Assembly: GCA_963823335.1 (NCBI GenBank) | Contig: CAWGLD010000002.1 | Coordinates: 64,001-128,000 of the forward strand | Source: an uncultured delta proteobacterium | GTDB taxonomy: Bacteria > Desulfobacterota > Desulfobacteria > Desulfobacterales > B30-G6 | Direction: 5' to 3' | DNA: 64,000 nt | Part shown: positions 1 to 64,000 of the stretch, one piece after another | Layout of the letters: the number at the start of each line of letters is the position of its first letter | Numbering within the stretch: the stretch's first letter is position 1 | Position numbers and translations under genes: made by a program | The notes under the pieces: generated by a model | The model's database searches: none | The model's input: only the letters and a program-made list of their open reading frames with translations | What the model was told of the DNA's origin: nothing

Positions 1-121
1 AAAAGAAAAAAAATGAATATCCATTATATAATCCCTTGACATAATTATTTAAAACTGCCAATTGTTATATACGTTTCTGTACCTGTTTAAACGATATATA
101 AACATAGGAGTATTTTTTACG

Positions 122-400
122 ATGGCACTTACAAAAGCGGATATCATCAATACGGTTCAAGCCGACGAAGGGTTAACAAAGCAGCAGAGTACGGATATCA
201 TCGAAACCCTTATAGAAATAATAAAAAATACACTTCAGTCCGGCGAAGATGTCCTCATCAGCGGATTCGGAAAGTTTTGCATCCGGGACAAAAATGAGAG
301 AAAGGGCCGGAACCCCGCTACGGGCGACGATTTGATGCTGGCACCGCGAAGAGTTGTGACATTCAAGTGCTCAGGTAAACTGCGGGATCGAATCAACTAA
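122..400 (+). CDS. ihfA: Integration host factor subunit alpha
   Basis: MALTKADI...ISGFGKF...KGRNPATG...RRVVTFK HU/IHF signature; AGGAG RBS upstream of ATG 122. Confidence 0.9.
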   Translation: MALTKADIINTVQADEGLTKQQSTDIIETLIEIIKNTLQSGEDVLISGFGKFCIRDKNERKGRNPATGDDLMLAPRRVVTFKCSGKLRDRIN

Positions 401-470
401 CAACTGTCCGGCCCGCGAAGCAGTTATTGCGGAAACCGGTGCAGTCTGAGATAAATAAAAGTGACACAAA

Positions 471-506
471 TAAAAATCCCTTGTATCTGCTACAAGGGAT
501 TTTTTT
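471..506. terminator. Intrinsic terminator (probably bidirectional)
   Basis: aaaaatcccttgta-tctgc-tacaagggattttttt perfect stem with T/A tails, between convergent genes. Confidence 0.8.
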
Positions 507-664
507 ATGAAACACCCAGCCTGAGGGTGAGAAAATTATCATGAAATATCCGGGGTAAACCTATAGGGGGGTTGTCAGAAAAACGTTCCGATTGAGGATC
601 TTTTTTCTGCTACAACCCCTTATGCCGCCATCCTATTTTCGGAACATTATTATGACAAGCGGTA

Positions 665-786
665 TAAGTTGAGCGATTGTCGAGGTTGCCGCAGCTACAA
701 GGAAGATGCTGTTCCGCTATAGTGTGAACTATGCGGTATGGCATCTGACGCCGTAGATGCGGTAAGATCGGCAATCGCTCATTAGG
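665..786. repeat. Long-hairpin MITE/REP-like element, copy 1
   Basis: Nearly identical to 43756-43863; nested inverted repeats (tgagcgatt/aatcgctca, ttgccgca/tgcggtaa, agatgc/gcatct). Confidence 0.8.
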
Positions 787-1260
787 TTAAACGGTCTTGA
801 TGTCAGCATCCCAGGAGCAATCGATGCCATTCTTCACGGACTGATAGGCAGGGCACATGTCCGCATAGACCTGAAGGGCTCTTTGCGCTTTTTGCAAAAG
901 ATCTTTGGGGGCCTCGAATTGATATTTTAATCGAATCTTCGTAATTCTCAAGACGCCGTCAACAGCCTCCACATCTCCTTCGACATGGGCCACCAGGTTT
1001 TCTGTCGCTGATATTCCGCGCGCATCCAGCGCACCGGCAAGGGTTCCCGTCAGTCATCCGGCAACACCGGCAACCACATGGTCGAGGGTTGCCGGGTATT
1101 CCGGGCCTTCAAGTTTTCGCCCGTATTTTTCCTGGTAGAAATCCTTGATACCGCCATGGATACCGAAGTTTATGGGCGTATCAAAGTTTTTCAAATGGGC
1201 CGTTCGATGAGCCCCGGCATGCTTTTTTATGGTCAGATAACTAGTATAGGCAACAGTCAT
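787..1260 (-). CDS. OsmC-like selenoprotein (in-frame UGA at 1054-1056 = Sec), 157 aa
   Basis: ORFs 1054-1260 and 787-993 are in the same frame, joined as VAGVAG-UGA-LTGTLAGALDARGI; UGA is at the first catalytic Cys position of OsmC/Ohr; second Cys in MCPAYQS; hairpin follows the UGA. Confidence 0.8.
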
Positions 1261-1333
1261 GATAACACCTCCTTATGGTTGTGCTTCAGATTGTAATCCA
1301 TATCCGGATTTTCCAGGCACTGAAAAATCCGGA

Positions 1334-3154
1334 TTAGTACATGGCCTCGATGAGATCACCAAAGGCTTTGTTGATAAAACTGCGCTTGACCTTCATGGTG
1401 GGGGTAACTTCACCATCCTCTTCATAGAGTTTTTTGGGCAGGATAGTAAATTTTTTGACCTGTTCTACACGGGACAGGGATTCATTGACGGTCTTGATTT
1501 CGCTTTCGATAAGTTTGTTGATCTCTTCGTGCTGAGTGAGATCCTTGTAGGTGGAAAACTGAACCTTGTGGTCCTGGGCAAACTTGACGACATTGTCTTC
1601 ATCGATGATAATCAGGCAGGACAGGAATTTACGGCGGTCTCCAATGACTACGGCATCATTGATATAAAGACTGGCCTTGAGTTTGTTCTCGATATACTGC
1701 GGGGTGATATTTTTCCCGCCTGCCGTGACAATGATATCTTTTTTACGATCGGTGATAGTCAGAAAACCGTCCTGGTCAATGGTCCCCACGTCCCCGGAGT
1801 GAAGCCAGCCGTCCACGATGGTTTCAGCGGTGGCTTGCGGGTTCTTGAAATAGCCCATGAACACACCCGGGGACTTGACGAGTATTTCTCCGTCATCGGC
1901 AATTTTGATTTCAACCCCTTTCAGGGGCAGGCCCACCGATCCAAATTTGACGTGCCCGATTTCGGAGGTCGTGGTGACGCCGGTACCCTCGGTCTGGCCA
2001 TAGCCTTCCACCAGGTTGACACCGATGGAATGAAAAAAATGGAGAATTTCCGGCGCGATGGGGGCTGCACCGGAATAGGCGACCCGAACCCGGTCGAAGC
2101 CCATGCGTTCCTTGAGTTTCCGGAACACGGCGAAGTGGGCCAGACCAAATAAGAGTTTATTGGATAACGGAATCGGTTCAAAATTCATTTCCAGGGTGGC
2201 GTGTTTCTTTCCTATTTTCATGGCCGCCCCGAATACAATCCGTTTGAACCAGGTGGCATCGGACATGCGGATCATGATGGCGGAATAGTATTTTTCCCAT
2301 ATTCGCGGCACCGCGTGTGCTACGGTGGGAGAAATTTCGATCATGTTGTCCACCACCGTATCCGGACTCTCGATAAAATTGACGATATGGCCCACCTGAA
2401 AGTGGGCCAGAATGGTAAAGAGCTGTTCAAAAATATGACACAGGGGCAGAAACGACATGATGGCGTCGTCGTCAAACATGGGGTTGTTGGATGTAAGCGC
2501 GCTTCCCATCCAGACGCAGTTGCGATGCGACAGCATGGCTCCCTTGGGAGGACCGGTGGTTCCGGAGGTATAGATGAGGACGGATAGATCTTCGGGATCG
2601 ATCTGGTCAATTCTGTTTTGAAGCATGTCCGGATTTTCCTGGGCAGTCTTTTCTCCCAATACCAGCAGATCGTCGAATGACATCACCAGGGGGTCGTCGA
2701 AGTTGCGCAGGCCTTCGGTGTCCCAGACGATGACCTTTTTTAAAGCGGGCACGTTGTCTCGAAAATGCAGCCATTTGTCCAGTTGTTCTTCATTTTCGGC
2801 AAACAGGAACTTGGCATCGGCGTTGGACACTACATATTCCACCTGCTGCCAGGCGTTGGTTGAATACACACCGGCCGCGCCGGCGCCGCAGCATTGAATG
2901 CCGACACTGGCGTAGACCCATTCCGGGCAGTTGTCACCGATAATGGCAACACAGTCGCTCTTTTCGAGTCCCATGGCCATCAGTGCGCAGGCGACATTCT
3001 TGACATTCTCATGATAGTCATTCCAGGTGATGTCATGCCAGAGCCCATATTCCTTCTTGCGCATGGCCGTCCGGGAACCCCAGTTTTTAACGGCCGCCAG
3101 AAATGCGGCCGGTACGGTCTGATTTTCTGTGTTCATAGTGTTTGTTGAGTTCAT
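1334..3154 (-). CDS. Long-chain fatty acid-CoA ligase (AMP-binding)
   Basis: IYTSGTTGPPKG, EGYGQTE, GWLHSGDVG, TPTMKVKR motifs. Confidence 0.9.
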   Translation of the reverse strand: MNSTNTMNTENQTVPAAFLAAVKNWGSRTAMRKKEYGLWHDITWNDYHENVKNVACALMAMGLEKSDCVAIIGDNCPEWVYASVGIQCCGAGAAGVYSTNAWQQVEYVVSNADAKFLFAENEEQLDKWLHFRDNVPALKKVIVWDTEGLRNFDDPLVMSFDDLLVLGEKTAQENPDMLQNRIDQIDPEDLSVLIYTSGTTGPPKGAMLSHRNCVWMGSALTSNNPMFDDDAIMSFLPLCHIFEQLFTILAHFQVGHIVNFIESPDTVVDNMIEISPTVAHAVPRIWEKYYSAIMIRMSDATWFKRIVFGAAMKIGKKHATLEMNFEPIPLSNKLLFGLAHFAVFRKLKERMGFDRVRVAYSGAAPIAPEILHFFHSIGVNLVEGYGQTEGTGVTTTSEIGHVKFGSVGLPLKGVEIKIADDGEILVKSPGVFMGYFKNPQATAETIVDGWLHSGDVGTIDQDGFLTITDRKKDIIVTAGGKNITPQYIENKLKASLYINDAVVIGDRRKFLSCLIIIDEDNVVKFAQDHKVQFSTYKDLTQHEEINKLIESEIKTVNESLSRVEQVKKFTILPKKLYEEDGEVTPTMKVKRSFINKAFGDLIEAMY

Positions 3155-3265
3155 TGAGTTTAGTATCTAGTATTTTGTATTTGGTGTTTGGTTGTGAGGC
3201 ATGTGCTGCAATATCCCGACCCGTCAGAGCGGCGGAGCCGCGTCAAATAAATTCGCAAAGCGAAT

Positions 3266-4025
<760 letters not shown>

Positions 4026-4042
<17 letters not shown>

Positions 4043-4814
4043 CGTCGTCTTCTCCCAAATAGGCTCGCAATACTTCAGGATGTTTCTGAACCTCTTGCGG
4101 CGTTCCCTCGGTAATGGTTTCTCCGAAATTTATGGCCAGGATACGGTCTGAGATGTCCATGACCATGGTCATGTCGTGTTCGATCAGCAGGATGGTGATA
4201 CCCAGTTCGTCCTGGATATCCTTGACCCAGAAGATCATGTCCTGCTTTTCTTCGGCATTCATGCCGGCACAGGGTTCGTCCAGGAGCAGCAGTTCCGGTT
4301 CCAGTGCCAGGGCCCTGGCGAGTTCGATCTGTTTCTGGGTGCCGTAGGGCAGGCCACCCACGAATTTGTTGCGCGCCGACTGAAGATCCAGGAGATCGAT
4401 AATTTCTTCCACTTTTTTGCGATGGGAAGCTTCCTCTTTGCCGGCAAAGGAATTCTTCCCCCACAGAAAGGCGCCTCGGAACAGACCGGTTTTCATATAC
4501 AGATGCCGTCCGATCATGATGTTTTCCATGGCGTTCATGTTGTTGAAGAGCTCGATGTTCTGGAATGTCCGGGCAATGCCCATCCTGGCGACTTTGTCCG
4601 GTTTTTTGCCCCGGATATCGCGGTCCTTGAAAAGGATTTGGCCCTGGTTGGGTTTGTAGATACCGTTGATGCAATTGAACAGGGTGGTTTTGCCGGCACC
4701 ATTGGGTCCGATGATGGCGTAGATCTCGCCCTTCTTGACCTCGAATGAGATGTCGTCGAGTGCCTTTAATCCGCCGAAATTGATGGACAGGTTTTTTACC
4801 TCAAAAAATGCCAT
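4026..4814 (-). CDS. livG: Liv-type ABC transporter ATPase
   Basis: GPNGAGKTT, GIARTFQN, LPYG, IEHDM, AYLG. Confidence 0.9.
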
Positions 4815-4973
4815 GAAATATTTATCCTATGCAAAAATATCCTGAGAACATGGAGGCCGGATCCTGTTTCAGGTTCCAGCCTCCATGTATCAGTTTACCA
4901 ATCAACAAATAGAGCGACAATGTCGCGTCTCATTAAATCGTGACAGCAATTTTATTTACTCATGGGAATGTAG

Positions 4974-6204
4974 TCAGTCGTGAATCCAGTTAGTCAGAAC
5001 TTTGGATTTGCCGTCTGCTGTCGCTTGACCAAACAAACACCTCCTGTTGGCCGATGCGGCAAGTGGGTCATTGGGATCGAAGGGCGTATAACTGACACGA
5101 CCCATGATGCCCTGGAAATCTTTCATTTTTTCCATCTCGGCCACCAGTTTTTCACGGGTCAGATCCCGACCCACGCGCTTGAGGGCTTCCACAAACGGTT
5201 CCACATAGCCGATGCCGGCTGCAAAAGTCAGTCCCCAGCGTTCTTCCTTGGCAGCATATTTTTCAAAGGCATCCTTGCTTGTATTTTGCCAGCAACGGGA
5301 GCTGACGGGTTATTGGCATCTTCTATATTGCCAATGCCAACTGCTCCAGGGTCCATCATACCGAAAGCTGGCCAAAATGGTTCCGGCATACAGCCCTTTG
5401 GTGATGGCCATCATCAAGGGGATGATCACCACAGGTTGTTGTGGTCATCCACTGGGGATCGAACTGCATGGCCTTGCCGGTGCCGATGAGACGGGCCACA
5501 TGACCGAGGCCCGACAAAAAGAGCACTGCCTCGGCTTCAGCCTTTTTGAATTTCATGATATGGGGCTTCATGTCCGTGTCCGCCACATTCACCGGAATCT
5601 GCTCCACGAGTTCCAAACCGTACTTGGCCAGTTGCTTCTGGGCGCCTTCCAGTCCCTGTTTGCCGTAGTCATCGTTCTGGTAGGCGATGGCAAGTCTTTT
5701 AAAACCCAATGTGTTCACTGCATATTGACAAGAACTTGGGCATCCCCCAGATAGAGCGGATAGATGTTGAACAAATATTTTTGAGGCGGTTCAATCCAAT
5801 GGCGGGATCCGGCAGAAGGACCCAGCCAGGGGATTTTCCTTTCCATGAGATAATCTTTGACAGCCAGACCAGGGGCGGTGCCCACACCGGATACATAGGC
5901 AAACATACCGATTTCTTCCTGGAGTTGCTTGACACCGGCCATGGTTTTGGCCGGGTTGTAGCCATCGTCAAAATAATGGTGCACCAGCTTGCGCCCATGG
6001 ATGCCGCCTTCGGCGTTGATCATTTTGAAGTAGGCATCGGTTCCCCGGGCAACCGCTCCCCAGGGTGCTGCCGGACCGGTCATGGGTCCCCACTGGCCGA
6101 TGTGGATTTCAGTGTCTGTGACACCTTCTTCGGCTGAGGCCGTCAAGACCAGACCGAGTATCATCAGCCGTCACAGCAAAAACGCTTAAAAGATTCTTTT
6201 TCAT
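4974..6204 (-). pseudogene. ABC substrate-binding protein (Leu/Ile/Val-binding family), split by several frameshifts (probably assembly errors)
   Basis: Consecutive fragments EGVTDTEIHIG/GGIHGRK/DDGYNP, YQNDDYGKQG, EALKRVGRDLTRE lie in different frames; ATG 6204 with RBS. Confidence 0.75.
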
Positions 6205-6356
6205 CCTTCTTCTCCTTTTTTTGTTATTTGGTGTTTGGTGTATTGTATTTTCGTATTTTGTGTGTATCTGCTACTCTTCTAAGTCGATTTCGGGTGCGGT
6301 AAGATCTTCAACCTGAATCCAGATCTAAATACCTAAATCTATCTACCTATCTTAGG

Positions 6357-7236
6357 TTATACTTTCTTCACATAGTGCCTGGCAAACAAGCCGCTGGGCT
6401 TGAAACACAGCACCAGGACGATGACCACAAAAGCCACCACGGACTTGAATTCAATGGATACATAGCCACCGAAGAGATGTTCCACCACGCCCACGATATA
6501 GGCGCCGAAGACGCGCTCCGGGCAAAGAGGTCATACCCCCCACCACGGCGCCGGCGAATCCCTTGAGCATGGGGTCCCACATCATGTAGGGCTCCACCAG
6601 GACCGGCGCAATCAAAAGACCGGCCACACTTCCCACGGTAGCCGAGATACCCCAGGTAATCATGCGGATCTGGTTCGTCTTGATACCCATCAATGCGGCG
6701 GCGTTTTCGTTCTGCTGGGTCGCTTTCATGGCCACGCCGATTTTGGAGTACCTGAAAAAGAGAAACAGGATCAGCATGATGATCAGGGCCACCACCAGGG
6801 TCAGCATATCCAGGGTGCTGATGAAAATATCGCCAATGACGATACTGTCATAGGTCGAGATGGGAAAGGGCATGGCGCGCTGGTCGGCACCGAATTTCCA
6901 GGAGACAAACCCGATCAGCATCATTTCCATGACCGATGGTGATGATGATCAGACCCAGGACATTCGGTTCTTTGGCCCGTCGGAGAACGGCAAATTCCAG
7001 AAAACATCCCAGGAAAAGAGCAAAGATCAGGGTGGCGGGAAAGGCGATGTAATAGGGGATGTCCGTAAGAGTGAAAGCAGCATGAAGGCGATAAAGATCG
7101 GCAGAAGCGCCATTTCGCCCTGAACGAAATTGGGGACCTCGGAGGTCTTGTAGATCAGAACCATGCCGAGTCCCATGAGCGCATAGGAACTGCCCACGGC
7201 AATACCGCTGAGAACCATCTGTAGAAAATCGATCAT
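6357..7236 (-). pseudogene. LivH-type permease, frameshifted
   Basis: SGIAVGSSYALMGLG...NFVQGEM N-terminus; GVAMKATQQN; ends KPSGLFARHYVKKV in a different frame. Confidence 0.75.
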
Positions 7237-7418
7237 TGCATTCCTCTTAAATTATCATCACGAAAACACGAAAGAGCGAAAACACGAAAGAACGAATAAA
7301 GAGTGTTTTGTATCTGATGTTTGGTATTAGGGTTCCAGGAATCCGTAAAAGTCAGGGTCGCCCATACAACAAAACACAAAACACTACACACCAAACACAA
7401 AACACGAAATACCAAACA

Positions 7419-8471
7419 CTAATAGGGCCACATCTTCCAGTATTTCTTGGTTCGTATCCAGATACCGTAAATACCCAGGGGTTCAAAAAGCATGATCGCG
7501 ATCAGGATCGATCCGAATACGATCATCTGGATATTGGAGACGCCGGTGATGGAAAAATAGCTTTCTGGACAGGGTCTTCAAGCCATTCTCCAATATAGGG
7601 TACTCCCAGAATATTTCGCAGCTGAAGGTCGAGTAAAGCCGAGAAGACATGCGCCGGCAATGGGTCCCATCATGGAGCCGAGCCCCCCCACCACCGCCAT
7701 GGTCAGGAACATGACCGACATGAAAAGGCTGAACAGTTCCGGTTCGATAAAGCGCAGCACAAAGGCGTACAGGCCGCCGCCCACGCCCGCATAAAAGGCG
7801 CTGACGGCAAAGGCCAGTGTTTTGTAGAGCGTCAGGTTGATTCCCATGGTTTCGGCGGCGATATCGGCATCGCGGATGGCGATAAACGCCCGGCCGACTT
7901 TTGTGTGGACGAGATTGCGGGCCAGGACCGCCAGGAGGATGGTGATGGGAATCAGAAGGAAGTAAAAATCCTTGTCGGTATTCAAATGCCAGGGGCCGAT
8001 GGTCAGTTCCGGGGCGTGCAGCCCTTGACGTTCGCCCAGAATTTTAATTTTGCCGATAATCTGGGTGATGGTGATGCCGAATCCGAGTGTGGCGATGGCA
8101 AGATACGGTCCTTCCAGTCGCAGGGCAGGCAGACCCAGCAGGAATCCGAAAACAGCCGCAATAAGTCCTGCCACGGGCAGGGCCAGCAGAAACGGAAAGT
8201 GGGCGTGGGTCATCAGGGCAACGGTGCCATAGGCGCCAATGGCAAAAAAACCGGCATGCCCCATGGATATCTGTCCGGTGTAGCCCACCAGAAGGTTGAG
8301 ACCGATGACGACGATGACATTGATGGCCATGTAGTTGGCCACGTACACATAATAATTTTTGGCGACAAACGGGAAGAGGGCCAGTCCGATAACCAGAAGA
8401 CTCAGCCAGAAGGCGATGGTACCGGATGTAAAGAACTGCACATCCTCATAGTAATCCCTTTTCATGTCCAT
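7419..8471 (-). pseudogene. LivM-type permease, frameshifted near C-terminus
   Basis: GLNLLVGYTGQISMGHAGF, LRLEGPYLAIATLG, GRAFIAIRD; C-terminus WKMWPY in another frame. Confidence 0.8.
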
Positions 8472-8644
8472 GGGTGAATTCTCCTGGATGCCGGGTCAGC
8501 GATTGTTGAAATGAGAGGTCTAAATACCCATGGAACCCTGCTTTAGTCAAGAAAAAAGAATTCCCAATTCCTTAAAGTGTGATTGCAGTCTTCTGTTCAA
8601 TGGCGTATATTTAAGGTGTGTCAGGACCTATTAGGAGATACCCC

Positions 8645-8866
8645 TTGGGGAACTTTATAGACAAAATACCCTATACCCTTCTGATTATTTTGGCCGTGTT
8701 TATGCTGCTGGCGCCTTTTCGACCCATGCCTCACGTAATCGAAAAGCTGATGATGCTAAAAAACGGCACATTGTACAGACCCATCGATATCTTTGACCTG
8801 TTTTACCATCTGACGCCACTGATCGTGCTACTGATAAAGTTTTACAGAGATCGTACCCGTAACTGA
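8645..8866 (+). CDS. Small two-TM membrane protein
   Basis: AGGAG RBS before TTG 8645; hydrophobic segments with LAPFRPMPH and PIDIFDL. Confidence 0.6.
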   Translation: MGNFIDKIPYTLLIILAVFMLLAPFRPMPHVIEKLMMLKNGTLYRPIDIFDLFYHLTPLIVLLIKFYRDRTRN

Positions 8867-8880
8867 TGGTGGCCAGGATA

Positions 8881-8997
8881 TTTGGAGGCTGGGAAGCTGG
8901 GATGCCTGGATGCTGCCCCATCGGTTGGAAGCTTTAAGCCGCCCTCCAACCCTTGTATCACCCTCGGACCCTCCAACCCTTCGAACCTGAATCCTTA
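8881..8997. repeat. Degenerate 8-mer repeat tract related to 45931-46100
   Basis: Shares ggaagctgggatgcc and ccctccaaccct..tatc..cctcggaccct with the 45.9 kb tandem units. Confidence 0.6.
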
Positions 8998-9007
8998 AAC
9001 TCTCCTG

Positions 9008-9832
9008 TCACTTCACCACCCTCAACCGGTGCGTATCTTTCAGTTTATTCCACATCATCCTGATAAGCACCATGGGCAGGTTCGACTGATCCAGGTTTTC
9101 CTTCTCGGCAGCCGCCACACATGAATGGTATAGTGATGCATCCTGGGACCAGACGTCGAGTTTTTTCTTTATATACAGACCCAGGGTCAACTGAAGCGGG
9201 GCGAGCTCCTCTTTTCTCAAATTGGCCATTAGCGTACGGTCCTTCAGCTGCATCTCATTGATAATGATGTCAACGGCCGCTTGCACCGTTTTAGGTTGAA
9301 CGACCGTTTTCAGTGACTGGGCCAGAAGTTCCTGTGCTCCCATGGAATGGTTCATGCTGGTCTCTGTCAGGTTCAGAAAATAGACAGCCTGCAGAATGTC
9401 CAGCGTTGCTGAATATATTTTGTGGTCTTCTTTTTCGGTTGGGCCTGTGACATGAAGTATGTTGAGGTCGTTGTCGATGAGCCAGTCATTGATCAAGGAC
9501 GCGGCATTGAAGGCATTGGTGCTTTTCAGATCTAGATGGAGTAGTGGTGTGCTGTACCTCTGGAGCGTCTTTTTTGTGTTTTTTACGTTGCTGGATAATG
9601 TTCCATGGGAAAGCATCAAGGTTCCGTCTGACACCCGGATATTTTTTTTTAAGGCTTCAGTTGGGTTGCTTGTGGCCATTTCAGTTAGATTGTACCTGTC
9701 TGCGTTTATGCCACCGGGGTGGCTGCTTTCTTTGGGTATCCAACCGCCGCAGGCCATACCGAGTTTGATGGCCGCATCTAGAGCGGCCAGCTCTGCACCG
9801 GATCGGCCACCGGATATAATTTTCTCAATCAT
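9008..9832 (-). CDS. Putative molybdenum carrier / YpsA-SLOG family protein with C-terminal extra domain
   Basis: KIISGG.SGAELAALD.A...GGWIPK, N...SDGTL, LNILHVTGP. Confidence 0.7.
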   Translation of the reverse strand: MIEKIISGGRSGAELAALDAAIKLGMACGGWIPKESSHPGGINADRYNLTEMATSNPTEALKKNIRVSDGTLMLSHGTLSSNVKNTKKTLQRYSTPLLHLDLKSTNAFNAASLINDWLIDNDLNILHVTGPTEKEDHKIYSATLDILQAVYFLNLTETSMNHSMGAQELLAQSLKTVVQPKTVQAAVDIIINEMQLKDRTLMANLRKEELAPLQLTLGLYIKKKLDVWSQDASLYHSCVAAAEKENLDQSNLPMVLIRMMWNKLKDTHRLRVVK

Positions 9833-9834
9833 TA

Positions 9835-10927
9835 TAGGGGACGTTCCTTGGTAAATTGATAATTATACTTTATACGAATCTTAAATTGTTATCCCTTGCG
9901 ATTTTTTCTCCGCGCTTTGCGGATTGGCTTACGGTCGGCTGAGATATTTTTAAACGTTTAGACAAGTCCACCATGCTCATGCCGAGTTCCCTCGTTGCCC
10001 AGAAACACAATAAGCTTCTGGCTTTCACCCGTATGGGTTGTCTACCCTTAGACAAAACGTCAGCAATTTCGATGCCCAATATTTCAGCGACACGAGCGAC
10101 AACAGAACTAAAATTGTATCCTTTGGCTTTCAATAAATATTTATGTTCGTATTCCTCCTGGCAGGATTGAAGCACGGCTTCGATAAAATCACTGTCGCCT
10201 AAAATTCTCTCATCTCCCTTCATATACACTCTTCTTTTTCTCAACTCTTTGAGAGCGTGCCAACCGCCTACACTTCTGACGAGACCGCCACCGACGAGAT
10301 CTGGCCTTTTTCCAGCGGATATTCCTTTTTGTATGTATTCGTGGTATTGCTGACGCGCTGATGACAACCTTCCAGGAAAATAATTAAGAATGTATTCAGT
10401 AGTTTGCCAATCATTTAGCTCAGTTCCAACTATCGCTGCATGACCGCTGTACCTGTATCTATCAAGCGAATTCAAATCCAGTACAATACCAGCGCGGAGA
10501 GGGTTCAAATGGATATATCTTACCAGTTCTAAGAGATATGTGTCTTCCTGGCAAAGAATTGATTTGTATCTATTCTGAAATAGATGACCGGCACGATCAT
10601 GTTTGTGATTGAAATAAACGGCATAACCGGTCAGTAGCCGTCTCATTATAGTTGAAATCGATGTATTGCCGGTTTTCAAAAGCAAATGAACATGATTGGG
10701 CATTAATGACCAGGCAAAGCAAAATGCTGCCCCATCCTTTATGATACTTTTAAATCGCTCAATAAAATTATCTCTATCGGCATCATCTTGAAAAATCGGT
10801 TTTTTATCGATTCCTCTCATAATAATATGATGTAAAGCCCCTGGGGCATCTATTCTTGATTGGCGTGGCATATTTATTTTATTACAGAGAACTATCACGA
10901 TGTCAAGATACAAAGGAACGTCCCCTA
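9835..10927. mobile_element. RAYT/Y1-transposase element bounded by 27-bp imperfect inverted repeats
   Basis: taggggacgttccttggtaaattgata (9835-9861) versus the reverse complement of 10901-10927, taggggacgttcctttgtatcttgaca; AT-rich interior. Confidence 0.75.
9870..10871 (-). CDS. REP-associated tyrosine transposase (Y1 HuH, IS200/IS605 superfamily) with C-terminal HTH
   Basis: MPRQSRIDAPGALHHIIMRG, LMPNHVHLL (HuH), GHLFQNRYKS, YIHLNP. Confidence 0.9.
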   Translation of the reverse strand: MPRQSRIDAPGALHHIIMRGIDKKPIFQDDADRDNFIERFKSIIKDGAAFCFAWSLMPNHVHLLLKTGNTSISTIMRRLLTGYAVYFNHKHDRAGHLFQNRYKSILCQEDTYLLELVRYIHLNPLRAGIVLDLNSLDRYRYSGHAAIVGTELNDWQTTEYILNYFPGRLSSARQQYHEYIQKGISAGKRPDLVGGGLVRSVGGWHALKELRKRRVYMKGDERILGDSDFIEAVLQSCQEEYEHKYLLKAKGYNFSSVVARVAEILGIEIADVLSKGRQPIRVKARSLLCFWATRELGMSMVDLSKRLKISQPTVSQSAKRGEKIARDNNLRFV

Positions 10928-10994
10928 AAATGGTGGAGGGTGTGTAAGTGATAAAATGCTTGAAATTCTTTGATAAGCGGGGGAAGATATCAAA

Positions 10995-11684
10995 ATGTCG
11001 GCCAGGAAGATGCACATAATCGAAAAGATACCTTTGGTGTTGCCCCTTGGAGAAATCAGGCGCCAGCTTCACCTGAAAAAGGACACACACTGGGATGAGG
11101 TCAAAGCTCTCATCCAGACAGTACTGCCGGATATTCAGGCCAAGGCAGTATACCGGGTTTGCTATATCGATGAAAAGCGGGACGATAGTATCGGCATGAA
11201 CGGGGTGCGCTTCAGAAGCCGGGTGCTGGCAAAAAACCTGTCAGAGGTGGAGCGGGTGTTCCCGTTCGTTGTCACCATCGGGAGCCACTATTTGGCGCAG
11301 GCCGACACGCAAAAGGATCTGGTAGTGAAATACTATCTCGACGTGATAGGCAACATTGCCCTGAGTAGCGTGCGAAAATATCTCGAACAATCGTTGCAGT
11401 CAAGGTATGGTCTCGAGGGCATGTCCTTCATGAGTCCCGGATCATTGGCGGATTGGCCTCTGGAAGAGCAGCGACCCCTGTTTACCCTGTTTGGAGACGG
11501 AAAAACCCCCATCGGTGTGTCCCTCAACAGCAACTGCCTGATGATCCCAACAAAATCGGTGTCCGGTATCTATTTTCCCACTGAGGTCCCATTTGTCAGC
11601 TGCCAGCTTTGTGACCGCAAGGATTGCTCTTCCCGAAAGGCTGCCTATGATCCAAAAATTGAAGCGGAATTTGGTGTGTCATAG
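10995..11684 (+). CDS. Stand-alone B12-dependent methionine synthase activation-domain protein
   Basis: FVVTIG, MSPGSLADWPLEEQ, LMIPTKSVSGIYF, C-terminal CQLCDRKDCSSRKA. Confidence 0.75.
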   Translation: MSARKMHIIEKIPLVLPLGEIRRQLHLKKDTHWDEVKALIQTVLPDIQAKAVYRVCYIDEKRDDSIGMNGVRFRSRVLAKNLSEVERVFPFVVTIGSHYLAQADTQKDLVVKYYLDVIGNIALSSVRKYLEQSLQSRYGLEGMSFMSPGSLADWPLEEQRPLFTLFGDGKTPIGVSLNSNCLMIPTKSVSGIYFPTEVPFVSCQLCDRKDCSSRKAAYDPKIEAEFGVS

Positions 11685-11952
11685 AACAACCTGTCGGTTG
11701 CCGGTTATTTGCTGATCACGTTTGGCTGAACCTGATATATGTTCTTCGCGGCTTACTGCAACGACCTCTTATTTACGATATTGATGGTATAGGAATGACA
11801 ATCAAGTATCTATACAGCAATACGGGAACAGAAATAGTGACGGAATCCAAGAGCCGGGGATGCGAAACTTGGGCTATGGTGTGATAAAAAAACTTAAACC
11901 AATTATTGTACGAATATACTATAACCTGCAAAAAAAATAACAATAATGTATT

Positions 11953-12654
11953 GTGCGTATGTGTACACAAAGCAAAATATGGGTGATCGGGGACAGCCAT
12001 ACACGGGCATTTTCATTTAATGACAATTTTATTCCTTTTTATATCGGTGAAGGAAAAGAACACTGTTTTTTAAGTGATCAACGCCTGTCTGATTTAATTT
12101 CAAAGGTGTTACATATTGTTAAAGAGGTTGTCGCTCAGGATTCGATCATTCTCTTCTTGGGAGAACCCGATACACGTTTCTATCTAGGAAGTGGATGGAA
12201 ACCTTGGAAAAAAAAATATAGATTTCCTATTATTAGAGGAAGATCGAAAATTAAAAAATCGTTCAAACGGTATTGTCAATTAATCAATGAGGTAAAGAAT
12301 AAAACAAATGCTAGATTATTGATATTAAATATTACGCCATCCAATAGAAAAGATCAGAATAAATTGGTTAATTATTTCAATCGGCTATTGTCGAAATATT
12401 GTTCGAAAGAAAAAGATGTGGCGTTTATCGATATAAATACAACTATTTATAATCCAAAAACAAAAACCGTCAGAGAAGAGTATTACGGTGATCATGTGCA
12501 TTTAAATATGAAACTTCAAATGCCTGTTGAAAAATGGTTGGTAGAAAAGGGAATTATTGAACGATCATTTTATGACGAAGAAAATACAATGGGCAAGAAA
12601 AAGCTAAAGAAAAACTTTAAGTATAATGAGAGATTTGGGTGTTATACTTTATGA
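11953..12654 (+). CDS. AT-rich hypothetical protein, SGNH/GDSL-like
   Basis: IGDSH at N-terminus, GEPDTR, DHVH near C-terminus; markedly AT-rich. Confidence 0.55.
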   Translation: MRMCTQSKIWVIGDSHTRAFSFNDNFIPFYIGEGKEHCFLSDQRLSDLISKVLHIVKEVVAQDSIILFLGEPDTRFYLGSGWKPWKKKYRFPIIRGRSKIKKSFKRYCQLINEVKNKTNARLLILNITPSNRKDQNKLVNYFNRLLSKYCSKEKDVAFIDINTTIYNPKTKTVREEYYGDHVHLNMKLQMPVEKWLVEKGIIERSFYDEENTMGKKKLKKNFKYNERFGCYTL

Positions 12655-13008
12655 TGATAATATGCCATCATTTTTATTCTCTTTCAGCAATTGTGAACCA
12701 TAGTGACGTCTGAATTGTGTGGATGCATATTTTTCTAGTTTCCAGTCAGGGACGCCGCAGGCAGCGCAGGCCCCATTGAACCATTTGTTTCGAAGCCACC
12801 TAGCCGCACGGCTGTTTCTGGAGTTATTTACCATAAATGTTTTATTGCAATGGGTCGTGATACGGGCCTGGTCACCCATGATATCGATGGATTTGATACC
12901 ATGAAGGAGACCGCTTCTGGCCGGCCAGAGTTTTATCTTCTCTATCAAGCGGAAAAGCTCGACCCGTTTACGGTAAAATCGTTTGGCTGGTTTTTTTTGC
13001 TTTTTCAT
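12649..13008 (-). CDS. pylSn: Pyrrolysyl-tRNA synthetase N-terminal subunit
   Basis: IEKIKLWPARSGLLHGIK, TTHC, NSRNSRAARWLRNKW, C..C.VPDWKL; ATG 13008 (MKKQKK). Confidence 0.92.
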   Translation of the reverse strand: MKKQKKPAKRFYRKRVELFRLIEKIKLWPARSGLLHGIKSIDIMGDQARITTHCNKTFMVNNSRNSRAARWLRNKWFNGACAACGVPDWKLEKYASTQFRRHYGSQLLKENKNDGILSS

Positions 13009-13094
13009 TCGATAATCTACAAATATTTCAGAAAGATTGACGATCGCCCCGGTGACCGATCTCGGCCCTGGCTTCCTTGACCCCTTCATTTTGA

Positions 13095-13958
13095 TCAACG
13101 CTTTTGAAGATGATCGAAACGAACATATGGGATTAAAACACCTACCACCATGGTTGCCACACCGATCTGAAGCGGGTCGTGAAGGAGTCTGTCACCGATG
13201 ATGTCCAGTGCTGACCTGTCAAGACCCAGGGGCATACCGGGAGCACTGATGATTGTATCGGACCTGATATGCTGCGCCAGAATGAAATTGCTTGCCGGGG
13301 ACGCATCGATCATGAGCTCATGTTGATGTAATGCCGGGTCGAGGTCGTGCAAATACTGAATCCCAACATCCGGGTCGTTCTTGAAATCTGCTGCCAGCGT
13401 TTCATATGCCGCGGGTTCGATGTCGTAGACAGAGATACGGCATCCTGTTTTCACCAGAGTTTTCACTGCGCTCTGCCCCACTGGCCCACATCCCAGGACA
13501 AGAACCTTGCGATCCTTCAAACACCCTGCCATGAGGTGCAGACCTGTCGCGAAACCCCTGCCGGTTGCATCGGCATTGTCCGCGAGTCTGCGCTGCTGCA
13601 TGTCAAGGGCCACAAAACGATCTTCATCGGCAAACATGAGGATGTCGGCCTTTTCTTCCACAGCTTCGGCGATACCGGAAGCATCTGTTTCCCGGGTGAC
13701 AAAAGCTCTGCAACCGATATGGTTGACAATTCCGGCCACGGTTTCACAAAATCCTTTTAGTACACCGTCACCCGATGTCATGGGTATCACACCGACAAGC
13801 GCATGTTCCATGGACGCCCGGATCTCTTTTTCGCTTACCTCCATTGCCCGGCAGGCAATCTGCCGCAGGGTGCAACCGGTCATTTTCATCAGCGATGATT
13901 CGTATGCGGGCAGGCTCTGGGCAATGCCTTGAATATTCTCCGTGGTCAGTCTGGTCAC
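13095..13958 (-). CDS. pylD: Pyrrolysine biosynthesis dehydrogenase
   Basis: MTRL, VIPMTSGDG, TDASG, ADEDRF, DNADATGRG, GCGPVG, HDPLQIGVATM; pyl context. Confidence 0.92.
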   Translation of the reverse strand: MTRLTTENIQGIAQSLPAYESSLMKMTGCTLRQIACRAMEVSEKEIRASMEHALVGVIPMTSGDGVLKGFCETVAGIVNHIGCRAFVTRETDASGIAEAVEEKADILMFADEDRFVALDMQQRRLADNADATGRGFATGLHLMAGCLKDRKVLVLGCGPVGQSAVKTLVKTGCRISVYDIEPAAYETLAADFKNDPDVGIQYLHDLDPALHQHELMIDASPASNFILAQHIRSDTIISAPGMPLGLDRSALDIIGDRLLHDPLQIGVATMVVGVLIPYVRFDHLQKR

Positions 13959-15145
13959 CTGAAGGATCCTTCCAAAAACAGGGATTGCTGGTCACCCCTA
14001 TGATCGATCGGGGTGGGATTCCTGTAGGTGTCGAGCTTGAAAAAGCGCATAATGTCGGCAATGACAGATTCCCGCTTTTCCCATGCCGCAGTTCTGCTTT
14101 CTGCGGAAATGATCAATGTTGCCACCCAATCCTTTCCATGATCCGACTGGCAGGTGATGGCTTCGTCGGCACCGAAAAAATTCTCGACCAGATGGAGAGG
14201 TCCTGCGAGGGCCATAGCGTGTTCACCCGTGACAGTCAATGTATCACCCCTGACCTTGATATGCTCGTACACGACGCCTCGCTGGGTAGAAGCCACTCCA
14301 TTGTGTGTGGCCTGGCAATGTTGCTCCGCCAGCAACTGGAGCATGTTGACACCGGTGGAGGCCAGCACGGTTATAGGGGTCTGACTGGGCAGGCGGGCAT
14401 CGATTTCAAGGACTCTCAGGATATCATTGTCTAAAATAACTTCTATGTCCATCAATCCCCTCAGGGTCAGAGCTTCGGCCGTGGTGGTGGCGATGCTTTC
14501 GAAATCCCCAATCAATTTCCGGGAAAGGCCTGAGGGTGCAAGCACTCGCTTGCAGTCAAAAAATGGATCCACTTCAATTTCGGTTACCTGAAGGGGACAA
14601 TAGTTTCCCGGGTAACCGATGATTTCCAAGGAGTATGAGGGTCCATGGACAAATTTCTGAATGACCTGCTCCTCCTGTGCCGTTGCAAGATGAGATTTGA
14701 GTTGTTTCAAGTCGTGGATAACACAAATTCCGTGACTTCCGCTGCCCTGACTCGGCTTTACGATGACGGGAAAACCGCTTTCGGGATAGGAAGTCGGTGT
14801 GGGGATGTGAATTCCGGTGAGCAATTTGTCTGATTCAATCTTGGAGGAGGTGACGGCATAGGCATCGAAATCGAAAAGAATTCGCCTCTGGTCATGTTGT
14901 GTGAAATTTTGAAGACACCTGAGGACGTCATGGTTTTCCAGAGCCGGTATGACCAGGTCAAACGGCTGCAGCAAGCGCTTCAAGTCAGTTTGGGAGGTAA
15001 TCTCGGCAAGCAAGAACTGCTGGCAGAGACCCGACGCCGGTACACCGGGCACCCTATCGATTATGGTCACATCCCAGCCGGCTTTTCCGGCCAGATATGC
15101 AGCTTCAACCCCTTGAAGTTTTCCACCGATGATCGCTACTTTCAT
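13955..15145 (-). CDS. pylC: 3-methylornithine--L-lysine ligase (ATP-grasp)
   Basis: IIGGKLQGVEAAYLA, DCKRV, EIDARLPSQTP, GEH. Confidence 0.92.
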   Translation of the reverse strand: MKVAIIGGKLQGVEAAYLAGKAGWDVTIIDRVPGVPASGLCQQFLLAEITSQTDLKRLLQPFDLVIPALENHDVLRCLQNFTQHDQRRILFDFDAYAVTSSKIESDKLLTGIHIPTPTSYPESGFPVIVKPSQGSGSHGICVIHDLKQLKSHLATAQEEQVIQKFVHGPSYSLEIIGYPGNYCPLQVTEIEVDPFFDCKRVLAPSGLSRKLIGDFESIATTTAEALTLRGLMDIEVILDNDILRVLEIDARLPSQTPITVLASTGVNMLQLLAEQHCQATHNGVASTQRGVVYEHIKVRGDTLTVTGEHAMALAGPLHLVENFFGADEAITCQSDHGKDWVATLIISAESRTAAWEKRESVIADIMRFFKLDTYRNPTPIDHRGDQQSLFLEGSFR

Positions 15146-15179
15146 ACCATATCCCAACACAATAAAACTACCCGGGGGC

Positions 15180-16022
15180 TTAAATATTTAAACGGATGCC
15201 ATCTAGATAAGCCAGGCTTCGGCCGAACCTGGCAAGATTCTTGGATTGATGGGATGCCATCAGGAGGCGTTCGAGGCCGAAACCGATTCCGATCCAGGCT
15301 TCATTTATTTTCCATGGCCGATCCAGTGGGTGGGGTCCCATGGCAGCAGAGGCGATTTCCAGATCCTCTTCCCCGGCCACGATATCCATGGTGTCGCCGT
15401 AGACTTCCGACGTCACGGTTTCAAAACGATAGTTTTTCACGCCTGCTGCCGTGGCCACACGTGAGCCCAGATCCTGGATTCTTTCTTTGCGTTTTTCTTC
15501 AGGTGTGCCCATTTCCACCAGGTTCAGCATGGTAAATTCACCGGCATGCTTTGCTCCCTTGGATTCTTTTCGGAAGCAGGGGCCGATTTCAAAGATTCGC
15601 ACAGGCCGTTCCCAAACGCGGAGCAGGTCGACCAGAAGGTAGTAGAGATGCGGCGCCAGCATCGGACGCAGGCATTTATCGTCCTGGAGCCAGAATATCT
15701 GGGAATTGAGCGGGTGTTTTGAATCGATTGACATCTTATTCAAAAGCCCCCTGGACATGATGATGGGGGTCGTTACCTGGGCAAAACCGATTTGCGTCAG
15801 CATTTCTGCGAGGTCGTTTTCAAGCCGGCATAGTTCAGGACGACCCTGTCTGGTCTGAAATTCAGCCAGTTGGTGTCGCTGCGTCATTACGAGGGATTTT
15901 TCCAGCGTTTGATACGCCTTATCACGAGCGGGTTCATCATCGAAGATCTTCTTCAACGTCGTGTCCGGGGCATTCAACGCATTCAATCGCTGTGCCTGTG
16001 TTTGGGTCCAAAATATTGGCAT
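15180..16022 (-). CDS. pylSc: Pyrrolysyl-tRNA synthetase catalytic subunit
   Basis: CLRPMLAP, FEIGPCFRKES.G..H..EFTMLN.VE, VYGDT, GFGLERL, YLDGIRLNI. Confidence 0.95.
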   Translation of the reverse strand: MPIFWTQTQAQRLNALNAPDTTLKKIFDDEPARDKAYQTLEKSLVMTQRHQLAEFQTRQGRPELCRLENDLAEMLTQIGFAQVTTPIIMSRGLLNKMSIDSKHPLNSQIFWLQDDKCLRPMLAPHLYYLLVDLLRVWERPVRIFEIGPCFRKESKGAKHAGEFTMLNLVEMGTPEEKRKERIQDLGSRVATAAGVKNYRFETVTSEVYGDTMDIVAGEEDLEIASAAMGPHPLDRPWKINEAWIGIGFGLERLLMASHQSKNLARFGRSLAYLDGIRLNI

Positions 16023-16110
16023 GGTTTTAAGTGTTACGTTTTAGGTTTTAGGTAAGCCACGAGCTGCGTGCTAAAAGCCAATGTCATCCAAAGGATAAAT
16101 GACTTTAAAA

Positions 16111-16184
16111 TGGCGGGGAGTACGGGAGTTGCACCCGTCTATGTGGATTTAGAGTCCACACGATCTCATTGCGATCCACCCCCC
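16111..16184 (-). tRNA. pylT: tRNA-Pyl (anticodon CUA)
   Basis: GGGGGGT-G-GATC-GCAATGA-GATC-G-TGTGGA-CTCTAAA-TCCACA-TAG-ACGGG-TGCAACT-CCCGT-ACTCCCC-GCCA: 6-bp anticodon stem, 3-nt variable loop, CUA anticodon, no TPsiC; directly upstream of pylSc. Confidence 0.95.
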
Positions 16185-16274
16185 GCAATAAGGCTGTGAC
16201 GCTTGGCGGCTATGATATTGTGAGGCTGTTATTGGCTGTCCACTATGATAGCAGCCTTCCAACCTCCTGGCTCA

Positions 16275-16916
16275 TTAGCCTGCTAAAAGTTCCTTAACCT
16301 TGCGTACACCGTCGCTTGCATCCTGGGCATAGGCATCGGCACCGATTCGATCTGCCCAGCGCTGGGTTACGGGGGCACCGCCCACGAGGGTCTTGTATTT
16401 ATCCCTTAACCCGGCCTTTTTCAAGGCCTCTTCGATTTGTTTCTGCACGGCCATGGTGGTGGTCAAAAGGGTGCTCGATCCGATAATGTCGGCCCCGAAT
16501 TTCTCAGCCTGGTCAATAAAACGATCGATGGGGGCGTCCCTCCCGATATCCAGTACATCGAAGCCATTGGCTTTGAACAATGCCACGACAATGGTTTTTC
16601 CAATATCGTGTACGTCGCCCTCTACCGTGCCCACCAAAACTTTTCCTGATACCGTTCCCTTACCGCCTGGGATGGCTGCATTGATGATTTCTGTGGCTTT
16701 TTCCATGGCCGAAGCGGACATGACCAGCTGGGGCAGAAAAAGTCTACCGGTTTCGAAAAGATCGCCCACCTGATTGATGCCGACGATAAAACCGTTGTTC
16801 ATCAGGTCCAGGGGATCCATACCAGTATCGATTCCTTTTTGGGCGGTGTCAACGGCTTTGCCGGCATCACCTTTCAGAATGGCCTCCACGGCTTCCTGGT
16901 AAATTGTTTCAGACAT
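16275..16916 (-). CDS. Methylamine-type corrinoid protein (MttC/MtbC family)
   Basis: GTVEGDVHDIGK cobalamin motif, VGGAPVT, IGAD.Y; ATG 16916 with RBS. Confidence 0.9.
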   Translation of the reverse strand: MSETIYQEAVEAILKGDAGKAVDTAQKGIDTGMDPLDLMNNGFIVGINQVGDLFETGRLFLPQLVMSASAMEKATEIINAAIPGGKGTVSGKVLVGTVEGDVHDIGKTIVVALFKANGFDVLDIGRDAPIDRFIDQAEKFGADIIGSSTLLTTTMAVQKQIEEALKKAGLRDKYKTLVGGAPVTQRWADRIGADAYAQDASDGVRKVKELLAG

Positions 16917-17265
16917 GTTACGTTCCTTTCTAATACGGGTTAGGAGAATTGAAATATCATTTTCGTTAAAAGACAAAGAGATCTGCCCGGTATGCCTTGA
17001 GATATGCCATACAGTAATCATCCAACCCATTGGGTCCGGTAAAACTAAGTCATTTTTTTGAAAAAGCCAAGACATAAAATATGGAACAATGCAGGTGTAT
17101 TGATTGTTCTACAAACCGCATGCGTTTCAAGTTCTAAAAAATAGGTGTATGCTTTATAGCTGTTGTCATAAGCATGTTCCGTTTGACTTTTGACTGACGG
17201 TATTTGCCAAAGCTGTTTCGGAACGTTATTCTGGCAAACGTTATAAACTGATTACAGCTCAGTGC

Positions 17266-19278
17266 TTACCGCTTACCGCTGAATGCCATACCCGGTCTTC
17301 CAAGGGCCGTGAATGTCAATTCGGTTTCAAGAAATACCTCTTTGTTGCTTTTGGCTTTGGCCTTCTTTTCTTTTCGGATTACCTGAATCTGAACATGTTT
17401 GGCACCGGACTGACGTGCTTTTTCCTCTGCCAGGGGTATCATGTGGCGGTGTGCATACGTGACAGCTTCTTCTACACCATCAAAATCCCTGGGACTGATG
17501 GGAGAAAAAAGTCGCACTTTCTGGCTTCCGCTGATGGGTCGGATGCGAACCCTGATGCGCAGAACCGTCTTGCCGCTGACGGCGCCGACAGCATTGGCGA
17601 CCTCTGCAAATTTAGGAATTGAAAGCCCGGTCTGTAAGATATCCGCTGCCATGGGCAGATAGGCTTTTACAGGTGCTCCAAGGGCGACGATGGAATGCTT
17701 TAATCTGATTTCAGGGATAAGTTTCCCTTCGCGGTTTTGTTCGAGCGCCTTTTTCAGCAGAAACCCGTCACCTGTTGCTGGTTTCCAATCAGATTTTCCG
17801 ATTTCATCCCTGATGGCCTTGGATGCGATGGCGGCGGCGGTCTGCCTGGAAACGGTTTGCACAACCTGTCTGCAGAATGCCTCTGTAGACAATCCCAGAC
17901 GGGCGGAAAGAAGTTTCCCGGCCAGGCGCGATGCCTCTGCATGCCATTCCTGGAATCGGCCGAGGGTATGAAGCGCATCCGTGGGAGTGAAACCCGCAAG
18001 TTGAACCAGACCGGTTTCTATCAGCTGTTGGATGCGCCTCGAAATCCACGGATCCTTAAAGACAGCAGGGGTCGTGAGAGCCGTCAGGGGGAGAGGGCCG
18101 TTTTTCAATTGTGCCAATAGCCTTGCGTCATTTTCAGAAGGTCTGGCTTTGATTGTTTTCCCCGGGAGCAGGAACTGGGCTGTACCCGAATCCGGTTTGT
18201 TTGAACAAATCTGGGCTTTCAGCTCCGCCAGGATCTTGTGCGGGTATTCGCTGGCCAGTTTGCAAAGCGGTATGACGCGATCGGGTCCGATGACCAGCTG
18301 ATTTTCGGAAGATATCCGAACATGGCTGTCCCCCCCGAGCCCAACGGTGTGGACATCTACGGCCTCAACCATGGTCCGCCATCCACCGATACAGGCGCCT
18401 TCAGGATTGAGCGACGGCAAACCTTCAATGAGCTCGACAATGTCGGTGGTGGTTCCACCCATGTCCACGGCCCAGATGTTTTTTTCCCCGCTGAGTTTCA
18501 GGGCGCCCAAAGCGCTTGCTGCCGGGCCTGACAAAACCGTTTCGATGGGGCGCTTCACAGCCCAATCCGCCTTAACCAGACTTCCATCTCCCTTTACCAC
18601 CATCAGCGGCGCCGTAATGGACAAGGCTTTCAAAGTGGTACGGACATTGGAGATCAGATCTTGTATGATGGGAATCAGTCTGGCATTCAGGGCCACTGTT
18701 GTTGCCCTCCGGATCGCATCCAGACGTGTGGAGAGTTCATGGCCGCAGGTCACTGGAAGATCTGTAAGATCTTCTATCTGTTTTTTTACCCTTAATTCGT
18801 GCTCTGGATTGAATGCACCAAAATAGCCCGAGATCCCAAAAGCGCTGACCTTTTTGCGCCATTTTAGAACGGTGCTCCTGATGGCATCTTCATCCAGAGG
18901 TTGGCGCGCGATGCCCTGCTGGTCATGCCCGCCTTGCAGATAAACCACATTGGGTGTCCCGAGCGCGTGCTGGAACCGGTATTGATGAATCAGGTCCCGG
19001 TCATACCCTATCAATAAAAGACAAACGGGAACGCCGTACCCTTGGGCAATGGCGTTTGTCGCCAGGGTTGTGGACAGGCCGACAAGGGAGATTCTTTGGG
19101 GGGCAATTGTTTTGTGTCTGATGGTCGAAACGGATGTGACGGCTGCGTGGATACCAACGGAGAGATCCTCATGCGTGGTAAAAGATTTGGCACTTGACAG
19201 GATTTTACCGTTCTCGTAATTCACCAGAACTGCATCCGTGTATGTCCCGCCCGTGTCGATACCCAATACAATTGCCAT
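17266..19278 (-). CDS. Hydantoinase/oxoprolinase family protein
   Basis: GIDTGGTYTD, LSTTLATN, LSGPAAS, DMGGTTTD, GLGGDS, ANAVGA. Confidence 0.85.
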   Translation of the reverse strand: MAIVLGIDTGGTYTDAVLVNYENGKILSSAKSFTTHEDLSVGIHAAVTSVSTIRHKTIAPQRISLVGLSTTLATNAIAQGYGVPVCLLLIGYDRDLIHQYRFQHALGTPNVVYLQGGHDQQGIARQPLDEDAIRSTVLKWRKKVSAFGISGYFGAFNPEHELRVKKQIEDLTDLPVTCGHELSTRLDAIRRATTVALNARLIPIIQDLISNVRTTLKALSITAPLMVVKGDGSLVKADWAVKRPIETVLSGPAASALGALKLSGEKNIWAVDMGGTTTDIVELIEGLPSLNPEGACIGGWRTMVEAVDVHTVGLGGDSHVRISSENQLVIGPDRVIPLCKLASEYPHKILAELKAQICSNKPDSGTAQFLLPGKTIKARPSENDARLLAQLKNGPLPLTALTTPAVFKDPWISRRIQQLIETGLVQLAGFTPTDALHTLGRFQEWHAEASRLAGKLLSARLGLSTEAFCRQVVQTVSRQTAAAIASKAIRDEIGKSDWKPATGDGFLLKKALEQNREGKLIPEIRLKHSIVALGAPVKAYLPMAADILQTGLSIPKFAEVANAVGAVSGKTVLRIRVRIRPISGSQKVRLFSPISPRDFDGVEEAVTYAHRHMIPLAEEKARQSGAKHVQIQVIRKEKKAKAKSNKEVFLETELTFTALGRPGMAFSGKR

Positions 19279-19370
19279 GGCATGTGCTTTAAAAGGATGT
19301 CGGAATGAAAGTCAAGTGGTTTATGCTGAGTTGATGATTCCCCGCCGTTTTCAGGGCAGGAGAAAATGGT

Positions 19371-19590
19371 TTACACGATTTTCGCCGGTATGGGTTTGCG
19401 CAGCTTTACGGGTTTGACCTGATGCTTGCGGATTTTCATGTTGAGAATTTCAACGACTATCGAAAACGCCATGGCAAAATAGATGTATCCCTTGGGGATA
19501 TGCAGATCCAGTCCTTCTCCCACTAGGGCGATGCCTATGAGCAAAAGAAAGCTCAGCGCCAGCATTTTGATGGTCGGATGATTATCCAGT
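19371..19590 (-). pseudogene. C-terminal remnant of a TerC-family membrane protein
   Basis: HPTIKMLALSFLLLIG..L..EG....IPKGYIYFAMAFS..VE.LN; no N-terminal part upstream. Confidence 0.75.
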
Positions 19591-20078
19591 TCATGTGACA
19601 TATCCTTTATCGATGACATATTTTTTTTCAAAAGAGTAGGAATAAATATATTACCTGCCAATATTCCCTAACAGTCTCAATCTTGGTCAACCCATACGGC
19701 TTTGCCGATTAGTAAATCAAATCATGGCGATATTCAACCAACAATGCCAATTGCGCCTGGTATTTTTTTCTCATCAACGAGTGATGTAATTGGTCGATTG
19801 AAAGTTCAAACAATTGTATTGCTTTATTTCCTCGGTCTATCGAAGGTAGTGTATCAATCTAACTATCTAAAATAACAATGTATACTAAGATAAAATTCCT
19901 AACCTGTCTCTTGCTAAACCGAAAAGGATCTGTTACCATCACACCTGTGAAGAAAGGATTCTTACTGTTTAAAGATTTGAGCAATATGGACCAAGATTCC
20001 CTGTAACTTGCTGCAAAGTTCTTCAATACTTTCAACAACGTTGACAAGAAAGTGTTAAAAGAAAAAGGAGGTGATTTC

Positions 20079-21551
20079 TTGAAACGCAATATGCGCGCTG
20101 GAAAAAGCAGGAATGGCGGTTTAGAATTCAAAGTTTTTACCGATGATGAAATGGATGAAATTCATCTGGCTACGCTTGAAGTCTTGGAAAAGACGGGCCT
20201 TTTTTTCGATGATGAAGAAGCCCTGGAGCTTCTCGATGGTGGCGGGGTCGTCGTCGATAAGAATAGCCGAACTGCCAAATTTCCCCCGCACGTGGTTGAG
20301 GATGCCATCCGCTCAGCACCACCAAAAATTTTGTTGGCCGGGCGGGATGAAAAAAACGACTTTGTTATGGAAAAGAACCGCGTGGGGTTTACGAATTTTG
20401 GGGAGGGTGTTTTCATCAACGACCCATACACGGGAGAGCATCGGGAGACGACCAAGGCGGATGTGGCTGCCTCGGCATTGATCGCCGACTACCTGAGTGA
20501 AATCGATGTTTACGAACGGGCCGTTGGCGCTAGTGATGTGCCGACACAGTCGGTTCAACTTCACAACGCTGAAGCATGGATGCCAAATACGACCAAACAT
20601 GGATTCATGGGATCAGGCAATGGGTATTTGACGAAAAAACTGATTGAAATGGCTGCCGTCATTGTCGGGGACAAAGAAAAACTGAAGGAGCGTCCCATCA
20701 TTTCATTTATTACTTGTCCGGTCAGTCCCCTGCAACTCGTTAAGGACAGCTGTGAAATTATCATGGAATCCGCCCGGGCGGGCTTGGCCGTCAATGTTTT
20801 ATCCATGGCCATGGCCGGCGGATCATCTCCAGTGACACTGGCCGGGACGCTGGTGGATCATAACGCAGAAATCCTCGGGGGACTTGTGCTCAGTCAATGC
20901 ACCCGCAAGGGGGCAAAATTCATATATGGCAGTTCTACTACCGCTATGGATTTGAGGCTGGCTGCCGCATCTGTGGGATCTCCCGAATGTGCTTTGATCA
21001 ACGCTGCGGTGGCCCAAATGTCGATTTACTATCTACTTCCCAGCTGGGTTGCCGGCGGGTAGGGCGACAGCAAAGTCTGTGATGCCCAGTCCGGTCACGA
21101 AAAAACCATCACAGGCCTGTTACCAGCGTTGGCAGGCGCCAACCTGATTTACGGCCTGGGAATGATCGAAATGGGCATGACCATTGATTTTGGCCAGCTG
21201 GTTATGGACAATGAATTCGCCAAGATGATCAAATTCTTATTGCACGGCATCCCCGTCAATGACGAAACCCTTGCAGTTGATGTCATTCGGGAGATTGGGA
21301 TCGGGAAAAATTTCCTTAGTCATGACGCCACGTTCAAACACATGCGGTCTCAATCCCAGCCCAAACTGATTGACCGCAGAATGCGAGAGGAATGGGAAGC
21401 ATCCGGCAGTAAAGATATTCATGAAAGGGCGTCGGAAGAGGCACGGCATATTCTGGAAACTCACAAACCCGAGCCACTGCCCGATGACGTTCTGACTACC
21501 CTTCGATCCATCGTGGTGGAAGCAGAAAAAGAACTGGGGGTTCCCAAATAA
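20079..21551 (+). CDS. mttB: Trimethylamine:corrinoid methyltransferase with in-frame UAG (Pyl) at 21060-21062
   Basis: ORFs 20052-21062 and 21129-21551 are in frame: [33 protein letters not shown] before TTG 20079. Confidence 0.95.
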
Positions 21552-21564
21552 GAAAGGAGATCTT

Positions 21565-22950
21565 ATGGGAAAAATCATGACGAGAATGGGTGACGGGTTT
21601 CCCGTTGAAATGAGTGAAAGCCAACTCATGGGAGATCTGGAGGAAGGCACGGAAGATGCGGCCGAATATGGCGATATCCCCACTCTTTCCAAAGAAGAAC
21701 TGCAATATCTGTTCGATCTTTTTACTGCACCGTATCGTGTTGTTGGTGTAGAACCTGGCCATGAGGTCGTACTTTCTTATGATGGCGCCCCGCTCAAAAT
21801 GATGCGTACCGCCATCGATGTTCATCGACTGCAGGCATCGCAGATCTATGAAAAACTGCTGGGGGCAGACACCCTTGAATTGGGTCATGTCGATTACAGT
21901 TACAAGCCGGTCAAACCCATCGTCAGCATGGAGCAGACCGTTCTGGAGCAAGTATTGATGGTGACGCACGCGCCACTTTTCTACGGCGCTATGCCGAATC
22001 TGGGTCTATATACGCAACCGGACGGCCCTTTCCCAAACCCATCGGAATTATTGGCCATGGGAAAGATCGGTGATGTTCAGGAATCTTATGAGAATGCAAT
22101 AGACGCCGCTGTCAAGGATATTGTCTTTGTCGCCAGCGCCATGGTTGAATCCGGAGCAGATGGTATAAATCTTGATACCGTAGGTGCTGCGGGGGATGCT
22201 GATTTCCTGGCCGGTTTGAAAGCTACTGAGATTCTGAAAGAAAAATACCCGGACATCTGCATTGAGCTAGGAATGGCTGGTGAGTTTGTTCTTGGGATGC
22301 ACGGGGAATTAACTTACCAGGGTGAGCGCTTGGCCGGTATGTATGCCCATGATCAAGTCAGGATGGCGGAAAAAGCGGGCGTTACCATTTTTGGTCCCGT
22401 GGTGAATGTCAAAACTAACGCTTCCTGCCCCTGGAATCTGGCACGGGTAGTCACATTTACCAAGGCCTGCTGTGAGGTGGCCAACATTCCGGTCCATGCA
22501 AATATGGGTATGGGCGTCGGGGGGGTCCCTATGACCAATCACCCGCCGGTAGACATTACCTCAAGAGCCTCTGCGGCCATGGTGGAAATCTGCCGGCTCG
22601 ACGGGTTGTAGGTTGGCGTAGGTGATCCGCTTGGCATGGCCATTTCACACGCTATTGCCTCGGGCATGGGCGGAATGCGGGCTGCCGGAGATCTGGTGGC
22701 GCGAATGCAAATGACCCATGGCATGAAGATTAACGATGCAAAGGCGTATGTGGCCGACAAGTTGCGTGTTTCAGTTTCCGACCTTTCCGACCCGGTGGTA
22801 ATGATGGAAGTTCGGGAAGATTTGGATATTGGAAGTCTTTCCCCGCTGCCTGGATGCGCAAAGGGAATCGAAGCTAAAATTCGTATTGCCAAAGTTCTGG
22901 ATATTGATATCAACTGTGTCAAGCGTCTAGAAGGCAAGAAACTGATATAG
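21565..22950 (+). CDS. mtbB: Dimethylamine:corrinoid methyltransferase with in-frame UAG (Pyl) at 22609-22611
   Basis: [62 protein letters not shown]. Confidence 0.93.
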
Positions 22951-23011
22951 ATTTTAATCGGAATTGTTGTATCGATAGGTTGAACAACAGGGCAAGGCGT
23001 ATTTACTGACC

Positions 23012-23052
23012 AAAAAAGGGGATTGCCTATTTTAAAAGCGAATCCCCTTTTA
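23012..23052. terminator. Bidirectional intrinsic terminator
   Basis: aaaaaggggatt...aatccccttttt hairpin between mtbB and a convergent small ORF. Confidence 0.75.
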
Positions 23053-23075
23053 TAATTCTAAACAAGACAAGTCTA

Positions 23076-23225
23076 TCAGCAACAGCAACTGGAAACACGG
23101 CACCCACATGCATCGACATAGCACCCGCACGGATCTAAATAATAACAGCAGCTTGCCTTAGAAACATCCTGCTCTTTGTCGCTCTTGCCTGCCTGTTTTT
23201 TCTTTGCGTCTGTGTCTGTAGTCAT
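23076..23225 (-). CDS. Small Cys-rich peptide, 49 aa (below the ORF-track cutoff)
   Basis: MTTDTDAKKKQAGKSDKEQDVSKASCCYYLDPCGCYVDACGCRVSSCCC; GGGGGTG RBS 5 nt upstream; tandem TGA TAG stop then terminator. Confidence 0.7.
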   Translation of the reverse strand: MTTDTDAKKKQAGKSDKEQDVSKASCCYYLDPCGCYVDACGCRVSSCCC

Positions 23226-23336
23226 AAAATCACCCCCTATCGTTCTGGTGATTGTTTTCAGAAATACGTGTCTTTATCAGAATGATTCGAACACGTAATA
23301 AAAATATACCACATAGTAGTACAATAGTCAAGTTTA

Positions 23337-23451
23337 ATTGTTCTACAAACCGCGTGGTTCCGAACGTAAACGTACGGAGACGTGTCGTCTCCTGATCCTT
23401 TTCCACTTTGCGGAAAAAGGAAGCCACCCGTTTTACGGGTGGTCGTTTACT
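23337..23451. repeat. Non-autonomous IS200/IS605-like palindromic element, copy 1
   Basis: Homologous to 60061-60188; hairpins ggagacg/cgtctcc and ccacccgt/acgggtgg. Confidence 0.75.
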
Positions 23452-23464
23452 CTCAAGTCCACTG

Positions 23465-24028
23465 TCAGGAAACCAGGATTCTGCGCCAAAAATCTATGAT
23501 GGACTCCCGCATGGTTTGACTGTCTTTGTAATCATTTTTTTGAAGGATTTCATTGATCATCATGATGATGATACTTGTGGTCTCTTTAATCTGTACGGGA
23601 TTGAACTCACCGGAATGAATGCCCTTTTTTAAACAGTCGCCAATAAAAGATTTCAGCCATCTTTTGTGTCGTTTTGTGTTTTTGGTGTAAATATTGTCCG
23701 GATCGTTCAGTTTTGCAGGTCGGGGAGATAAAATTAGAGCCATTTCATCGGGCATTTGTTTTACAAGGGTGAAATGTATCAGGAATAGGCTTTCTATTTT
23801 TTCAAATATGGTTTTGGTTTCCTTTTTCAACACTTCCACTTGTTTGAAATAGTCGGAAAAGATTGAATCAAGAATCGATGTGTAGATTTCATCTTTTCCG
23901 GAAAAGTGATAGTATAGAAGCGGTTCTGTTACACCGGCCTTGACCGAGATTGCCTTGGTTGTTGTTCCATCATAACCCTGTGATGCAAAAAAGCGGGTTG
24001 CTGCTTTGATAATGTTGTTTTTTTTCAT
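23465..24028 (-). CDS. TetR/AcrR family regulator
   Basis: AATRFFASQGYDGTT..AI...AGVTEPLLYYHFSGKDE HTH. Confidence 0.9.
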   Translation of the reverse strand: MKKNNIIKAATRFFASQGYDGTTTKAISVKAGVTEPLLYYHFSGKDEIYTSILDSIFSDYFKQVEVLKKETKTIFEKIESLFLIHFTLVKQMPDEMALILSPRPAKLNDPDNIYTKNTKRHKRWLKSFIGDCLKKGIHSGEFNPVQIKETTSIIIMMINEILQKNDYKDSQTMRESIIDFWRRILVS

Positions 24029-24133
24029 GGGGTGGCCTTTTTAGTTAGATTTAACAATCCGAGCGTTTATATAGCGATTGCTAAATGCTACAATGTAGCA
24101 AGTGGACTGTCAAGTATAAAAAAGGAGAAACAA

Positions 24134-24466
24134 ATGACAACAGACTGTATTTTCTGTGACATCGTGAATGGTAAGACCGATACGGAATTTCTACTCGAAA
24201 ACGAAACCCTGGTGGTTTTCAGAGATATCAACCCCCATGCGCCGGTGCATCTGCTGCTGGTTCCTAAAAAACACATCCGCAGCATCAACGACCTGACACC
24301 TTCGGACGACAGCATTGTTTCTTCCCTGATTTCGGCGGGCAGGCACATGGCGAAGGAGCTGGGAATAGCCGCTTCGGGTTATAAACTTGTTTTCAACGTA
24401 GAGCGTGGTGGCGGCCAGATGGTCTTCCATCTGCACCTGCACCTTCTTGGGGGGTGGGAGAGATAG
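24134..24466 (+). CDS. Histidine triad (HIT) nucleotide-binding protein
   Basis: DCIFC, DINPHAPVH, QMVFHLHLHLLGG; AGGAG RBS. Confidence 0.92.
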   Translation: MTTDCIFCDIVNGKTDTEFLLENETLVVFRDINPHAPVHLLLVPKKHIRSINDLTPSDDSIVSSLISAGRHMAKELGIAASGYKLVFNVERGGGQMVFHLHLHLLGGWER

Positions 24467-24494
24467 GATAGGGAAGAGCAAAAATACGGGTTTT

Positions 24495-25445
24495 TTATCT
24501 CATCTGAACTTCGTTCAGTCTTATGGTAACATTGCCGACCATTGAAATATGGCCGCTTATTTGTATGGGTAGCTTTGACAGGGGATCGATAAAAAGTGTA
24601 ATGTCCTCCTGAAATCCAAGAAAGGAGAAGTCTTCAACCTTTTTCAGATCCGATGCCAGAGGCTGGGTCTCGAGTGTGATTTTGAGCGCTTGGACCTCGC
24701 CGCGACGACGAATTGCGCTTTGTTGTTTTTTTTCTAGAAAGTCAACCTTCAGGGACTGAAACCCATCCGGTTTAAGACGCACATGAAATAATTGTCTTCT
24801 CCCAAAAACACAAAATGACAGCGGCTGCATGCTTTCTGACAATTCAGCGGCTGAGACAATATAAATCAGCACCAAACGTTCGGTGACGTTGGGACATCCC
24901 AGCTGAACCGGGTTATAGGCATAGAACGACTCTTGGACATCGGTCCATCTGTCTGGTTGTTCTAATAATTCCTGGGCATCTTTCGGCTCTCGCTGATGTC
25001 TAAAGACACCCTGCTCGGTGAATCGGTAGACTTTCTTGAAGTCTTCATCACCCCTCCGCAGCCTGATTCTTCCCAGCGCTGTTGCATCCTTGGGATTGAA
25101 CCACACCTGGTTGAGTGTTTTTACGGGCGGTCTAAAAATAGAATCGACCCCATAATGGACCGTGAGTCTGCCTGGGTCTGGGCAACGAGTACTGATGGGA
25201 ACACCCTGAGAGCTCTTTATCAAAACAGACTCAACTTCTGCAGCCGGGAGCAATTCCATCTGAACCTGCACATTGACGTCAGCTGAGAAGGTTTTGATTT
25301 TATAGGAAAGCCGTGTCCAGGACAATTGCTTTGGATCGAGCTTGATTTGAGAATACGATTGGGCCTGGGCTGCGTGCGAAAAACACGTCAAGGAAATTGC
25401 CATGAAAAACAAGGCGGGCAGCCATAATTTATTGCGAATCCCCAT
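24495..25445 (-). CDS. Secreted hypothetical protein
   Basis: Signal-peptide-like N-terminus (…HAAQAQ); long intact ORF. Confidence 0.6.
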   Translation of the reverse strand: MGIRNKLWLPALFFMAISLTCFSHAAQAQSYSQIKLDPKQLSWTRLSYKIKTFSADVNVQVQMELLPAAEVESVLIKSSQGVPISTRCPDPGRLTVHYGVDSIFRPPVKTLNQVWFNPKDATALGRIRLRRGDEDFKKVYRFTEQGVFRHQREPKDAQELLEQPDRWTDVQESFYAYNPVQLGCPNVTERLVLIYIVSAAELSESMQPLSFCVFGRRQLFHVRLKPDGFQSLKVDFLEKKQQSAIRRRGEVQALKITLETQPLASDLKKVEDFSFLGFQEDITLFIDPLSKLPIQISGHISMVGNVTIRLNEVQMR

Positions 25446-25771
25446 TGAATGATTCTCCTGCTGCAGTTCAAGCATTGGAAACAGGCCTTATTTGAAATAA
25501 GTGGTAACAGAACAGCGATATGTCAAGACATTTGATTTCTTTATTTGCAATAGTAGCTTACCGAAACTGGTTCGGCAACCCGTTTGTTCCAGTTACAAAA
25601 CCGGCTCTTTTTGAACAACCTGGTACACGATGCGGCTTGACACAAAACAGACATGTTGTAATACTCGGCTGTCACATGATTCTGAAGATCAATACCTGCT
25701 GAGGGTCTTGACAATTCGAGTGCAATGGACGCACATGGGCTCAATCGTGCGCAGACCCAATATGCCTGGAT

Positions 25772-27180
25772 ATGAAAATGAAGAAACCCGTACTGCTAAT
25801 TCCGGTGGAAAACCAGGTGCGCGAGCTGGATGCCAAGCTTCTGCTGGCGTGCGTTGCCGCCAAACGGGATTTTACCTCCATCATCGGCCCCAAAAGGGAA
25901 ATCGAAAACCACATCGCTTCTTTTCCGCGCGGTATTTTTTTGTCCAAGTCCCTGAGGATCGTGAAACGCGATTTTTTTCCGATATCACGATTGCTCGGCC
26001 ATGAAATCGTGGCCTGGGATGAAGAGGCGCTGGTTCATCTGCCGGCCGAAACGTATTTTTCACGCCGGCTCTCCCCTGTGGGAATGGAGACACGTGTCTC
26101 ATTTGTTTGCCTGGGGTGAGGACAACGCCGAATTGTGGCGGCAATACCCCCAATTGCCTCCTGGAATTCCGATTCACATTACCGGTAATCCGCGCGTGGA
26201 CCTGCTGCGGCCTGATATGCAGGGGTATTATAAAGATGAGGCAGATACAGATTCGTAAGAATTACGGCGAGTTCATCCTTATCAATACCAATTTTAATCA
26301 TGTCAATGCCTTCCATCCGGCCCAGAATTTGTTCCAGCCGGTGAAAGATTCCGGGGAGGAAGCCAGGTTCGGCCAGGCAGCCCGGGGGATGAATCGTGAG
26401 TACGCTGAAGGGTTCCGGGATCATAAACAGGCCGTTTTTGAGGATTTCCAGAAGCTGATACCCGAACTGTCAGAGTGCCTTTCCGGAACACACCATCGTG
26501 GTGCGTCCGCATCCCACTGAAAATCAGGATATTTATCACGAGATTGCCGCCCATTGCCGGCGGGTGAAGGTTACCAATGAGGGCAACGTGGTTCCCTGGT
26601 TGATGGCTGCCAGGGTCCTTATTCACAACGGTTGCACCACGGGCGTGGAAGCCTTTGTCATGCGTGTGCCCGCTGTTTCATACCGGGAGACGGTCAACGA
26701 TTTTTACGACGATGGCTTTTACCGCTTGCCCAACCGGTTGAGCCATCAGTGTTTCGATTTTGAAGAATTGCGGACAACCCTTTCGCGTATTCTAAGCGGT
26801 GATCTGGGTGCCGCTGAAGGGGAGGGGAGAAAAGCCCTTATCGACCATTTTCTGGCGGGACAGGATGGGCCCTCTGGCCTGTTCACGGATGGTCGATGTT
26901 CTGGACAGGGTCGCGGATGATATGTCCCACATGCCCGAACCGACCCTAAGGAAACGGCTGTGGGGTTGGTGCCAGGCCACCCGGCGTCGTGTGCGCAAGA
27001 CCCGCAATGCTTATCTGCCGGGTTCCTTCAAGTCCGTCGCTTTTGAAAGGCACCGATATCCCGGGATTACCTCCGGGGAGCTTGCAGAACGGATAGCACC
27101 GTTTTCAGCAGGTGCTCGGTGAAGACACCCAACTTCAATTGCGCCAAATCCGTGACAAGATATTTAAAATCAGCGCTTGA
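25772..27180 (+). pseudogene. Surface carbohydrate biosynthesis protein paralog A, multiply frameshifted
   Basis: LLIPVENQVRELD, WDEEALVH, GNPR.D, NTNFNHVN, VRPHPTE, HNGCTTGVEA across several frames. Confidence 0.8.
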
Positions 27181-27380
27181 AGTGAACTTGTGAACGATTG
27201 CAGCGAGACTATTGGTAACCCGTGCGTTCCTTGTTATATACTAGCCGATTAAAAGGCCACGACATGCTGCAATGCTGATTGATAATCTGCGGCGGTCATT
27301 TTTTCAATGAGAACCCGCTGGTCTTTGTCCAAGTTTTTGATTCAGTTGAAACCTTGACATTTTTCAAGGGCTGGCCAGTT

Positions 27381-28364
27381 TTAAGTTGTGGACGATTGGA
27401 TGGGGATCCCGTTAAAGGTTGGTTCCAGAAGAATATCTTCATAGGAAATCCCCAAAAACTTCGCCAGGTGACGCATAACGGATTCCGTTTGGTCTATCAG
27501 GCTCTCGAATTGAATGACGCAGACGCGATCACCAAACCTTTTCCGGGCTTCCATTATACCTCGGACACTTTTTTTCCAGTGGCCAAGTGCTGATTCGACA
27601 TCTCCGTAGATCTGCGGTTCGCGTCTGGAAGCGGAAACAAACCAGTGCACAGGATCCCTGATGATAGAAATCAGTCTGCCATCAGGATATATTTCAAAGA
27701 AGTTATTTATGGCCTGGTTCTGCAGGATCAATCCGGGTGCATAAGCTGTGACGAATTTCTTGTCAAGTCCGTGATTTTGATAATTGAGCCAGGCCCCGAA
27801 ACAGGCGGTCATATGGGCATCAAATACATGGCGCGTGTTTAGCGGTTGGACGGATTCCAAATATTTGATGAAAATTTGTCTTTCAAGAATCGGTAGATAG
27901 ATGAAGGGAAATCGTACATTGTCTTCTTCGTCTTGCTTGAAGTCTTTCTGGACCTGAACGGCATGCTTGGAGAAGATGTTCAACCATTCTTCCGGTTTGC
28001 CCTTGATATCAATTTCTGGCCATGAACCCTTGTTGAGGGTGTCAACCGCGAAAGCACGGGGATAAGCATGTAGTTTGGAATGTCCGTCCAGAAGACGGCC
28101 CAGCAGCGATCCCCCCGAGCATGAAATTTGAGAAACCAGCGCAAGGGGCGCAGTAACCGGTGATATGTGTTGTAAACAAATCTGAAGAATATCCTCCAGG
28201 TGAGATGTTCCGGCGTCGCTGACTTGCCTGATCATTCTTCTTCTGGGTCCATCTTTCAGGTATTGCACTATCTTTATCCTTTTATCCTCCGTAATAAGGC
28301 GACTTATAATCCTTTTGCCTATTTTTTTCTTGGCATCCAATTTTTTGATAAACGGATAAATCAT
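27381..28364 (-). CDS. Sulfotransferase family protein (degenerate 5'-PSB motif)
   Basis: SQISCSGGSLL..LLDGH, IIRDP..W..S; paralog of 29732-30772. Confidence 0.75.
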   Translation of the reverse strand: MIYPFIKKLDAKKKIGKRIISRLITEDKRIKIVQYLKDGPRRRMIRQVSDAGTSHLEDILQICLQHISPVTAPLALVSQISCSGGSLLGRLLDGHSKLHAYPRAFAVDTLNKGSWPEIDIKGKPEEWLNIFSKHAVQVQKDFKQDEEDNVRFPFIYLPILERQIFIKYLESVQPLNTRHVFDAHMTACFGAWLNYQNHGLDKKFVTAYAPGLILQNQAINNFFEIYPDGRLISIIRDPVHWFVSASRREPQIYGDVESALGHWKKSVRGIMEARKRFGDRVCVIQFESLIDQTESVMRHLAKFLGISYEDILLEPTFNGIPIQSSTT

Positions 28365-28382
28365 ATAATAGGTGTCCCTTTG

Positions 28383-29688
28383 TTATGCAAGCGTCGGCCG
28401 TTTGTTCGAAGCACAATTCACGATAAACTGTTCATAGGCGTCCAGCACATCCCTGTTGCTGTCACCCCCATAGACTACTTCCGAAAGAAAGGTCGCAACA
28501 CTTTTTTCACTGTACGGTACATCCGGCCTTTTGGGTCTGCAAGGATACTAAAGCATTCTTCAGTTCGAACTCATTGTGTATTATCCAACAGGCACCCAAT
28601 TCTTCAAACAAGGTTGTGTTGTCATGTAGATATTTAAGGTAAAGAACAGGCTTGCCGCGCATGAGCGCCTCGGTCATGACGCTGGAACCGACAACCAGAA
28701 GAACATCGGCCCATCCGAGCAGATCCGCTGTAAGCATATGGGATACATCCGGCAGGGGGTAGTTGTCGAATTGGTCCATGGTATTTGTCCGGGTGTGGGG
28801 TTTGATCACGGCTTCGATGCCTTTTTGTTCAGCGATGAGGCGACAGGAGGCATACATTCTTTCCATATCAAGCCGGCATTGAGGTTTGGAAGGCATTAGG
28901 ACAACTTTTAATTTTTCCGAATGCCTGCCGAACCCTGCAGTCGCCTTTGGTACAATTTCATTGTTTTGCTCAAGCCAGGTGCGGCAGTATCGGGCACTTC
29001 CGAGTACGGAGATTTTGCTCACAGTCACACCGGCTTTGACCAACAGGTCTTTGCGCAAGTTATCGGATGCGATGATGTGGTCGAACCGGTTGAATTTGGC
29101 GAATCTTCTTGATTCCGTCGATTTTGGTTTGGTCGTTTCGTTGGTATACAGCTGAACACCATGCGGTAGGGCCAGGGTGGGTATGGACATCTGCCCGGCG
29201 GCTTTCAAAAAGGCATCGACAACGTACAGTCTTGGCATGATGTAGTCAAAGCATACGGCCTGCGCATGGGTGCGCTCCAAAACCGATCGTGCCCACCGGG
29301 GGCCATAGTAAATTCGACGAGTGATTTTATAAAACATGGTTCCGGCTAGATCGGCCCTTCTGCCCAACCATTTTCTTAGTACCCCTGATGGTTTTTTTTG
29401 ATCGTAGGCCAGTTTCTGACAGGTCTTGTAACTCGCGCGAATGAGTGCGTAAAGAAATCGATGGAGCGGATCTCTTTTTTGGTCAAATGCATCGTACACA
29501 TAATCGACGATCATACCATGATCTTTTAAGAACTGCAGACGATAGTCCTGCTGGATATCATAGCGTAAGTTCATGCAGAAAACCGCAACCTCATAGCTGT
29601 CTTGGTGCAGTTTCCAGGCCACGGGGGTCAGGTGGTCTATGTCATTAAAATGCCTTACGAAAAATAAATACATATTTGTAACTTTCAC
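28383..29688 (-). CDS. Putative GT-B glycosyl/phosphotransferase (frameshift near C-terminus)
   Basis: PHG, LGSARY, IKPHTR, GSSVMTEA..RGKPV motifs typical of CDP-glycerol/capsule-type transferases; last ~45 codons in another frame. Confidence 0.55.
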
Positions 29689-29731
29689 AGAATGTTTGCA
29701 ACCAACTTACTCTGGTAACCCCATCGGGCCT

Positions 29732-30772
29732 TCACGGGATTGTCGTAACCACACTCAGGACCTGTGCATGTATGTCGCCGGTCATTTCCTTGATGGTATT
29801 CAATTCTTCCTCACTTAAAGTCTTGTATCTTTCAAGGGCACTGATCATGATGCCGGGTTTTTCAAGCTTAAAACTCGTATTCGGTTTTATGGGTATTTTA
29901 TTGAATGTCGGCGTCAATAATATGTCATCAAATCGGATGGTTAGGAAATCAGCCAGATAGCGCATCACCGGCTCGGTGCGTTGTACCAGATCGTCGAAGG
30001 TGATAATACAAACGTAATCACCATAGTTTTTTTTGTTGCGAATCATACTGCGCGTGCTCTCATTCCATTGATTCAGCGCTTTTCTGATGTTGCCATACTT
30101 ATCCAACTGGTGACGTTTGGCAGAGGGAAACCAGTTTTTAGGATCACGCACCACAGAGATCAATCGACCATCAGGGTATATCTCGAAAAATGACGCCATG
30201 TTCGTTTCCATAAATGTCATTCTAGGCGTGAAAGCGGTGACCCATTTTTTATTTCCACGACGATTCTGGTTGTTTATCCAGGCACCGAAATAGGAAGTCA
30301 TGTACGCGTCAAACACGTCTCTTTGGTTTACTTTACCTACAGATTCTAAATGTTTCAGGAAAAGCTTTTTCTGCAAGTAAGGTAGGAAGATAAAAAGGAA
30401 AGTCTCCTCGTACTTTGCCATTTTTTTATATCCATAGCGGAAATGCCGTACCACGATATCTTCGAAGAGAATTTCAAACCATCGTTCCGGGCGGTTGCCA
30501 AGATCAATGGGGGGCCAGATATCTTTTTTAGGATATCCGAACTTCAATTCATGAGGGTGGGCATGTACTTGAGGATGGCCATCGAAAAGCTGGCTCAGCA
30601 TGGATCCTCCGGAACGCTGGATTTGCGAAATTAACGCTAGCGGGACAGATACCGGTTGTATATATTCCAGCCAGGACTCATATGCGTTGGCCAAAAGTGT
30701 ACGGCTCTCATCAAGTGCTTTGCCGGTCAACCCGGAATTCGATTCAGATTTAAGCAGAGGTGTCAAACCCAT
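29732..30772 (-). CDS. Sulfotransferase family protein
   Basis: QRSGGSMLSQLFDGHP (5'-PSB-like), VVRDPKNWFPS (3'-PB). Confidence 0.8.
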   Translation of the reverse strand: MGLTPLLKSESNSGLTGKALDESRTLLANAYESWLEYIQPVSVPLALISQIQRSGGSMLSQLFDGHPQVHAHPHELKFGYPKKDIWPPIDLGNRPERWFEILFEDIVVRHFRYGYKKMAKYEETFLFIFLPYLQKKLFLKHLESVGKVNQRDVFDAYMTSYFGAWINNQNRRGNKKWVTAFTPRMTFMETNMASFFEIYPDGRLISVVRDPKNWFPSAKRHQLDKYGNIRKALNQWNESTRSMIRNKKNYGDYVCIITFDDLVQRTEPVMRYLADFLTIRFDDILLTPTFNKIPIKPNTSFKLEKPGIMISALERYKTLSEEELNTIKEMTGDIHAQVLSVVTTIP

Positions 30773-30827
30773 GGTGTTATCCTTGTTAAGATTTCAATCG
30801 TCTTTAATATGTTCATTAAAATATTTT

Positions 30828-32230
30828 TCACGCGCTGATCCGGAAGAGACTGTGGCTTATTTTCTCTACATTGAGCCGGTCATCATCGCCCAGTATCTGC
30901 TGGAAACGTGCAACACGGTTACGCACCTCGGCAAGAGAAACTTCGGGATATTTATTTTGTTGGTGCTCCAGCGATCGGGTTGGATCTGTCTTGCGCAGTT
31001 TGATCCATCGCCGTATCCGGCGCCTGGTTGCCTTGAGCCACCCTTGCAGGCGATCGCCCATGGGTGGCCCCGGTAAACTGGATAGGTCGACCGCCGCTCT
31101 TTTGAGAACATCAATAATTTTCTCACAGGCCAGGGGCCCCTTTTGGGCGGCCAGATAGTGATCAATAAGCGCTTGCCGCTCACCTCCATTTCCAACACCC
31201 AGTTCCCCACAGAGGATTTTTTCCAAGGTTTGCCGCAACTCCTCGAAATTAAAGCACTGATGGCTGAGCATATTCGGCAGGCGGTAGAAGCCATAGTCGT
31301 AATCTTCATTTGTTGTGGCCCGATAACTGACAGTTGGAACTCCCATGGCAAAAGCCTCGACGCTGGTGGTGCAGCCGTTGTGAATCAAAGCTTTGCAAGC
31401 CATCAGCCAGAGCACAACATTACCCTCGTTTATTACATGCACCCGCTCACAGCCCGAAGTGATTTGTTGATAGATCTCGGGATTTTCTACTTGATGGGGA
31501 CGGACGATAATGGTGGTGTGGGGAAGGCCTTTTCAAGGGCCGGGATCATTTCTTGAAAATGTTCAAAAGTCGCCTGTTTAAGATCACGCAATCCTTCGGC
31601 ATACTCCCGGGGCATACCCCGGGCGGCCCGTCCGAATTCCGGCTCTATTCCTGGATTGTCAGTCGGCAGGAATAGATTGCGGATAGGAGAGAAAGCGTTA
31701 ACATGATTGAAATTGGTATTGATGAGAATGAAATCTCCATATGTTTCCCTTATTTTGCTGACTTCCTTTTCGTAATAGGGCTGTATCTCAGTGCGCAGCA
31801 AATCATTGCGCGGGTTGCCGGTAACATGGATCGGTAGATCGGGCGGCAGGTCAGGATACTGGCGCCACAACTCGGCGTTATCTTCTCCCCAGGCAAAAAG
31901 ATGGGAAAGGCAACCGATGGATACGGGTGAGAGCCTTCGGGAAAAATAGATTTCAGGCGGCAGGTGGACCAGGGCATCTTCATCCCAGGCCACGATTTCA
32001 TGGCCCAGTTTGCGTGCTACTTTCAAAAACTTGCTGTGTCCATACAGCAGGGATTTGGCAAGGTATATACCTCTCGGGAAATCTGCAATGCGTGCTTCCA
32101 CTTCCCGCTTGGAGCCGATGATGGACGGCAGCCCTCGTCTTGCCGCAATACAGGCCAGTAAAAGCTTGGCATCCAGCTCGCGTACCTGGTTTTCAACCGG
32201 GATCAATAAAACAGGTTTTTTCGACGTCAT
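30828..32230 (-). pseudogene. Surface carbohydrate biosynthesis protein paralog B (frameshift near 31500)
   Basis: ORFs 31487-32251 and 30828-31442 reconstruct the same family. Confidence 0.8.
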
Positions 32231-33373
32231 AGCACGTGGTCCTCCTTTCACATTTCGTGGACGTTCACGGTTTCAAAAGTTCAGGGATTCAAGGTTGCAT
32301 TGTAGAGCCCTGGATTCCATTTGAAATGCGTATTTACGGCAAAAGCATCAGCTTCATCAGGCCTGCTCCAAAATTTGAGGCCAAAATAATAATTATTTCA
32401 CAATAATCTGCAATGGACCACTGATATTTACTATACAGGTCAACAGCATTGCAAGCCCGATAAAGGATGGACATCGAACGTCCAACGTCGAACATCGAAT
32501 AGTGATATCGCTCAGTTCCGCAATTTAAATTTATTTTTTACGGCTTTCATTACATAATTTATTGCAATCACATCATGTTCACACATGGTTGATGCCATAG
32601 TCAAGATTGAATATTTAAGCAATCCTACCAGTCGAGAGCCTTCCTTAAATTTTCACTATTCAATTCTACGCCTCCGGCCGATCCGGATTGGGTATTTGAT
32701 GCACAATCGGTGATGAATTTTTTATAGTCGCCCAGCACGTTGCTGCTGGCGGCATCGCCGTATACAACTTCTGAACTGAATTTGGTGACATTTATCTCCT
32801 CATGTTACGATCAAACAGAGGGTGTTTACCACAAGAACCGGCTGCATGGCAAGCCCAATGAAGGATGAATATCGGGCAGACTGAACACCAAGTGCTGAGT
32901 ATTTGCGAAAATAGTTCGAAATCGAAACTTTGACCACGCAGGTGGTTAGGCCACTTACCCAATCCGGGCCTCTTCTTCTGGATTTTTTGTTTATGAAACA
33001 GATTTTACGATGGATAATCGGCCAAAACGCCCGACAAAATTGAAGTCAAAAGATTGATAATGGACCACTATCGGCAAGGCCTCCAACGCTGTCAAGAATC
33101 GGTTAATGCCATCTAATCTTTAAGCAGGGCAAATGCCGATGGGACAAAACCGTTAAAACTACAATGCCGGCTCAATATAGCAGCGGATATGGTCACGTCA
33201 AAATACTAGTTGACCCTCTTGATCGGTTACGCTATTTCTGGTATCAGGATATTCCAAAATTAATTGTGAAACTGGAACGAAAAATAGTTTTTTCAAACAT
33301 GCATGAATAATGACGTAGTTTTGTTTTTAATAACCTGTTAATTTTTTTGTTACAAAAAGTGGAGTTTACCCTA

Positions 33374-34433
33374 ATGGAAAAGCGTACATCACAAAAAGCC
33401 AAAGAGCAATACGAGAATAGGTGGGAGGAAGCCTTAGAAATTATTAAGAAAGATATTACTAACAACAAAAAAAGTTTGAGTGAAGTTTTAGACGATTGGC
33501 TTAAATATAAGGTATCAACTCGTTTTGATCAAAATTTCTATTTTGATTTTTACAAAAAATTAGGAATACCTATTAAAAGAGGGCAATCTCCTGAAAAACG
33601 TTACAGTAGTTCAAAATGGAAAATTCGCTGTTGCACCTTTAGATTCTATATTAGACCATAAATTTATTAAAATTTTGGCCAAATATATTTTAGAAAATAA
33701 AAATCGAATTGATTATGTTGTTGAACTTGGAAGTGGCATTGGTATTAACTTGTTTATTCTGGCTGATAAACTTGATCAAGCTATACTACGGCAGATAAAA
33801 TTTTTTTCTTGTGAATTTACAGATTCTGGGAATAAAGCCTGTGAAGAGTTACGTAGATTTAACAATGGATTAAATATGTCTATAGAACATTTTGATTATT
33901 ATAATCCAGATTTTTCGTTTCTTGAGCCAAATAAAAATGTATTATTCTTTACTGCACACTCGATTGAGCAGATTCCGAAAATAGATCGCGCTGTTTTCGA
34001 AGGAATGCTAAAAGTATCGAACCAATGCCATTGCTTTCACGCCGAACCGGTTGGATGGCAGTACGACGAAGAATTGAAGATTAAGCGGGAGCAATTTAAG
34101 CCATATCATTGGAAACGAAAAAAGACGAAATTGGGAAGGAAACTGCTTAAAATTGATCGATGGATGATCTCGAAATTAGGTATTGGTATTGTAGACAGCA
34201 CAAAAAGATATGGAATTGATATAAAGAAAAAGGATATTGGCAAATCGGATAAAGTTTCACCTACTGCAGCACTGTACTCATATTCAAAAGACTATAATAG
34301 TAATCTTGTCTCAATAATAAAGAAGATGGAAGCCGAGGGTTTAATTCGCATTGATTTAGAAATGGTAAATTTATATGGGAAAAAACCGTTTAATCCAAGT
34401 TCGGTTATTTCATGGCATAAGATTGTGAACTAG
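33374..34433 (+). CDS. AT-rich putative SAM-dependent methyltransferase (frameshift near 33610-33660)
   Basis: VVELGSGIG motif I, CEFT, HSIEQIP, EPVGWQ; very AT-rich. Confidence 0.55.
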
Positions 34434-34467
34434 AGATTGTTACTTCGATGTTTAAATACCTCTCAAG

Positions 34468-34558
34468 TGTCAATCCCGCGAAAGCAGGAATCTATAGTTG
34501 TACTGGATGCCGGATCAAAGCTTGCCCCCTGACCCGATCCGGGGTCCTGCATAACGAG
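34468..34558. repeat. REP-like element (gtc.atcccgcgaaagc.ggaatc ... tggatgccggatcaa)
   Basis: Resembles widespread gtcattcccgcgaaagcgggaatc REP units; sits between convergent genes. Confidence 0.5.
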
Positions 34559-34564
34559 ATTCCA

Positions 34565-35419
34565 CTATTTCTTCACACACTTCACAATGGAACCCACAAA
34601 GCGCTGGACAATGTTTCGGTTAGCCTTGCGGGAAAGATTTTGGATGTAGACCGATGAATACTCGGGTTCAATTACCGGGTTTTTATCGAGCACCCAATCA
34701 TTTAGGTCATAGCCAATCAACTTCATATAGTTTCTGTAGGCAGGCTTGAACAGTTCGACGTCTTGTTCGGTAAACCACTGTCGCCAATCACCGGAGGCCT
34801 TTTTACGTACAACTTTTGCCTTACCCGTTGATACCGGGACCTCTCCATCTGCCTTGACGCTAAAACCCAGGTATTTGTTGAGAGACTCAAAATTGCCGGA
34901 AATCATATCTTCATATTTAAATAAAAACCAGCTGTTTCCTAATTCTTTGACAAACGTGTGCATCCGATCATAGCGAACCTGCTCTTCGGTGACAACCTCT
35001 TCAATCGAGCGGGGCCAGTCGCCGTGCCCGCTGTAGCGGGACAGTTCGGCAAAGGAAATGGATACCGGGTCTTTTTCCTTTTTCAAAACCAGTTCGAGAT
35101 GGCTCTTATACTGTTTGATCTTGCCTTTGTGGCCTTTGTGCCAGCGGTACAGCATACGGCTGATGGCAACGTCACGGGGATCCCTGGCTATCCAGATTTT
35201 TCGGTCATAGGATTCTTTTTGTAAATGCTCTTTGTACAGATCAAAGTTTTTGCCTTTGCGCTCTTCATAGGTGTGTTTGTAAACTGCGTTTTCAAAGTTG
35301 CCGATGTGTTTTCCGGGTTGACCTCCGGAAAAAGCATGGCAATCTGGAAGTCCACCGGCTATTTTGTACACCATGGCAGTGGTGCCTGATTTTCCTAATC
35401 CCAAGATTAAAACTCTCAT
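34565..35419 (-). CDS. Sulfotransferase-like protein
   Basis: GLGKSGTT, RDPRDVAISR, KYED, RKKASGDWRQWF. Confidence 0.7.
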   Translation of the reverse strand: MRVLILGLGKSGTTAMVYKIAGGLPDCHAFSGGQPGKHIGNFENAVYKHTYEERKGKNFDLYKEHLQKESYDRKIWIARDPRDVAISRMLYRWHKGHKGKIKQYKSHLELVLKKEKDPVSISFAELSRYSGHGDWPRSIEEVVTEEQVRYDRMHTFVKELGNSWFLFKYEDMISGNFESLNKYLGFSVKADGEVPVSTGKAKVVRKKASGDWRQWFTEQDVELFKPAYRNYMKLIGYDLNDWVLDKNPVIEPEYSSVYIQNLSRKANRNIVQRFVGSIVKCVKK

Positions 35420-35561
35420 TTATGTCCTCCTATCCTTACTTTAAGCGTGGGTTTTTATTTAAAAATAAGTTTTCAGATTCTCTCTTCAATCCCTCTGCAA
35501 ACCAAGGGGAATGCGCTCGCTCTTGCTGTTCAACAAAGATTCATCAAATGGGTTTAACTGC

Positions 35562-36959
35562 TCAAACAAAAATCCGAAAGAGCACGTCACTGAGCTGCTC
35601 AACTTTCAGCGGGGCAGTTTCTCCAATAATCTTCTGTATTCGTTCAATTTTTTCGTTCAGCACCTCAAGACTGATACCCGGAAATTTATGTCTCTGAAAT
35701 TCCGGCCTGTTATGAGAATTTGGCAGGTATGACAACAACCACTTTACCAGGCGGCGTCCATTAGCTATAGAACAAGCCCCCATCCGATCATAAAAAGCCG
35801 GTTTTGATAGTTTGGATCGATCTGCCATCATTGTATCAAGCACATCAACAATTCTCTCACATGCCAGCGGACCGTCCTGTGCAGAAAGATAGTGATCGAT
35901 GTTCGATTGTCTTTCATCACCATCTGCCGCACCGAGTTCACCGGCGATAATTTTTTCAATGGTTACTCGCAGCTCCTCAAAGGTAAAACACTGGTGACTG
36001 AGCAAATTGGGTAACCGATAGAAACCATTATCATAATACTCATTGACGAATGGACGGAATGTGATTGCCGGAACCCTCATCACATAAGCCTCTACTCCGG
36101 TCGTACAACCATTGTGCACAAGCACTTTTGCAGCCAAAAGCCAGGGAACGACGTTACCGTCGTTGGTCACCCGAACATGTTGACACGTTGCAGCAATCTT
36201 GCTGTAGGCTTCGTGATTTTCGGTTGGATGGGGTCTGACGACAATTGTCCAGTCCGGAAACGTCTCTGCTATCGCCGGGATGAGTTTTTTGAACGCATCG
36301 AACAAGGCTTGTTTGTGAGCTCTCAGTCCTTCAGCGAATTCCCGGCTCATGCCTCTGGCGGCCTTGCCAAAGCGTGGTTCTTCACCGGGAGTTTTTACGG
36401 GCCAAGAACAGGTTCTGGTGAGGATAAAAAGCATTGACGTGATTGACATTCGTATTGATGAGGATGAAATTCCCCATGGGCTCTTGCGAATTGCTTTGAT
36501 CTCTTTGGCATAGAAGTCACGCATTTCGGGTCGCAGCATGTCACCGCGAGGATTTCCCGTAATGTGGATCGGGGTCTTGGAAGACAGATGTGGATATTGT
36601 CGCCATAAATCAGCGTTATCCTGACCCCATGCAAAAAGATGGGAAACGTGCTTTATTCCTGTGGGTGAGATTCGACGCGAAAAAAAAGTTTCGGGCGGCA
36701 GATGCACCAGGGCCTCTTCATCCCAGGCCACGATTTCGTGTCCAATCTTGCGCATGATCTGGAACATTTTTCCGCCGCGGGCCGTCATGCTCTTGGAAAG
36801 ATACACGCTCCTGGGGAATGAGGCAATTCGGTTGTCGATTTCCCAGCGTGATCCGATCAGTGCTGAGAACCCCCGGCGAGCCGCAATGCATGCCAATAGC
36901 AGCTTGGGATCCAATTCGCGCACCTGGTTTTCAACAGGAATGATGAGTGATTTTTTCAA
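35562..36959 (-). CDS. Surface carbohydrate biosynthesis protein paralog C (short compensated frameshift near 36400-36480)
   Basis: IIPVENQVRELD…HNGCTTGVEA; TTG start overlaps the PLD stop. Confidence 0.8.
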   Translation of the reverse strand: MKKSLIIPVENQVRELDPKLLLACIAARRGFSALIGSRWEIDNRIASFPRSVYLSKSMTARGGKMFQIMRKIGHEIVAWDEEALVHLPPETFFSRRISPTGIKHVSHLFAWGQDNADLWRQYPHLSSKTPIHITGNPRGDMLRPEMRDFYAKEIKAIRKSPWGISSSSIRMSITSMLFILTRTCSWPVKTPGEEPRFGKAARGMSREFAEGLRAHKQALFDAFKKLIPAIAETFPDWTIVVRPHPTENHEAYSKIAATCQHVRVTNDGNVVPWLLAAKVLVHNGCTTGVEAYVMRVPAITFRPFVNEYYDNGFYRLPNLLSHQCFTFEELRVTIEKIIAGELGAADGDERQSNIDHYLSAQDGPLACERIVDVLDTMMADRSKLSKPAFYDRMGACSIANGRRLVKWLLSYLPNSHNRPEFQRHKFPGISLEVLNEKIERIQKIIGETAPLKVEQLSDVLFRIFV

Positions 36960-38041
36960 TTTTGGGCCTCTAACGCTTCCCAACGTTCAGCGAAAGCGTC
37001 AAAAAGTTTCGGTTCACTGGAAATAGCGCAGATCTCCTGATTGATCCAAAAAGACAGTGTCGACCAATTATAGCTGCCGAAAACAACCCAGCGCCGACTG
37101 CCCTGTTCGACCAAAACAAATTTATTATGCATCGGTAATTTCTCGGCATGCGCGATCCGTCGAAAGGGTATACCCGCCTCGGTCAGTTTCTTTTCGGCCT
37201 TCAAAGATACGCGTCTTAAGGTCGGTTCTGCCAGTATTTCAAGTGAAGCTCCCCGGCGGGCAATTTTCAGCATGGTCTTGATCGCGGTCATCCCATTGAG
37301 ATGCGAGGCCGCGATACGGATGCGGTCACCCTTACCGAAACGTCTGAGGAAGGACGCCGCCGCATGGGATCGGGCCCGGGGCAGGAAATGAATATCCGTA
37401 TGTGTTCCCCGTAAGACACGGTTACCGTCTGCAAAGAATGGCTCAAAGATCCTGTGTCGTGCCCGGTGAATCCATCGCGCATGCTTCACCAGACCGTCAA
37501 CCAGCGCCGGTTCACTGATTCCGACCAGTACGTTATGGGCGCGGTTATGGTCGCCGATTTTGTCAATGACATCCGGCTTCTCTTCCGGGTTGTCGCCGGA
37601 AGGGTTGAAAGACCCGATGAAAGCAACGGGTTTAGGATGAGAAAAGCAATACAGTTTTTCGTGAAGGTTTGGATTGCCCATCTTTCTCCCCGGCATCGGC
37701 ACACGCGGCGGCAGGTATACGGCCCGAAAGCCGCTGCCCAGACCTTGTGCCCCGGAGAGCATGGCAACCACGGCCCTGTTGGCGTGTGGTACATGGGGAT
37801 TTCCTTCCAGGGTCACCCGCACATTAACACTCCGGCGGTGGGCCCGGAGCAACTGCTCGGCCAGCCTCCGGTCGCGGAAATAATAGGTCACCCAGTCAAT
37901 TGTACCGCCTGCCGGTACAGCTTCAATCTGTTCGGCCAACAGATCGCGCAGCCGACCTGCCGGTTGATCGGGGCCACCGAAATAGATTTCATATTGAGAG
38001 CTGGTTGACAATTTAGAGCTCCATCGTGTTATAGGAATCAT
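36956..38041 (-). CDS. Phospholipase D superfamily protein
   Basis: Two HKD-like motifs: LHEKLYCF…GSFNP and MHNKFVLVE…GSYNWS. Confidence 0.8.
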   Translation of the reverse strand: MIPITRWSSKLSTSSQYEIYFGGPDQPAGRLRDLLAEQIEAVPAGGTIDWVTYYFRDRRLAEQLLRAHRRSVNVRVTLEGNPHVPHANRAVVAMLSGAQGLGSGFRAVYLPPRVPMPGRKMGNPNLHEKLYCFSHPKPVAFIGSFNPSGDNPEEKPDVIDKIGDHNRAHNVLVGISEPALVDGLVKHARWIHRARHRIFEPFFADGNRVLRGTHTDIHFLPRARSHAAASFLRRFGKGDRIRIAASHLNGMTAIKTMLKIARRGASLEILAEPTLRRVSLKAEKKLTEAGIPFRRIAHAEKLPMHNKFVLVEQGSRRWVVFGSYNWSTLSFWINQEICAISSEPKLFDAFAERWEALEAQN

Positions 38042-38073
38042 GAAGGCTGTATCCCAATTGGAAAAATGAGGTC

Positions 38074-39477
38074 TTACCCCGCTTGGGGACTGACCTGAAA
38101 GATTTCACTCGAGATTTGATCTACCTGCGACGCACTGCTGTCGCCAAGGGCCTTTTTGATTCGTGAGACCCGTTCACGCACCTCGTCTAAGGATACCCCA
38201 GGATAACGATGGCGATGAAACTCCGGCCGGTTATGCGAATCCGGAAGGTAAGAGAGCAGTTTCTTTACAAATCTCCGCGTGGTTGCCACAGACCAGCCAT
38301 TCATCCGATGAATCAGCGTTGGTTCCTGCATTCGGGAATATTCTGCACTTATTTTCTCGATAACGTCGACAATCCGCTCACAGGCCAACGGCCCGTTTGT
38401 CGCTGCCAGGTGGTGGTCCATCAGCAAGTTGCTCTCATTACCATCTACAGCGCCAAGTTCGCCGGCCAAAATCTTCATCAGGGTTGCCCGCAACTGCTCG
38501 AAATTTAGACATTGATGACTCAACCGGTTGGGCAACTGGTAAAAGCCGTAGTCATAGTAATCATTGACGGTCGCCCTGTAGGAAATGGCAGGGACGCGCA
38601 TGACATAGGCTTCCACGCCTGTGGTACAACCATTGTGGATGAGCGCTTTGGCGGCCATCAACCAGGGGATCACGTTGCCTTCGTTGGTTACCTGCACACG
38701 CTCGCATCGGGCAGCAATTTCGTGATAGACATCATGTTTTTCCGTCGGGTGTGGACGGACAACGATGGTATGGTCCGGAAATGCGTGTTCCAGAGAAGGG
38801 ATGAGTTCTTTGAAGTTCTCGAATATGGCCAGTTTGTGATCCTGAAATCCTTGGGCAAATTCCCGGGTCATACCTCTGGCGGAACGCCCGAAGGTGGGTT
38901 TGTCGCCAGGTTTATTCAGCGGCAGAAACAGGCCCTGGACCGGATAAAAGGCATTTACGTGATTAAAATTGGTGTTGACCAGGATAAAATCTCCATAGGT
39001 GTTGCGGAGTTTTGCCACATCATCTTGAAAAAACCCGCGCATTTCCGACCGCAGCATATCATTGCGCGGATTGCCGGAGATATGGATCGGCACCCGGGTT
39101 GGCAGTTGGGGGTATTGCTGCCACAAATCGACATTGTCCTGACCCCATGCAAACAGATGGGACAGATACCCCATTGCCTCGGGGGAGAGTCGTCGCGAAA
39201 AATAGATCTCAGGCGGCAGATGCACCAGGGCCTCTTCATCCCAGGCAACGATTTCATGCCCAAGCTGGCGCAAAATCTTGAACATCCTGATGCTGCGAAT
39301 CGTCATACTCTTGGAGAGGTAGATGCCTCTTGGAAACGAAGCGATACGAAAATCCAGCTGCTGGCGCGAGCCTATCACCGATGAGAACCCTCGCCGTGCT
39401 GCAATACAGGCCAGCAAAAGTTTGGGGTCGAGCTCGCGCACCTGATTTTCCACCGGAATGAGTAATAACCTGTTAAT
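38074..39477 (-). CDS. Surface carbohydrate biosynthesis protein paralog D (intact; probable ATT start)
   Basis: Intact 459-aa ORF from 39453; conserved LLLIP continues upstream to ATT codons behind GAGGT. Confidence 0.8.
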   Translation of the reverse strand: MNRLLLIPVENQVRELDPKLLLACIAARRGFSSVIGSRQQLDFRIASFPRGIYLSKSMTIRSIRMFKILRQLGHEIVAWDEEALVHLPPEIYFSRRLSPEAMGYLSHLFAWGQDNVDLWQQYPQLPTRVPIHISGNPRNDMLRSEMRGFFQDDVAKLRNTYGDFILVNTNFNHVNAFYPVQGLFLPLNKPGDKPTFGRSARGMTREFAQGFQDHKLAIFENFKELIPSLEHAFPDHTIVVRPHPTEKHDVYHEIAARCERVQVTNEGNVIPWLMAAKALIHNGCTTGVEAYVMRVPAISYRATVNDYYDYGFYQLPNRLSHQCLNFEQLRATLMKILAGELGAVDGNESNLLMDHHLAATNGPLACERIVDVIEKISAEYSRMQEPTLIHRMNGWSVATTRRFVKKLLSYLPDSHNRPEFHRHRYPGVSLDEVRERVSRIKKALGDSSASQVDQISSEIFQVSPQAG

Positions 39478-39500
39478 AATTTACCTCAAATCGCTATTGG

Positions 39501-41441
39501 TCAATTGTTTCCTGCTTTCCGAACCGTTTTTAGAATTGCCGCTGCCAGGCTCTTGCCATCTAATTTATGATACGCCAGCACTTCCGGTGGTGTGCCACAG
39601 GCCGGATACTCGGTTATGGCGAATTTCGTGTACTTTTTGGCGCGTAACCCATCCAATTTTTGGGCTGTATTTAAGACCTGATCCCCCAGCCCTCCGAATT
39701 GGGAATGATTGTCTAAAACGAAAATCGCTTCACAATCTGCCACGTTTTCTTTAAACCAATCTTCATCTATTTGATTGAGCCACGGGAAGTTGACTACTTT
39801 CAGAGAAAAATTTTGCTCATGCAGTGTTTCAGCAGCAATCATGGCCTCATTCAGCATGACCGGTCCGTAGGCAAACAGAACGGCATCCTGTCCATCAATC
39901 ACCACGGTACCCTTACCGGGAACAAACTGGTAGTCATCCGGGAATGGAATGGTTCTGGGTGACGGTGAAATCGCCAGTCGCATCATGCAGTTTTGGCTGG
40001 CTTCATGGACACACCATTTCAACGCTTCTCTCGTTTCAACTGCATTGGCAGGTTCAATCATCGTCATGTTCGGCAGGGCACCAAAGAGCGATATATCACG
40101 GATGCTTTGATGAGACTTGCCCGGGCCGGCGGGAATTAACCCGGCATAGTGGCAAACGTAAATGATTTTGGTCTTCTCGGTGGCGTTGTTGTAAATCTGT
40201 TCGTTGGAACGGGAGGCCAGAAATACCCCGAACGAATTGACAACCGGCAGCATCCCATGCAGGGCCAGGCCGCCGGCAGTGGAGACCATGTCCTGTTCGG
40301 CAATACCGCATTCAATAAATCGTTGTGGAAAGGCTTTTTCAAAAAGCCGCAAACCGCAATCCGCCGACAGGTCGGCATCCAGAACGACCATGTCCTCTCT
40401 ATCCGCCCCCAGTTCGACCAGTGCCTGGCCATATGCCGTGACGACCTTTTCAGCGGTATCTTTTAGCTTAACTCTGTTTTTAGCTCTTGTTTCGATGGTG
40501 TCACAAGCCAAAGCTTTCAACCCGGCGCTTTGAAGTCGATTGTTTATCCTTTCGGAAAGCTCTCCGTACCCGGCCTCAAACGCATCATCATCAGGTGCGC
40601 CGGCATGCCATTTGTACAGAAAATTTTCGTCCGGCAATTCCGTCGGGCCCTCCATAAACGAAATGCCTTTCCCTTTGATGGTGTCGGCAATCAAGACTTT
40701 GGGCTTGTCGGTGATGCCCTTGAGTTTGGAAAAGACCTGCTCCAACGCAGCAAAATCGTGTCCATCACAGCGTTCAACATGCCAGCCGAAAATTCTAAAT
40801 TTGGATTCCAGGTCTCCCAGATCAATGATATGTTTGAAATTCTTGTCGGATTGAAACTTGTTAAAATCAACGATGACGGTGAGGTTATTGATTTTCTGAT
40901 GGGCGGTTGTCTGCAAGGATTCCCAGATCTGTCCTTCCTGCAGTTCTCCATCGCCGGTCATCACCATGACCCGGCCACCGGCCTTGTTTGCGTTTTTAGC
41001 CCATGCCATTCCTTTGGCTTTGGAAATTCCCATACCCAGTGAGCCCGAGTTGGCTTCAATCCCGGCGATGCTGACATCCGGGTGACCATGGGTGCCGCCG
41101 TGGCGTCTCAGATTAATGAACTGTTCTTCAGATATGATACCCATGGCATACAGCACCGCATAGTGTCCCGGCGCATCATGACCCTTGGAGGAAAAATAGA
41201 TGTCCCGGTCAGGATGGGAGATACCGACCTCTGAAATATTCATTTCGGCGAAGTAGAGGGCGGTAACGATGTCCAGTGAACTGAAACTGGAGCCCAGGTG
41301 TCCGGATCCGGCACGTTTGACAGTGGAGATTGCATTGGCGCGACACATGTCGGCCAACAACTGCAGCTTCGTATACTTGTCAATGTCTGCCGCGCGAACG
41401 CGTTTAAATTCTTTTTCAGGAATCAATTTGATTTCGATCAT
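39501..41441 (-). CDS. Fused transketolase-like ThDP enzyme
   Basis: SGHLGSS, SKGH, GSLGMG, GDGELQEG, GIAEQDM. Confidence 0.9.
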   Translation of the reverse strand: MIEIKLIPEKEFKRVRAADIDKYTKLQLLADMCRANAISTVKRAGSGHLGSSFSSLDIVTALYFAEMNISEVGISHPDRDIYFSSKGHDAPGHYAVLYAMGIISEEQFINLRRHGGTHGHPDVSIAGIEANSGSLGMGISKAKGMAWAKNANKAGGRVMVMTGDGELQEGQIWESLQTTAHQKINNLTVIVDFNKFQSDKNFKHIIDLGDLESKFRIFGWHVERCDGHDFAALEQVFSKLKGITDKPKVLIADTIKGKGISFMEGPTELPDENFLYKWHAGAPDDDAFEAGYGELSERINNRLQSAGLKALACDTIETRAKNRVKLKDTAEKVVTAYGQALVELGADREDMVVLDADLSADCGLRLFEKAFPQRFIECGIAEQDMVSTAGGLALHGMLPVVNSFGVFLASRSNEQIYNNATEKTKIIYVCHYAGLIPAGPGKSHQSIRDISLFGALPNMTMIEPANAVETREALKWCVHEASQNCMMRLAISPSPRTIPFPDDYQFVPGKGTVVIDGQDAVLFAYGPVMLNEAMIAAETLHEQNFSLKVVNFPWLNQIDEDWFKENVADCEAIFVLDNHSQFGGLGDQVLNTAQKLDGLRAKKYTKFAITEYPACGTPPEVLAYHKLDGKSLAAAILKTVRKAGNN

Positions 41442-41478
41442 TATTGTCGGCGCTCCTTTTAAATTCTACCTAGAATAG

Positions 41479-42237
41479 TTATTTCGTGTATGCAGATTGA
41501 CTGACGTGAGGCAACCTTGCATCACCTTTTTGAATCGTGTGCTCGGCCAGTTGCCAGTCATATTCATTGTTGACGTCAAATCCTTCATAATCGGTGGTCA
41601 AAAACGGCATCACCACGTTTCCAGCGATGGTTCGATCTTCAAGAACCACCCGCGACCATGCAATCTCCAGACTTGCATTTTGAACAAATATTTCCGGCAA
41701 AGAGGGGTATTGGCTGCTATGCCAGGGTTGTTCGGCCGGTCCCAGCGGCAGCAGAGGCATCATCCGACGGCCCCGAACGACCCACATTTTTGCTGGATGC
41801 TGGGTACACTTTTCCACCGCCCGCAAAGAGTCGACTCCCTGTTGGGACGAAAATTCCTGCCAAGCCCGCTGGATGGTTGCCGGCAGCCGAAACGGACTGG
41901 TTGGCCGCAATATGCTGAAACAGTCATACCTGTGATCCGCCTCCTGCAGGCGCTCAAGGGTGAACGCCACCCATTCAATGTCGGGTGACTGATCGCCGGC
42001 CAACGTTGCAGGCCTCAGAAACGGAACCTGTGCCCCATAGTTTTTTGCTATGTCCGCGTAGTGTTCCGAATCCGTTGAGACGATCACATCGCTGAAAATG
42101 CCACTGTCGATGGCTGCTGCAATCGTATACGCGATGAGCGGATGACCTGCCAGGGGTCGTATGTTTTTGTCCGGCACACGCTTGGAACCCGCCCGAGCCG
42201 GTATCAGTGCAACAACGCTGTAATCTTCCATAGTCAT
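41479..42237 (-). CDS. neuA: Acylneuraminate (ulosonate) cytidylyltransferase
   Basis: IPARAGSKRVPDKN, VSTDS, FLRP, LRPTSPFR. Confidence 0.85.
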   Translation of the reverse strand: MTMEDYSVVALIPARAGSKRVPDKNIRPLAGHPLIAYTIAAAIDSGIFSDVIVSTDSEHYADIAKNYGAQVPFLRPATLAGDQSPDIEWVAFTLERLQEADHRYDCFSILRPTSPFRLPATIQRAWQEFSSQQGVDSLRAVEKCTQHPAKMWVVRGRRMMPLLPLGPAEQPWHSSQYPSLPEIFVQNASLEIAWSRVVLEDRTIAGNVVMPFLTTDYEGFDVNNEYDWQLAEHTIQKGDARLPHVSQSAYTK

Positions 42238-42241
42238 TTCT

Positions 42242-43714
42242 TTAAAGTTTCTCGGGATCAATATTAATGATGATATTTTTCAAGTCAGAATAGACATCCA
42301 GGGCTTCTGTTCCGGGCTCCCGCGTGCCGTTGCCGGATTGCTTCAATCCGCCAAAAGGCATATGGGGTTCGCTGCCGAAGGTTCCGGCGTTGACAACAGC
42401 GACGCCTGTCTGAACCTTCCGGCAAAACTGCATGGCCCGGTGGAAGTCACGGGTGTGAATACAAGCGGTGAGGCCATAGGGTGAGTCGTTGGCCAATTGC
42501 AGTGCCTGGTGGAAATCAGCCACGCGGTAAAGACAGGTTATGGGTCCGAACAGTTCGGCGGTGGATATGTCGTCTTTGGGGTTGGCATTTTCAATCAGGG
42601 TGGGTGCCATGTAAAATCCACCCTTATGGGCATCATCGGTCATCCGGTGGCCGCCGGATAAAACCACGGCGCCATTTTTCTGAGCATTCTGGATCGCGGT
42701 GAGCATGTTATTGAGCTGTTTTTCATTGATTACCGGGCCCAGGTCATTATCATTTCCGGGGCCGACACTGAGCGCCTGGGTACGTTCGATCAGCATGTCG
42801 CGAAATTGATCATAAACGGCATCAAAGATGATGATACGACTGCCTGACGCACAGCGCTGTCCGGCATTACTGAAAGCCGAAAGAAGCACCCATTTTGCGG
42901 CTGACTCCAGATCGGCATCGTCACAGACGACCAATGCATTTTTGCCGCCCAATTCAAGTGATACCTTGGCCAGTCGCTGGCCGGCAACTGTGGCGATATG
43001 ACGACCTACTGCGGTTGATCCGGTGAAGCTGATAACATCCACTTCTGGATTGTCGACCAGAGGTGCGCCGGCTTCAAGACCGTATCCCTGGATAACATTG
43101 AGAACTCCCGGCGGCAGACCCGCTTCGTGAGCTAGTCGGGCAAAATACCAGGCTGTAGCAGGTGTATCTTCCGCAGCTTTCAATACTGCTGTGTTGCCGC
43201 AGATTAATGCGGGGAATACCTTCCAGGCCACGTTGGCAATCGGCGTGTTGGCTGCAATGATCAATGCTGCAACCCCCAGCGGCTGGCGCACGGTCATGGC
43301 ATACTTGTTGGGTACTGCACTGGTGGTGGTACGACCGTAAAACCGTCGGCCTTCGCCGGCTGCAAATTCTCCTTGAGCAATGGCGCCGCCGGTCTCACCA
43401 AGCGCTGCACCCAAAGACATGCCGGTTTCCATTGCAACGATCCCGGCGATCTCTTTTTGATGTCTGCGCATGGCTTGAGCGATTTCGTGAAGGATATCGC
43501 CGCGCTGCACCGGGGTTTGTTCCGCCCAAGCTGCCTGGGCAACTCTGGCTGCCTGAATTGCATTTTGTACATCCTGTGACTCGGACCGTGCAACAGCACA
43601 CAGTTTGCGACCGGTATCCGGTGACAACTTGTCAAAAGTTCTTCTTGATAGTGCAGCACACTCTTGACCGTCGATCCAGTTTGGAATCGTATCCGGGAGG
43701 TTGTTCGGTTTCAT
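42242..43714 (-). CDS. Aldehyde dehydrogenase
   Basis: FTGSTAVG, ELGGKN, GQRC, ELFGP, PFGGLKQSG. Confidence 0.92.
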   Translation of the reverse strand: MKPNNLPDTIPNWIDGQECAALSRRTFDKLSPDTGRKLCAVARSESQDVQNAIQAARVAQAAWAEQTPVQRGDILHEIAQAMRRHQKEIAGIVAMETGMSLGAALGETGGAIAQGEFAAGEGRRFYGRTTTSAVPNKYAMTVRQPLGVAALIIAANTPIANVAWKVFPALICGNTAVLKAAEDTPATAWYFARLAHEAGLPPGVLNVIQGYGLEAGAPLVDNPEVDVISFTGSTAVGRHIATVAGQRLAKVSLELGGKNALVVCDDADLESAAKWVLLSAFSNAGQRCASGSRIIIFDAVYDQFRDMLIERTQALSVGPGNDNDLGPVINEKQLNNMLTAIQNAQKNGAVVLSGGHRMTDDAHKGGFYMAPTLIENANPKDDISTAELFGPITCLYRVADFHQALQLANDSPYGLTACIHTRDFHRAMQFCRKVQTGVAVVNAGTFGSEPHMPFGGLKQSGNGTREPGTEALDVYSDLKNIIINIDPEKL

Positions 43715-43753
43715 CGTAACTCCGTTTTATGTGTAAACGTATGTTCATTCTTT

Positions 43754-43961
43754 CCTAAGCTGAGCGATTGTCGAGGTTGCTGTAGCTACAAGAAAGATGC
43801 TGTTTCGCTATAGTGGACTATGCGGTATGGCATCTGACGCCGTAGATGCGGTAAGATCGGCAAACCCAACGGGTTTCAAATTTTAAGAATTCAAATGAAT
43901 CAAATCCTTTGAAAATATTTCTAAATCCCATATACATAAAATTTGAATCGCTCATCTTAGG
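43754..43961. repeat. Long-hairpin MITE/REP-like element, copy 2, with extra AT-rich insert
   Basis: cctaagctgagcgatt … aatcgctcatcttagg terminal inverted repeats; core matches 665-774. Confidence 0.8.
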
Positions 43962-43969
43962 TATTTCTA

Positions 43970-44782
43970 TCACCATGCCGTGAAACCACCATCCACAACC
44001 AGTTCAGCACCGGTTACATAAGCGGATGCCCTTGAGGCCAGAAAAAGCAGTGGCCCACGCAGATCTTCCGCGACAGCCATTCTTCCCATGGGGACACGAT
44101 TACAGAATTTGCGTTTGAATTCTTCGTCCTGGCCGCCTAAGACACCGCCGGGTGATAGCGCATTCACCCGCACGCCGTGTGGGGCCCAGTGTGTTGCCAG
44201 ATAACGGGTCAGATTTATAACTGCGGCCTTGGAGGCACCGTAAGCCGGAGGTTTGAGAAACGGCAGTTCTCCGGAAAGGTGGTCGTAAAATCGCGCGTCA
44301 GGTGAAACGCCGGCATACAAAGAACCGATATTGATAATCGAACCCCGGCCGGCATTGACCATCCGGGAACCAAATACCTGGGATACCTGAAATAGCCCCA
44401 GGGTATTGACCTCGAGAATCTCGCGATTTTCCTCCAGCGGTATATCTTCCAGACGATATGCTTTGGCCGAAAGGGCAGGAGGGCGGTCGATACCGGCATT
44501 GTTTACCAGAATGCTGGGTGTTCCAAAGGCAGAAAAACAACGTTGGTATGCGTCTTCCAGGGATCGACGATCCCTGACATCGGCGCGATCCAGCTTCAAG
44601 AGAGTTTTATCATAACATGCCTGCAGTCTGGCAAAATCATCGGAGATTTTTGATTCGGCCAGATCAAGTGCGAAAACTGAGGCGCCTGCACCCAGCAGGG
44701 CTTCTATCCAGATGGGACCTAACTTACCCAGCGCACCTGTTACGACAGCAATTTCGGTCTCTAAGTCAAACAAATTTTTCAC
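43970..44782 (-). CDS. SDR oxidoreductase
   Basis: TGALGKLG, NNAG, YGASK, NALSPGG, VVDGG. Confidence 0.9.
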   Translation of the reverse strand: MKNLFDLETEIAVVTGALGKLGPIWIEALLGAGASVFALDLAESKISDDFARLQACYDKTLLKLDRADVRDRRSLEDAYQRCFSAFGTPSILVNNAGIDRPPALSAKAYRLEDIPLEENREILEVNTLGLFQVSQVFGSRMVNAGRGSIINIGSLYAGVSPDARFYDHLSGELPFLKPPAYGASKAAVINLTRYLATHWAPHGVRVNALSPGGVLGGQDEEFKRKFCNRVPMGRMAVAEDLRGPLLFLASRASAYVTGAELVVDGGFTAW

Positions 44783-45855
44783 GATGCCGACCCTGCTAGA
44801 TGCTCGGAGCCGTTTAAAGCTTCAAAGGTGATGGCATCGTCTTCTTGCATGGCTGCACGGGTCACCCTGCCGACCACTTTATCGATATCGTAAGGCGGTA
44901 GACCATCACCTGGTGACTTGAAGGCAATGTCTTCCCGGCGTATCATATGACCGGCCGGCAAATCACGCGCGGCGACCATTTTTTTGCTCATCTTGATGAT
45001 GGGGTTTCTCTCGCTCTCATAAGTCTGCTTGACGCCGTCACCCATGGCGGCTTTGGTACGTTGCAGGTCTCTGATCAGCTTTCGAAAACCAGTGGGTTCC
45101 AGTGAAAAGGCATGATCTGTGCCTTTCAGGGTATGGTTAAGGGTAAAGTGCTTTTCGATCACCCGGGCGCCCAGCATATAAGCTGCAACGGCCATGGCAA
45201 TGCCGTTGTCGTGGGAAGACAGACCAACGGTGGTATTGGGAAACCGCTCGCGGAAGGTCGTGATCACATTCAGATTGAGCTCTTCAAATTCTGCTGGATA
45301 ACCTGCGGTGCACTGGAGGATACAGAGCTGCTGATTGATAGGCATGATGGCATCATAGGCCCTGTTGACGTCCTCCATGGTACCCCCGCCGGTGCTGAGA
45401 ATCATCGGCTTGTTAAACTTGGCAATGTGGGTCAGCAAGGGAATGTTTTTTAAATCCCCGGAAGCGATTTTATAAATCGGGATGTCGAGTTTGGCCAGGA
45501 AATCGGCGCTGTCAAAATCAAAGGCGGTTGAAAACATCGTAATTCCGATTTCATCAGCGTAATCCATCAAGGTTTTGTATTCAATTTCACCGAACTCCAA
45601 AAATTCCCGATGCTCGCCGTAGGTTGCACCATAGCTGTTGGGATTGTCATAAGGTTTGTTATAACCGGCCTTGGTAAACAGGCTCCGATTGTGTCTTTTC
45701 TGGAGTTTGACAGCGTCAGCTCCGCTTTCTTTGGCTACCCGGAACATCTCCTTGGCGGTTTCGAGCTCACCTTGATGGTTGTGCCCGATCTCGGCTATCA
45801 CATAGCAATCACTATTGTCTTGAATGACCTTTCCATTTAGTGAAAGTTTACGCAT
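44779..45855 (-). CDS. neuB: N-acetylneuraminate/nonulosonate synthase family with SAF domain
   Basis: IAEIGHNHQG, AVKLQKR, KIASGD, GLSSHD, EKHFT, KSPGDG. Confidence 0.9.
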   Translation of the reverse strand: MRKLSLNGKVIQDNSDCYVIAEIGHNHQGELETAKEMFRVAKESGADAVKLQKRHNRSLFTKAGYNKPYDNPNSYGATYGEHREFLEFGEIEYKTLMDYADEIGITMFSTAFDFDSADFLAKLDIPIYKIASGDLKNIPLLTHIAKFNKPMILSTGGGTMEDVNRAYDAIMPINQQLCILQCTAGYPAEFEELNLNVITTFRERFPNTTVGLSSHDNGIAMAVAAYMLGARVIEKHFTLNHTLKGTDHAFSLEPTGFRKLIRDLQRTKAAMGDGVKQTYESERNPIIKMSKKMVAARDLPAGHMIRREDIAFKSPGDGLPPYDIDKVVGRVTRAAMQEDDAITFEALNGSEHLAGSAS

Positions 45856-45930
45856 TGTTATTCCTCCTCAAAATCTCTATTTTAACTGCATTGAACTTTT
45901 TATAATGTCAAAACATTTTACTCGAACTTA

Positions 45931-46100
45931 TTTTAGCTTGGACGCCAGGAAGCTGGGATGCCGCTGTCCGCTGATACTGTCAGCCACCCTCCAACCCTGT
46001 ATCCCCCTCGGACCCTTGAACCCCCTTTTAAGCTGGGACGCCAGGATGCTTGGAAGCTGGGATGCCGCTGTCCGCTGACACTGTCAGCCACCCTCAAACC
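45931..46100. repeat. Tandem duplication of a ~95-bp intergenic unit
   Basis: ggaagctgggatgccgctgtccgctga(t/c)actgtcagccaccctc occurs twice. Confidence 0.8.
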
Positions 46101-46612
46101 CTTTTTTTTGCCAATGTTCTTTCAAACAAATCACAGACCTCTCTCACAGCGCCATGACCGCCCGGACGTCTGGTCTGATAGAGCGCGATGGATATCACAT
46201 CCTGATACGCGTCCTGAACCACAATGGGCAAAGCCACAGATGCAAGACAGGGCAGGTCGTTGATATCGTTGCCCACAAAAGCGACCTCCCCCAGGGTGAG
46301 ATTCTTTTCCTGAGCGATGTCGTTCAGCACTGCCAGTTTGTCCTGACAGTCCTGAATACAGCGAATTTTTAGTTTACGCGCCCTGGCTGACACCACAGGA
46401 TTGGCTTCAGTGGATATGATAACCGTTTCAATGCCAAATTTTTTCAGTTTTTGCAAACCAATACCATCACTGCGAAAGCATCGCACGGCTTCGGTGCCGT
46501 CTTGGAATACAAAAACCATATTATCGGTAAAAACGCCGTCAAAATCAAAGGCAATTAGACGGATACGACGGATAATCTCATCGATGCCAGGGTCTGTTCG
46601 TTTTTTGGGCAT
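46094..46612 (-). CDS. KdsC/YrbI-like HAD phosphatase
   Basis: DFDGVFTDN, DGIG, GNDIND, GGHGAVRE.CD. Confidence 0.88.
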   Translation of the reverse strand: MPKKRTDPGIDEIIRRIRLIAFDFDGVFTDNMVFVFQDGTEAVRCFRSDGIGLQKLKKFGIETVIISTEANPVVSARARKLKIRCIQDCQDKLAVLNDIAQEKNLTLGEVAFVGNDINDLPCLASVALPIVVQDAYQDVISIALYQTRRPGGHGAVREVCDLFERTLAKKRV

Positions 46613-46629
46613 AGTGGGCTGTAAGTCTT

Positions 46630-48435
46630 TTACTCTTTACCAGGGGTTAAGTCAACGCAGCCGGTACCCGGGTTCGGTATCGATATCTGCTGTGGGGTGA
46701 TCGGCTCCGGTTTATTTTCTTCCTGCAGGATTCTTCCATCCTGGATACGGTAGGTTTTATCGGCTATCGTAACCAGAGCCGACTGATGCGAGATGGTCAG
46801 AATGGTGAGCTCTCCGCGAAGCTGTTGCAGGGTATCGCATACAGCGGCCTCACTTTCCGGATCCAGACCGCTGGTGGCTTCGTCTAAAATCAGCAGTTTC
46901 GGTTTGTGCACCAGGGCCCGTGCAATGGCGATACGCTGTCTTTGCCCTCCGGAGAGTTTGCCTCCGCGCTCGCCGACCATACTCTCCATAGCCTTGGGCA
47001 TTCTATTGACAAACTCCCACGCACCGGCGGCACGCAGGGCATCCTTTGCATCGGCTGCACTCAGAGCAGGATCTCCCAGGGTGATGTTGTTCAGCACCGT
47101 ATCGTGCAGTAATATGGTTTCCTGGGGAATATAGCCGATCATTCTGCGCCAGTTTTTCAGATTTAACTCAGCCAACGGCACGTGGTCGATCCACACCTCT
47201 CCCTGCTGGGGCCGCAACAGACCGGTCACAATATCCACCAGGGTTGTTTTTCCCGACCCGGAAGGGCCCACAATGGCAATAATCTCACCCTTGGGAAAGG
47301 TGAGCGACACATCTTGCAGCACTGGCTGGGTGTCGTAAGCAAAAATCAACTGTTTCAGTTCAATGGCTCTTTCCAGCGAAGGTATCTGGGTACCACCCAT
47401 CTCCTCGCGTTCGCTTTTCACCTTTTGAAGGGTTTTCTGTAATGACCAGTAGGCGCTTTCAAAAATAATCATTTCTTGATAACGTTCTTGAACCCGGTTC
47501 AGTCGCTTCAATAATCGGGAAACAAGAAACGCCAGCACGATGACGCTGGCCAGTGACATTTGCCAGTAAGTCAACAATACGTATACTCCGCCTGCCAGGA
47601 AGACCGTAACCAGTATGTGCTGGAAGGCCAAGAGAAATTCCCTGTTCAGAACTTCTTTTTGTAACGCCTTGTTCAGGTGGTGAGTCTTTTTTTTCATCAG
47701 GTGGTCGGATGCTTCCTCGCGCGCCATGGCCCGCAAAGGTTTTATGGACTGCAAGGTATCGGTCAACAATGCAAACATCGATTTCCGGAGGCTTGTTTGA
47801 CGATTTCCGGCATGGCGGGATTTTCTGAGAAATCGTTTTAAGGCGTACAGGATTAAAAGACCTACCGTGAGCGAGACCAATGTCGCTTTCCAGGAGACCA
47901 GAAACGCCATGATACAGAAAATAATGGCATGCAAAAACTCGGCGGTCATGATAATGCCGTTCTTATAGGCTTTCGATGTCCTGATTGTTTCACTCATGAT
48001 GGAATTTGAAAGCTTTCCGATGGGTTGCTGGATGAAATACTGCCACCGGCAGACGCGCAGGGCGTGCAGCAATTCGAGTCGCAGATTCGTGGCGACCTGG
48101 GCGACGGTATATCCGATTTGTCTGTTAGCCAGCAGCATGATTCCGTTTCTCAGGGTTACGGTGGCGATAAGAATGATCAGGAGCAGGCCCAGGGTGGGTG
48201 TAATGCCCAGAAAAGCAAAGCCATCCGCAACCATCTGTTCCAGCACGGAAATTTTGGCACCATTTTTCGCCAAAGCATCCGATCCTGCCCCGGTGGGGTT
48301 GCCGACGGTAATGCCGATGATGGGCAAGAGCATCGTAAGCCCGACACCTTCTATGATACCCGCTAACAACAACGACAGCAGCATGAGGATGCTTGCGAGT
48401 GGATAATTGCGGGAAAATGTTATAAAAAAACGCAT
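46630..48435 (-). CDS. ABC exporter/flippase (TMD+NBD, MsbA/PglK-like)
   Basis: N-terminal TM helices; GPSGSGKT, LSGGQRQR, LDEATS. Confidence 0.88.
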   Translation of the reverse strand: MRFFITFSRNYPLASILMLLSLLLAGIIEGVGLTMLLPIIGITVGNPTGAGSDALAKNGAKISVLEQMVADGFAFLGITPTLGLLLIILIATVTLRNGIMLLANRQIGYTVAQVATNLRLELLHALRVCRWQYFIQQPIGKLSNSIMSETIRTSKAYKNGIIMTAEFLHAIIFCIMAFLVSWKATLVSLTVGLLILYALKRFLRKSRHAGNRQTSLRKSMFALLTDTLQSIKPLRAMAREEASDHLMKKKTHHLNKALQKEVLNREFLLAFQHILVTVFLAGGVYVLLTYWQMSLASVIVLAFLVSRLLKRLNRVQERYQEMIIFESAYWSLQKTLQKVKSEREEMGGTQIPSLERAIELKQLIFAYDTQPVLQDVSLTFPKGEIIAIVGPSGSGKTTLVDIVTGLLRPQQGEVWIDHVPLAELNLKNWRRMIGYIPQETILLHDTVLNNITLGDPALSAADAKDALRAAGAWEFVNRMPKAMESMVGERGGKLSGGQRQRIAIARALVHKPKLLILDEATSGLDPESEAAVCDTLQQLRGELTILTISHQSALVTIADKTYRIQDGRILQEENKPEPITPQQISIPNPGTGCVDLTPGKE

Positions 48436-48471
48436 AATGATACCGTGATCGTTAACCCCTTCTTTTCAGAC

Positions 48472-49668
48472 TTACCTGGTCGTTGTCGTCGCTTTTTTCA
48501 CGGCCGTAAATGCCTTGCAGATATGTGTTATCTGTTCCGGTGTGTGCCCGGCGCTGACACTGCTACGCAGCAGGTAATTGCCGTCCGGTGTGGCTGGTGG
48601 AAAAACCAGATTGACGTAGACACCCTGTTCCAGCAGACCGCTCCACAGGGCGAAGGCTTCGGTTTTGTCTTCCAGCCGCACGGTAACAATGGGGCTCAGT
48701 TCCGGTCCCGTCTCGAAATCCAATTCCTGTAGCGTGGTATACAATCTCTCCGCGTTTTCCCAGAGTCGCTGACGCAGTTCGGGTCTGTTCTGTATGATTT
48801 CCAATGCTTTGCGGGTGGAGGCAATTACAGAGGGAGACGACGAGGCCGTGAAAATATAAGGGCGACTCGCGTATCGAACCAGGTTGAGTTCAGGATGATT
48901 GCTGGTGCAAAAACCGCCAATGGCTCCCAGGCTCTTACTAAAGGTGCCGACCACAAAATCGACACTGCTTTCCACACCGGCTTCCTCGGCAAGCCCGCGT
49001 CCATTGGTACCCAGCACACCCAGGGAGTGGGCTTCATCCACCAAAAGATAGGCCCCGTATTTTTCTTTGGCGGCAGCAATGCCCGCCAGAGGCGCGCGGT
49101 CCCCCAGCATGCTGTAAAGACCTTCCACCACAATCAGGACATTGGTGTTTCGTTTTTCAAGGCGCTGCAGCCGTTTTTCCAGGTTTTGAACATCGTTGTG
49201 GCGAAAACGATGGATCTCGGCATTTCCCATTCGACAGCCGTCATAAATGCTGGCGTGGCAATCCGCATCCAGCAGGATGACTTCACCACTACCCATCAGG
49301 GTGGAGAGCATGGCCAGGTTAGCGACATAACCGGTGGAAAACACAATTGCCTCCTGACAATTGTAAAAATCTGCCAGTTCGCGCTCCAATGCCACATGTC
49401 CTGAAAAAGTCCCGTTGGCCATTCTGGAACCGGTAGTGCCGGTACCTTCTTCGCGTGCGGCATCACAAGCGGCTTTGATACAATCGGCATCAAAGGAAAG
49501 ACCCAGATAATTATTGCTACCGGCCAGAATCATGGGACGACCGTCTACGATGGCCTCGGTTCCGGACACAATCTTTTGCATTACGATATTGAAAAAATTA
49601 TCACAGCATTGCTCTAATTCCTGACGGGTCTCGGCCAGTTGCTGAAATTTATCAAAAATAGTCATCAT
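48472..49668 (-). CDS. spt: Serine palmitoyltransferase (AOS family)
   Basis: GSNNYLG, GSRMANGT, HASIYDG, DEAHS, GTFSKSLG; adjacent ACP, reductase and FAAL as in bacterial sphingolipid loci. Confidence 0.8.
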   Translation of the reverse strand: MMTIFDKFQQLAETRQELEQCCDNFFNIVMQKIVSGTEAIVDGRPMILAGSNNYLGLSFDADCIKAACDAAREEGTGTTGSRMANGTFSGHVALERELADFYNCQEAIVFSTGYVANLAMLSTLMGSGEVILLDADCHASIYDGCRMGNAEIHRFRHNDVQNLEKRLQRLEKRNTNVLIVVEGLYSMLGDRAPLAGIAAAKEKYGAYLLVDEAHSLGVLGTNGRGLAEEAGVESSVDFVVGTFSKSLGAIGGFCTSNHPELNLVRYASRPYIFTASSSPSVIASTRKALEIIQNRPELRQRLWENAERLYTTLQELDFETGPELSPIVTVRLEDKTEAFALWSGLLEQGVYVNLVFPPATPDGNYLLRSSVSAGHTPEQITHICKAFTAVKKATTTTR

Positions 49669-49916
49669 CAATCATCCCCGTTTAGTTTTTGAATCTGTAA
49701 TACAAAATCTTTCACGGTACACACGTCCGGCATTATATTTAATGGTATGGAGATATCGAAACGGTCTTCCACCGATTCCAGGATTTTCATGACTTTCAGC
49801 GAATCCAGGTCCAGGTCGGCGACCAGATCCGTGTCTTCATGGATATCCTGCTCCTGTGGAACGAACGTTCTTAGTATCTGTTCGAGCCCTTGCAATACAT
49901 TTTCATATTCTGTCAT
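49668..49916 (-). CDS. Acyl carrier protein
   Basis: DLDLDSLKVM phosphopantetheine site; VEDRFDISIP. Confidence 0.9.
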   Translation of the reverse strand: MTEYENVLQGLEQILRTFVPQEQDIHEDTDLVADLDLDSLKVMKILESVEDRFDISIPLNIMPDVCTVKDFVLQIQKLNGDD

Positions 49917-50872
49917 TCGATACCTCCCTGATTTTTCACTGTAAATACCGGCCCTAAAGTTTGCCGTAGCCCCTCCGGTAACAAAACGCGAGGTTCCCAG
50001 CCAATGGCGTTGCTCAAAGCGGTGTTATCACAAACCCAGTCGGAATGGCTCAATTCGCGCACTTTACCGGGGGTCAGCATGGGTGCATAGCCGAAAGTCC
50101 GGGAGGCAAGCAGATTCAATGCTGAGACCAGCCATACCAGAACGATTGGTATTTTTATGCTGACCACGGATCTCGTGCGCAGATGTTTAAACGTATTGAT
50201 AACATCGTGCCATGAATAGCCCCCGGAATACCCATCGTGCAGTTCAAAGGTGTCGGACATACCCTCATTACAATCCAACCATTGCACAATTGCTTCGGCA
50301 AGATCCTTCACATAGAGCAAGGAAAAACGCGCAGAGCCGGAGCCGAGTACCGGTGCGATGCCTTTTGCCATCCACTCAAAGACCGGTCGCAGTTCTCGAT
50401 CACCTGGACCATATATGGCACATGGTCGATAAATGGTCCAGGGTAATCGGTGGGAATTCTCAACCAGCAATTTTTCCCCCAAGCGTTTACTGGCAGCATA
50501 ATGCGACAGGTGCGGCTCCCTGGCTGCCAGTGACGATATCAGCAGAAAACGCGGCGCTGGCTGTTGCGCGGATGCCGCCCGGACAAGACGTGCCAAACCG
50601 TCTGTGTTGACCCTGTTGAATTGTTCACGCGTGGCGCCCCTTACAGCACCAGCGCAGTGTACCACAGCCGTTACCCCGTTTACCAGGCGGTGCAGACTAT
50701 CCAGATCTGCAAGGTCACCTTCAATCCATTTAACGGCAAGATCTGCCGGCCTTTTCCAACGTGACGCCGGTCGGATCAAAGCCTGAATCCTGTATCCTGT
50801 ATTTGTCAACTGTTTTGCCAGTTCCGCCCCGACAAAACCCGTTGCGCCTGTTAGTGCAATCACCTCAGACAT
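49913..50872 (-). CDS. NAD-dependent epimerase/reductase (candidate ceramide reductase, CerR-like)
   Basis: TGATGFVG, SSLAA, YAASK, IYGPGD; position between FAAL and ACP-spt. Confidence 0.75.
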   Translation of the reverse strand: MSEVIALTGATGFVGAELAKQLTNTGYRIQALIRPASRWKRPADLAVKWIEGDLADLDSLHRLVNGVTAVVHCAGAVRGATREQFNRVNTDGLARLVRAASAQQPAPRFLLISSLAAREPHLSHYAASKRLGEKLLVENSHRLPWTIYRPCAIYGPGDRELRPVFEWMAKGIAPVLGSGSARFSLLYVKDLAEAIVQWLDCNEGMSDTFELHDGYSGGYSWHDVINTFKHLRTRSVVSIKIPIVLVWLVSALNLLASRTFGYAPMLTPGKVRELSHSDWVCDNTALSNAIGWEPRVLLPEGLRQTLGPVFTVKNQGGIE

Positions 50873-51028
50873 GTGATTTTTCCGACAGCATCAATTTATT
50901 TCTTCATAAATTATGATGGCAACACTAATTGCCAACTTCAGCAAACACTCTTCCTCTATCGATCATCCAAAACGGCTTGATCGGTCTGTAAATTTTGTTT
51001 ATATGTTTTTATGGTAATAAATGCAAGG

Positions 51029-52810
51029 TTAGACGGCCCGCCGACGGAGCGTCGCAGCGTAAAAATCCTCCGCGGGGCCGCTGGAGTGCTCAGCAGCGAT
51101 TTGTTCCAGATACTCTTTCTGCGCTCCGGAGCGAGACAGTTTTCCAGACGTCGTTCTATGTAAGGTGTTTCGGGGTACCAACTCTATCAGGCAGTCAATG
51201 CCAAACTCTTCTCGAATCTGGCGGTGCAATCGCTTCCGCAAGTCGGCGCGTTTTTCTTCATCGGATTCGCGGCACTCCACCATCATAACGGCTCTTTCTT
51301 CTCCATTGGCGCCGGTTATCGAGAATGCCGATGTATCTCCGGTGCGTACCTCGGTCTGCTGTTCCGCCAGGTATTCAAGGTCCTGGGGCCAGATATTGCG
51401 ACCGTTGAGAATAATCAGGTCTTTTTCACGGCCTGTAATCACGATACTTTTTCCAACGCGATAGGCCAGGTCTCCGGTGTTTAACCAGCCATCGGGAGAT
51501 AAAACGTCACGGGTGGAAAGGAGATCCCCAAAATAGCCGGACATGATACTGGGACCGCGGACATAGAGTGTGCCACAATGCCGTTCTGGTAAGACCTCTC
51601 CCTGCTCATTTCTTACTTCTACTTCATATCCGGGCAGCGGGGCACCGCAGTTGGTGAAACTGCTTGTGTGCAGGGATTTGTTGTTCTGTGAAGGATGCAG
51701 CGGTATGGCTTTTTGCTCCGTTGCCAGTGTATCGGTATCCACATGGTCGACATCAAGCCCCTGGCCGAGGGGTGAAAAAGTTACGGCAAGAGAGCACTCC
51801 GCCATTCCGTAGCACGGTGTAAACGCGTGCCGGTCAAAGCCGGCGGGCGCCAGAAGGTCGGCGAAACTGTCGAGCGGTTCGGTACGAATCGGCTCCGCTC
51901 CGACACCGGCAACCCGCCAGGAGCTGAGATCGAAATTTTGGACTTCTTTCTCGCGTACGCGTCTGGCCGCCAATTCGTATCCGAAGGGCGGGCTGACGGA
52001 AAGGGTCCCTTTGTTTTGCGACATCAATGTCAGCCAAAGCCGGGGTCGCATGGCAAAATCCCGTGTGCTCAGGTAGTCCACTGACAACTGGGCAGCCATA
52101 GGAGCCAGTACGAGGCCGACGAGTCCCATATCGTGAAAGTAGGGAAGCCAGGAGACCGCCCGATCTTCCGACCGGACATGAATACCATGTTTAATAATGG
52201 CAAACAGGTTGTTGAGCACGGCTTTCTGGGTGATCATGACACCACGAGGAAAGCGTGTGCTGCCGGAAGTATATTGCAGGTATGCTATCTCATGAGGTTC
52301 CGAGGGGTGCAAGGGGGCGCTGGATTCCGGAAGATCATAAAACTCCTGGGGACTGCCTATGAAACGCATTTTCAGATCCTGGGCAGCTTCCTTTAAATAA
52401 GAAAGAAACCCCTCGGGTGCCATACCTATATCTGCCTGGCAGATGGAGAGGAGCCTCCTCAGTTGAGAAACGTATGCTTTTCGCCCACCCAAGTGAACTG
52501 AAGCCGGCAGCGGTACGGGTATTAAACCGGCGTACTGGCAGGCATAAAAGAATCGCATGAAATCAGGGTGGGTATCGGCCACGATCGCCACACGCGAACC
52601 GCGGTTTGTGCCTAGATGAATTAGGCGGCGCGCCAGCGCCTGCGCATCTCTTTTAAGTTCTGCGTATGGCAACCTGGCATATAATTTTAACGCGCTGGTA
52701 TAATAGTTGTATCCTGTTTTTCCCTGAGCTGCATAATCGAGCGCTTCTGCTAACGTAGAAAAATCAGCGATCCGCAACGGCAGACCGCTCACGGCAGGTG
52801 TAGCATCCAT
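51029..52810 (-). CDS. Fatty acyl-AMP ligase
   Basis: LQYTSGSTRFPRGV, SWLP..HDMGL, CYGMAE, GRNIWPQD, TTSGKL. Confidence 0.9.
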   Translation of the reverse strand: MDATPAVSGLPLRIADFSTLAEALDYAAQGKTGYNYYTSALKLYARLPYAELKRDAQALARRLIHLGTNRGSRVAIVADTHPDFMRFFYACQYAGLIPVPLPASVHLGGRKAYVSQLRRLLSICQADIGMAPEGFLSYLKEAAQDLKMRFIGSPQEFYDLPESSAPLHPSEPHEIAYLQYTSGSTRFPRGVMITQKAVLNNLFAIIKHGIHVRSEDRAVSWLPYFHDMGLVGLVLAPMAAQLSVDYLSTRDFAMRPRLWLTLMSQNKGTLSVSPPFGYELAARRVREKEVQNFDLSSWRVAGVGAEPIRTEPLDSFADLLAPAGFDRHAFTPCYGMAECSLAVTFSPLGQGLDVDHVDTDTLATEQKAIPLHPSQNNKSLHTSSFTNCGAPLPGYEVEVRNEQGEVLPERHCGTLYVRGPSIMSGYFGDLLSTRDVLSPDGWLNTGDLAYRVGKSIVITGREKDLIILNGRNIWPQDLEYLAEQQTEVRTGDTSAFSITGANGEERAVMMVECRESDEEKRADLRKRLHRQIREEFGIDCLIELVPRNTLHRTTSGKLSRSGAQKEYLEQIAAEHSSGPAEDFYAATLRRRAV

Positions 52811-53034
52811 AGCGACTATAGCCTCCTATATGCAATCAGGTCAGTGAAGCATCTTTCCATAACAGAAATAGCCTTACTAACCTAAAATCCGAAAATCAAC
52901 ACTGATATCGTTTTTTTTCATATCTAAATACAATTCATTTACCGACATGGCTTTTACCTGATTTAGACTTAAATGTCAAATGCTTGATGGATTAATTTTA
53001 AAAGCCGACTAAAATTAAGCTTACTAATATATAT

Positions 53035-53838
53035 TCAAGTTTGCTCTTTTGCAACATTTTTTTCTACCAATTCCCAGTCACTGACCGAATCGACGTCCAC
53101 AGCAGCGTCGGCAAAAGGCATGATAACGGCACCCGCCTTAAATCCAAAACGCTTTGAAATAATAGATAATATGTCATAAAGGGACAGCTTTCCCATCAGA
53201 TAACGCAGCACCGCTACCCATCCAAATTTTCGAATCATACGAAAGGGCTTTTTGCGCTCGGACTCTACCTGCCGCCAGTAATTCGCTGCCAGACGTGCCT
53301 CCGGGGTCAGGAAAGCGAACAGGTTACATCCGCAATAAGCACCATCCTGCAACCGTGTGGCGGTTCTACGCGTTTCGGGGTGGGCTTTCATCACATCCTC
53401 GTGCCGGGCAACGCCGACAACCACATCGCAATTTGTGGTCCTTGCCTCGCTACAAAAATAGTCCACCATCCGTGGGGTCAACATGGCATGGTCCGCCGTT
53501 GTCAATAAAACCGGAATGTCCTTGGGCAGGGTTTGCAGAACATGATAGGCACTTGAACTTGGTGTCTCCCGGTTTTCAAACCAGGCGATTTTTCCGCTTG
53601 CAATCAGATCCAGAAGACCGGATTCCCGGTCTACAATGTGTTTGGGCGGGCCACACAAAATCCTCTGGTCGATTTCCCGGGATGCATCCAGCGCGCTTAA
53701 AACGCGAAAAACCATCGGGATGCCGCCAATGGGTGCCAAGGATTTACATGGAACACCAGCGGCCTTGGCAACGGGGTCATCGGGGCTGCGGTCTGCGGCA
53801 AGAACCAGGGCCGTAAATTTATCTTGTGGCTGAATCAT
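53035..53838 (-). CDS. MobA-like NTP transferase
   Basis: ALVLAA.R..DPVA...KSL, LTTADH, AAVDVD. Confidence 0.75.
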   Translation of the reverse strand: MIQPQDKFTALVLAADRSPDDPVAKAAGVPCKSLAPIGGIPMVFRVLSALDASREIDQRILCGPPKHIVDRESGLLDLIASGKIAWFENRETPSSSAYHVLQTLPKDIPVLLTTADHAMLTPRMVDYFCSEARTTNCDVVVGVARHEDVMKAHPETRRTATRLQDGAYCGCNLFAFLTPEARLAANYWRQVESERKKPFRMIRKFGWVAVLRYLMGKLSLYDILSIISKRFGFKAGAVIMPFADAAVDVDSVSDWELVEKNVAKEQT

Positions 53839-53921
53839 CGTGTCGACGATTTTATTCCGTCATTTAAGACCTGGTCCTTTGGGCCGGGTCAGAGATATGT
53901 GGCTATGCCGATGGTGGCAGT

Positions 53922-54228
53922 TACACAAATCCGAAGCACGAAATTCGAAATCCTAAACAATATCGAATGATCCAAATTCGAATGATCAAAACAAGACCTT
54001 GGAAATAATCGTTCAAGCACTATGTTTGAACCGAAAAAGCGAGCGCATTCCCCGTAGGTTCTGCCGTTCGGCAGTGCTTCGCATGCTGCGGGGTTAGCGA
54101 GCGAATCTAGATTAGACAGAATTCCTTACGGTCGAACATTCCTCGTAGCTTGCTGCGAGCTTCAATCATTTGAGCATTTGATATTTGGATTTGTTTCGCA
54201 TTTCGATATTTGGATTTAGAATTTATCA
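53922..54228. repeat. Inverted 7-mer tracts enclosing a palindromic (gcttgctgcg-type) repeat
   Basis: cgaaat/cgaatg-type repeats at left, tttcga/tttgga-type at right; interior similar to 56580-56670 and 62460-62490. Confidence 0.55.
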
Positions 54229-54302
54229 CACCCTGAATATGCATAATATTAATCCCTTATAGGGCCGAACCAGTGCCGGGCCCTTTGGACCCGGGTATCT
54301 AC

Positions 54303-55490
54303 TCAGCTGTCACTCCCTGCCAACTGCTTGCTGTAAATACGGTAGGTTTTATAGACCCAGCCGCCAATAGATTCGATTATGGCGCGCATTCCCTTATTGT
54401 CCTCCAGGATCCAGGAAAGTTCCACTTCTTTAATACCGCGGCTTACGCCATATTGCTGGGTACTGCTGATTACGCCGAATGCAAGGGCTGCCCCCATGAG
54501 GCTGTCGTGAAATCGGCAGCGAACGCCCATCAGGGGGATTCGTGCCGATTTCGGGTATCTTACTTTGAGACGCCATAATATTTTAAGCCAGCCAAAGGGC
54601 AAAAGCCTGCCGTTTAGATCCCGAATGACCTCATTTAAGTTCGGCAGGACAACTATGAAGGCGGCCGGTTCGCCATCGACTTCGGCGATTTTCACCAGTT
54701 TTTCATCGGCCAGCATTTTTAAATCCTTACCCAGGTGCTCGAATTCCTTGTTCGTGAAAGGCACAAAACTCCAGTTCTGTGACCAGGCATCATTGAAAAT
54801 ATCCCTGATTATCTGTAATTCATCAGAAAAGTTAGACATGTTCAGGTTTCTGATGTGCATTCGATTCTTGGCCCTCGCCAGGATGGATTTAGCTGCCGCG
54901 GGCATCTCAACTGTCGAGTTTATGTTATACGCCAGCAGGTCTTTTGTTTTGCGATAGCCATTTTCTTCGATTCGGTCGCCGTAATAGGGACACGCATGGC
55001 CCATCATCATCGATGGTGGGGTGTCGAAACCGTCCACCAGCAATCCCAGTTCCTGATTGATGGACAGGTTAAAAGGGCCGTAGATCCGTTGCATTCCCCG
55101 GTTGCGCAACCATGCTTCCGCCTCATTCAGCAAGGTTTGAAAAAGCCGGCTGTTGTCCGCTGCTTCCAACATCCCGAAAAAACCGGTGGCATCCTGATAG
55201 CGGTCAATATGCAGCTGGTCGATTTGAGCACTGACCCGTCCTACAGGTTTACCATCCTGGTAGGCAACCCATGAACAAAATTTTGCATGTTCAAAATAGG
55301 GATTTTTGGGAGAAAGATGCATACGACGTTCAAGGAGCAGGGGCGGAACCCACATCGGGTCATTGGCATAAAGCGACCAGGGAAGGCGAATAAAGTCATT
55401 TAAGGTGTTACGGTTTTCCACCTTTACGATCTTTATTTTTTCGTCGGGATGCCCGGGTTGATGGCTCCCTGGCACTTTCGCAAAATTCAT
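54303..55490 (-). CDS. GNAT-fold N-acyltransferase (candidate bacterial ceramide synthase, bCerS-like)
   Basis: DPMWVPPL, NPYF.HA, GRVSAQID, GPFNLSINQE.GLL, ELSWILEDN, YKTYRIY; context. Confidence 0.75.
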   Translation of the reverse strand: MNFAKVPGSHQPGHPDEKIKIVKVENRNTLNDFIRLPWSLYANDPMWVPPLLLERRMHLSPKNPYFEHAKFCSWVAYQDGKPVGRVSAQIDQLHIDRYQDATGFFGMLEAADNSRLFQTLLNEAEAWLRNRGMQRIYGPFNLSINQELGLLVDGFDTPPSMMMGHACPYYGDRIEENGYRKTKDLLAYNINSTVEMPAAAKSILARAKNRMHIRNLNMSNFSDELQIIRDIFNDAWSQNWSFVPFTNKEFEHLGKDLKMLADEKLVKIAEVDGEPAAFIVVLPNLNEVIRDLNGRLLPFGWLKILWRLKVRYPKSARIPLMGVRCRFHDSLMGAALAFGVISSTQQYGVSRGIKEVELSWILEDNKGMRAIIESIGGWVYKTYRIYSKQLAGSDS

Positions 55491-55759
55491 GCAATTGTCC
55501 TCGGTCTGATTTCTGGGGGCATATGACGCCCAAATATCGTTTCGGGGCATGATACACAGGCAGTAAAACCAGGTCAATATTAAAAACGTACGTTGATATT
55601 GCCTATCTTTTTAGATATATTTCATTTTTAGCAAAGAACTCTTTACAAAAAAAATTAATTTTGTATTGTAAAGAGTTTTCGGCAGTGGGTAAAGTTATAG
55701 AAAATACCTTGGATTCTTCAATTGATGAACCTGATTATGTTACAAGTGGAAATAACCCT

Positions 55760-56551
55760 ATGAAAGCAGTCATATTAAGTGCAGGGCAGGGGAAACGTCT
55801 GCTGCCACTGACAGCGGATCGCCCAAAATGCATTCTTCCCATTAGGGGACAGACTCTCGTTGAATGGCAAATTGACGAACTTGCCAAATGTGGAATCGAC
55901 CAGGTGACCGTTGTCGTGGGGTATCGTGCGCACAAAGTCGAAGAAATTCTGCGCGCACGTTATAGTTCCAACCGGGTACGTACGGTTTACAATGAGGCTT
56001 TTGCTGTTTCAGACAACCTGGTGAGCTGCTGGACTGTCCAGGACGAGATGGACGAAGAATTTATTTTACTGAACGGCGATACCTTGTTTGAGGCGGCTGT
56101 GTTGAAGCGTTTACTTGGCACAGGCGGTCATCCCGTAACCGTGGTCATCAACCAGAAAAATGCCTATGACGCGGACGACATGAAGGTCGAACTGGAAGGG
56201 TGCCGACTGGTCAAGATCGGCAAAGATCTATCGCCCGGTCAGGTTCACGGTGAATCCATCGGTATGATCCTGTTTCAAGACCAGGGCCCGATGTTGTTCC
56301 GCGACGCCATGGAGAAAGCCCTGCGCGATCCTGCTGCACAGAAAAAATACTATCTGTCGGTCATCGATGATCTGGCCCGGAAATTTCCGGTGTGGACCTG
56401 CTTGATTAACGGTCTGCAGTGGTGTGAAGTCGATTTTAAAGCAGACCTTAAACAGGCGGAAAAAGTCGTAGCGGCCTGTTGCCCCGACCGGCAGAGGAAC
56501 GCCGGAGACGACACCTGCCAGTCAACCGGGGCAACCCTGTCGAACCTCTAA
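55760..56551 (+). CDS. Nucleotidyltransferase (LicC/phosphocholine cytidylyltransferase-like)
   Basis: ILSAGQGKRL.PLT..PK, LNGD, DDMKV, GESIG, WCEVD. Confidence 0.82.
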   Translation: MKAVILSAGQGKRLLPLTADRPKCILPIRGQTLVEWQIDELAKCGIDQVTVVVGYRAHKVEEILRARYSSNRVRTVYNEAFAVSDNLVSCWTVQDEMDEEFILLNGDTLFEAAVLKRLLGTGGHPVTVVINQKNAYDADDMKVELEGCRLVKIGKDLSPGQVHGESIGMILFQDQGPMLFRDAMEKALRDPAAQKKYYLSVIDDLARKFPVWTCLINGLQWCEVDFKADLKQAEKVVAACCPDRQRNAGDDTCQSTGATLSNL

Positions 56552-56701
56552 CCCAGCTATGTTGCCGGCTCAACGAACGAACCTGTATCTGTATTTGACA
56601 GAATTCCTCACAACTCAAGACTCCTTGCAGCTTGTAGAAGATCCTGTTTTATCAGGCGGCCTGGAATCTTCGATCTAAAAATCGGATAGTTATAGGACAA
56701 A

Positions 56702-57778
56702 ATGATTATTGACCGTTATATAATGCGGGAAATCATCAAACCAACGCTGGCGATCTGTGCGATCCTGATCTTGATTTTTGGGTGCTACATGGCAACGGGT
56801 TTCCTGATGGACGCTCTTGCCGGTCAATTACCGGGTACAACGATCCTCCTGCTAATTCTGCTTAGAATCGTTATCGCGCTGGAGGTGTTGTTACCCACTA
56901 CCTTGTATTTGTCGGTGGTCATCGCCCTTGGACGGCTGTATAAAGATTCAGAAATGACCGCTCTATTTGCTTGTGGTGTCGGTACCGGGCGCGTGTTACA
57001 GCCGGTCTTTTACTCCGCCCTGATCATTGCGCTGATTGTTGCCAGCCTGTCCCTTTTCATAAGACCCTTGGCTTACGACAGATATTACCGATTAAAGGCC
57101 CAGGCCCAGGGAACGTTCGATCTTTCTCGCATGAATGACGAAACTTTTTATGAAACTGCGGACGGCAGACGCATCATCTACGCCCAAAAGGTAGACCACC
57201 AGCGAGATAGAGCCAAACGCGTTTTTATTCGAACTGAACGTGATGATACGTTGCAGGTTATTCATGCCAGGCGAGCCAGTCAAACCGAAGATCCAGTATC
57301 CGGAAAAAAAATTATCGTATTCAGCGATGGCTATCTTTATGAATTTTCGCGCACAGGAGACCATGGCAGGGTCCTTCAATTTGAAAAATCAGCAATGACC
57401 TTGGAGCCCACAGAAAATCTGCTGCTGCGGTACCGTGTCAAAGCGGCCACGACCAGATCTATTGCCCGGTCGACCGATCGTGAAGAAATCGCCGAATTCC
57501 AGTGGCGCCTTTCGACGCCGTTGGCCACTATCATGCTGGCGCTGTTGGGTGTCCCACTGAGCCGCTCATCCCCACGCCAGGACAAATATACCAAAGTCAC
57601 CACGGCCGTGGTGATTTTTGCCGTTTATTACAATCTCAGCGCCTTGGCAAAGAAGTGGGTTGAAAAAGGTGTCCTCGATACCTTTCCTGGAATTTGGTGG
57701 GTTCAGTTTCTGATGGCCGGACTGTTGTTGTGTCTTTTCTGGCAGCCAATGCTGGATTTCTTCCGGCGGGGCAGGTAA
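56702..57778 (+). CDS. lptF: LptF-family permease
   Basis: IIDRYIMREI, LGRLYKDSEMTAL..CG, AEFQWR. Confidence 0.88.
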   Translation: MIIDRYIMREIIKPTLAICAILILIFGCYMATGFLMDALAGQLPGTTILLLILLRIVIALEVLLPTTLYLSVVIALGRLYKDSEMTALFACGVGTGRVLQPVFYSALIIALIVASLSLFIRPLAYDRYYRLKAQAQGTFDLSRMNDETFYETADGRRIIYAQKVDHQRDRAKRVFIRTERDDTLQVIHARRASQTEDPVSGKKIIVFSDGYLYEFSRTGDHGRVLQFEKSAMTLEPTENLLLRYRVKAATTRSIARSTDREEIAEFQWRLSTPLATIMLALLGVPLSRSSPRQDKYTKVTTAVVIFAVYYNLSALAKKWVEKGVLDTFPGIWWVQFLMAGLLLCLFWQPMLDFFRRGR

Positions 57779-57785
57779 TACCTAA

Positions 57786-58853
57786 ATGAAAACCATCGAT
57801 CGACATATCGGCAGCAGTTTCCTGCGCAGCTTCGGGCTGGTTGTGATCATTTTGGTCGTGTTGTTCAGTTTTCTGGAATTGTTGTCCCAGTTGGATGATG
57901 CCGGCAAAGGGAATTATCAGGTCCAGGATGTTTTTTTGTTCATTGGTTTGACACTCCCGAAACGCATGCTTGACTTGATGCCTATCAGTACATTGCTCGG
58001 CAGCGTCGTCGCCCTGGGTTTACTGGCCGACCATGGAGAACTGCTCGCCATGCAGGCCGGCGGAATATCGGTTCAGCGGATTTGCTGGTCGATGTTTGCC
58101 ACTGGAATGGTTCTGATATTTTTAACCGCCCTGCTGGCAGAAATGATTGTGCCGCCACTGGACCAGCTGGCCCGCAAAAATAGAGCCCGGGCAATATCCG
58201 GCTCAGAATTCACATTAACAAAGCAGGGCTTCTGGGCGCGACGTGGTTCTACATATATCCATGTCGGTAAAACGCATTCCGGCGGTGTTGCCAACGATCT
58301 GGATATTTTCGAGGCGGATGAGACGGGCCGTCTAAAGACGTATACATATGCCCGCGAGGCGAACATCCAGAACAAGGATCAATGGGTACTCAGGGAGATT
58401 ACCCGCAAAAAATTTACCGATGAGGGTATGGAAACAACACGCATGCCCAGTTTGATACTGGATTCGTTTTTAAGCTCGGAACAGGTTGGATTTCTTGAAA
58501 TACCGGCTGACAGTCTGTCTTCTTCCGATCTTTACCGGTATGCTGAGGCCATGCGTGCAAATGGACAAAATGTCGATCGTTATGCGTTGTCTCTGTGGCG
58601 CAAGTTAAGCGTGCCTTTGTCGACCGGTGCTATGGTGTTACTTTCGCTTACGTTTGTTTTCGGCTTCACGCGCAGGATCACAGCTGGTAAACGTATCATG
58701 ATGGGTTCCTTTGTAGGGGTTATTTTTTATTCCGGCGACCAGGTTATTGTCCATCTGGGGCTGCTGTTGAGCCTCAGTCCCATGATTACCGCGATGACTC
58801 CGGTCGTATTGATTTCAGCAATTGCGCTCTGGAAATTGCGACGGGTGGTATAA
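57786..58853 (+). CDS. lptG: LptG-family permease
   Basis: MKTIDRHI, LG.LA..GELLAMQAGG.S, LWRKL. Confidence 0.88.
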   Translation: MKTIDRHIGSSFLRSFGLVVIILVVLFSFLELLSQLDDAGKGNYQVQDVFLFIGLTLPKRMLDLMPISTLLGSVVALGLLADHGELLAMQAGGISVQRICWSMFATGMVLIFLTALLAEMIVPPLDQLARKNRARAISGSEFTLTKQGFWARRGSTYIHVGKTHSGGVANDLDIFEADETGRLKTYTYAREANIQNKDQWVLREITRKKFTDEGMETTRMPSLILDSFLSSEQVGFLEIPADSLSSSDLYRYAEAMRANGQNVDRYALSLWRKLSVPLSTGAMVLLSLTFVFGFTRRITAGKRIMMGSFVGVIFYSGDQVIVHLGLLLSLSPMITAMTPVVLISAIALWKLRRVV

Positions 58854-58898
58854 TCCTTTTGATTCAACATTCGATGTTGGGCGTTCGATGTTCGATGT

Positions 58899-59912
58899 TC
58901 ATTCGTTTTTTTGCACCGGGTTACTGAGCCGTTGCTCACTCTCTCTGATAAATCGCTTGTCAGAGGGTGAGTAAATGCGGATCTCACGTCTTACTATCCA
59001 ACCAGTGTCGACGTGTGTTATACGATAGATATCGTAACGGGCGCGGCGTTCAGGTGTGCGGCTGAGAGCCGAAACCGAAGGTATGCCGACAACCGGCAGA
59101 TTGCCACTCTGGGTTTGCAGGTTGTGCCGCAGGGCCTCATGAGCGTGACCATGCAGAATCAACTCGGCGCCATAACGCGCCAGAAGCGCCTGCAAGGCCG
59201 TCGCATCTGTCAGGCGTTTTCGCCAGCTGACCGAACCGGGTACCGGTGGATGGTGGATCAGCACGACCCGGTAAAATCGTTTTCGGGCTGTTTGGGACAA
59301 GATTGTGGCCAGTTTTTGCAACTGGCTTATACCGACACTTCCCACGGCCAAATGCGGTGCGCTGGGCCGGGCAGTGCAAACACCGATAATGGCAACACAG
59401 CCCCTGGTGCGTAAGCTGGGAAAGATGGCGTTGGTACCTTCTAAACTGTGGTCATCTTTTTGGAGGTTTTCCGAGAGCATATAGTCGGTCCAGTGGGCCA
59501 TGGTTTGATGCCAGTCGGTTTTAACATAGGTGTCGTGATTACCGGGAATGACGGTAATTTTTGTCGGGGGGCCTAAGGACTGCAGCCATTGTCTGGCTTT
59601 TATAAATTCGGCCGGTAGGCTCAGGTGAGTCAGATCGCCGGTGACGGCAATGTGATCGGGGTCCGTCCGGGCAAGGTCTGTTTTCAGGGCTGCCAAAACG
59701 TGATCTCCGTGCTCGGCACCGCGGTGCAGTTTCCATCTTAAATACCCCAACAGGCGTTTACCGGCCAAATCCCGGCCGGTAATCTCCTTCATGCAGGAAA
59801 TATGCGGGTCGGAAAGATGGGCCAACGCAAACGTTTTAGACGCCACCTGTTTATCCGGTATGGGAGATCGATCATCGATCGTTTGGGATATGGTGAATTT
59901 TTTAGAAATCAT
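58899..59912 (-). CDS. Metallophosphoesterase
   Basis: HLSDPH, TGDL, PGNHD, HHPP, HGHAH. Confidence 0.88.
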   Translation of the reverse strand: MISKKFTISQTIDDRSPIPDKQVASKTFALAHLSDPHISCMKEITGRDLAGKRLLGYLRWKLHRGAEHGDHVLAALKTDLARTDPDHIAVTGDLTHLSLPAEFIKARQWLQSLGPPTKITVIPGNHDTYVKTDWHQTMAHWTDYMLSENLQKDDHSLEGTNAIFPSLRTRGCVAIIGVCTARPSAPHLAVGSVGISQLQKLATILSQTARKRFYRVVLIHHPPVPGSVSWRKRLTDATALQALLARYGAELILHGHAHEALRHNLQTQSGNLPVVGIPSVSALSRTPERRARYDIYRITHVDTGWIVRREIRIYSPSDKRFIRESEQRLSNPVQKNE

Positions 59913-60060
59913 TTGTGGTTGATATAGTAATTAGATATTTATTGCAAGCAGCCGGCCTTAACGATTGAAGAACCCGGCAGCAAGATCCAGGTGAGCTCAG
60001 TCGTGCCACCACGGGGGCTGTGCTCGCTGCAGCGGCTCAACGCCGATGGTCCAATGGTTG

Positions 60061-60188
60061 ATTGTTCTACAAACCGCGTGCTTGGCCCGCGGTTCCGAAC
60101 CTGAACTTACGGAGACGTGCCGTCTCCTTTGTTTTTCCCCCATTTTGGGGGAAATCCAAGCCACCCGTTTCACGGGTGGTAGTTGACT
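60061..60188. repeat. Non-autonomous IS200/IS605-like palindromic element, copy 2
   Basis: Homologous to 23337-23451; reverse strand begins agtcaactaccacccgtgaaacgggtggcttg. Confidence 0.75.
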
Positions 60189-60216
60189 TCGATCTGTCCG
60201 AAAGAGGATACGATAT

Positions 60217-61413
60217 ATGTCTATTTCTGGTCACATAATCGGTGACAGTCCCGTAAAAATATGGGGATTGACATCTTACGAACGAAAATCTCGTGTTCTA
60301 AAAAGTGCTGGTGTGACACACATTGTGGATGATATTGCCGCTGTGCCGGAGGGCAGTTCGGTCCTGTTGCTCAGGGGCGATTTACTGTTTGATGACCGGG
60401 TGATCAACTACCTGGTGCAGACACCTGATACCCTGTTGAAGATTCCGCAAGGGCCCACAGATGTATGTGTTGCCGCACATGTTGCCATGGACCAGGCCAT
60501 TGAAGCCCGGAACGCGATTTCAGAACCATCCAGCACGGTATTTCCAGTGGGAATAAAGATCGAAACACTGGATAAGCTGTCCATCTCTTTTCAACAAAGG
60601 CTGCTCAAATTCGATCCACCCTTTGTGCTGCCGATCAAATCTGAGCACAAACGAGATTTAGAGCGTCGGCTTTTTGACTGGTCATATAAAGGGGTGACCG
60701 ATTGTGTCACCAAGTGGGTCTGGCCGCGCCCGGCGCGATGGGTTGTCGGCCAATGTGTCCGCTTTGGATTTCGACCGAACCATGTAACCGTTCTGGGCTT
60801 GTTTCTGGCCATACTGGCAGGAATTTTATTTGCTTATGGCTGGTATGGCTCGGGCTTGCTGGCCGGCTGGCTGATGACATTTTTGGATACTGTGGATGGT
60901 AAACTGGCCCGTGTTACCGTTACGTCCAGCAAGTTCGGTCATTATTTCGATCACATCATTGATCTGGTCCATCCACCCCTGTGGTACATTTTCTGGGGGT
61001 TGGGTATGTCCCAGGTCAATTTTGGCGGGTTGTCCCGTACCATTGTATTCTGGATGATCGTGGCCGGCTATATCGGCGGTCGTCTTGTGGAAGGTGTTTT
61101 TCTGACCTGGCTGGGCAAATTCGGAATCTTCTGCTGGCGTCCCATGGACGCTTATTTTAGACTGATTACGGCGCGGCGCAATCCGTGTTTGCTTTTGTTG
61201 ACAGTCGGTTATCTTACGGGTTTTCCGGACTGGGGTTTGTTTGCGGTGGCCGTCTGGACCGTGGCGACCAGCATTTTCCTGCTTATACGCCTTCTGATGG
61301 CACTCAAAACACGGCTGGCGGATGGTCCCATACGGACCTGGTTTTTGGATATCGACCCGGGCAGGCGGCAGCAACCACTGGCAGTCAGATTGTTTACGCA
61401 TCGCGTGGAGTGA
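60217..61413 (+). CDS. CDP-alcohol phosphotransferase with N-terminal extension (CpgA-like)
   Basis: KGVTD.VTK, PNHVT, DTVDGKLAR...S..G..FD..ID. Confidence 0.85.
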   Translation: MSISGHIIGDSPVKIWGLTSYERKSRVLKSAGVTHIVDDIAAVPEGSSVLLLRGDLLFDDRVINYLVQTPDTLLKIPQGPTDVCVAAHVAMDQAIEARNAISEPSSTVFPVGIKIETLDKLSISFQQRLLKFDPPFVLPIKSEHKRDLERRLFDWSYKGVTDCVTKWVWPRPARWVVGQCVRFGFRPNHVTVLGLFLAILAGILFAYGWYGSGLLAGWLMTFLDTVDGKLARVTVTSSKFGHYFDHIIDLVHPPLWYIFWGLGMSQVNFGGLSRTIVFWMIVAGYIGGRLVEGVFLTWLGKFGIFCWRPMDAYFRLITARRNPCLLLLTVGYLTGFPDWGLFAVAVWTVATSIFLLIRLLMALKTRLADGPIRTWFLDIDPGRRQQPLAVRLFTHRVE

Positions 61414-61442
61414 TTGAGAGATACGCTTTTGGAGAGGTATAG

Positions 61443-62429
61443 ATGCTGCCCGATCACATAAAGTCTCCTGGAACACCGAATATCGGCGTGCTGATGAACC
61501 CCCTCAGCGGTGGAAATCTTAACGGTCTGGATTCAGTGCGGAGTGTTATCAACCAGAATCCGCAAGTGCTTCATCGTGATGTTCAGACACCCCAGGATGT
61601 TTTAGAAACCCTGTTGGATTTTGCCCGCCGGGATGTGAATTTATTGGCGGTCAATGGTGGTGACGGTACAGTACAGGCGGTGCTGACCAACCTTTTTCTT
61701 CATCGCCCATTTAGCGTCATGCCGCTGCTTGCCGTCCTGCAATCCGGCACAACCAGTATGACCGCCAGGGATGTGGGGTTTTCAGGATCACGGGCTAAAT
61801 CTTTAAGGAAATTGTTTAAATGGGCCCACAGCGGCGAAGGTGAACCAAAGGTAATTCAGCGCCCGGTTTTGCAAGTTCAAGCACCCGGCCATCCGACCTA
61901 TTACGGTATGTTTTTTGGTGCTTCGGCCATCTACCAGGGGATTGAATACTTCCATCGCAAGGTAAATACGAAAGGACTGCGGGGTGAGCTGGGCCCCGGT
62001 ATAACCATTTTCCGCTTTCTGTGGTCTGCACTCCGACGACGCAGTGGCTTCATACCACCCATAAATGTGTCTGTCACGGTGGATGGCAAGCCGTCACAAA
62101 ACTTCGATTCCTTTGTGGTTCTTGTCAGTTCTCTGGAACGGCTGTTCCTTGGAATTTACCCATACTGGGGTATGGAGTCAGGCCCGTTACATTACACTGC
62201 CGTTCGGGCGCATCCACGGCATCTGCTGATGGCGCTGCCAGGCTTGTTGCGTGGTCGTCGGGGTAAATTCGGCACCATTGAAAACGGCTATTACAGCCAT
62301 AATGCCCATGAAATCAAGTTGAACCTCGACGGCGGTTTCACCCTGGATGGGCAGCTTTATACCCCTGAGAACCGGGAAAAACCCACCGTGGTGCGCTATG
62401 GCGGTGTGGCGAACTTTATACGGATTTAA
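61443..62429 (+). CDS. Diacylglycerol/sphingosine kinase family (candidate ceramide kinase, CpgB-like)
   Basis: NPLSG, NGGDGT, GTT.MTA.D, LDGQ. Confidence 0.85.
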   Translation: MLPDHIKSPGTPNIGVLMNPLSGGNLNGLDSVRSVINQNPQVLHRDVQTPQDVLETLLDFARRDVNLLAVNGGDGTVQAVLTNLFLHRPFSVMPLLAVLQSGTTSMTARDVGFSGSRAKSLRKLFKWAHSGEGEPKVIQRPVLQVQAPGHPTYYGMFFGASAIYQGIEYFHRKVNTKGLRGELGPGITIFRFLWSALRRRSGFIPPINVSVTVDGKPSQNFDSFVVLVSSLERLFLGIYPYWGMESGPLHYTAVRAHPRHLLMALPGLLRGRRGKFGTIENGYYSHNAHEIKLNLDGGFTLDGQLYTPENREKPTVVRYGGVANFIRI

Positions 62430-62544
62430 TGTTGACGGTTTCGTAAAAAGCCCAACTTCTGCGTTGCAGCTTGCTGCGAGGTTCTTCAATTTGAACTTAT
62501 TACGAAACCGTCCAGTTCGGACTTTTTACGGGTTTATCAATGTT
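62428..62544. repeat. MITE-like element with imperfect terminal inverted repeats
   Basis: ttgacggtttcgtaaaaagcc … ggactttttacgggtttatcaa. Confidence 0.6.
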
Positions 62545-63496
62545 GAAAATTCCCCCTCAATTGATCGACATCATCAGTCGTAAGACAGACCGCACAGCCT
62601 CGCCGGCGATCAATGTATTGATGGATGAAATCCTGGAACGCCATGGTGAGTCCGCTAAGGCCATCCTGTTTTACGGCTCCTGTCTGCGCTCGGGGGACGA
62701 CCTCGATGGACTGGTGGATCTCTATTTGCTGGTGGACGACTACCGCAGGGCCTATAAAAGTCGTTTGCAGGCCGCTTTGAACGTGCTGCTGCCACCCAAT
62801 GTTTACTACCTGGAGAAAAAATTCCAGGGTCACATGGTGCGGACCAAGTATGCTGTCCTGTCCCTGGCGGATTTTCAAAAGGGAACGTCCATGGGCTGGT
62901 TTCATTCCTATCTGTGGGGCCGGTTCTGCCAGCCGACTGCTTTGCTGTTCGCGCGTAGCGACAAGGTGGCCCAGCTGGTATTCAAATGCTTTGCCCAGGC
63001 CGTTATGACATTTGTCCGGCGTGTGCTGCCGAGGATTTCGCCTGAATTTACCGCCCGGCAGCTGTGGGGCAGGGGTCTTAGCCTGTCCTATGGTGCCGAA
63101 CTCCGATCGGAAAACCCGGAAAAGCAGGCCCGCCTCTTTGATGCCGCTGCAGCGTATTACGAGGAAATCACGGGTCTGGCAGTGGAAGCCCTTTCCTACC
63201 CCGTTCAAGTCCACAAAAGCGACGCTTTGCCACGCTACAGCGTGCACATTACAGCAGGAGAACGACACATCAGCCGACTGGCGTGGAAACTGCGATCATG
63301 GCAGGGCAAACTGCTTTCCATACTGAGACTCCTCAAAGCCACGGCCACCTTTGAAGGTGGCGTGGACTATATTCTGTGGAAGATCGAGCGTCACTCGGGG
63401 GTCACCGTCCATGTCGAGCCACGACTGAAACAACGCCCGTTATTGGCCATGTGGGTGTTGGCTTGGCGGTTGTACCGCCAAGGTGGGTTTCGATAA
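62540..63496 (+). CDS. Nucleotidyltransferase-fold protein (Tam41-like; CpgC-like by synteny)
   Basis: FYGSCLR…DLYLLVDDY, LPPNVYY, KYA, WGRF.QP, DYILWKIERHSG. Confidence 0.7.
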   Translation: MLKIPPQLIDIISRKTDRTASPAINVLMDEILERHGESAKAILFYGSCLRSGDDLDGLVDLYLLVDDYRRAYKSRLQAALNVLLPPNVYYLEKKFQGHMVRTKYAVLSLADFQKGTSMGWFHSYLWGRFCQPTALLFARSDKVAQLVFKCFAQAVMTFVRRVLPRISPEFTARQLWGRGLSLSYGAELRSENPEKQARLFDAAAAYYEEITGLAVEALSYPVQVHKSDALPRYSVHITAGERHISRLAWKLRSWQGKLLSILRLLKATATFEGGVDYILWKIERHSGVTVHVEPRLKQRPLLAMWVLAWRLYRQGGFR

Positions 63497-63664
63497 AAGC
63501 CCTCTCAAAATAGTATCTTGCATCAATCTCTGTGTTGGGATCACGCTTCAACTCCTCAAAATACTGCAGTATTCACCCCAAGGGCACTTCCTGCTGGCGC
63601 CTGCGGGTTGAAACGATCGCCCGCCTTGATGTTGACCCAAAACCCTATTCTGAGAAGGCTTTTA
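63494..63664. repeat. MITE-like hairpin element
   Basis: taaaagccctctcaaaatag … ctattctgagaaggctttta terminal inverted repeats. Confidence 0.6.
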
Positions 63665-63753
63665 GTATTTTAGTAAATAAAAAAGGATCATCTCCAAAAG
63701 AGTTGATCTAAAAGAAGGATTCCAGGATTCCAGGATTCCAGGATTCAAGTGAT

Positions 63754-64000
63754 ATGCTTAAAAATTATAAAGAGTTAAACGTTTGGCAGAAATCGTACGC
63801 CCTTTGTTTGCATATTTATAAAATCACGAAAGGTTTTCCAAAGGATGAAATATATGGTTTGACCTCCCAAATCAGAAGATCTGCTGTTTCCATACCATCG
63901 AATATCGCCGAGGGATACGGGAGAAAAACGACCATAGAGTATGTGAGGTTTCTTTATATAGCATATGGCTCAGTCTGTGAATTGGAAACCCAAATCATGA
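63754..64000 (+). CDS. Four-helix-bundle protein (23S rRNA IVS-protein family), partial
   Basis: MLKNYKELNVWQKS…FPKDEIYGLTSQIRRSAVSIPSNIAEGYGR…GSVCELETQ; preceded by GGATTCCA x3 plus a partial fourth unit; runs off the window end. Confidence 0.88.
   Translation, partial: MLKNYKELNVWQKSYALCLHIYKITKGFPKDEIYGLTSQIRRSAVSIPSNIAEGYGRKTTIEYVRFLYIAYGSVCELETQIM

Follow-up and report, generated by a model that had tools for sequence, protein, structure and literature searches.

A sugar-acid cassette embedded in the sphingolipid locus of a sediment bacterium

For the locus analyzed here, the available portions of the Caulobacter and Sphingomonas literature supply the sphingolipid precedent. NTP transferases of the kind found in this locus make CDP-glycerate in Caulobacter, as described in those portions, and the available part of Zik et al. 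states that longer phosphoglycerate chains could not be excluded. The window, a 64,000-nucleotide stretch of DNA from an uncultured delta proteobacterium, contains genes of this kind together with a cassette for sugar-acid synthesis.

Layout of the locus

Profile searches of the open reading frames in the window place a single locus of about 39 kb at 24495-63496 (Table 1). An earlier note on this DNA had set the left edge at 25772, which is wrong since the locus begins at 24495, and the genes to the right of the Tam41-like gene are unrelated to it. The ceramide genes encode FAAL, a CerR-like reductase, an ACP, Spt, and a GNAT acyltransferase, and judging by these families ceramide synthesis can be carried out. 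A head-group set like that for Caulobacter CPG2, LptF/LptG, and an MsbA-like ABC exporter are also present. Embedded in this locus, and bracketed on both sides by its sphingolipid genes, is a cassette of about 21 kb with a YrbI phosphatase, NeuB-like synthase, SDR, ALDH, CMP-transferase, transketolase-like enzyme, copies of TIGR04396, a PLD-like protein, a GT4-like protein, and 3 sulfotransferases. All gene classes that the earlier note had named, from FAAL through the sulfotransferases, were found where it had put them, every one on the minus strand. The short gaps it described are also real, ranging from 4-base overlaps to 255 bases between Spt and the first TIGR04396 gene. It had placed the remaining ceramide genes on the other side, and there we find GNAT, 2 NTP transferases, LptF/LptG, a metallophosphoesterase, a CDP-alcohol phosphatidyltransferase, a DAG-kinase-like kinase, and a weak Tam41-like protein. 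The GNAT gene is conserved within the sphingolipid cluster of other genomes, and of 80 related loci, 75 have the Tam41-like gene behind that for the lipid kinase. Contigs from estuary RNA libraries (four runs) cover 28-30 of the 30 bins of 35500-53000; among the RNA contigs listed, none spans the Spt/ABC or ABC/KdsC junction, which leaves co-transcription of spt and the cassette a conjecture.

Table 1. Features of the locus, with window coordinates and the matches behind each assignment
Feature	Coordinates	Strand	Evidence
Secreted protein closing the cassette on the left	24495..25475	-	N-terminal signal-like segment
Decayed TIGR04396 transferase copy	25805..27174	+	tblastn with intact G004 copy: six pieces, three frames
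Sulfotransferase a	27381..28364	-	PF13469, 57.3 bits vs cut-off 27
GT4-like glycosyltransferase (weak)	28507..29688	-	PF13439, 25.7 bits, below cut-off 28.5
Sulfotransferase b	29732..30772	-	PF13469, 56 bits
TIGR04396 copy split by one frameshift	30828..32251	-	Two ORFs match N- and C-terminal halves of TIGR04396
Protein with possible SAM-binding motif	33675..34433	+	Glycine-rich motif by eye; no Pfam/NCBIfam family match
Sulfotransferase c	34565..35419	-	PF00685, 28.7 bits vs cut-off 22
TIGR04396 transferase B	35562..36983	-	TIGR04396, 341.5 bits vs cut-off 125
PLD-like phosphatidyl-transfer enzyme, two PLDc_2 stretches	36956..38041	-	PF13091, 84.2 bits
TIGR04396 transferase A	38074..39453	-	TIGR04396, 373.3 bits
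Fused transketolase-like thiamine-diphosphate enzyme	39501..41441	-	PF00456, PF02779, PF02780 all match
CMP-ulosonate synthetase	41479..42261	-	PF02348, 86.9 bits; PseF 143 bits, below cut-off 205.7
Aldehyde dehydrogenase ALDH	42242..43714	-	PF00171, 503 bits
Short-chain dehydrogenase SDR	43970..44782	-	PF13561, 140.9 bits; 4-base overlap with NeuB-like gene
NeuB-family ulosonate synthase	44779..45855	-	PF03102, 266 bits, plus SAF domain
YrbI/KdsC-family sugar-acid phosphate phosphatase	46094..46612	-	TIGR01670, 111.7 bits vs 106.95
MsbA/PglK-like ABC exporter, putative flippase	46630..48435	-	PF00664 and PF00005
Serine palmitoyltransferase Spt	48472..49671	-	NF047599, 623.1 bits vs cut-off 500
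Dedicated acyl carrier protein	49668..49916	-	PF00550, 36.3 bits
CerR-like NAD-dependent reductase	49913..50872	-	PF01370, 102 bits
Fatty acyl-AMP ligase FAAL (acyl-ACP synthetase role)	51029..52810	-	NF006624, 785 bits vs cut-off 600
NTP transferase a	53035..53838	-	PF12804, 44.6 bits
GNAT acyltransferase, candidate bacterial ceramide synthase	54303..55577	-	PF00583, 29.5 bits vs cut-off 20.7
NTP transferase b, inositol-phosphate cytidylyltransferase-like	55661..56551	+	PF12804, PF00483; NF041135 73 bits
LptF, sphingolipid-locus type	56702..57778	+	TIGR04407, 334.8 bits
LptG, sphingolipid-locus type	57786..58853	+	TIGR04408, 333.7 bits
Metallophosphoesterase	58899..59912	-	PF00149, 50.3 bits
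CDP-alcohol phosphatidyltransferase	60217..61413	+	PF01066, 40.3 bits
DAG-kinase-fold lipid kinase, candidate ceramide kinase	61443..62429	+	PF00781, 40.3 bits
Weakly Tam41-like protein, candidate nucleotidyltransferase	62540..63496	+	PF09139, 21.6 bits, below cut-off 24

NeuB and NeuA are present at the family level, but both proteins fall below the NCBIfam cut-offs for Neu5Ac and pseudaminic acid enzymes (the synthase scores 312 against 399.65 for NeuB and 245.9 against 340.25 for PseI). The transketolase-like protein is likewise under every NCBIfam transketolase cut-off. The YrbI/KdsC-family phosphatase is not expected to serve Kdo synthesis because the genome appears to lack Kdo-8-P synthase.

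Five copies of TIGR04396 occur in the locus, and two of them are disrupted. One is split by a frameshift that could be a sequencing error; by tblastn, a single intact gene in genome G004 matches both of its ORFs, at 88% and 81% identity (frames -1 and -3). The plus-strand ORFs at 25772-27122 are fragments of what was once a single TIGR04396 gene, now decayed and broken by several changes of frame, and the family matches there include an internal TGA. The GT4-like gene is kept in G004, G007, and G042, the protein with the possible SAM-binding motif is 89% identical in G004, and sulfotransferase c is the most frequent sulfotransferase companion of the cassette across loci. The secreted protein has no Pfam or NCBIfam match and a structure model with pLDDT 33.6. 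In G004, G007, and G042 its gene likewise closes the cassette, and it stays in place in G005, which has other genes instead of the cassette. Homologs 24-30% identical sit in sphingolipid loci that have no cassette, such as L144 and L160. The stretch between the ABC exporter and this gene is variable, with other genes in G005 and extra dTDP-sugar genes in G042.

Linkage of the cassette to spt

Within the order, a sample of 401 genomes contained spt in 48 and a NeuB ortholog in 39, with both in 33, NeuB alone in 6, and spt alone in 15; all are metagenome bins, so a gene not found is not proven absent. The neu block is thus nearly confined to spt-positive genomes (33/39). Of the 33 genomes with both, 28 have NeuB directly behind spt-ABC, on the strand of spt and 1.9-4.0 kb downstream of it, while in the other 5, which are fragmented assemblies, the 2 genes are on different contigs. 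A neu block occurring independently of spt would have counted against the earlier note's idea, which survives this comparison. Among public loci, Spt-ABC is immediately upstream of the NeuB ortholog in 35 of 80, and spt is not adjacent in 16 of the 51 with sufficient upstream DNA. Where at least 8 kb of downstream DNA is available, the SDR gene comes after NeuB in 39 of 40 loci, and the ABC exporter gene follows Spt in all syntenic loci.

The recurrence of this adjacency in many genomes is far beyond chance, with the qualification that many of those counted are closely related and the counts are not independent. One could still suppose that a mobile glycan island landed beside spt in an ancestor and was then inherited, leaving the adjacency functionally meaningless. 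This kinship would fit such a history, as would the 65-90% identity that cassette proteins show between distant taxa, a sign of horizontal transfer. However, the order Spt-ABC-(KdsC)-NeuB-SDR is found in at least 8 genera of six families, linkage is kept despite rearrangement in L137 and L146, and a true Spt is still present in 4 of 5 tested genomes in which the cassette is unlinked (the exception, G064, is small at 2.3 Mb). Together with the sphingolipid genes on both flanks, this makes a meaningless adjacency very improbable.

The TIGR04396 transferases

The predicted structure of transferase A (pLDDT 88.2) has a GT-B fold, with TarL as its top structural match (Z 19.1). CDP-alditol phosphotransferases and 2-epimerases have the folds nearest to TIGR04396 (Z 16-19), ahead of Kdo and sialyl transferases (Z 12-14), so we only infer that these enzymes transfer a glycosyl residue from a CMP-sugar. 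They could instead be phosphotransferases of the TagF kind, lengthening a phospho-acid chain on the sphingolipid with, for instance, more phosphoglycerate units taken from a CDP-donor, in which case the NeuB branch would supply a different, minor substituent. The top matches are indeed CDP-ribitol and CDP-glycerol phosphotransferases (Z 19.1 and 16.2), the locus has its two NTP transferases of the CDP-glycerate-making kind, and the longer chains left open by Zik et al. would suit this role. The distribution of the family argues otherwise, since TIGR04396 travels with NeuB, SDR, and the CMP-transferase (32 of 40 NeuB loci) and not with the kinase module (3-4 of 80 loci), and many sphingolipid loci have NTP transferases without any TIGR04396 gene. 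We therefore regard a TagF-like role as improbable.

A more serious alternative, though still an unlikely one, is that the cassette makes a separate glycoconjugate, either a protein glycan or a teichulosonic or capsule-type ulosonic-acid polymer with a different lipid anchor, and sits beside sphingolipid genes only as a co-regulated or co-transferred envelope function. TarL and TagF, both polymerases, and capsule polymerases have the nearest folds, and several TIGR04396 copies per locus would suit a polymer. TIGR04396 also occurs beside another NeuB in the spt-negative, LPS-bearing genome G019, so the family is not lipid-specific. Loci of the Thiohalobacter and Thiogranum types have the cassette apart from spt, and the region from the ABC gene to the secreted-protein gene varies like an antigen locus (G005, G042). 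In searches with Pfam and NCBIfam profiles, however, no polyprenol-phosphate initiating transferase, Wzx, Wzy, ligase, or capsule exporter family was found in the cassette, and the only exporter that travels with it is the MsbA-like ABC next to spt. The presence of spt in most carriers, linked or unlinked, and the persistence of linkage in rearranged loci also argue against this alternative.

Lipopolysaccharide genes and the proposed product

LpxC, LpxB, LpxK, WaaA, and KdsA were not found in this genome, while LptD, LptC, and APS kinase were. This locus holds the only LptFG pair of the genome, of a type that travels with sphingolipid genes, which supports the dedicated LptFG proposed earlier. 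Of 80 loci with the kinase module, 53-55 also have LptFG. The LptG of the window is 64% identical to one of two copies in G024 but 18% identical to that of the LPS-bearing congener G008, with no match in G001, and so resembles the copy that co-occurs with spt rather than the LPS copy. In G042, however, which is without LpxC, the single LptG match has 22% identity to that of the window. Among the 48 spt-positive genomes, LpxC was not found in 24, of which four have a completeness rating of 100%, whereas it was missing from just 6 of 53 spt-negative relatives. It is still found in 17 of 33 genomes with both spt and NeuB, so the cassette is not tied to LPS loss. Since the lineage appears to be without a lipid A or Kdo pathway, the product of the locus is probably an LPS surrogate, a point that the earlier note missed.

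We favor, with some confidence, a reading in which LPS is replaced in this organism by a ceramide-anchored glycolipid that carries a ulosonic acid and probably also sulfate; the ABC exporter would flip it, and Lpt would export it. The NeuB-like synthase and YrbI phosphatase would use a phosphorylated sugar and PEP to make the ulosonic acid; the SDR, ALDH, and thiamine enzyme would remodel the sugar, and CMP would activate it. The GT-B TIGR04396 enzymes would add one or several residues to a ceramide-based acceptor at the cytoplasmic face, with PAPS-dependent sulfotransferases attaching sulfate. The MsbA-like exporter would then flip the completed lipid, and the LptFG of the locus, with LptC and LptD encoded elsewhere, would bring it to the cell surface. 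Because a lipid A/Kdo pathway was found neither in this genome nor in its closest spt-positive kin, the product would be the main outer-leaflet lipid. If true, a complex anionic sphingolipid stands in for lipopolysaccharide as the outer-membrane lipid.

The earlier reading of the product as a ulosonate- and sulfate-decorated ceramide is partly supported by these results, and its likeness to gangliosides or sulfatides is only an analogy. At the family level, the lipid kinase, CDP-alcohol transferase, 2 NTP transferases, and phosphoesterase match the Caulobacter ceramide (di)phosphoglycerate gene set, and the LptFG pair agrees with Caulobacter LptF2G2 as presented in the available part of a 2026 preprint.

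Extent and gene content of the locus

All gene classes named in an earlier note, which had proposed that joined spt, neu and sulfotransferase genes make a ganglioside- or sulfatide-like bacterial lipid, were recovered when gene classes were assigned by scanning products of the window ORFs with Pfam (32 products) and NCBIfam (31 products). The start given there, 25772, is not upheld: the left end of the locus is a gene beginning at 24495 for a secreted protein of no recognised family, and the plus-strand ORFs from 25772 are fragments of a fifth, decayed TIGR04396 gene. On the right the locus ends at 63496, and genes past this point are unrelated. The genome under study (G000), an assembly of 11 contigs totalling 4.37 Mb, has a rated completeness of 93.9% and a contamination of 4.6%.

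From 52810 the minus strand encodes, in order, a fatty acyl-AMP ligase, an NAD-dependent reductase, an ACP, serine palmitoyltransferase (Spt), an MsbA/PglK-like ABC exporter, a YrbI/KdsC-family phosphatase, a NeuB-family synthase, an SDR, an aldehyde dehydrogenase (ALDH), a CMP-transferase, a fused transketolase-like enzyme, a TIGR04396 protein, a PLD-like enzyme, a second TIGR04396 protein, a sulfotransferase, a TIGR04396 gene split by one frameshift, a second sulfotransferase, a weak GT4-like transferase and a third sulfotransferase, ending at 27381. To the right of the ceramide genes lie genes for a GNAT acyltransferase, two NTP transferases, LptF, LptG, a metallophosphoesterase, a CDP-alcohol phosphatidyltransferase, a kinase of DAG-kinase fold and a weakly Tam41-like protein. 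Spacing between spt and the first TIGR04396 gene ranges from a 4-base overlap to 255 bases. A promoter/terminator scan of 34000-53500 found 17 terminator-like sites against 22.5 expected, none of them within the intergenic gaps of the operon.

Spt scored 623.1 bits against NF047599, whose curated equivalog cut-off is 500. The ACP, reductase and acyl-AMP/ACP ligase beside it (PF00550, PF01370 and NF006624) are encoded on one strand with gaps of at most 157 bases. The GNAT domain (29.5 bits, cut-off 20.7) is kept in the locus across relatives and is a candidate ceramide synthase. Gene kinds of the CPG2 type are also found in the spt locus, namely a PF00781 kinase, a PF01066 CDP-alcohol transferase, a PF12804/NF041135 IMPCT-like cytidylyltransferase and a PF00149 phosphoesterase. 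Used as the query of a profile scan, the kinase matched 80 loci from many phyla, none of them from Caulobacter. In 75 of the 80 the kinase is followed by the Tam41-like gene; 53-55 have LptF or LptG alongside, 57 the phosphoesterase and 46 the CDP-alcohol transferase. These kinase and Tam41-like pairs, mostly with LptF/LptG (loci L116-L195), occur in bins labelled Nitrospirota, Gamma- and Betaproteobacteria, Myxococcota, Rokubacteria and Binatia, and the pair is also found in the cultured Desulfoprunum benzoelyticum DSM 28570 and Desulfopila aestuarii DSM 18488.

Neither TIGR04396 copy A nor the secreted protein at the left end had a credible match in a sequence search of solved structures (best E 0.12 and 0.88). 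The predicted model of the secreted protein, from a six-row alignment, has a pLDDT of 33.6, and for it a protein atlas returned nameless clusters and a weak DUF3108 lead at rank 9, which we do not count as evidence. The syntenic locus of a near relative (G004) carries a second GT4-like gene (L020:1948-3105) at the position of the ORF-poor stretch of the window, in which tblastn found no remnant of that gene.

Elsewhere in the window, a pyrrolysine gene set adjoins methylamine methyltransferase genes, and an IS200-like gene adjoins a YpsA/SLOG-family gene. Apparent in-frame TAG codons in the NeuB orthologues of G418 and G419 proved to be the natural stop codon closing the gene.

Coordinates of features in the window
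Feature	Position	Remark
Circularly permuted YpsA/SLOG-family protein	9008-9832	
IS200-like transposase-domain protein	9870-11090	
Pyrrolysine gene set with methylamine methyltransferase genes	12649-22950	
PylD-like protein	13095-13958	pyrrolysine set
ATP-grasp PylC-like protein	13955-15160	pyrrolysine set
Class II tRNA-synthetase-core protein	15180-16022	pyrrolysine set
Corrinoid protein	16275-17075	pyrrolysine set
MttB, in-frame TAG	21060-21062	same frame resumes after
MtbB, in-frame TAG	22609-22611	same frame resumes after
Secreted protein	24495-25475	left end of locus
TIGR04396 gene fragments	25772-27122	plus strand
ORF-poor stretch	32251-33675	low G+C (0.387 in bin 32001-34000)
TIGR04396 copy B	35562-36983	
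TIGR04396 copy A	38074-39453	
ACP, reductase and acyl-AMP/ACP ligase	49668-52810	

Contigs from four estuary metatranscriptome runs, at 90-99% identity, cover 28-30 of the 30 bins of 35500-53000. Among the matches listed, RNA contigs bridge the NeuB/SDR, KdsC/NeuB, PLD/TIGR04396, Spt/ACP and CerR/FAAL junctions; no contig bridging Spt/ABC or ABC/KdsC is among them (32 of 484 matches), which speaks neither for nor against a single transcript. These records are assembled contigs of relatives, from RNA libraries that may also contain DNA, and show at most that the relatives' loci are represented in such libraries.

Association of the cassette with sphingolipid genes

If the neu block occurred independently of spt in relatives, the proposed joint product would lose its footing. 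This pattern was mostly not seen. Among 401 genomes of the order, each at least 85% complete, Spt scored over the cut-off in 48 and a NeuB orthologue (E <= 1e-100, 58-100% identity) was found in 39; 33 of these 39 also have Spt, 6 have NeuB alone, and 15 genomes have Spt alone. Four of the NeuB-alone genomes (G133, G373, G387 and G390) belong to genera that have spt-positive members, and their assemblies run to 410-1680 contigs; the copies that diverge most, with 58% and 64% identity, are those of the other two (G045 and G282). Of the 33, 28 have NeuB on the contig and strand of spt, 1.9-4.0 kb past it, and five (G194, G249, G268, G337 and G405) have Spt and NeuB on separate contigs. These linkage counts cover related genomes and overstate independence.

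The same association is found in a set of 61 near relatives that includes G000. Spt is over the cut-off in 8 of them, and 6 of these 8 have, 3-5 kb downstream of spt, a NeuB orthologue with an identity of 79% or more; in G002 the orthologue is broken across two contigs. Synteny maps made by tblastn with 33 window proteins showed full synteny with the window in G004 and G007. G042, from another family, keeps the Spt-ABC-KdsC-NeuB-SDR-CMP-transferase-TIGR04396 order with added dTDP-sugar genes, and in G024 and G044 contig ends interrupt the locus here, with the continuation on other contigs. In G005, which belongs to the genus of G000, the cassette is replaced by about 7 kb of different genes (L029:3802-10955), which encode a sulfatase-domain protein, a class II aldolase-like protein and four proteins without a family. 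The replacement sits between the ABC exporter and the conserved gene for the 24495-type secreted protein, which gives this site the look of a variable head-group cassette.

Public sequences gave 245 tblastn-confirmed loci. In the best 80 of the 245, Spt is upstream in 35, 16 are without Spt despite at least 6 kb of upstream sequence, and 29 are too short to judge. The unlinked loci come chiefly from bins labelled Thiohalobacter, Thiogranum, Gammaproteobacteria or Geobacteraceae; among five genomes with an unlinked cassette, a true Spt (>620 bits) is encoded elsewhere in four, and LpxC is present in all five. In L137 and L146 the cassette is on the opposite side of the sphingolipid genes, and the linkage has therefore outlived rearrangement. 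Homologues of the secreted protein are found within cassette-free sphingolipid loci (e.g., L144, L160 and L188), so the cassette is embedded in the locus, not beside it. Two cultured strains with sphingolipid loci (L144 and L160) have no NeuB orthologue at E <= 1e-40.

A separate observation concerns L104, from a bin labelled Sedimenticola, where the NeuB cassette is immediately preceded, on its upstream side, by genes resembling LptF (41% identity) and LptG (32%). In this genome of 2.3 Mb a true Spt was not found and LpxC was partial only.

Predicted sugar acid and its putative transferases

The NeuB-family synthase scores below the NCBIfam equivalog cut-offs for both NeuB (312 against 399.65) and PseI (245.9 against 340.25), and the CMP-transferase, of the CTP_transf_3 family, falls below that for PseF (143.1 against 205.7). 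No UDP-GlcNAc-modifying enzyme (2-epimerase or dehydratase/aminotransferase/acetyltransferase) was found by Pfam or NCBIfam among the proteins of 24495-53000. Since these amino-sugar steps are absent and the enzymes fall below the NeuB cut-off, the sugar is probably not N-acetylneuraminic acid. A Kdn- or Kdo-like enzyme set is present, with a PF03102 synthase, a TIGR01670 YrbI phosphatase (111.7, cut-off 106.95) and a PF02348 CMP-transferase; the model for Kdn-9-P phosphatase gave 93.4 against a cut-off of 180. Because KdsA is missing from the genome, the YrbI phosphatase would not be serving Kdo. This and the lack of UDP-GlcNAc-modifying enzymes lead us to infer that the route to the ulosonic acid, like those to Kdn and Kdo, starts with a phosphorylated aldose.

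Cassette companions were counted over 40 loci whose sequence extends 8 kb or more past NeuB on its downstream side. The SDR and the CMP-transferase each accompany it in 39 of 40, ALDH in 33, TIGR04396 in 32, the transketolase-like enzyme in 27 and a sulfotransferase in 24. Pfam and NCBIfam detected no polyprenol-phosphate initiating phosphoglycosyltransferase, Wzx/Wzy, Wzm/Wzt, ligase, OPX/PCP or capsule exporter in 24495-53000, which argues for a product built directly on a lipid and flipped by the neighbouring ABC exporter.

The TIGR04396 proteins match TIGR04396 strongly and BFO_1060 weakly (NCBIfam), and their genes neighbour those for NeuB and the CMP-transferase. A model of copy A built from 16 copies has a GT-B fold with a pLDDT of 88.2. 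Foldseek gave modest matches, with query TM-scores of 0.31-0.43, and VIA-align placed the model alongside several known structures.

VIA-align comparison of the TIGR04396 copy A model with known structures
Structure	Z	rmsd (A)	Aligned residues
TarL	19.1	4.0	304
UDP-GlcNAc 2-epimerase	18.4	4.2	301
Capsule polymerase with CMP	16.8	4.0	316
TagF	16.2	4.1	317
WaaA	13.8	6.0	274
Polysialyltransferase	12.2	5.5	263

By its modelled fold, the family is a nucleotide-dependent GT-B transferase, and the gene company of its members suggests that they transfer a CMP-sugar. Full-text literature searches found no paper on TIGR04396. Proteins of the TIGR04396/BFO_1060 kind have been linked to transfer of pseudaminic or legionaminic acid onto protein glycans in other bacteria, and compared with these the lipid acceptor proposed here would be new. 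The locus thus gives an uncharacterised family a testable acceptor.

Envelope context and comparison with known systems

LpxC was not found over the cut-off in G000, where a 20-bit fragment was the only match, and WaaA, LpxB, LpxK and KdsA (Kdo-8-phosphate synthase) were not found in this genome of 93.9% completeness and 11 contigs. LptD, LptC and APS kinase are present, and the LptF/LptG pair of the window is the only one in the genome. By gene content, with Raetz and Kdo genes missing and outer Lpt parts kept, G000 would be an LPS-free diderm. G001, of the same genus, has LpxC, LpxB, LpxK and a split KdsA, so that one genus holds predicted LPS-bearing and LPS-less species and offers a natural comparison.

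LpxC is present in 48 of the 61 near relatives; it is missing in 7 of the 8 with spt and in 6 of the 53 without, four of these six being less than 85% complete. In the order sample it is missing in 24 of the 48 spt-positive genomes: all five genomes of genus g1, all six of g31, 12 of the 13 of g33 and a single g25 genome. Four of the 24 are rated 100% complete. LpxC is present in the remaining 24, among them each of the 12 of g13. The LPS-less state seems to have arisen several times in these sediment anaerobes. LpxC is retained by 17 of the 33 genomes with spt and the cassette, and the cassette is not restricted to LPS-less cells. In another genome of the order (G020, rated 98% complete) neither LpxC nor Spt was found; its congener G106 has both.

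The LptG of the window shares 88% identity with the G005 copy. G024, a genome with LPS genes as well as spt, has two copies: one is 64% identical to the window protein, and the other, like LptG of the LPS-bearing congener G008, reaches only 18-22%. G001 has no match to the window protein at E <= 1e-10. The LptFG pair is of a sphingolipid-locus type, set apart from the canonical LPS pair. G042 is without LpxC, yet its sole LptG match is 22% identical, which cuts against a simple story, as does the LpxC kept by about half of the genomes with spt and the cassette.

The linkage of spt with neu put forward in the earlier note stands, with 28 of 33 adjacent, and the decorated ceramide remains a prediction. 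The reading we favour, and think rather probable, is that the product is a ceramide-anchored, ulosonic-acid-bearing, probably sulfated glycolipid that is exported by a sphingolipid-type Lpt system and stands in for LPS in this lineage. More tentatively, and with slightly more doubt than belief, we suggest that several Desulfobacterales lineages swapped LPS for a ceramide-anchored "lipo-oligosaccharide." Its inner acidic sugar would be a CMP-activated ulosonic acid made by a NeuB-type enzyme and taking the place of Kdo; it would bear sulfate esters and leave by the Lpt machine through a sphingolipid-specific LptFG pair; and the decorating cassette would be a transferable module common to sulfur-oxidising Gammaproteobacteria and other phyla, there alongside LPS.

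If true, this reading would add a new class to the bacterial glycosphingolipids and a second, independent path to an LPS-free outer membrane. Few natural examples bear on the open question of how Gram-negative bacteria can do without lipid A; Sphingomonas and engineered Caulobacter are the examples named in the papers drawn on here (PMC11324152, PMC12275187, PMC9393093, 10.64898/2026.04.12.717747). The locus points to a further, unrelated group, one of abundant sediment anaerobes, and to a system in which the newly proposed sphingolipid branch of the Lpt pathway would be the only one. Full-text literature searches found no paper on a bacterial sphingolipid with a nonulosonic acid or sulfated glycan, nor on LPS loss in Desulfobacterales. 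The predicted lipid class, ceramide with a bacterial ulosonic acid and sulfate, could serve as a sediment biomarker. In the Black Sea, 1-deoxyceramides bearing sulfono and sulfate groups are reported to correlate with Desulfobacterota (PMC11334938, ISME J), and their structures differ from the lipid proposed here.

The closest described arrangement is the Caulobacter crescentus locus CC_1152-CC_1168 for ceramide and ceramide diphosphoglycerate (CPG2). Published descriptions list there, besides five genes for ceramide, those for a ceramide kinase, a CDP-alcohol transferase resembling PgsA, a phosphoesterase, two nucleotidyltransferases, one producing CDP-glycerate, and a putative flippase (CC_1166); LptF, LptG and LptC are present as second copies, required during sphingolipid production (PMC11324152, PMC12275187, PMC9393093, 10.64898/2026.04.12.717747). 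As there, one locus in the window contains genes of the acyl-ACP synthetase, CerR, ACP and Spt kinds and a GNAT candidate ceramide synthase, together with those of the kinase, CDP-alcohol transferase, phosphoesterase, two nucleotidyltransferases, LptF/LptG pair and putative ABC flippase. The likeness is one of gene families and arrangement, with CpgA-D, the ceramide synthase and LptF2G2 mapped by their descriptions. Unlike the window, the Caulobacter locus as published is without a ulosonic-acid, TIGR04396, PLD or sulfotransferase cassette, and unlike G000, Caulobacter is described as retaining LPS and a second, canonical LptFG pair.

A state like that of G000 is given for Sphingomonas by a preprint, in whose account LpxC, LpxB and WaaA are missing, LptD and LptC-type parts are retained, and the sole LptFG pair is located with the sphingolipid genes (10.64898/2026.04.12.717747). 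The phylum differs, the closest named public records to the window being uncultured "delta proteobacterium" and Desulfobacterales bins. Sphingomonas glycosphingolipids bear glucuronic acid and neutral sugars, whereas the acid sugar predicted for the window is a CMP-activated ulosonic acid, with sulfotransferases.

Animal gangliosides and sulfatides resemble the proposed ceramide product, with its nonulosonic acid or sulfate ester, by analogy only. In its predicted steps the pathway would be like assembly of the Kdo-lipid A core: PEP and an aldose phosphate are condensed, a YrbI phosphatase acts next, the sugar acid is activated with CMP, and GT-B enzymes transfer it to a lipid at the cytoplasmic face, before ABC flipping and Lpt export. 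It would differ from that system in having a NeuB-family synthase in place of KdsA, TIGR04396 transferases in place of WaaA and, as proposed, a ceramide anchor.
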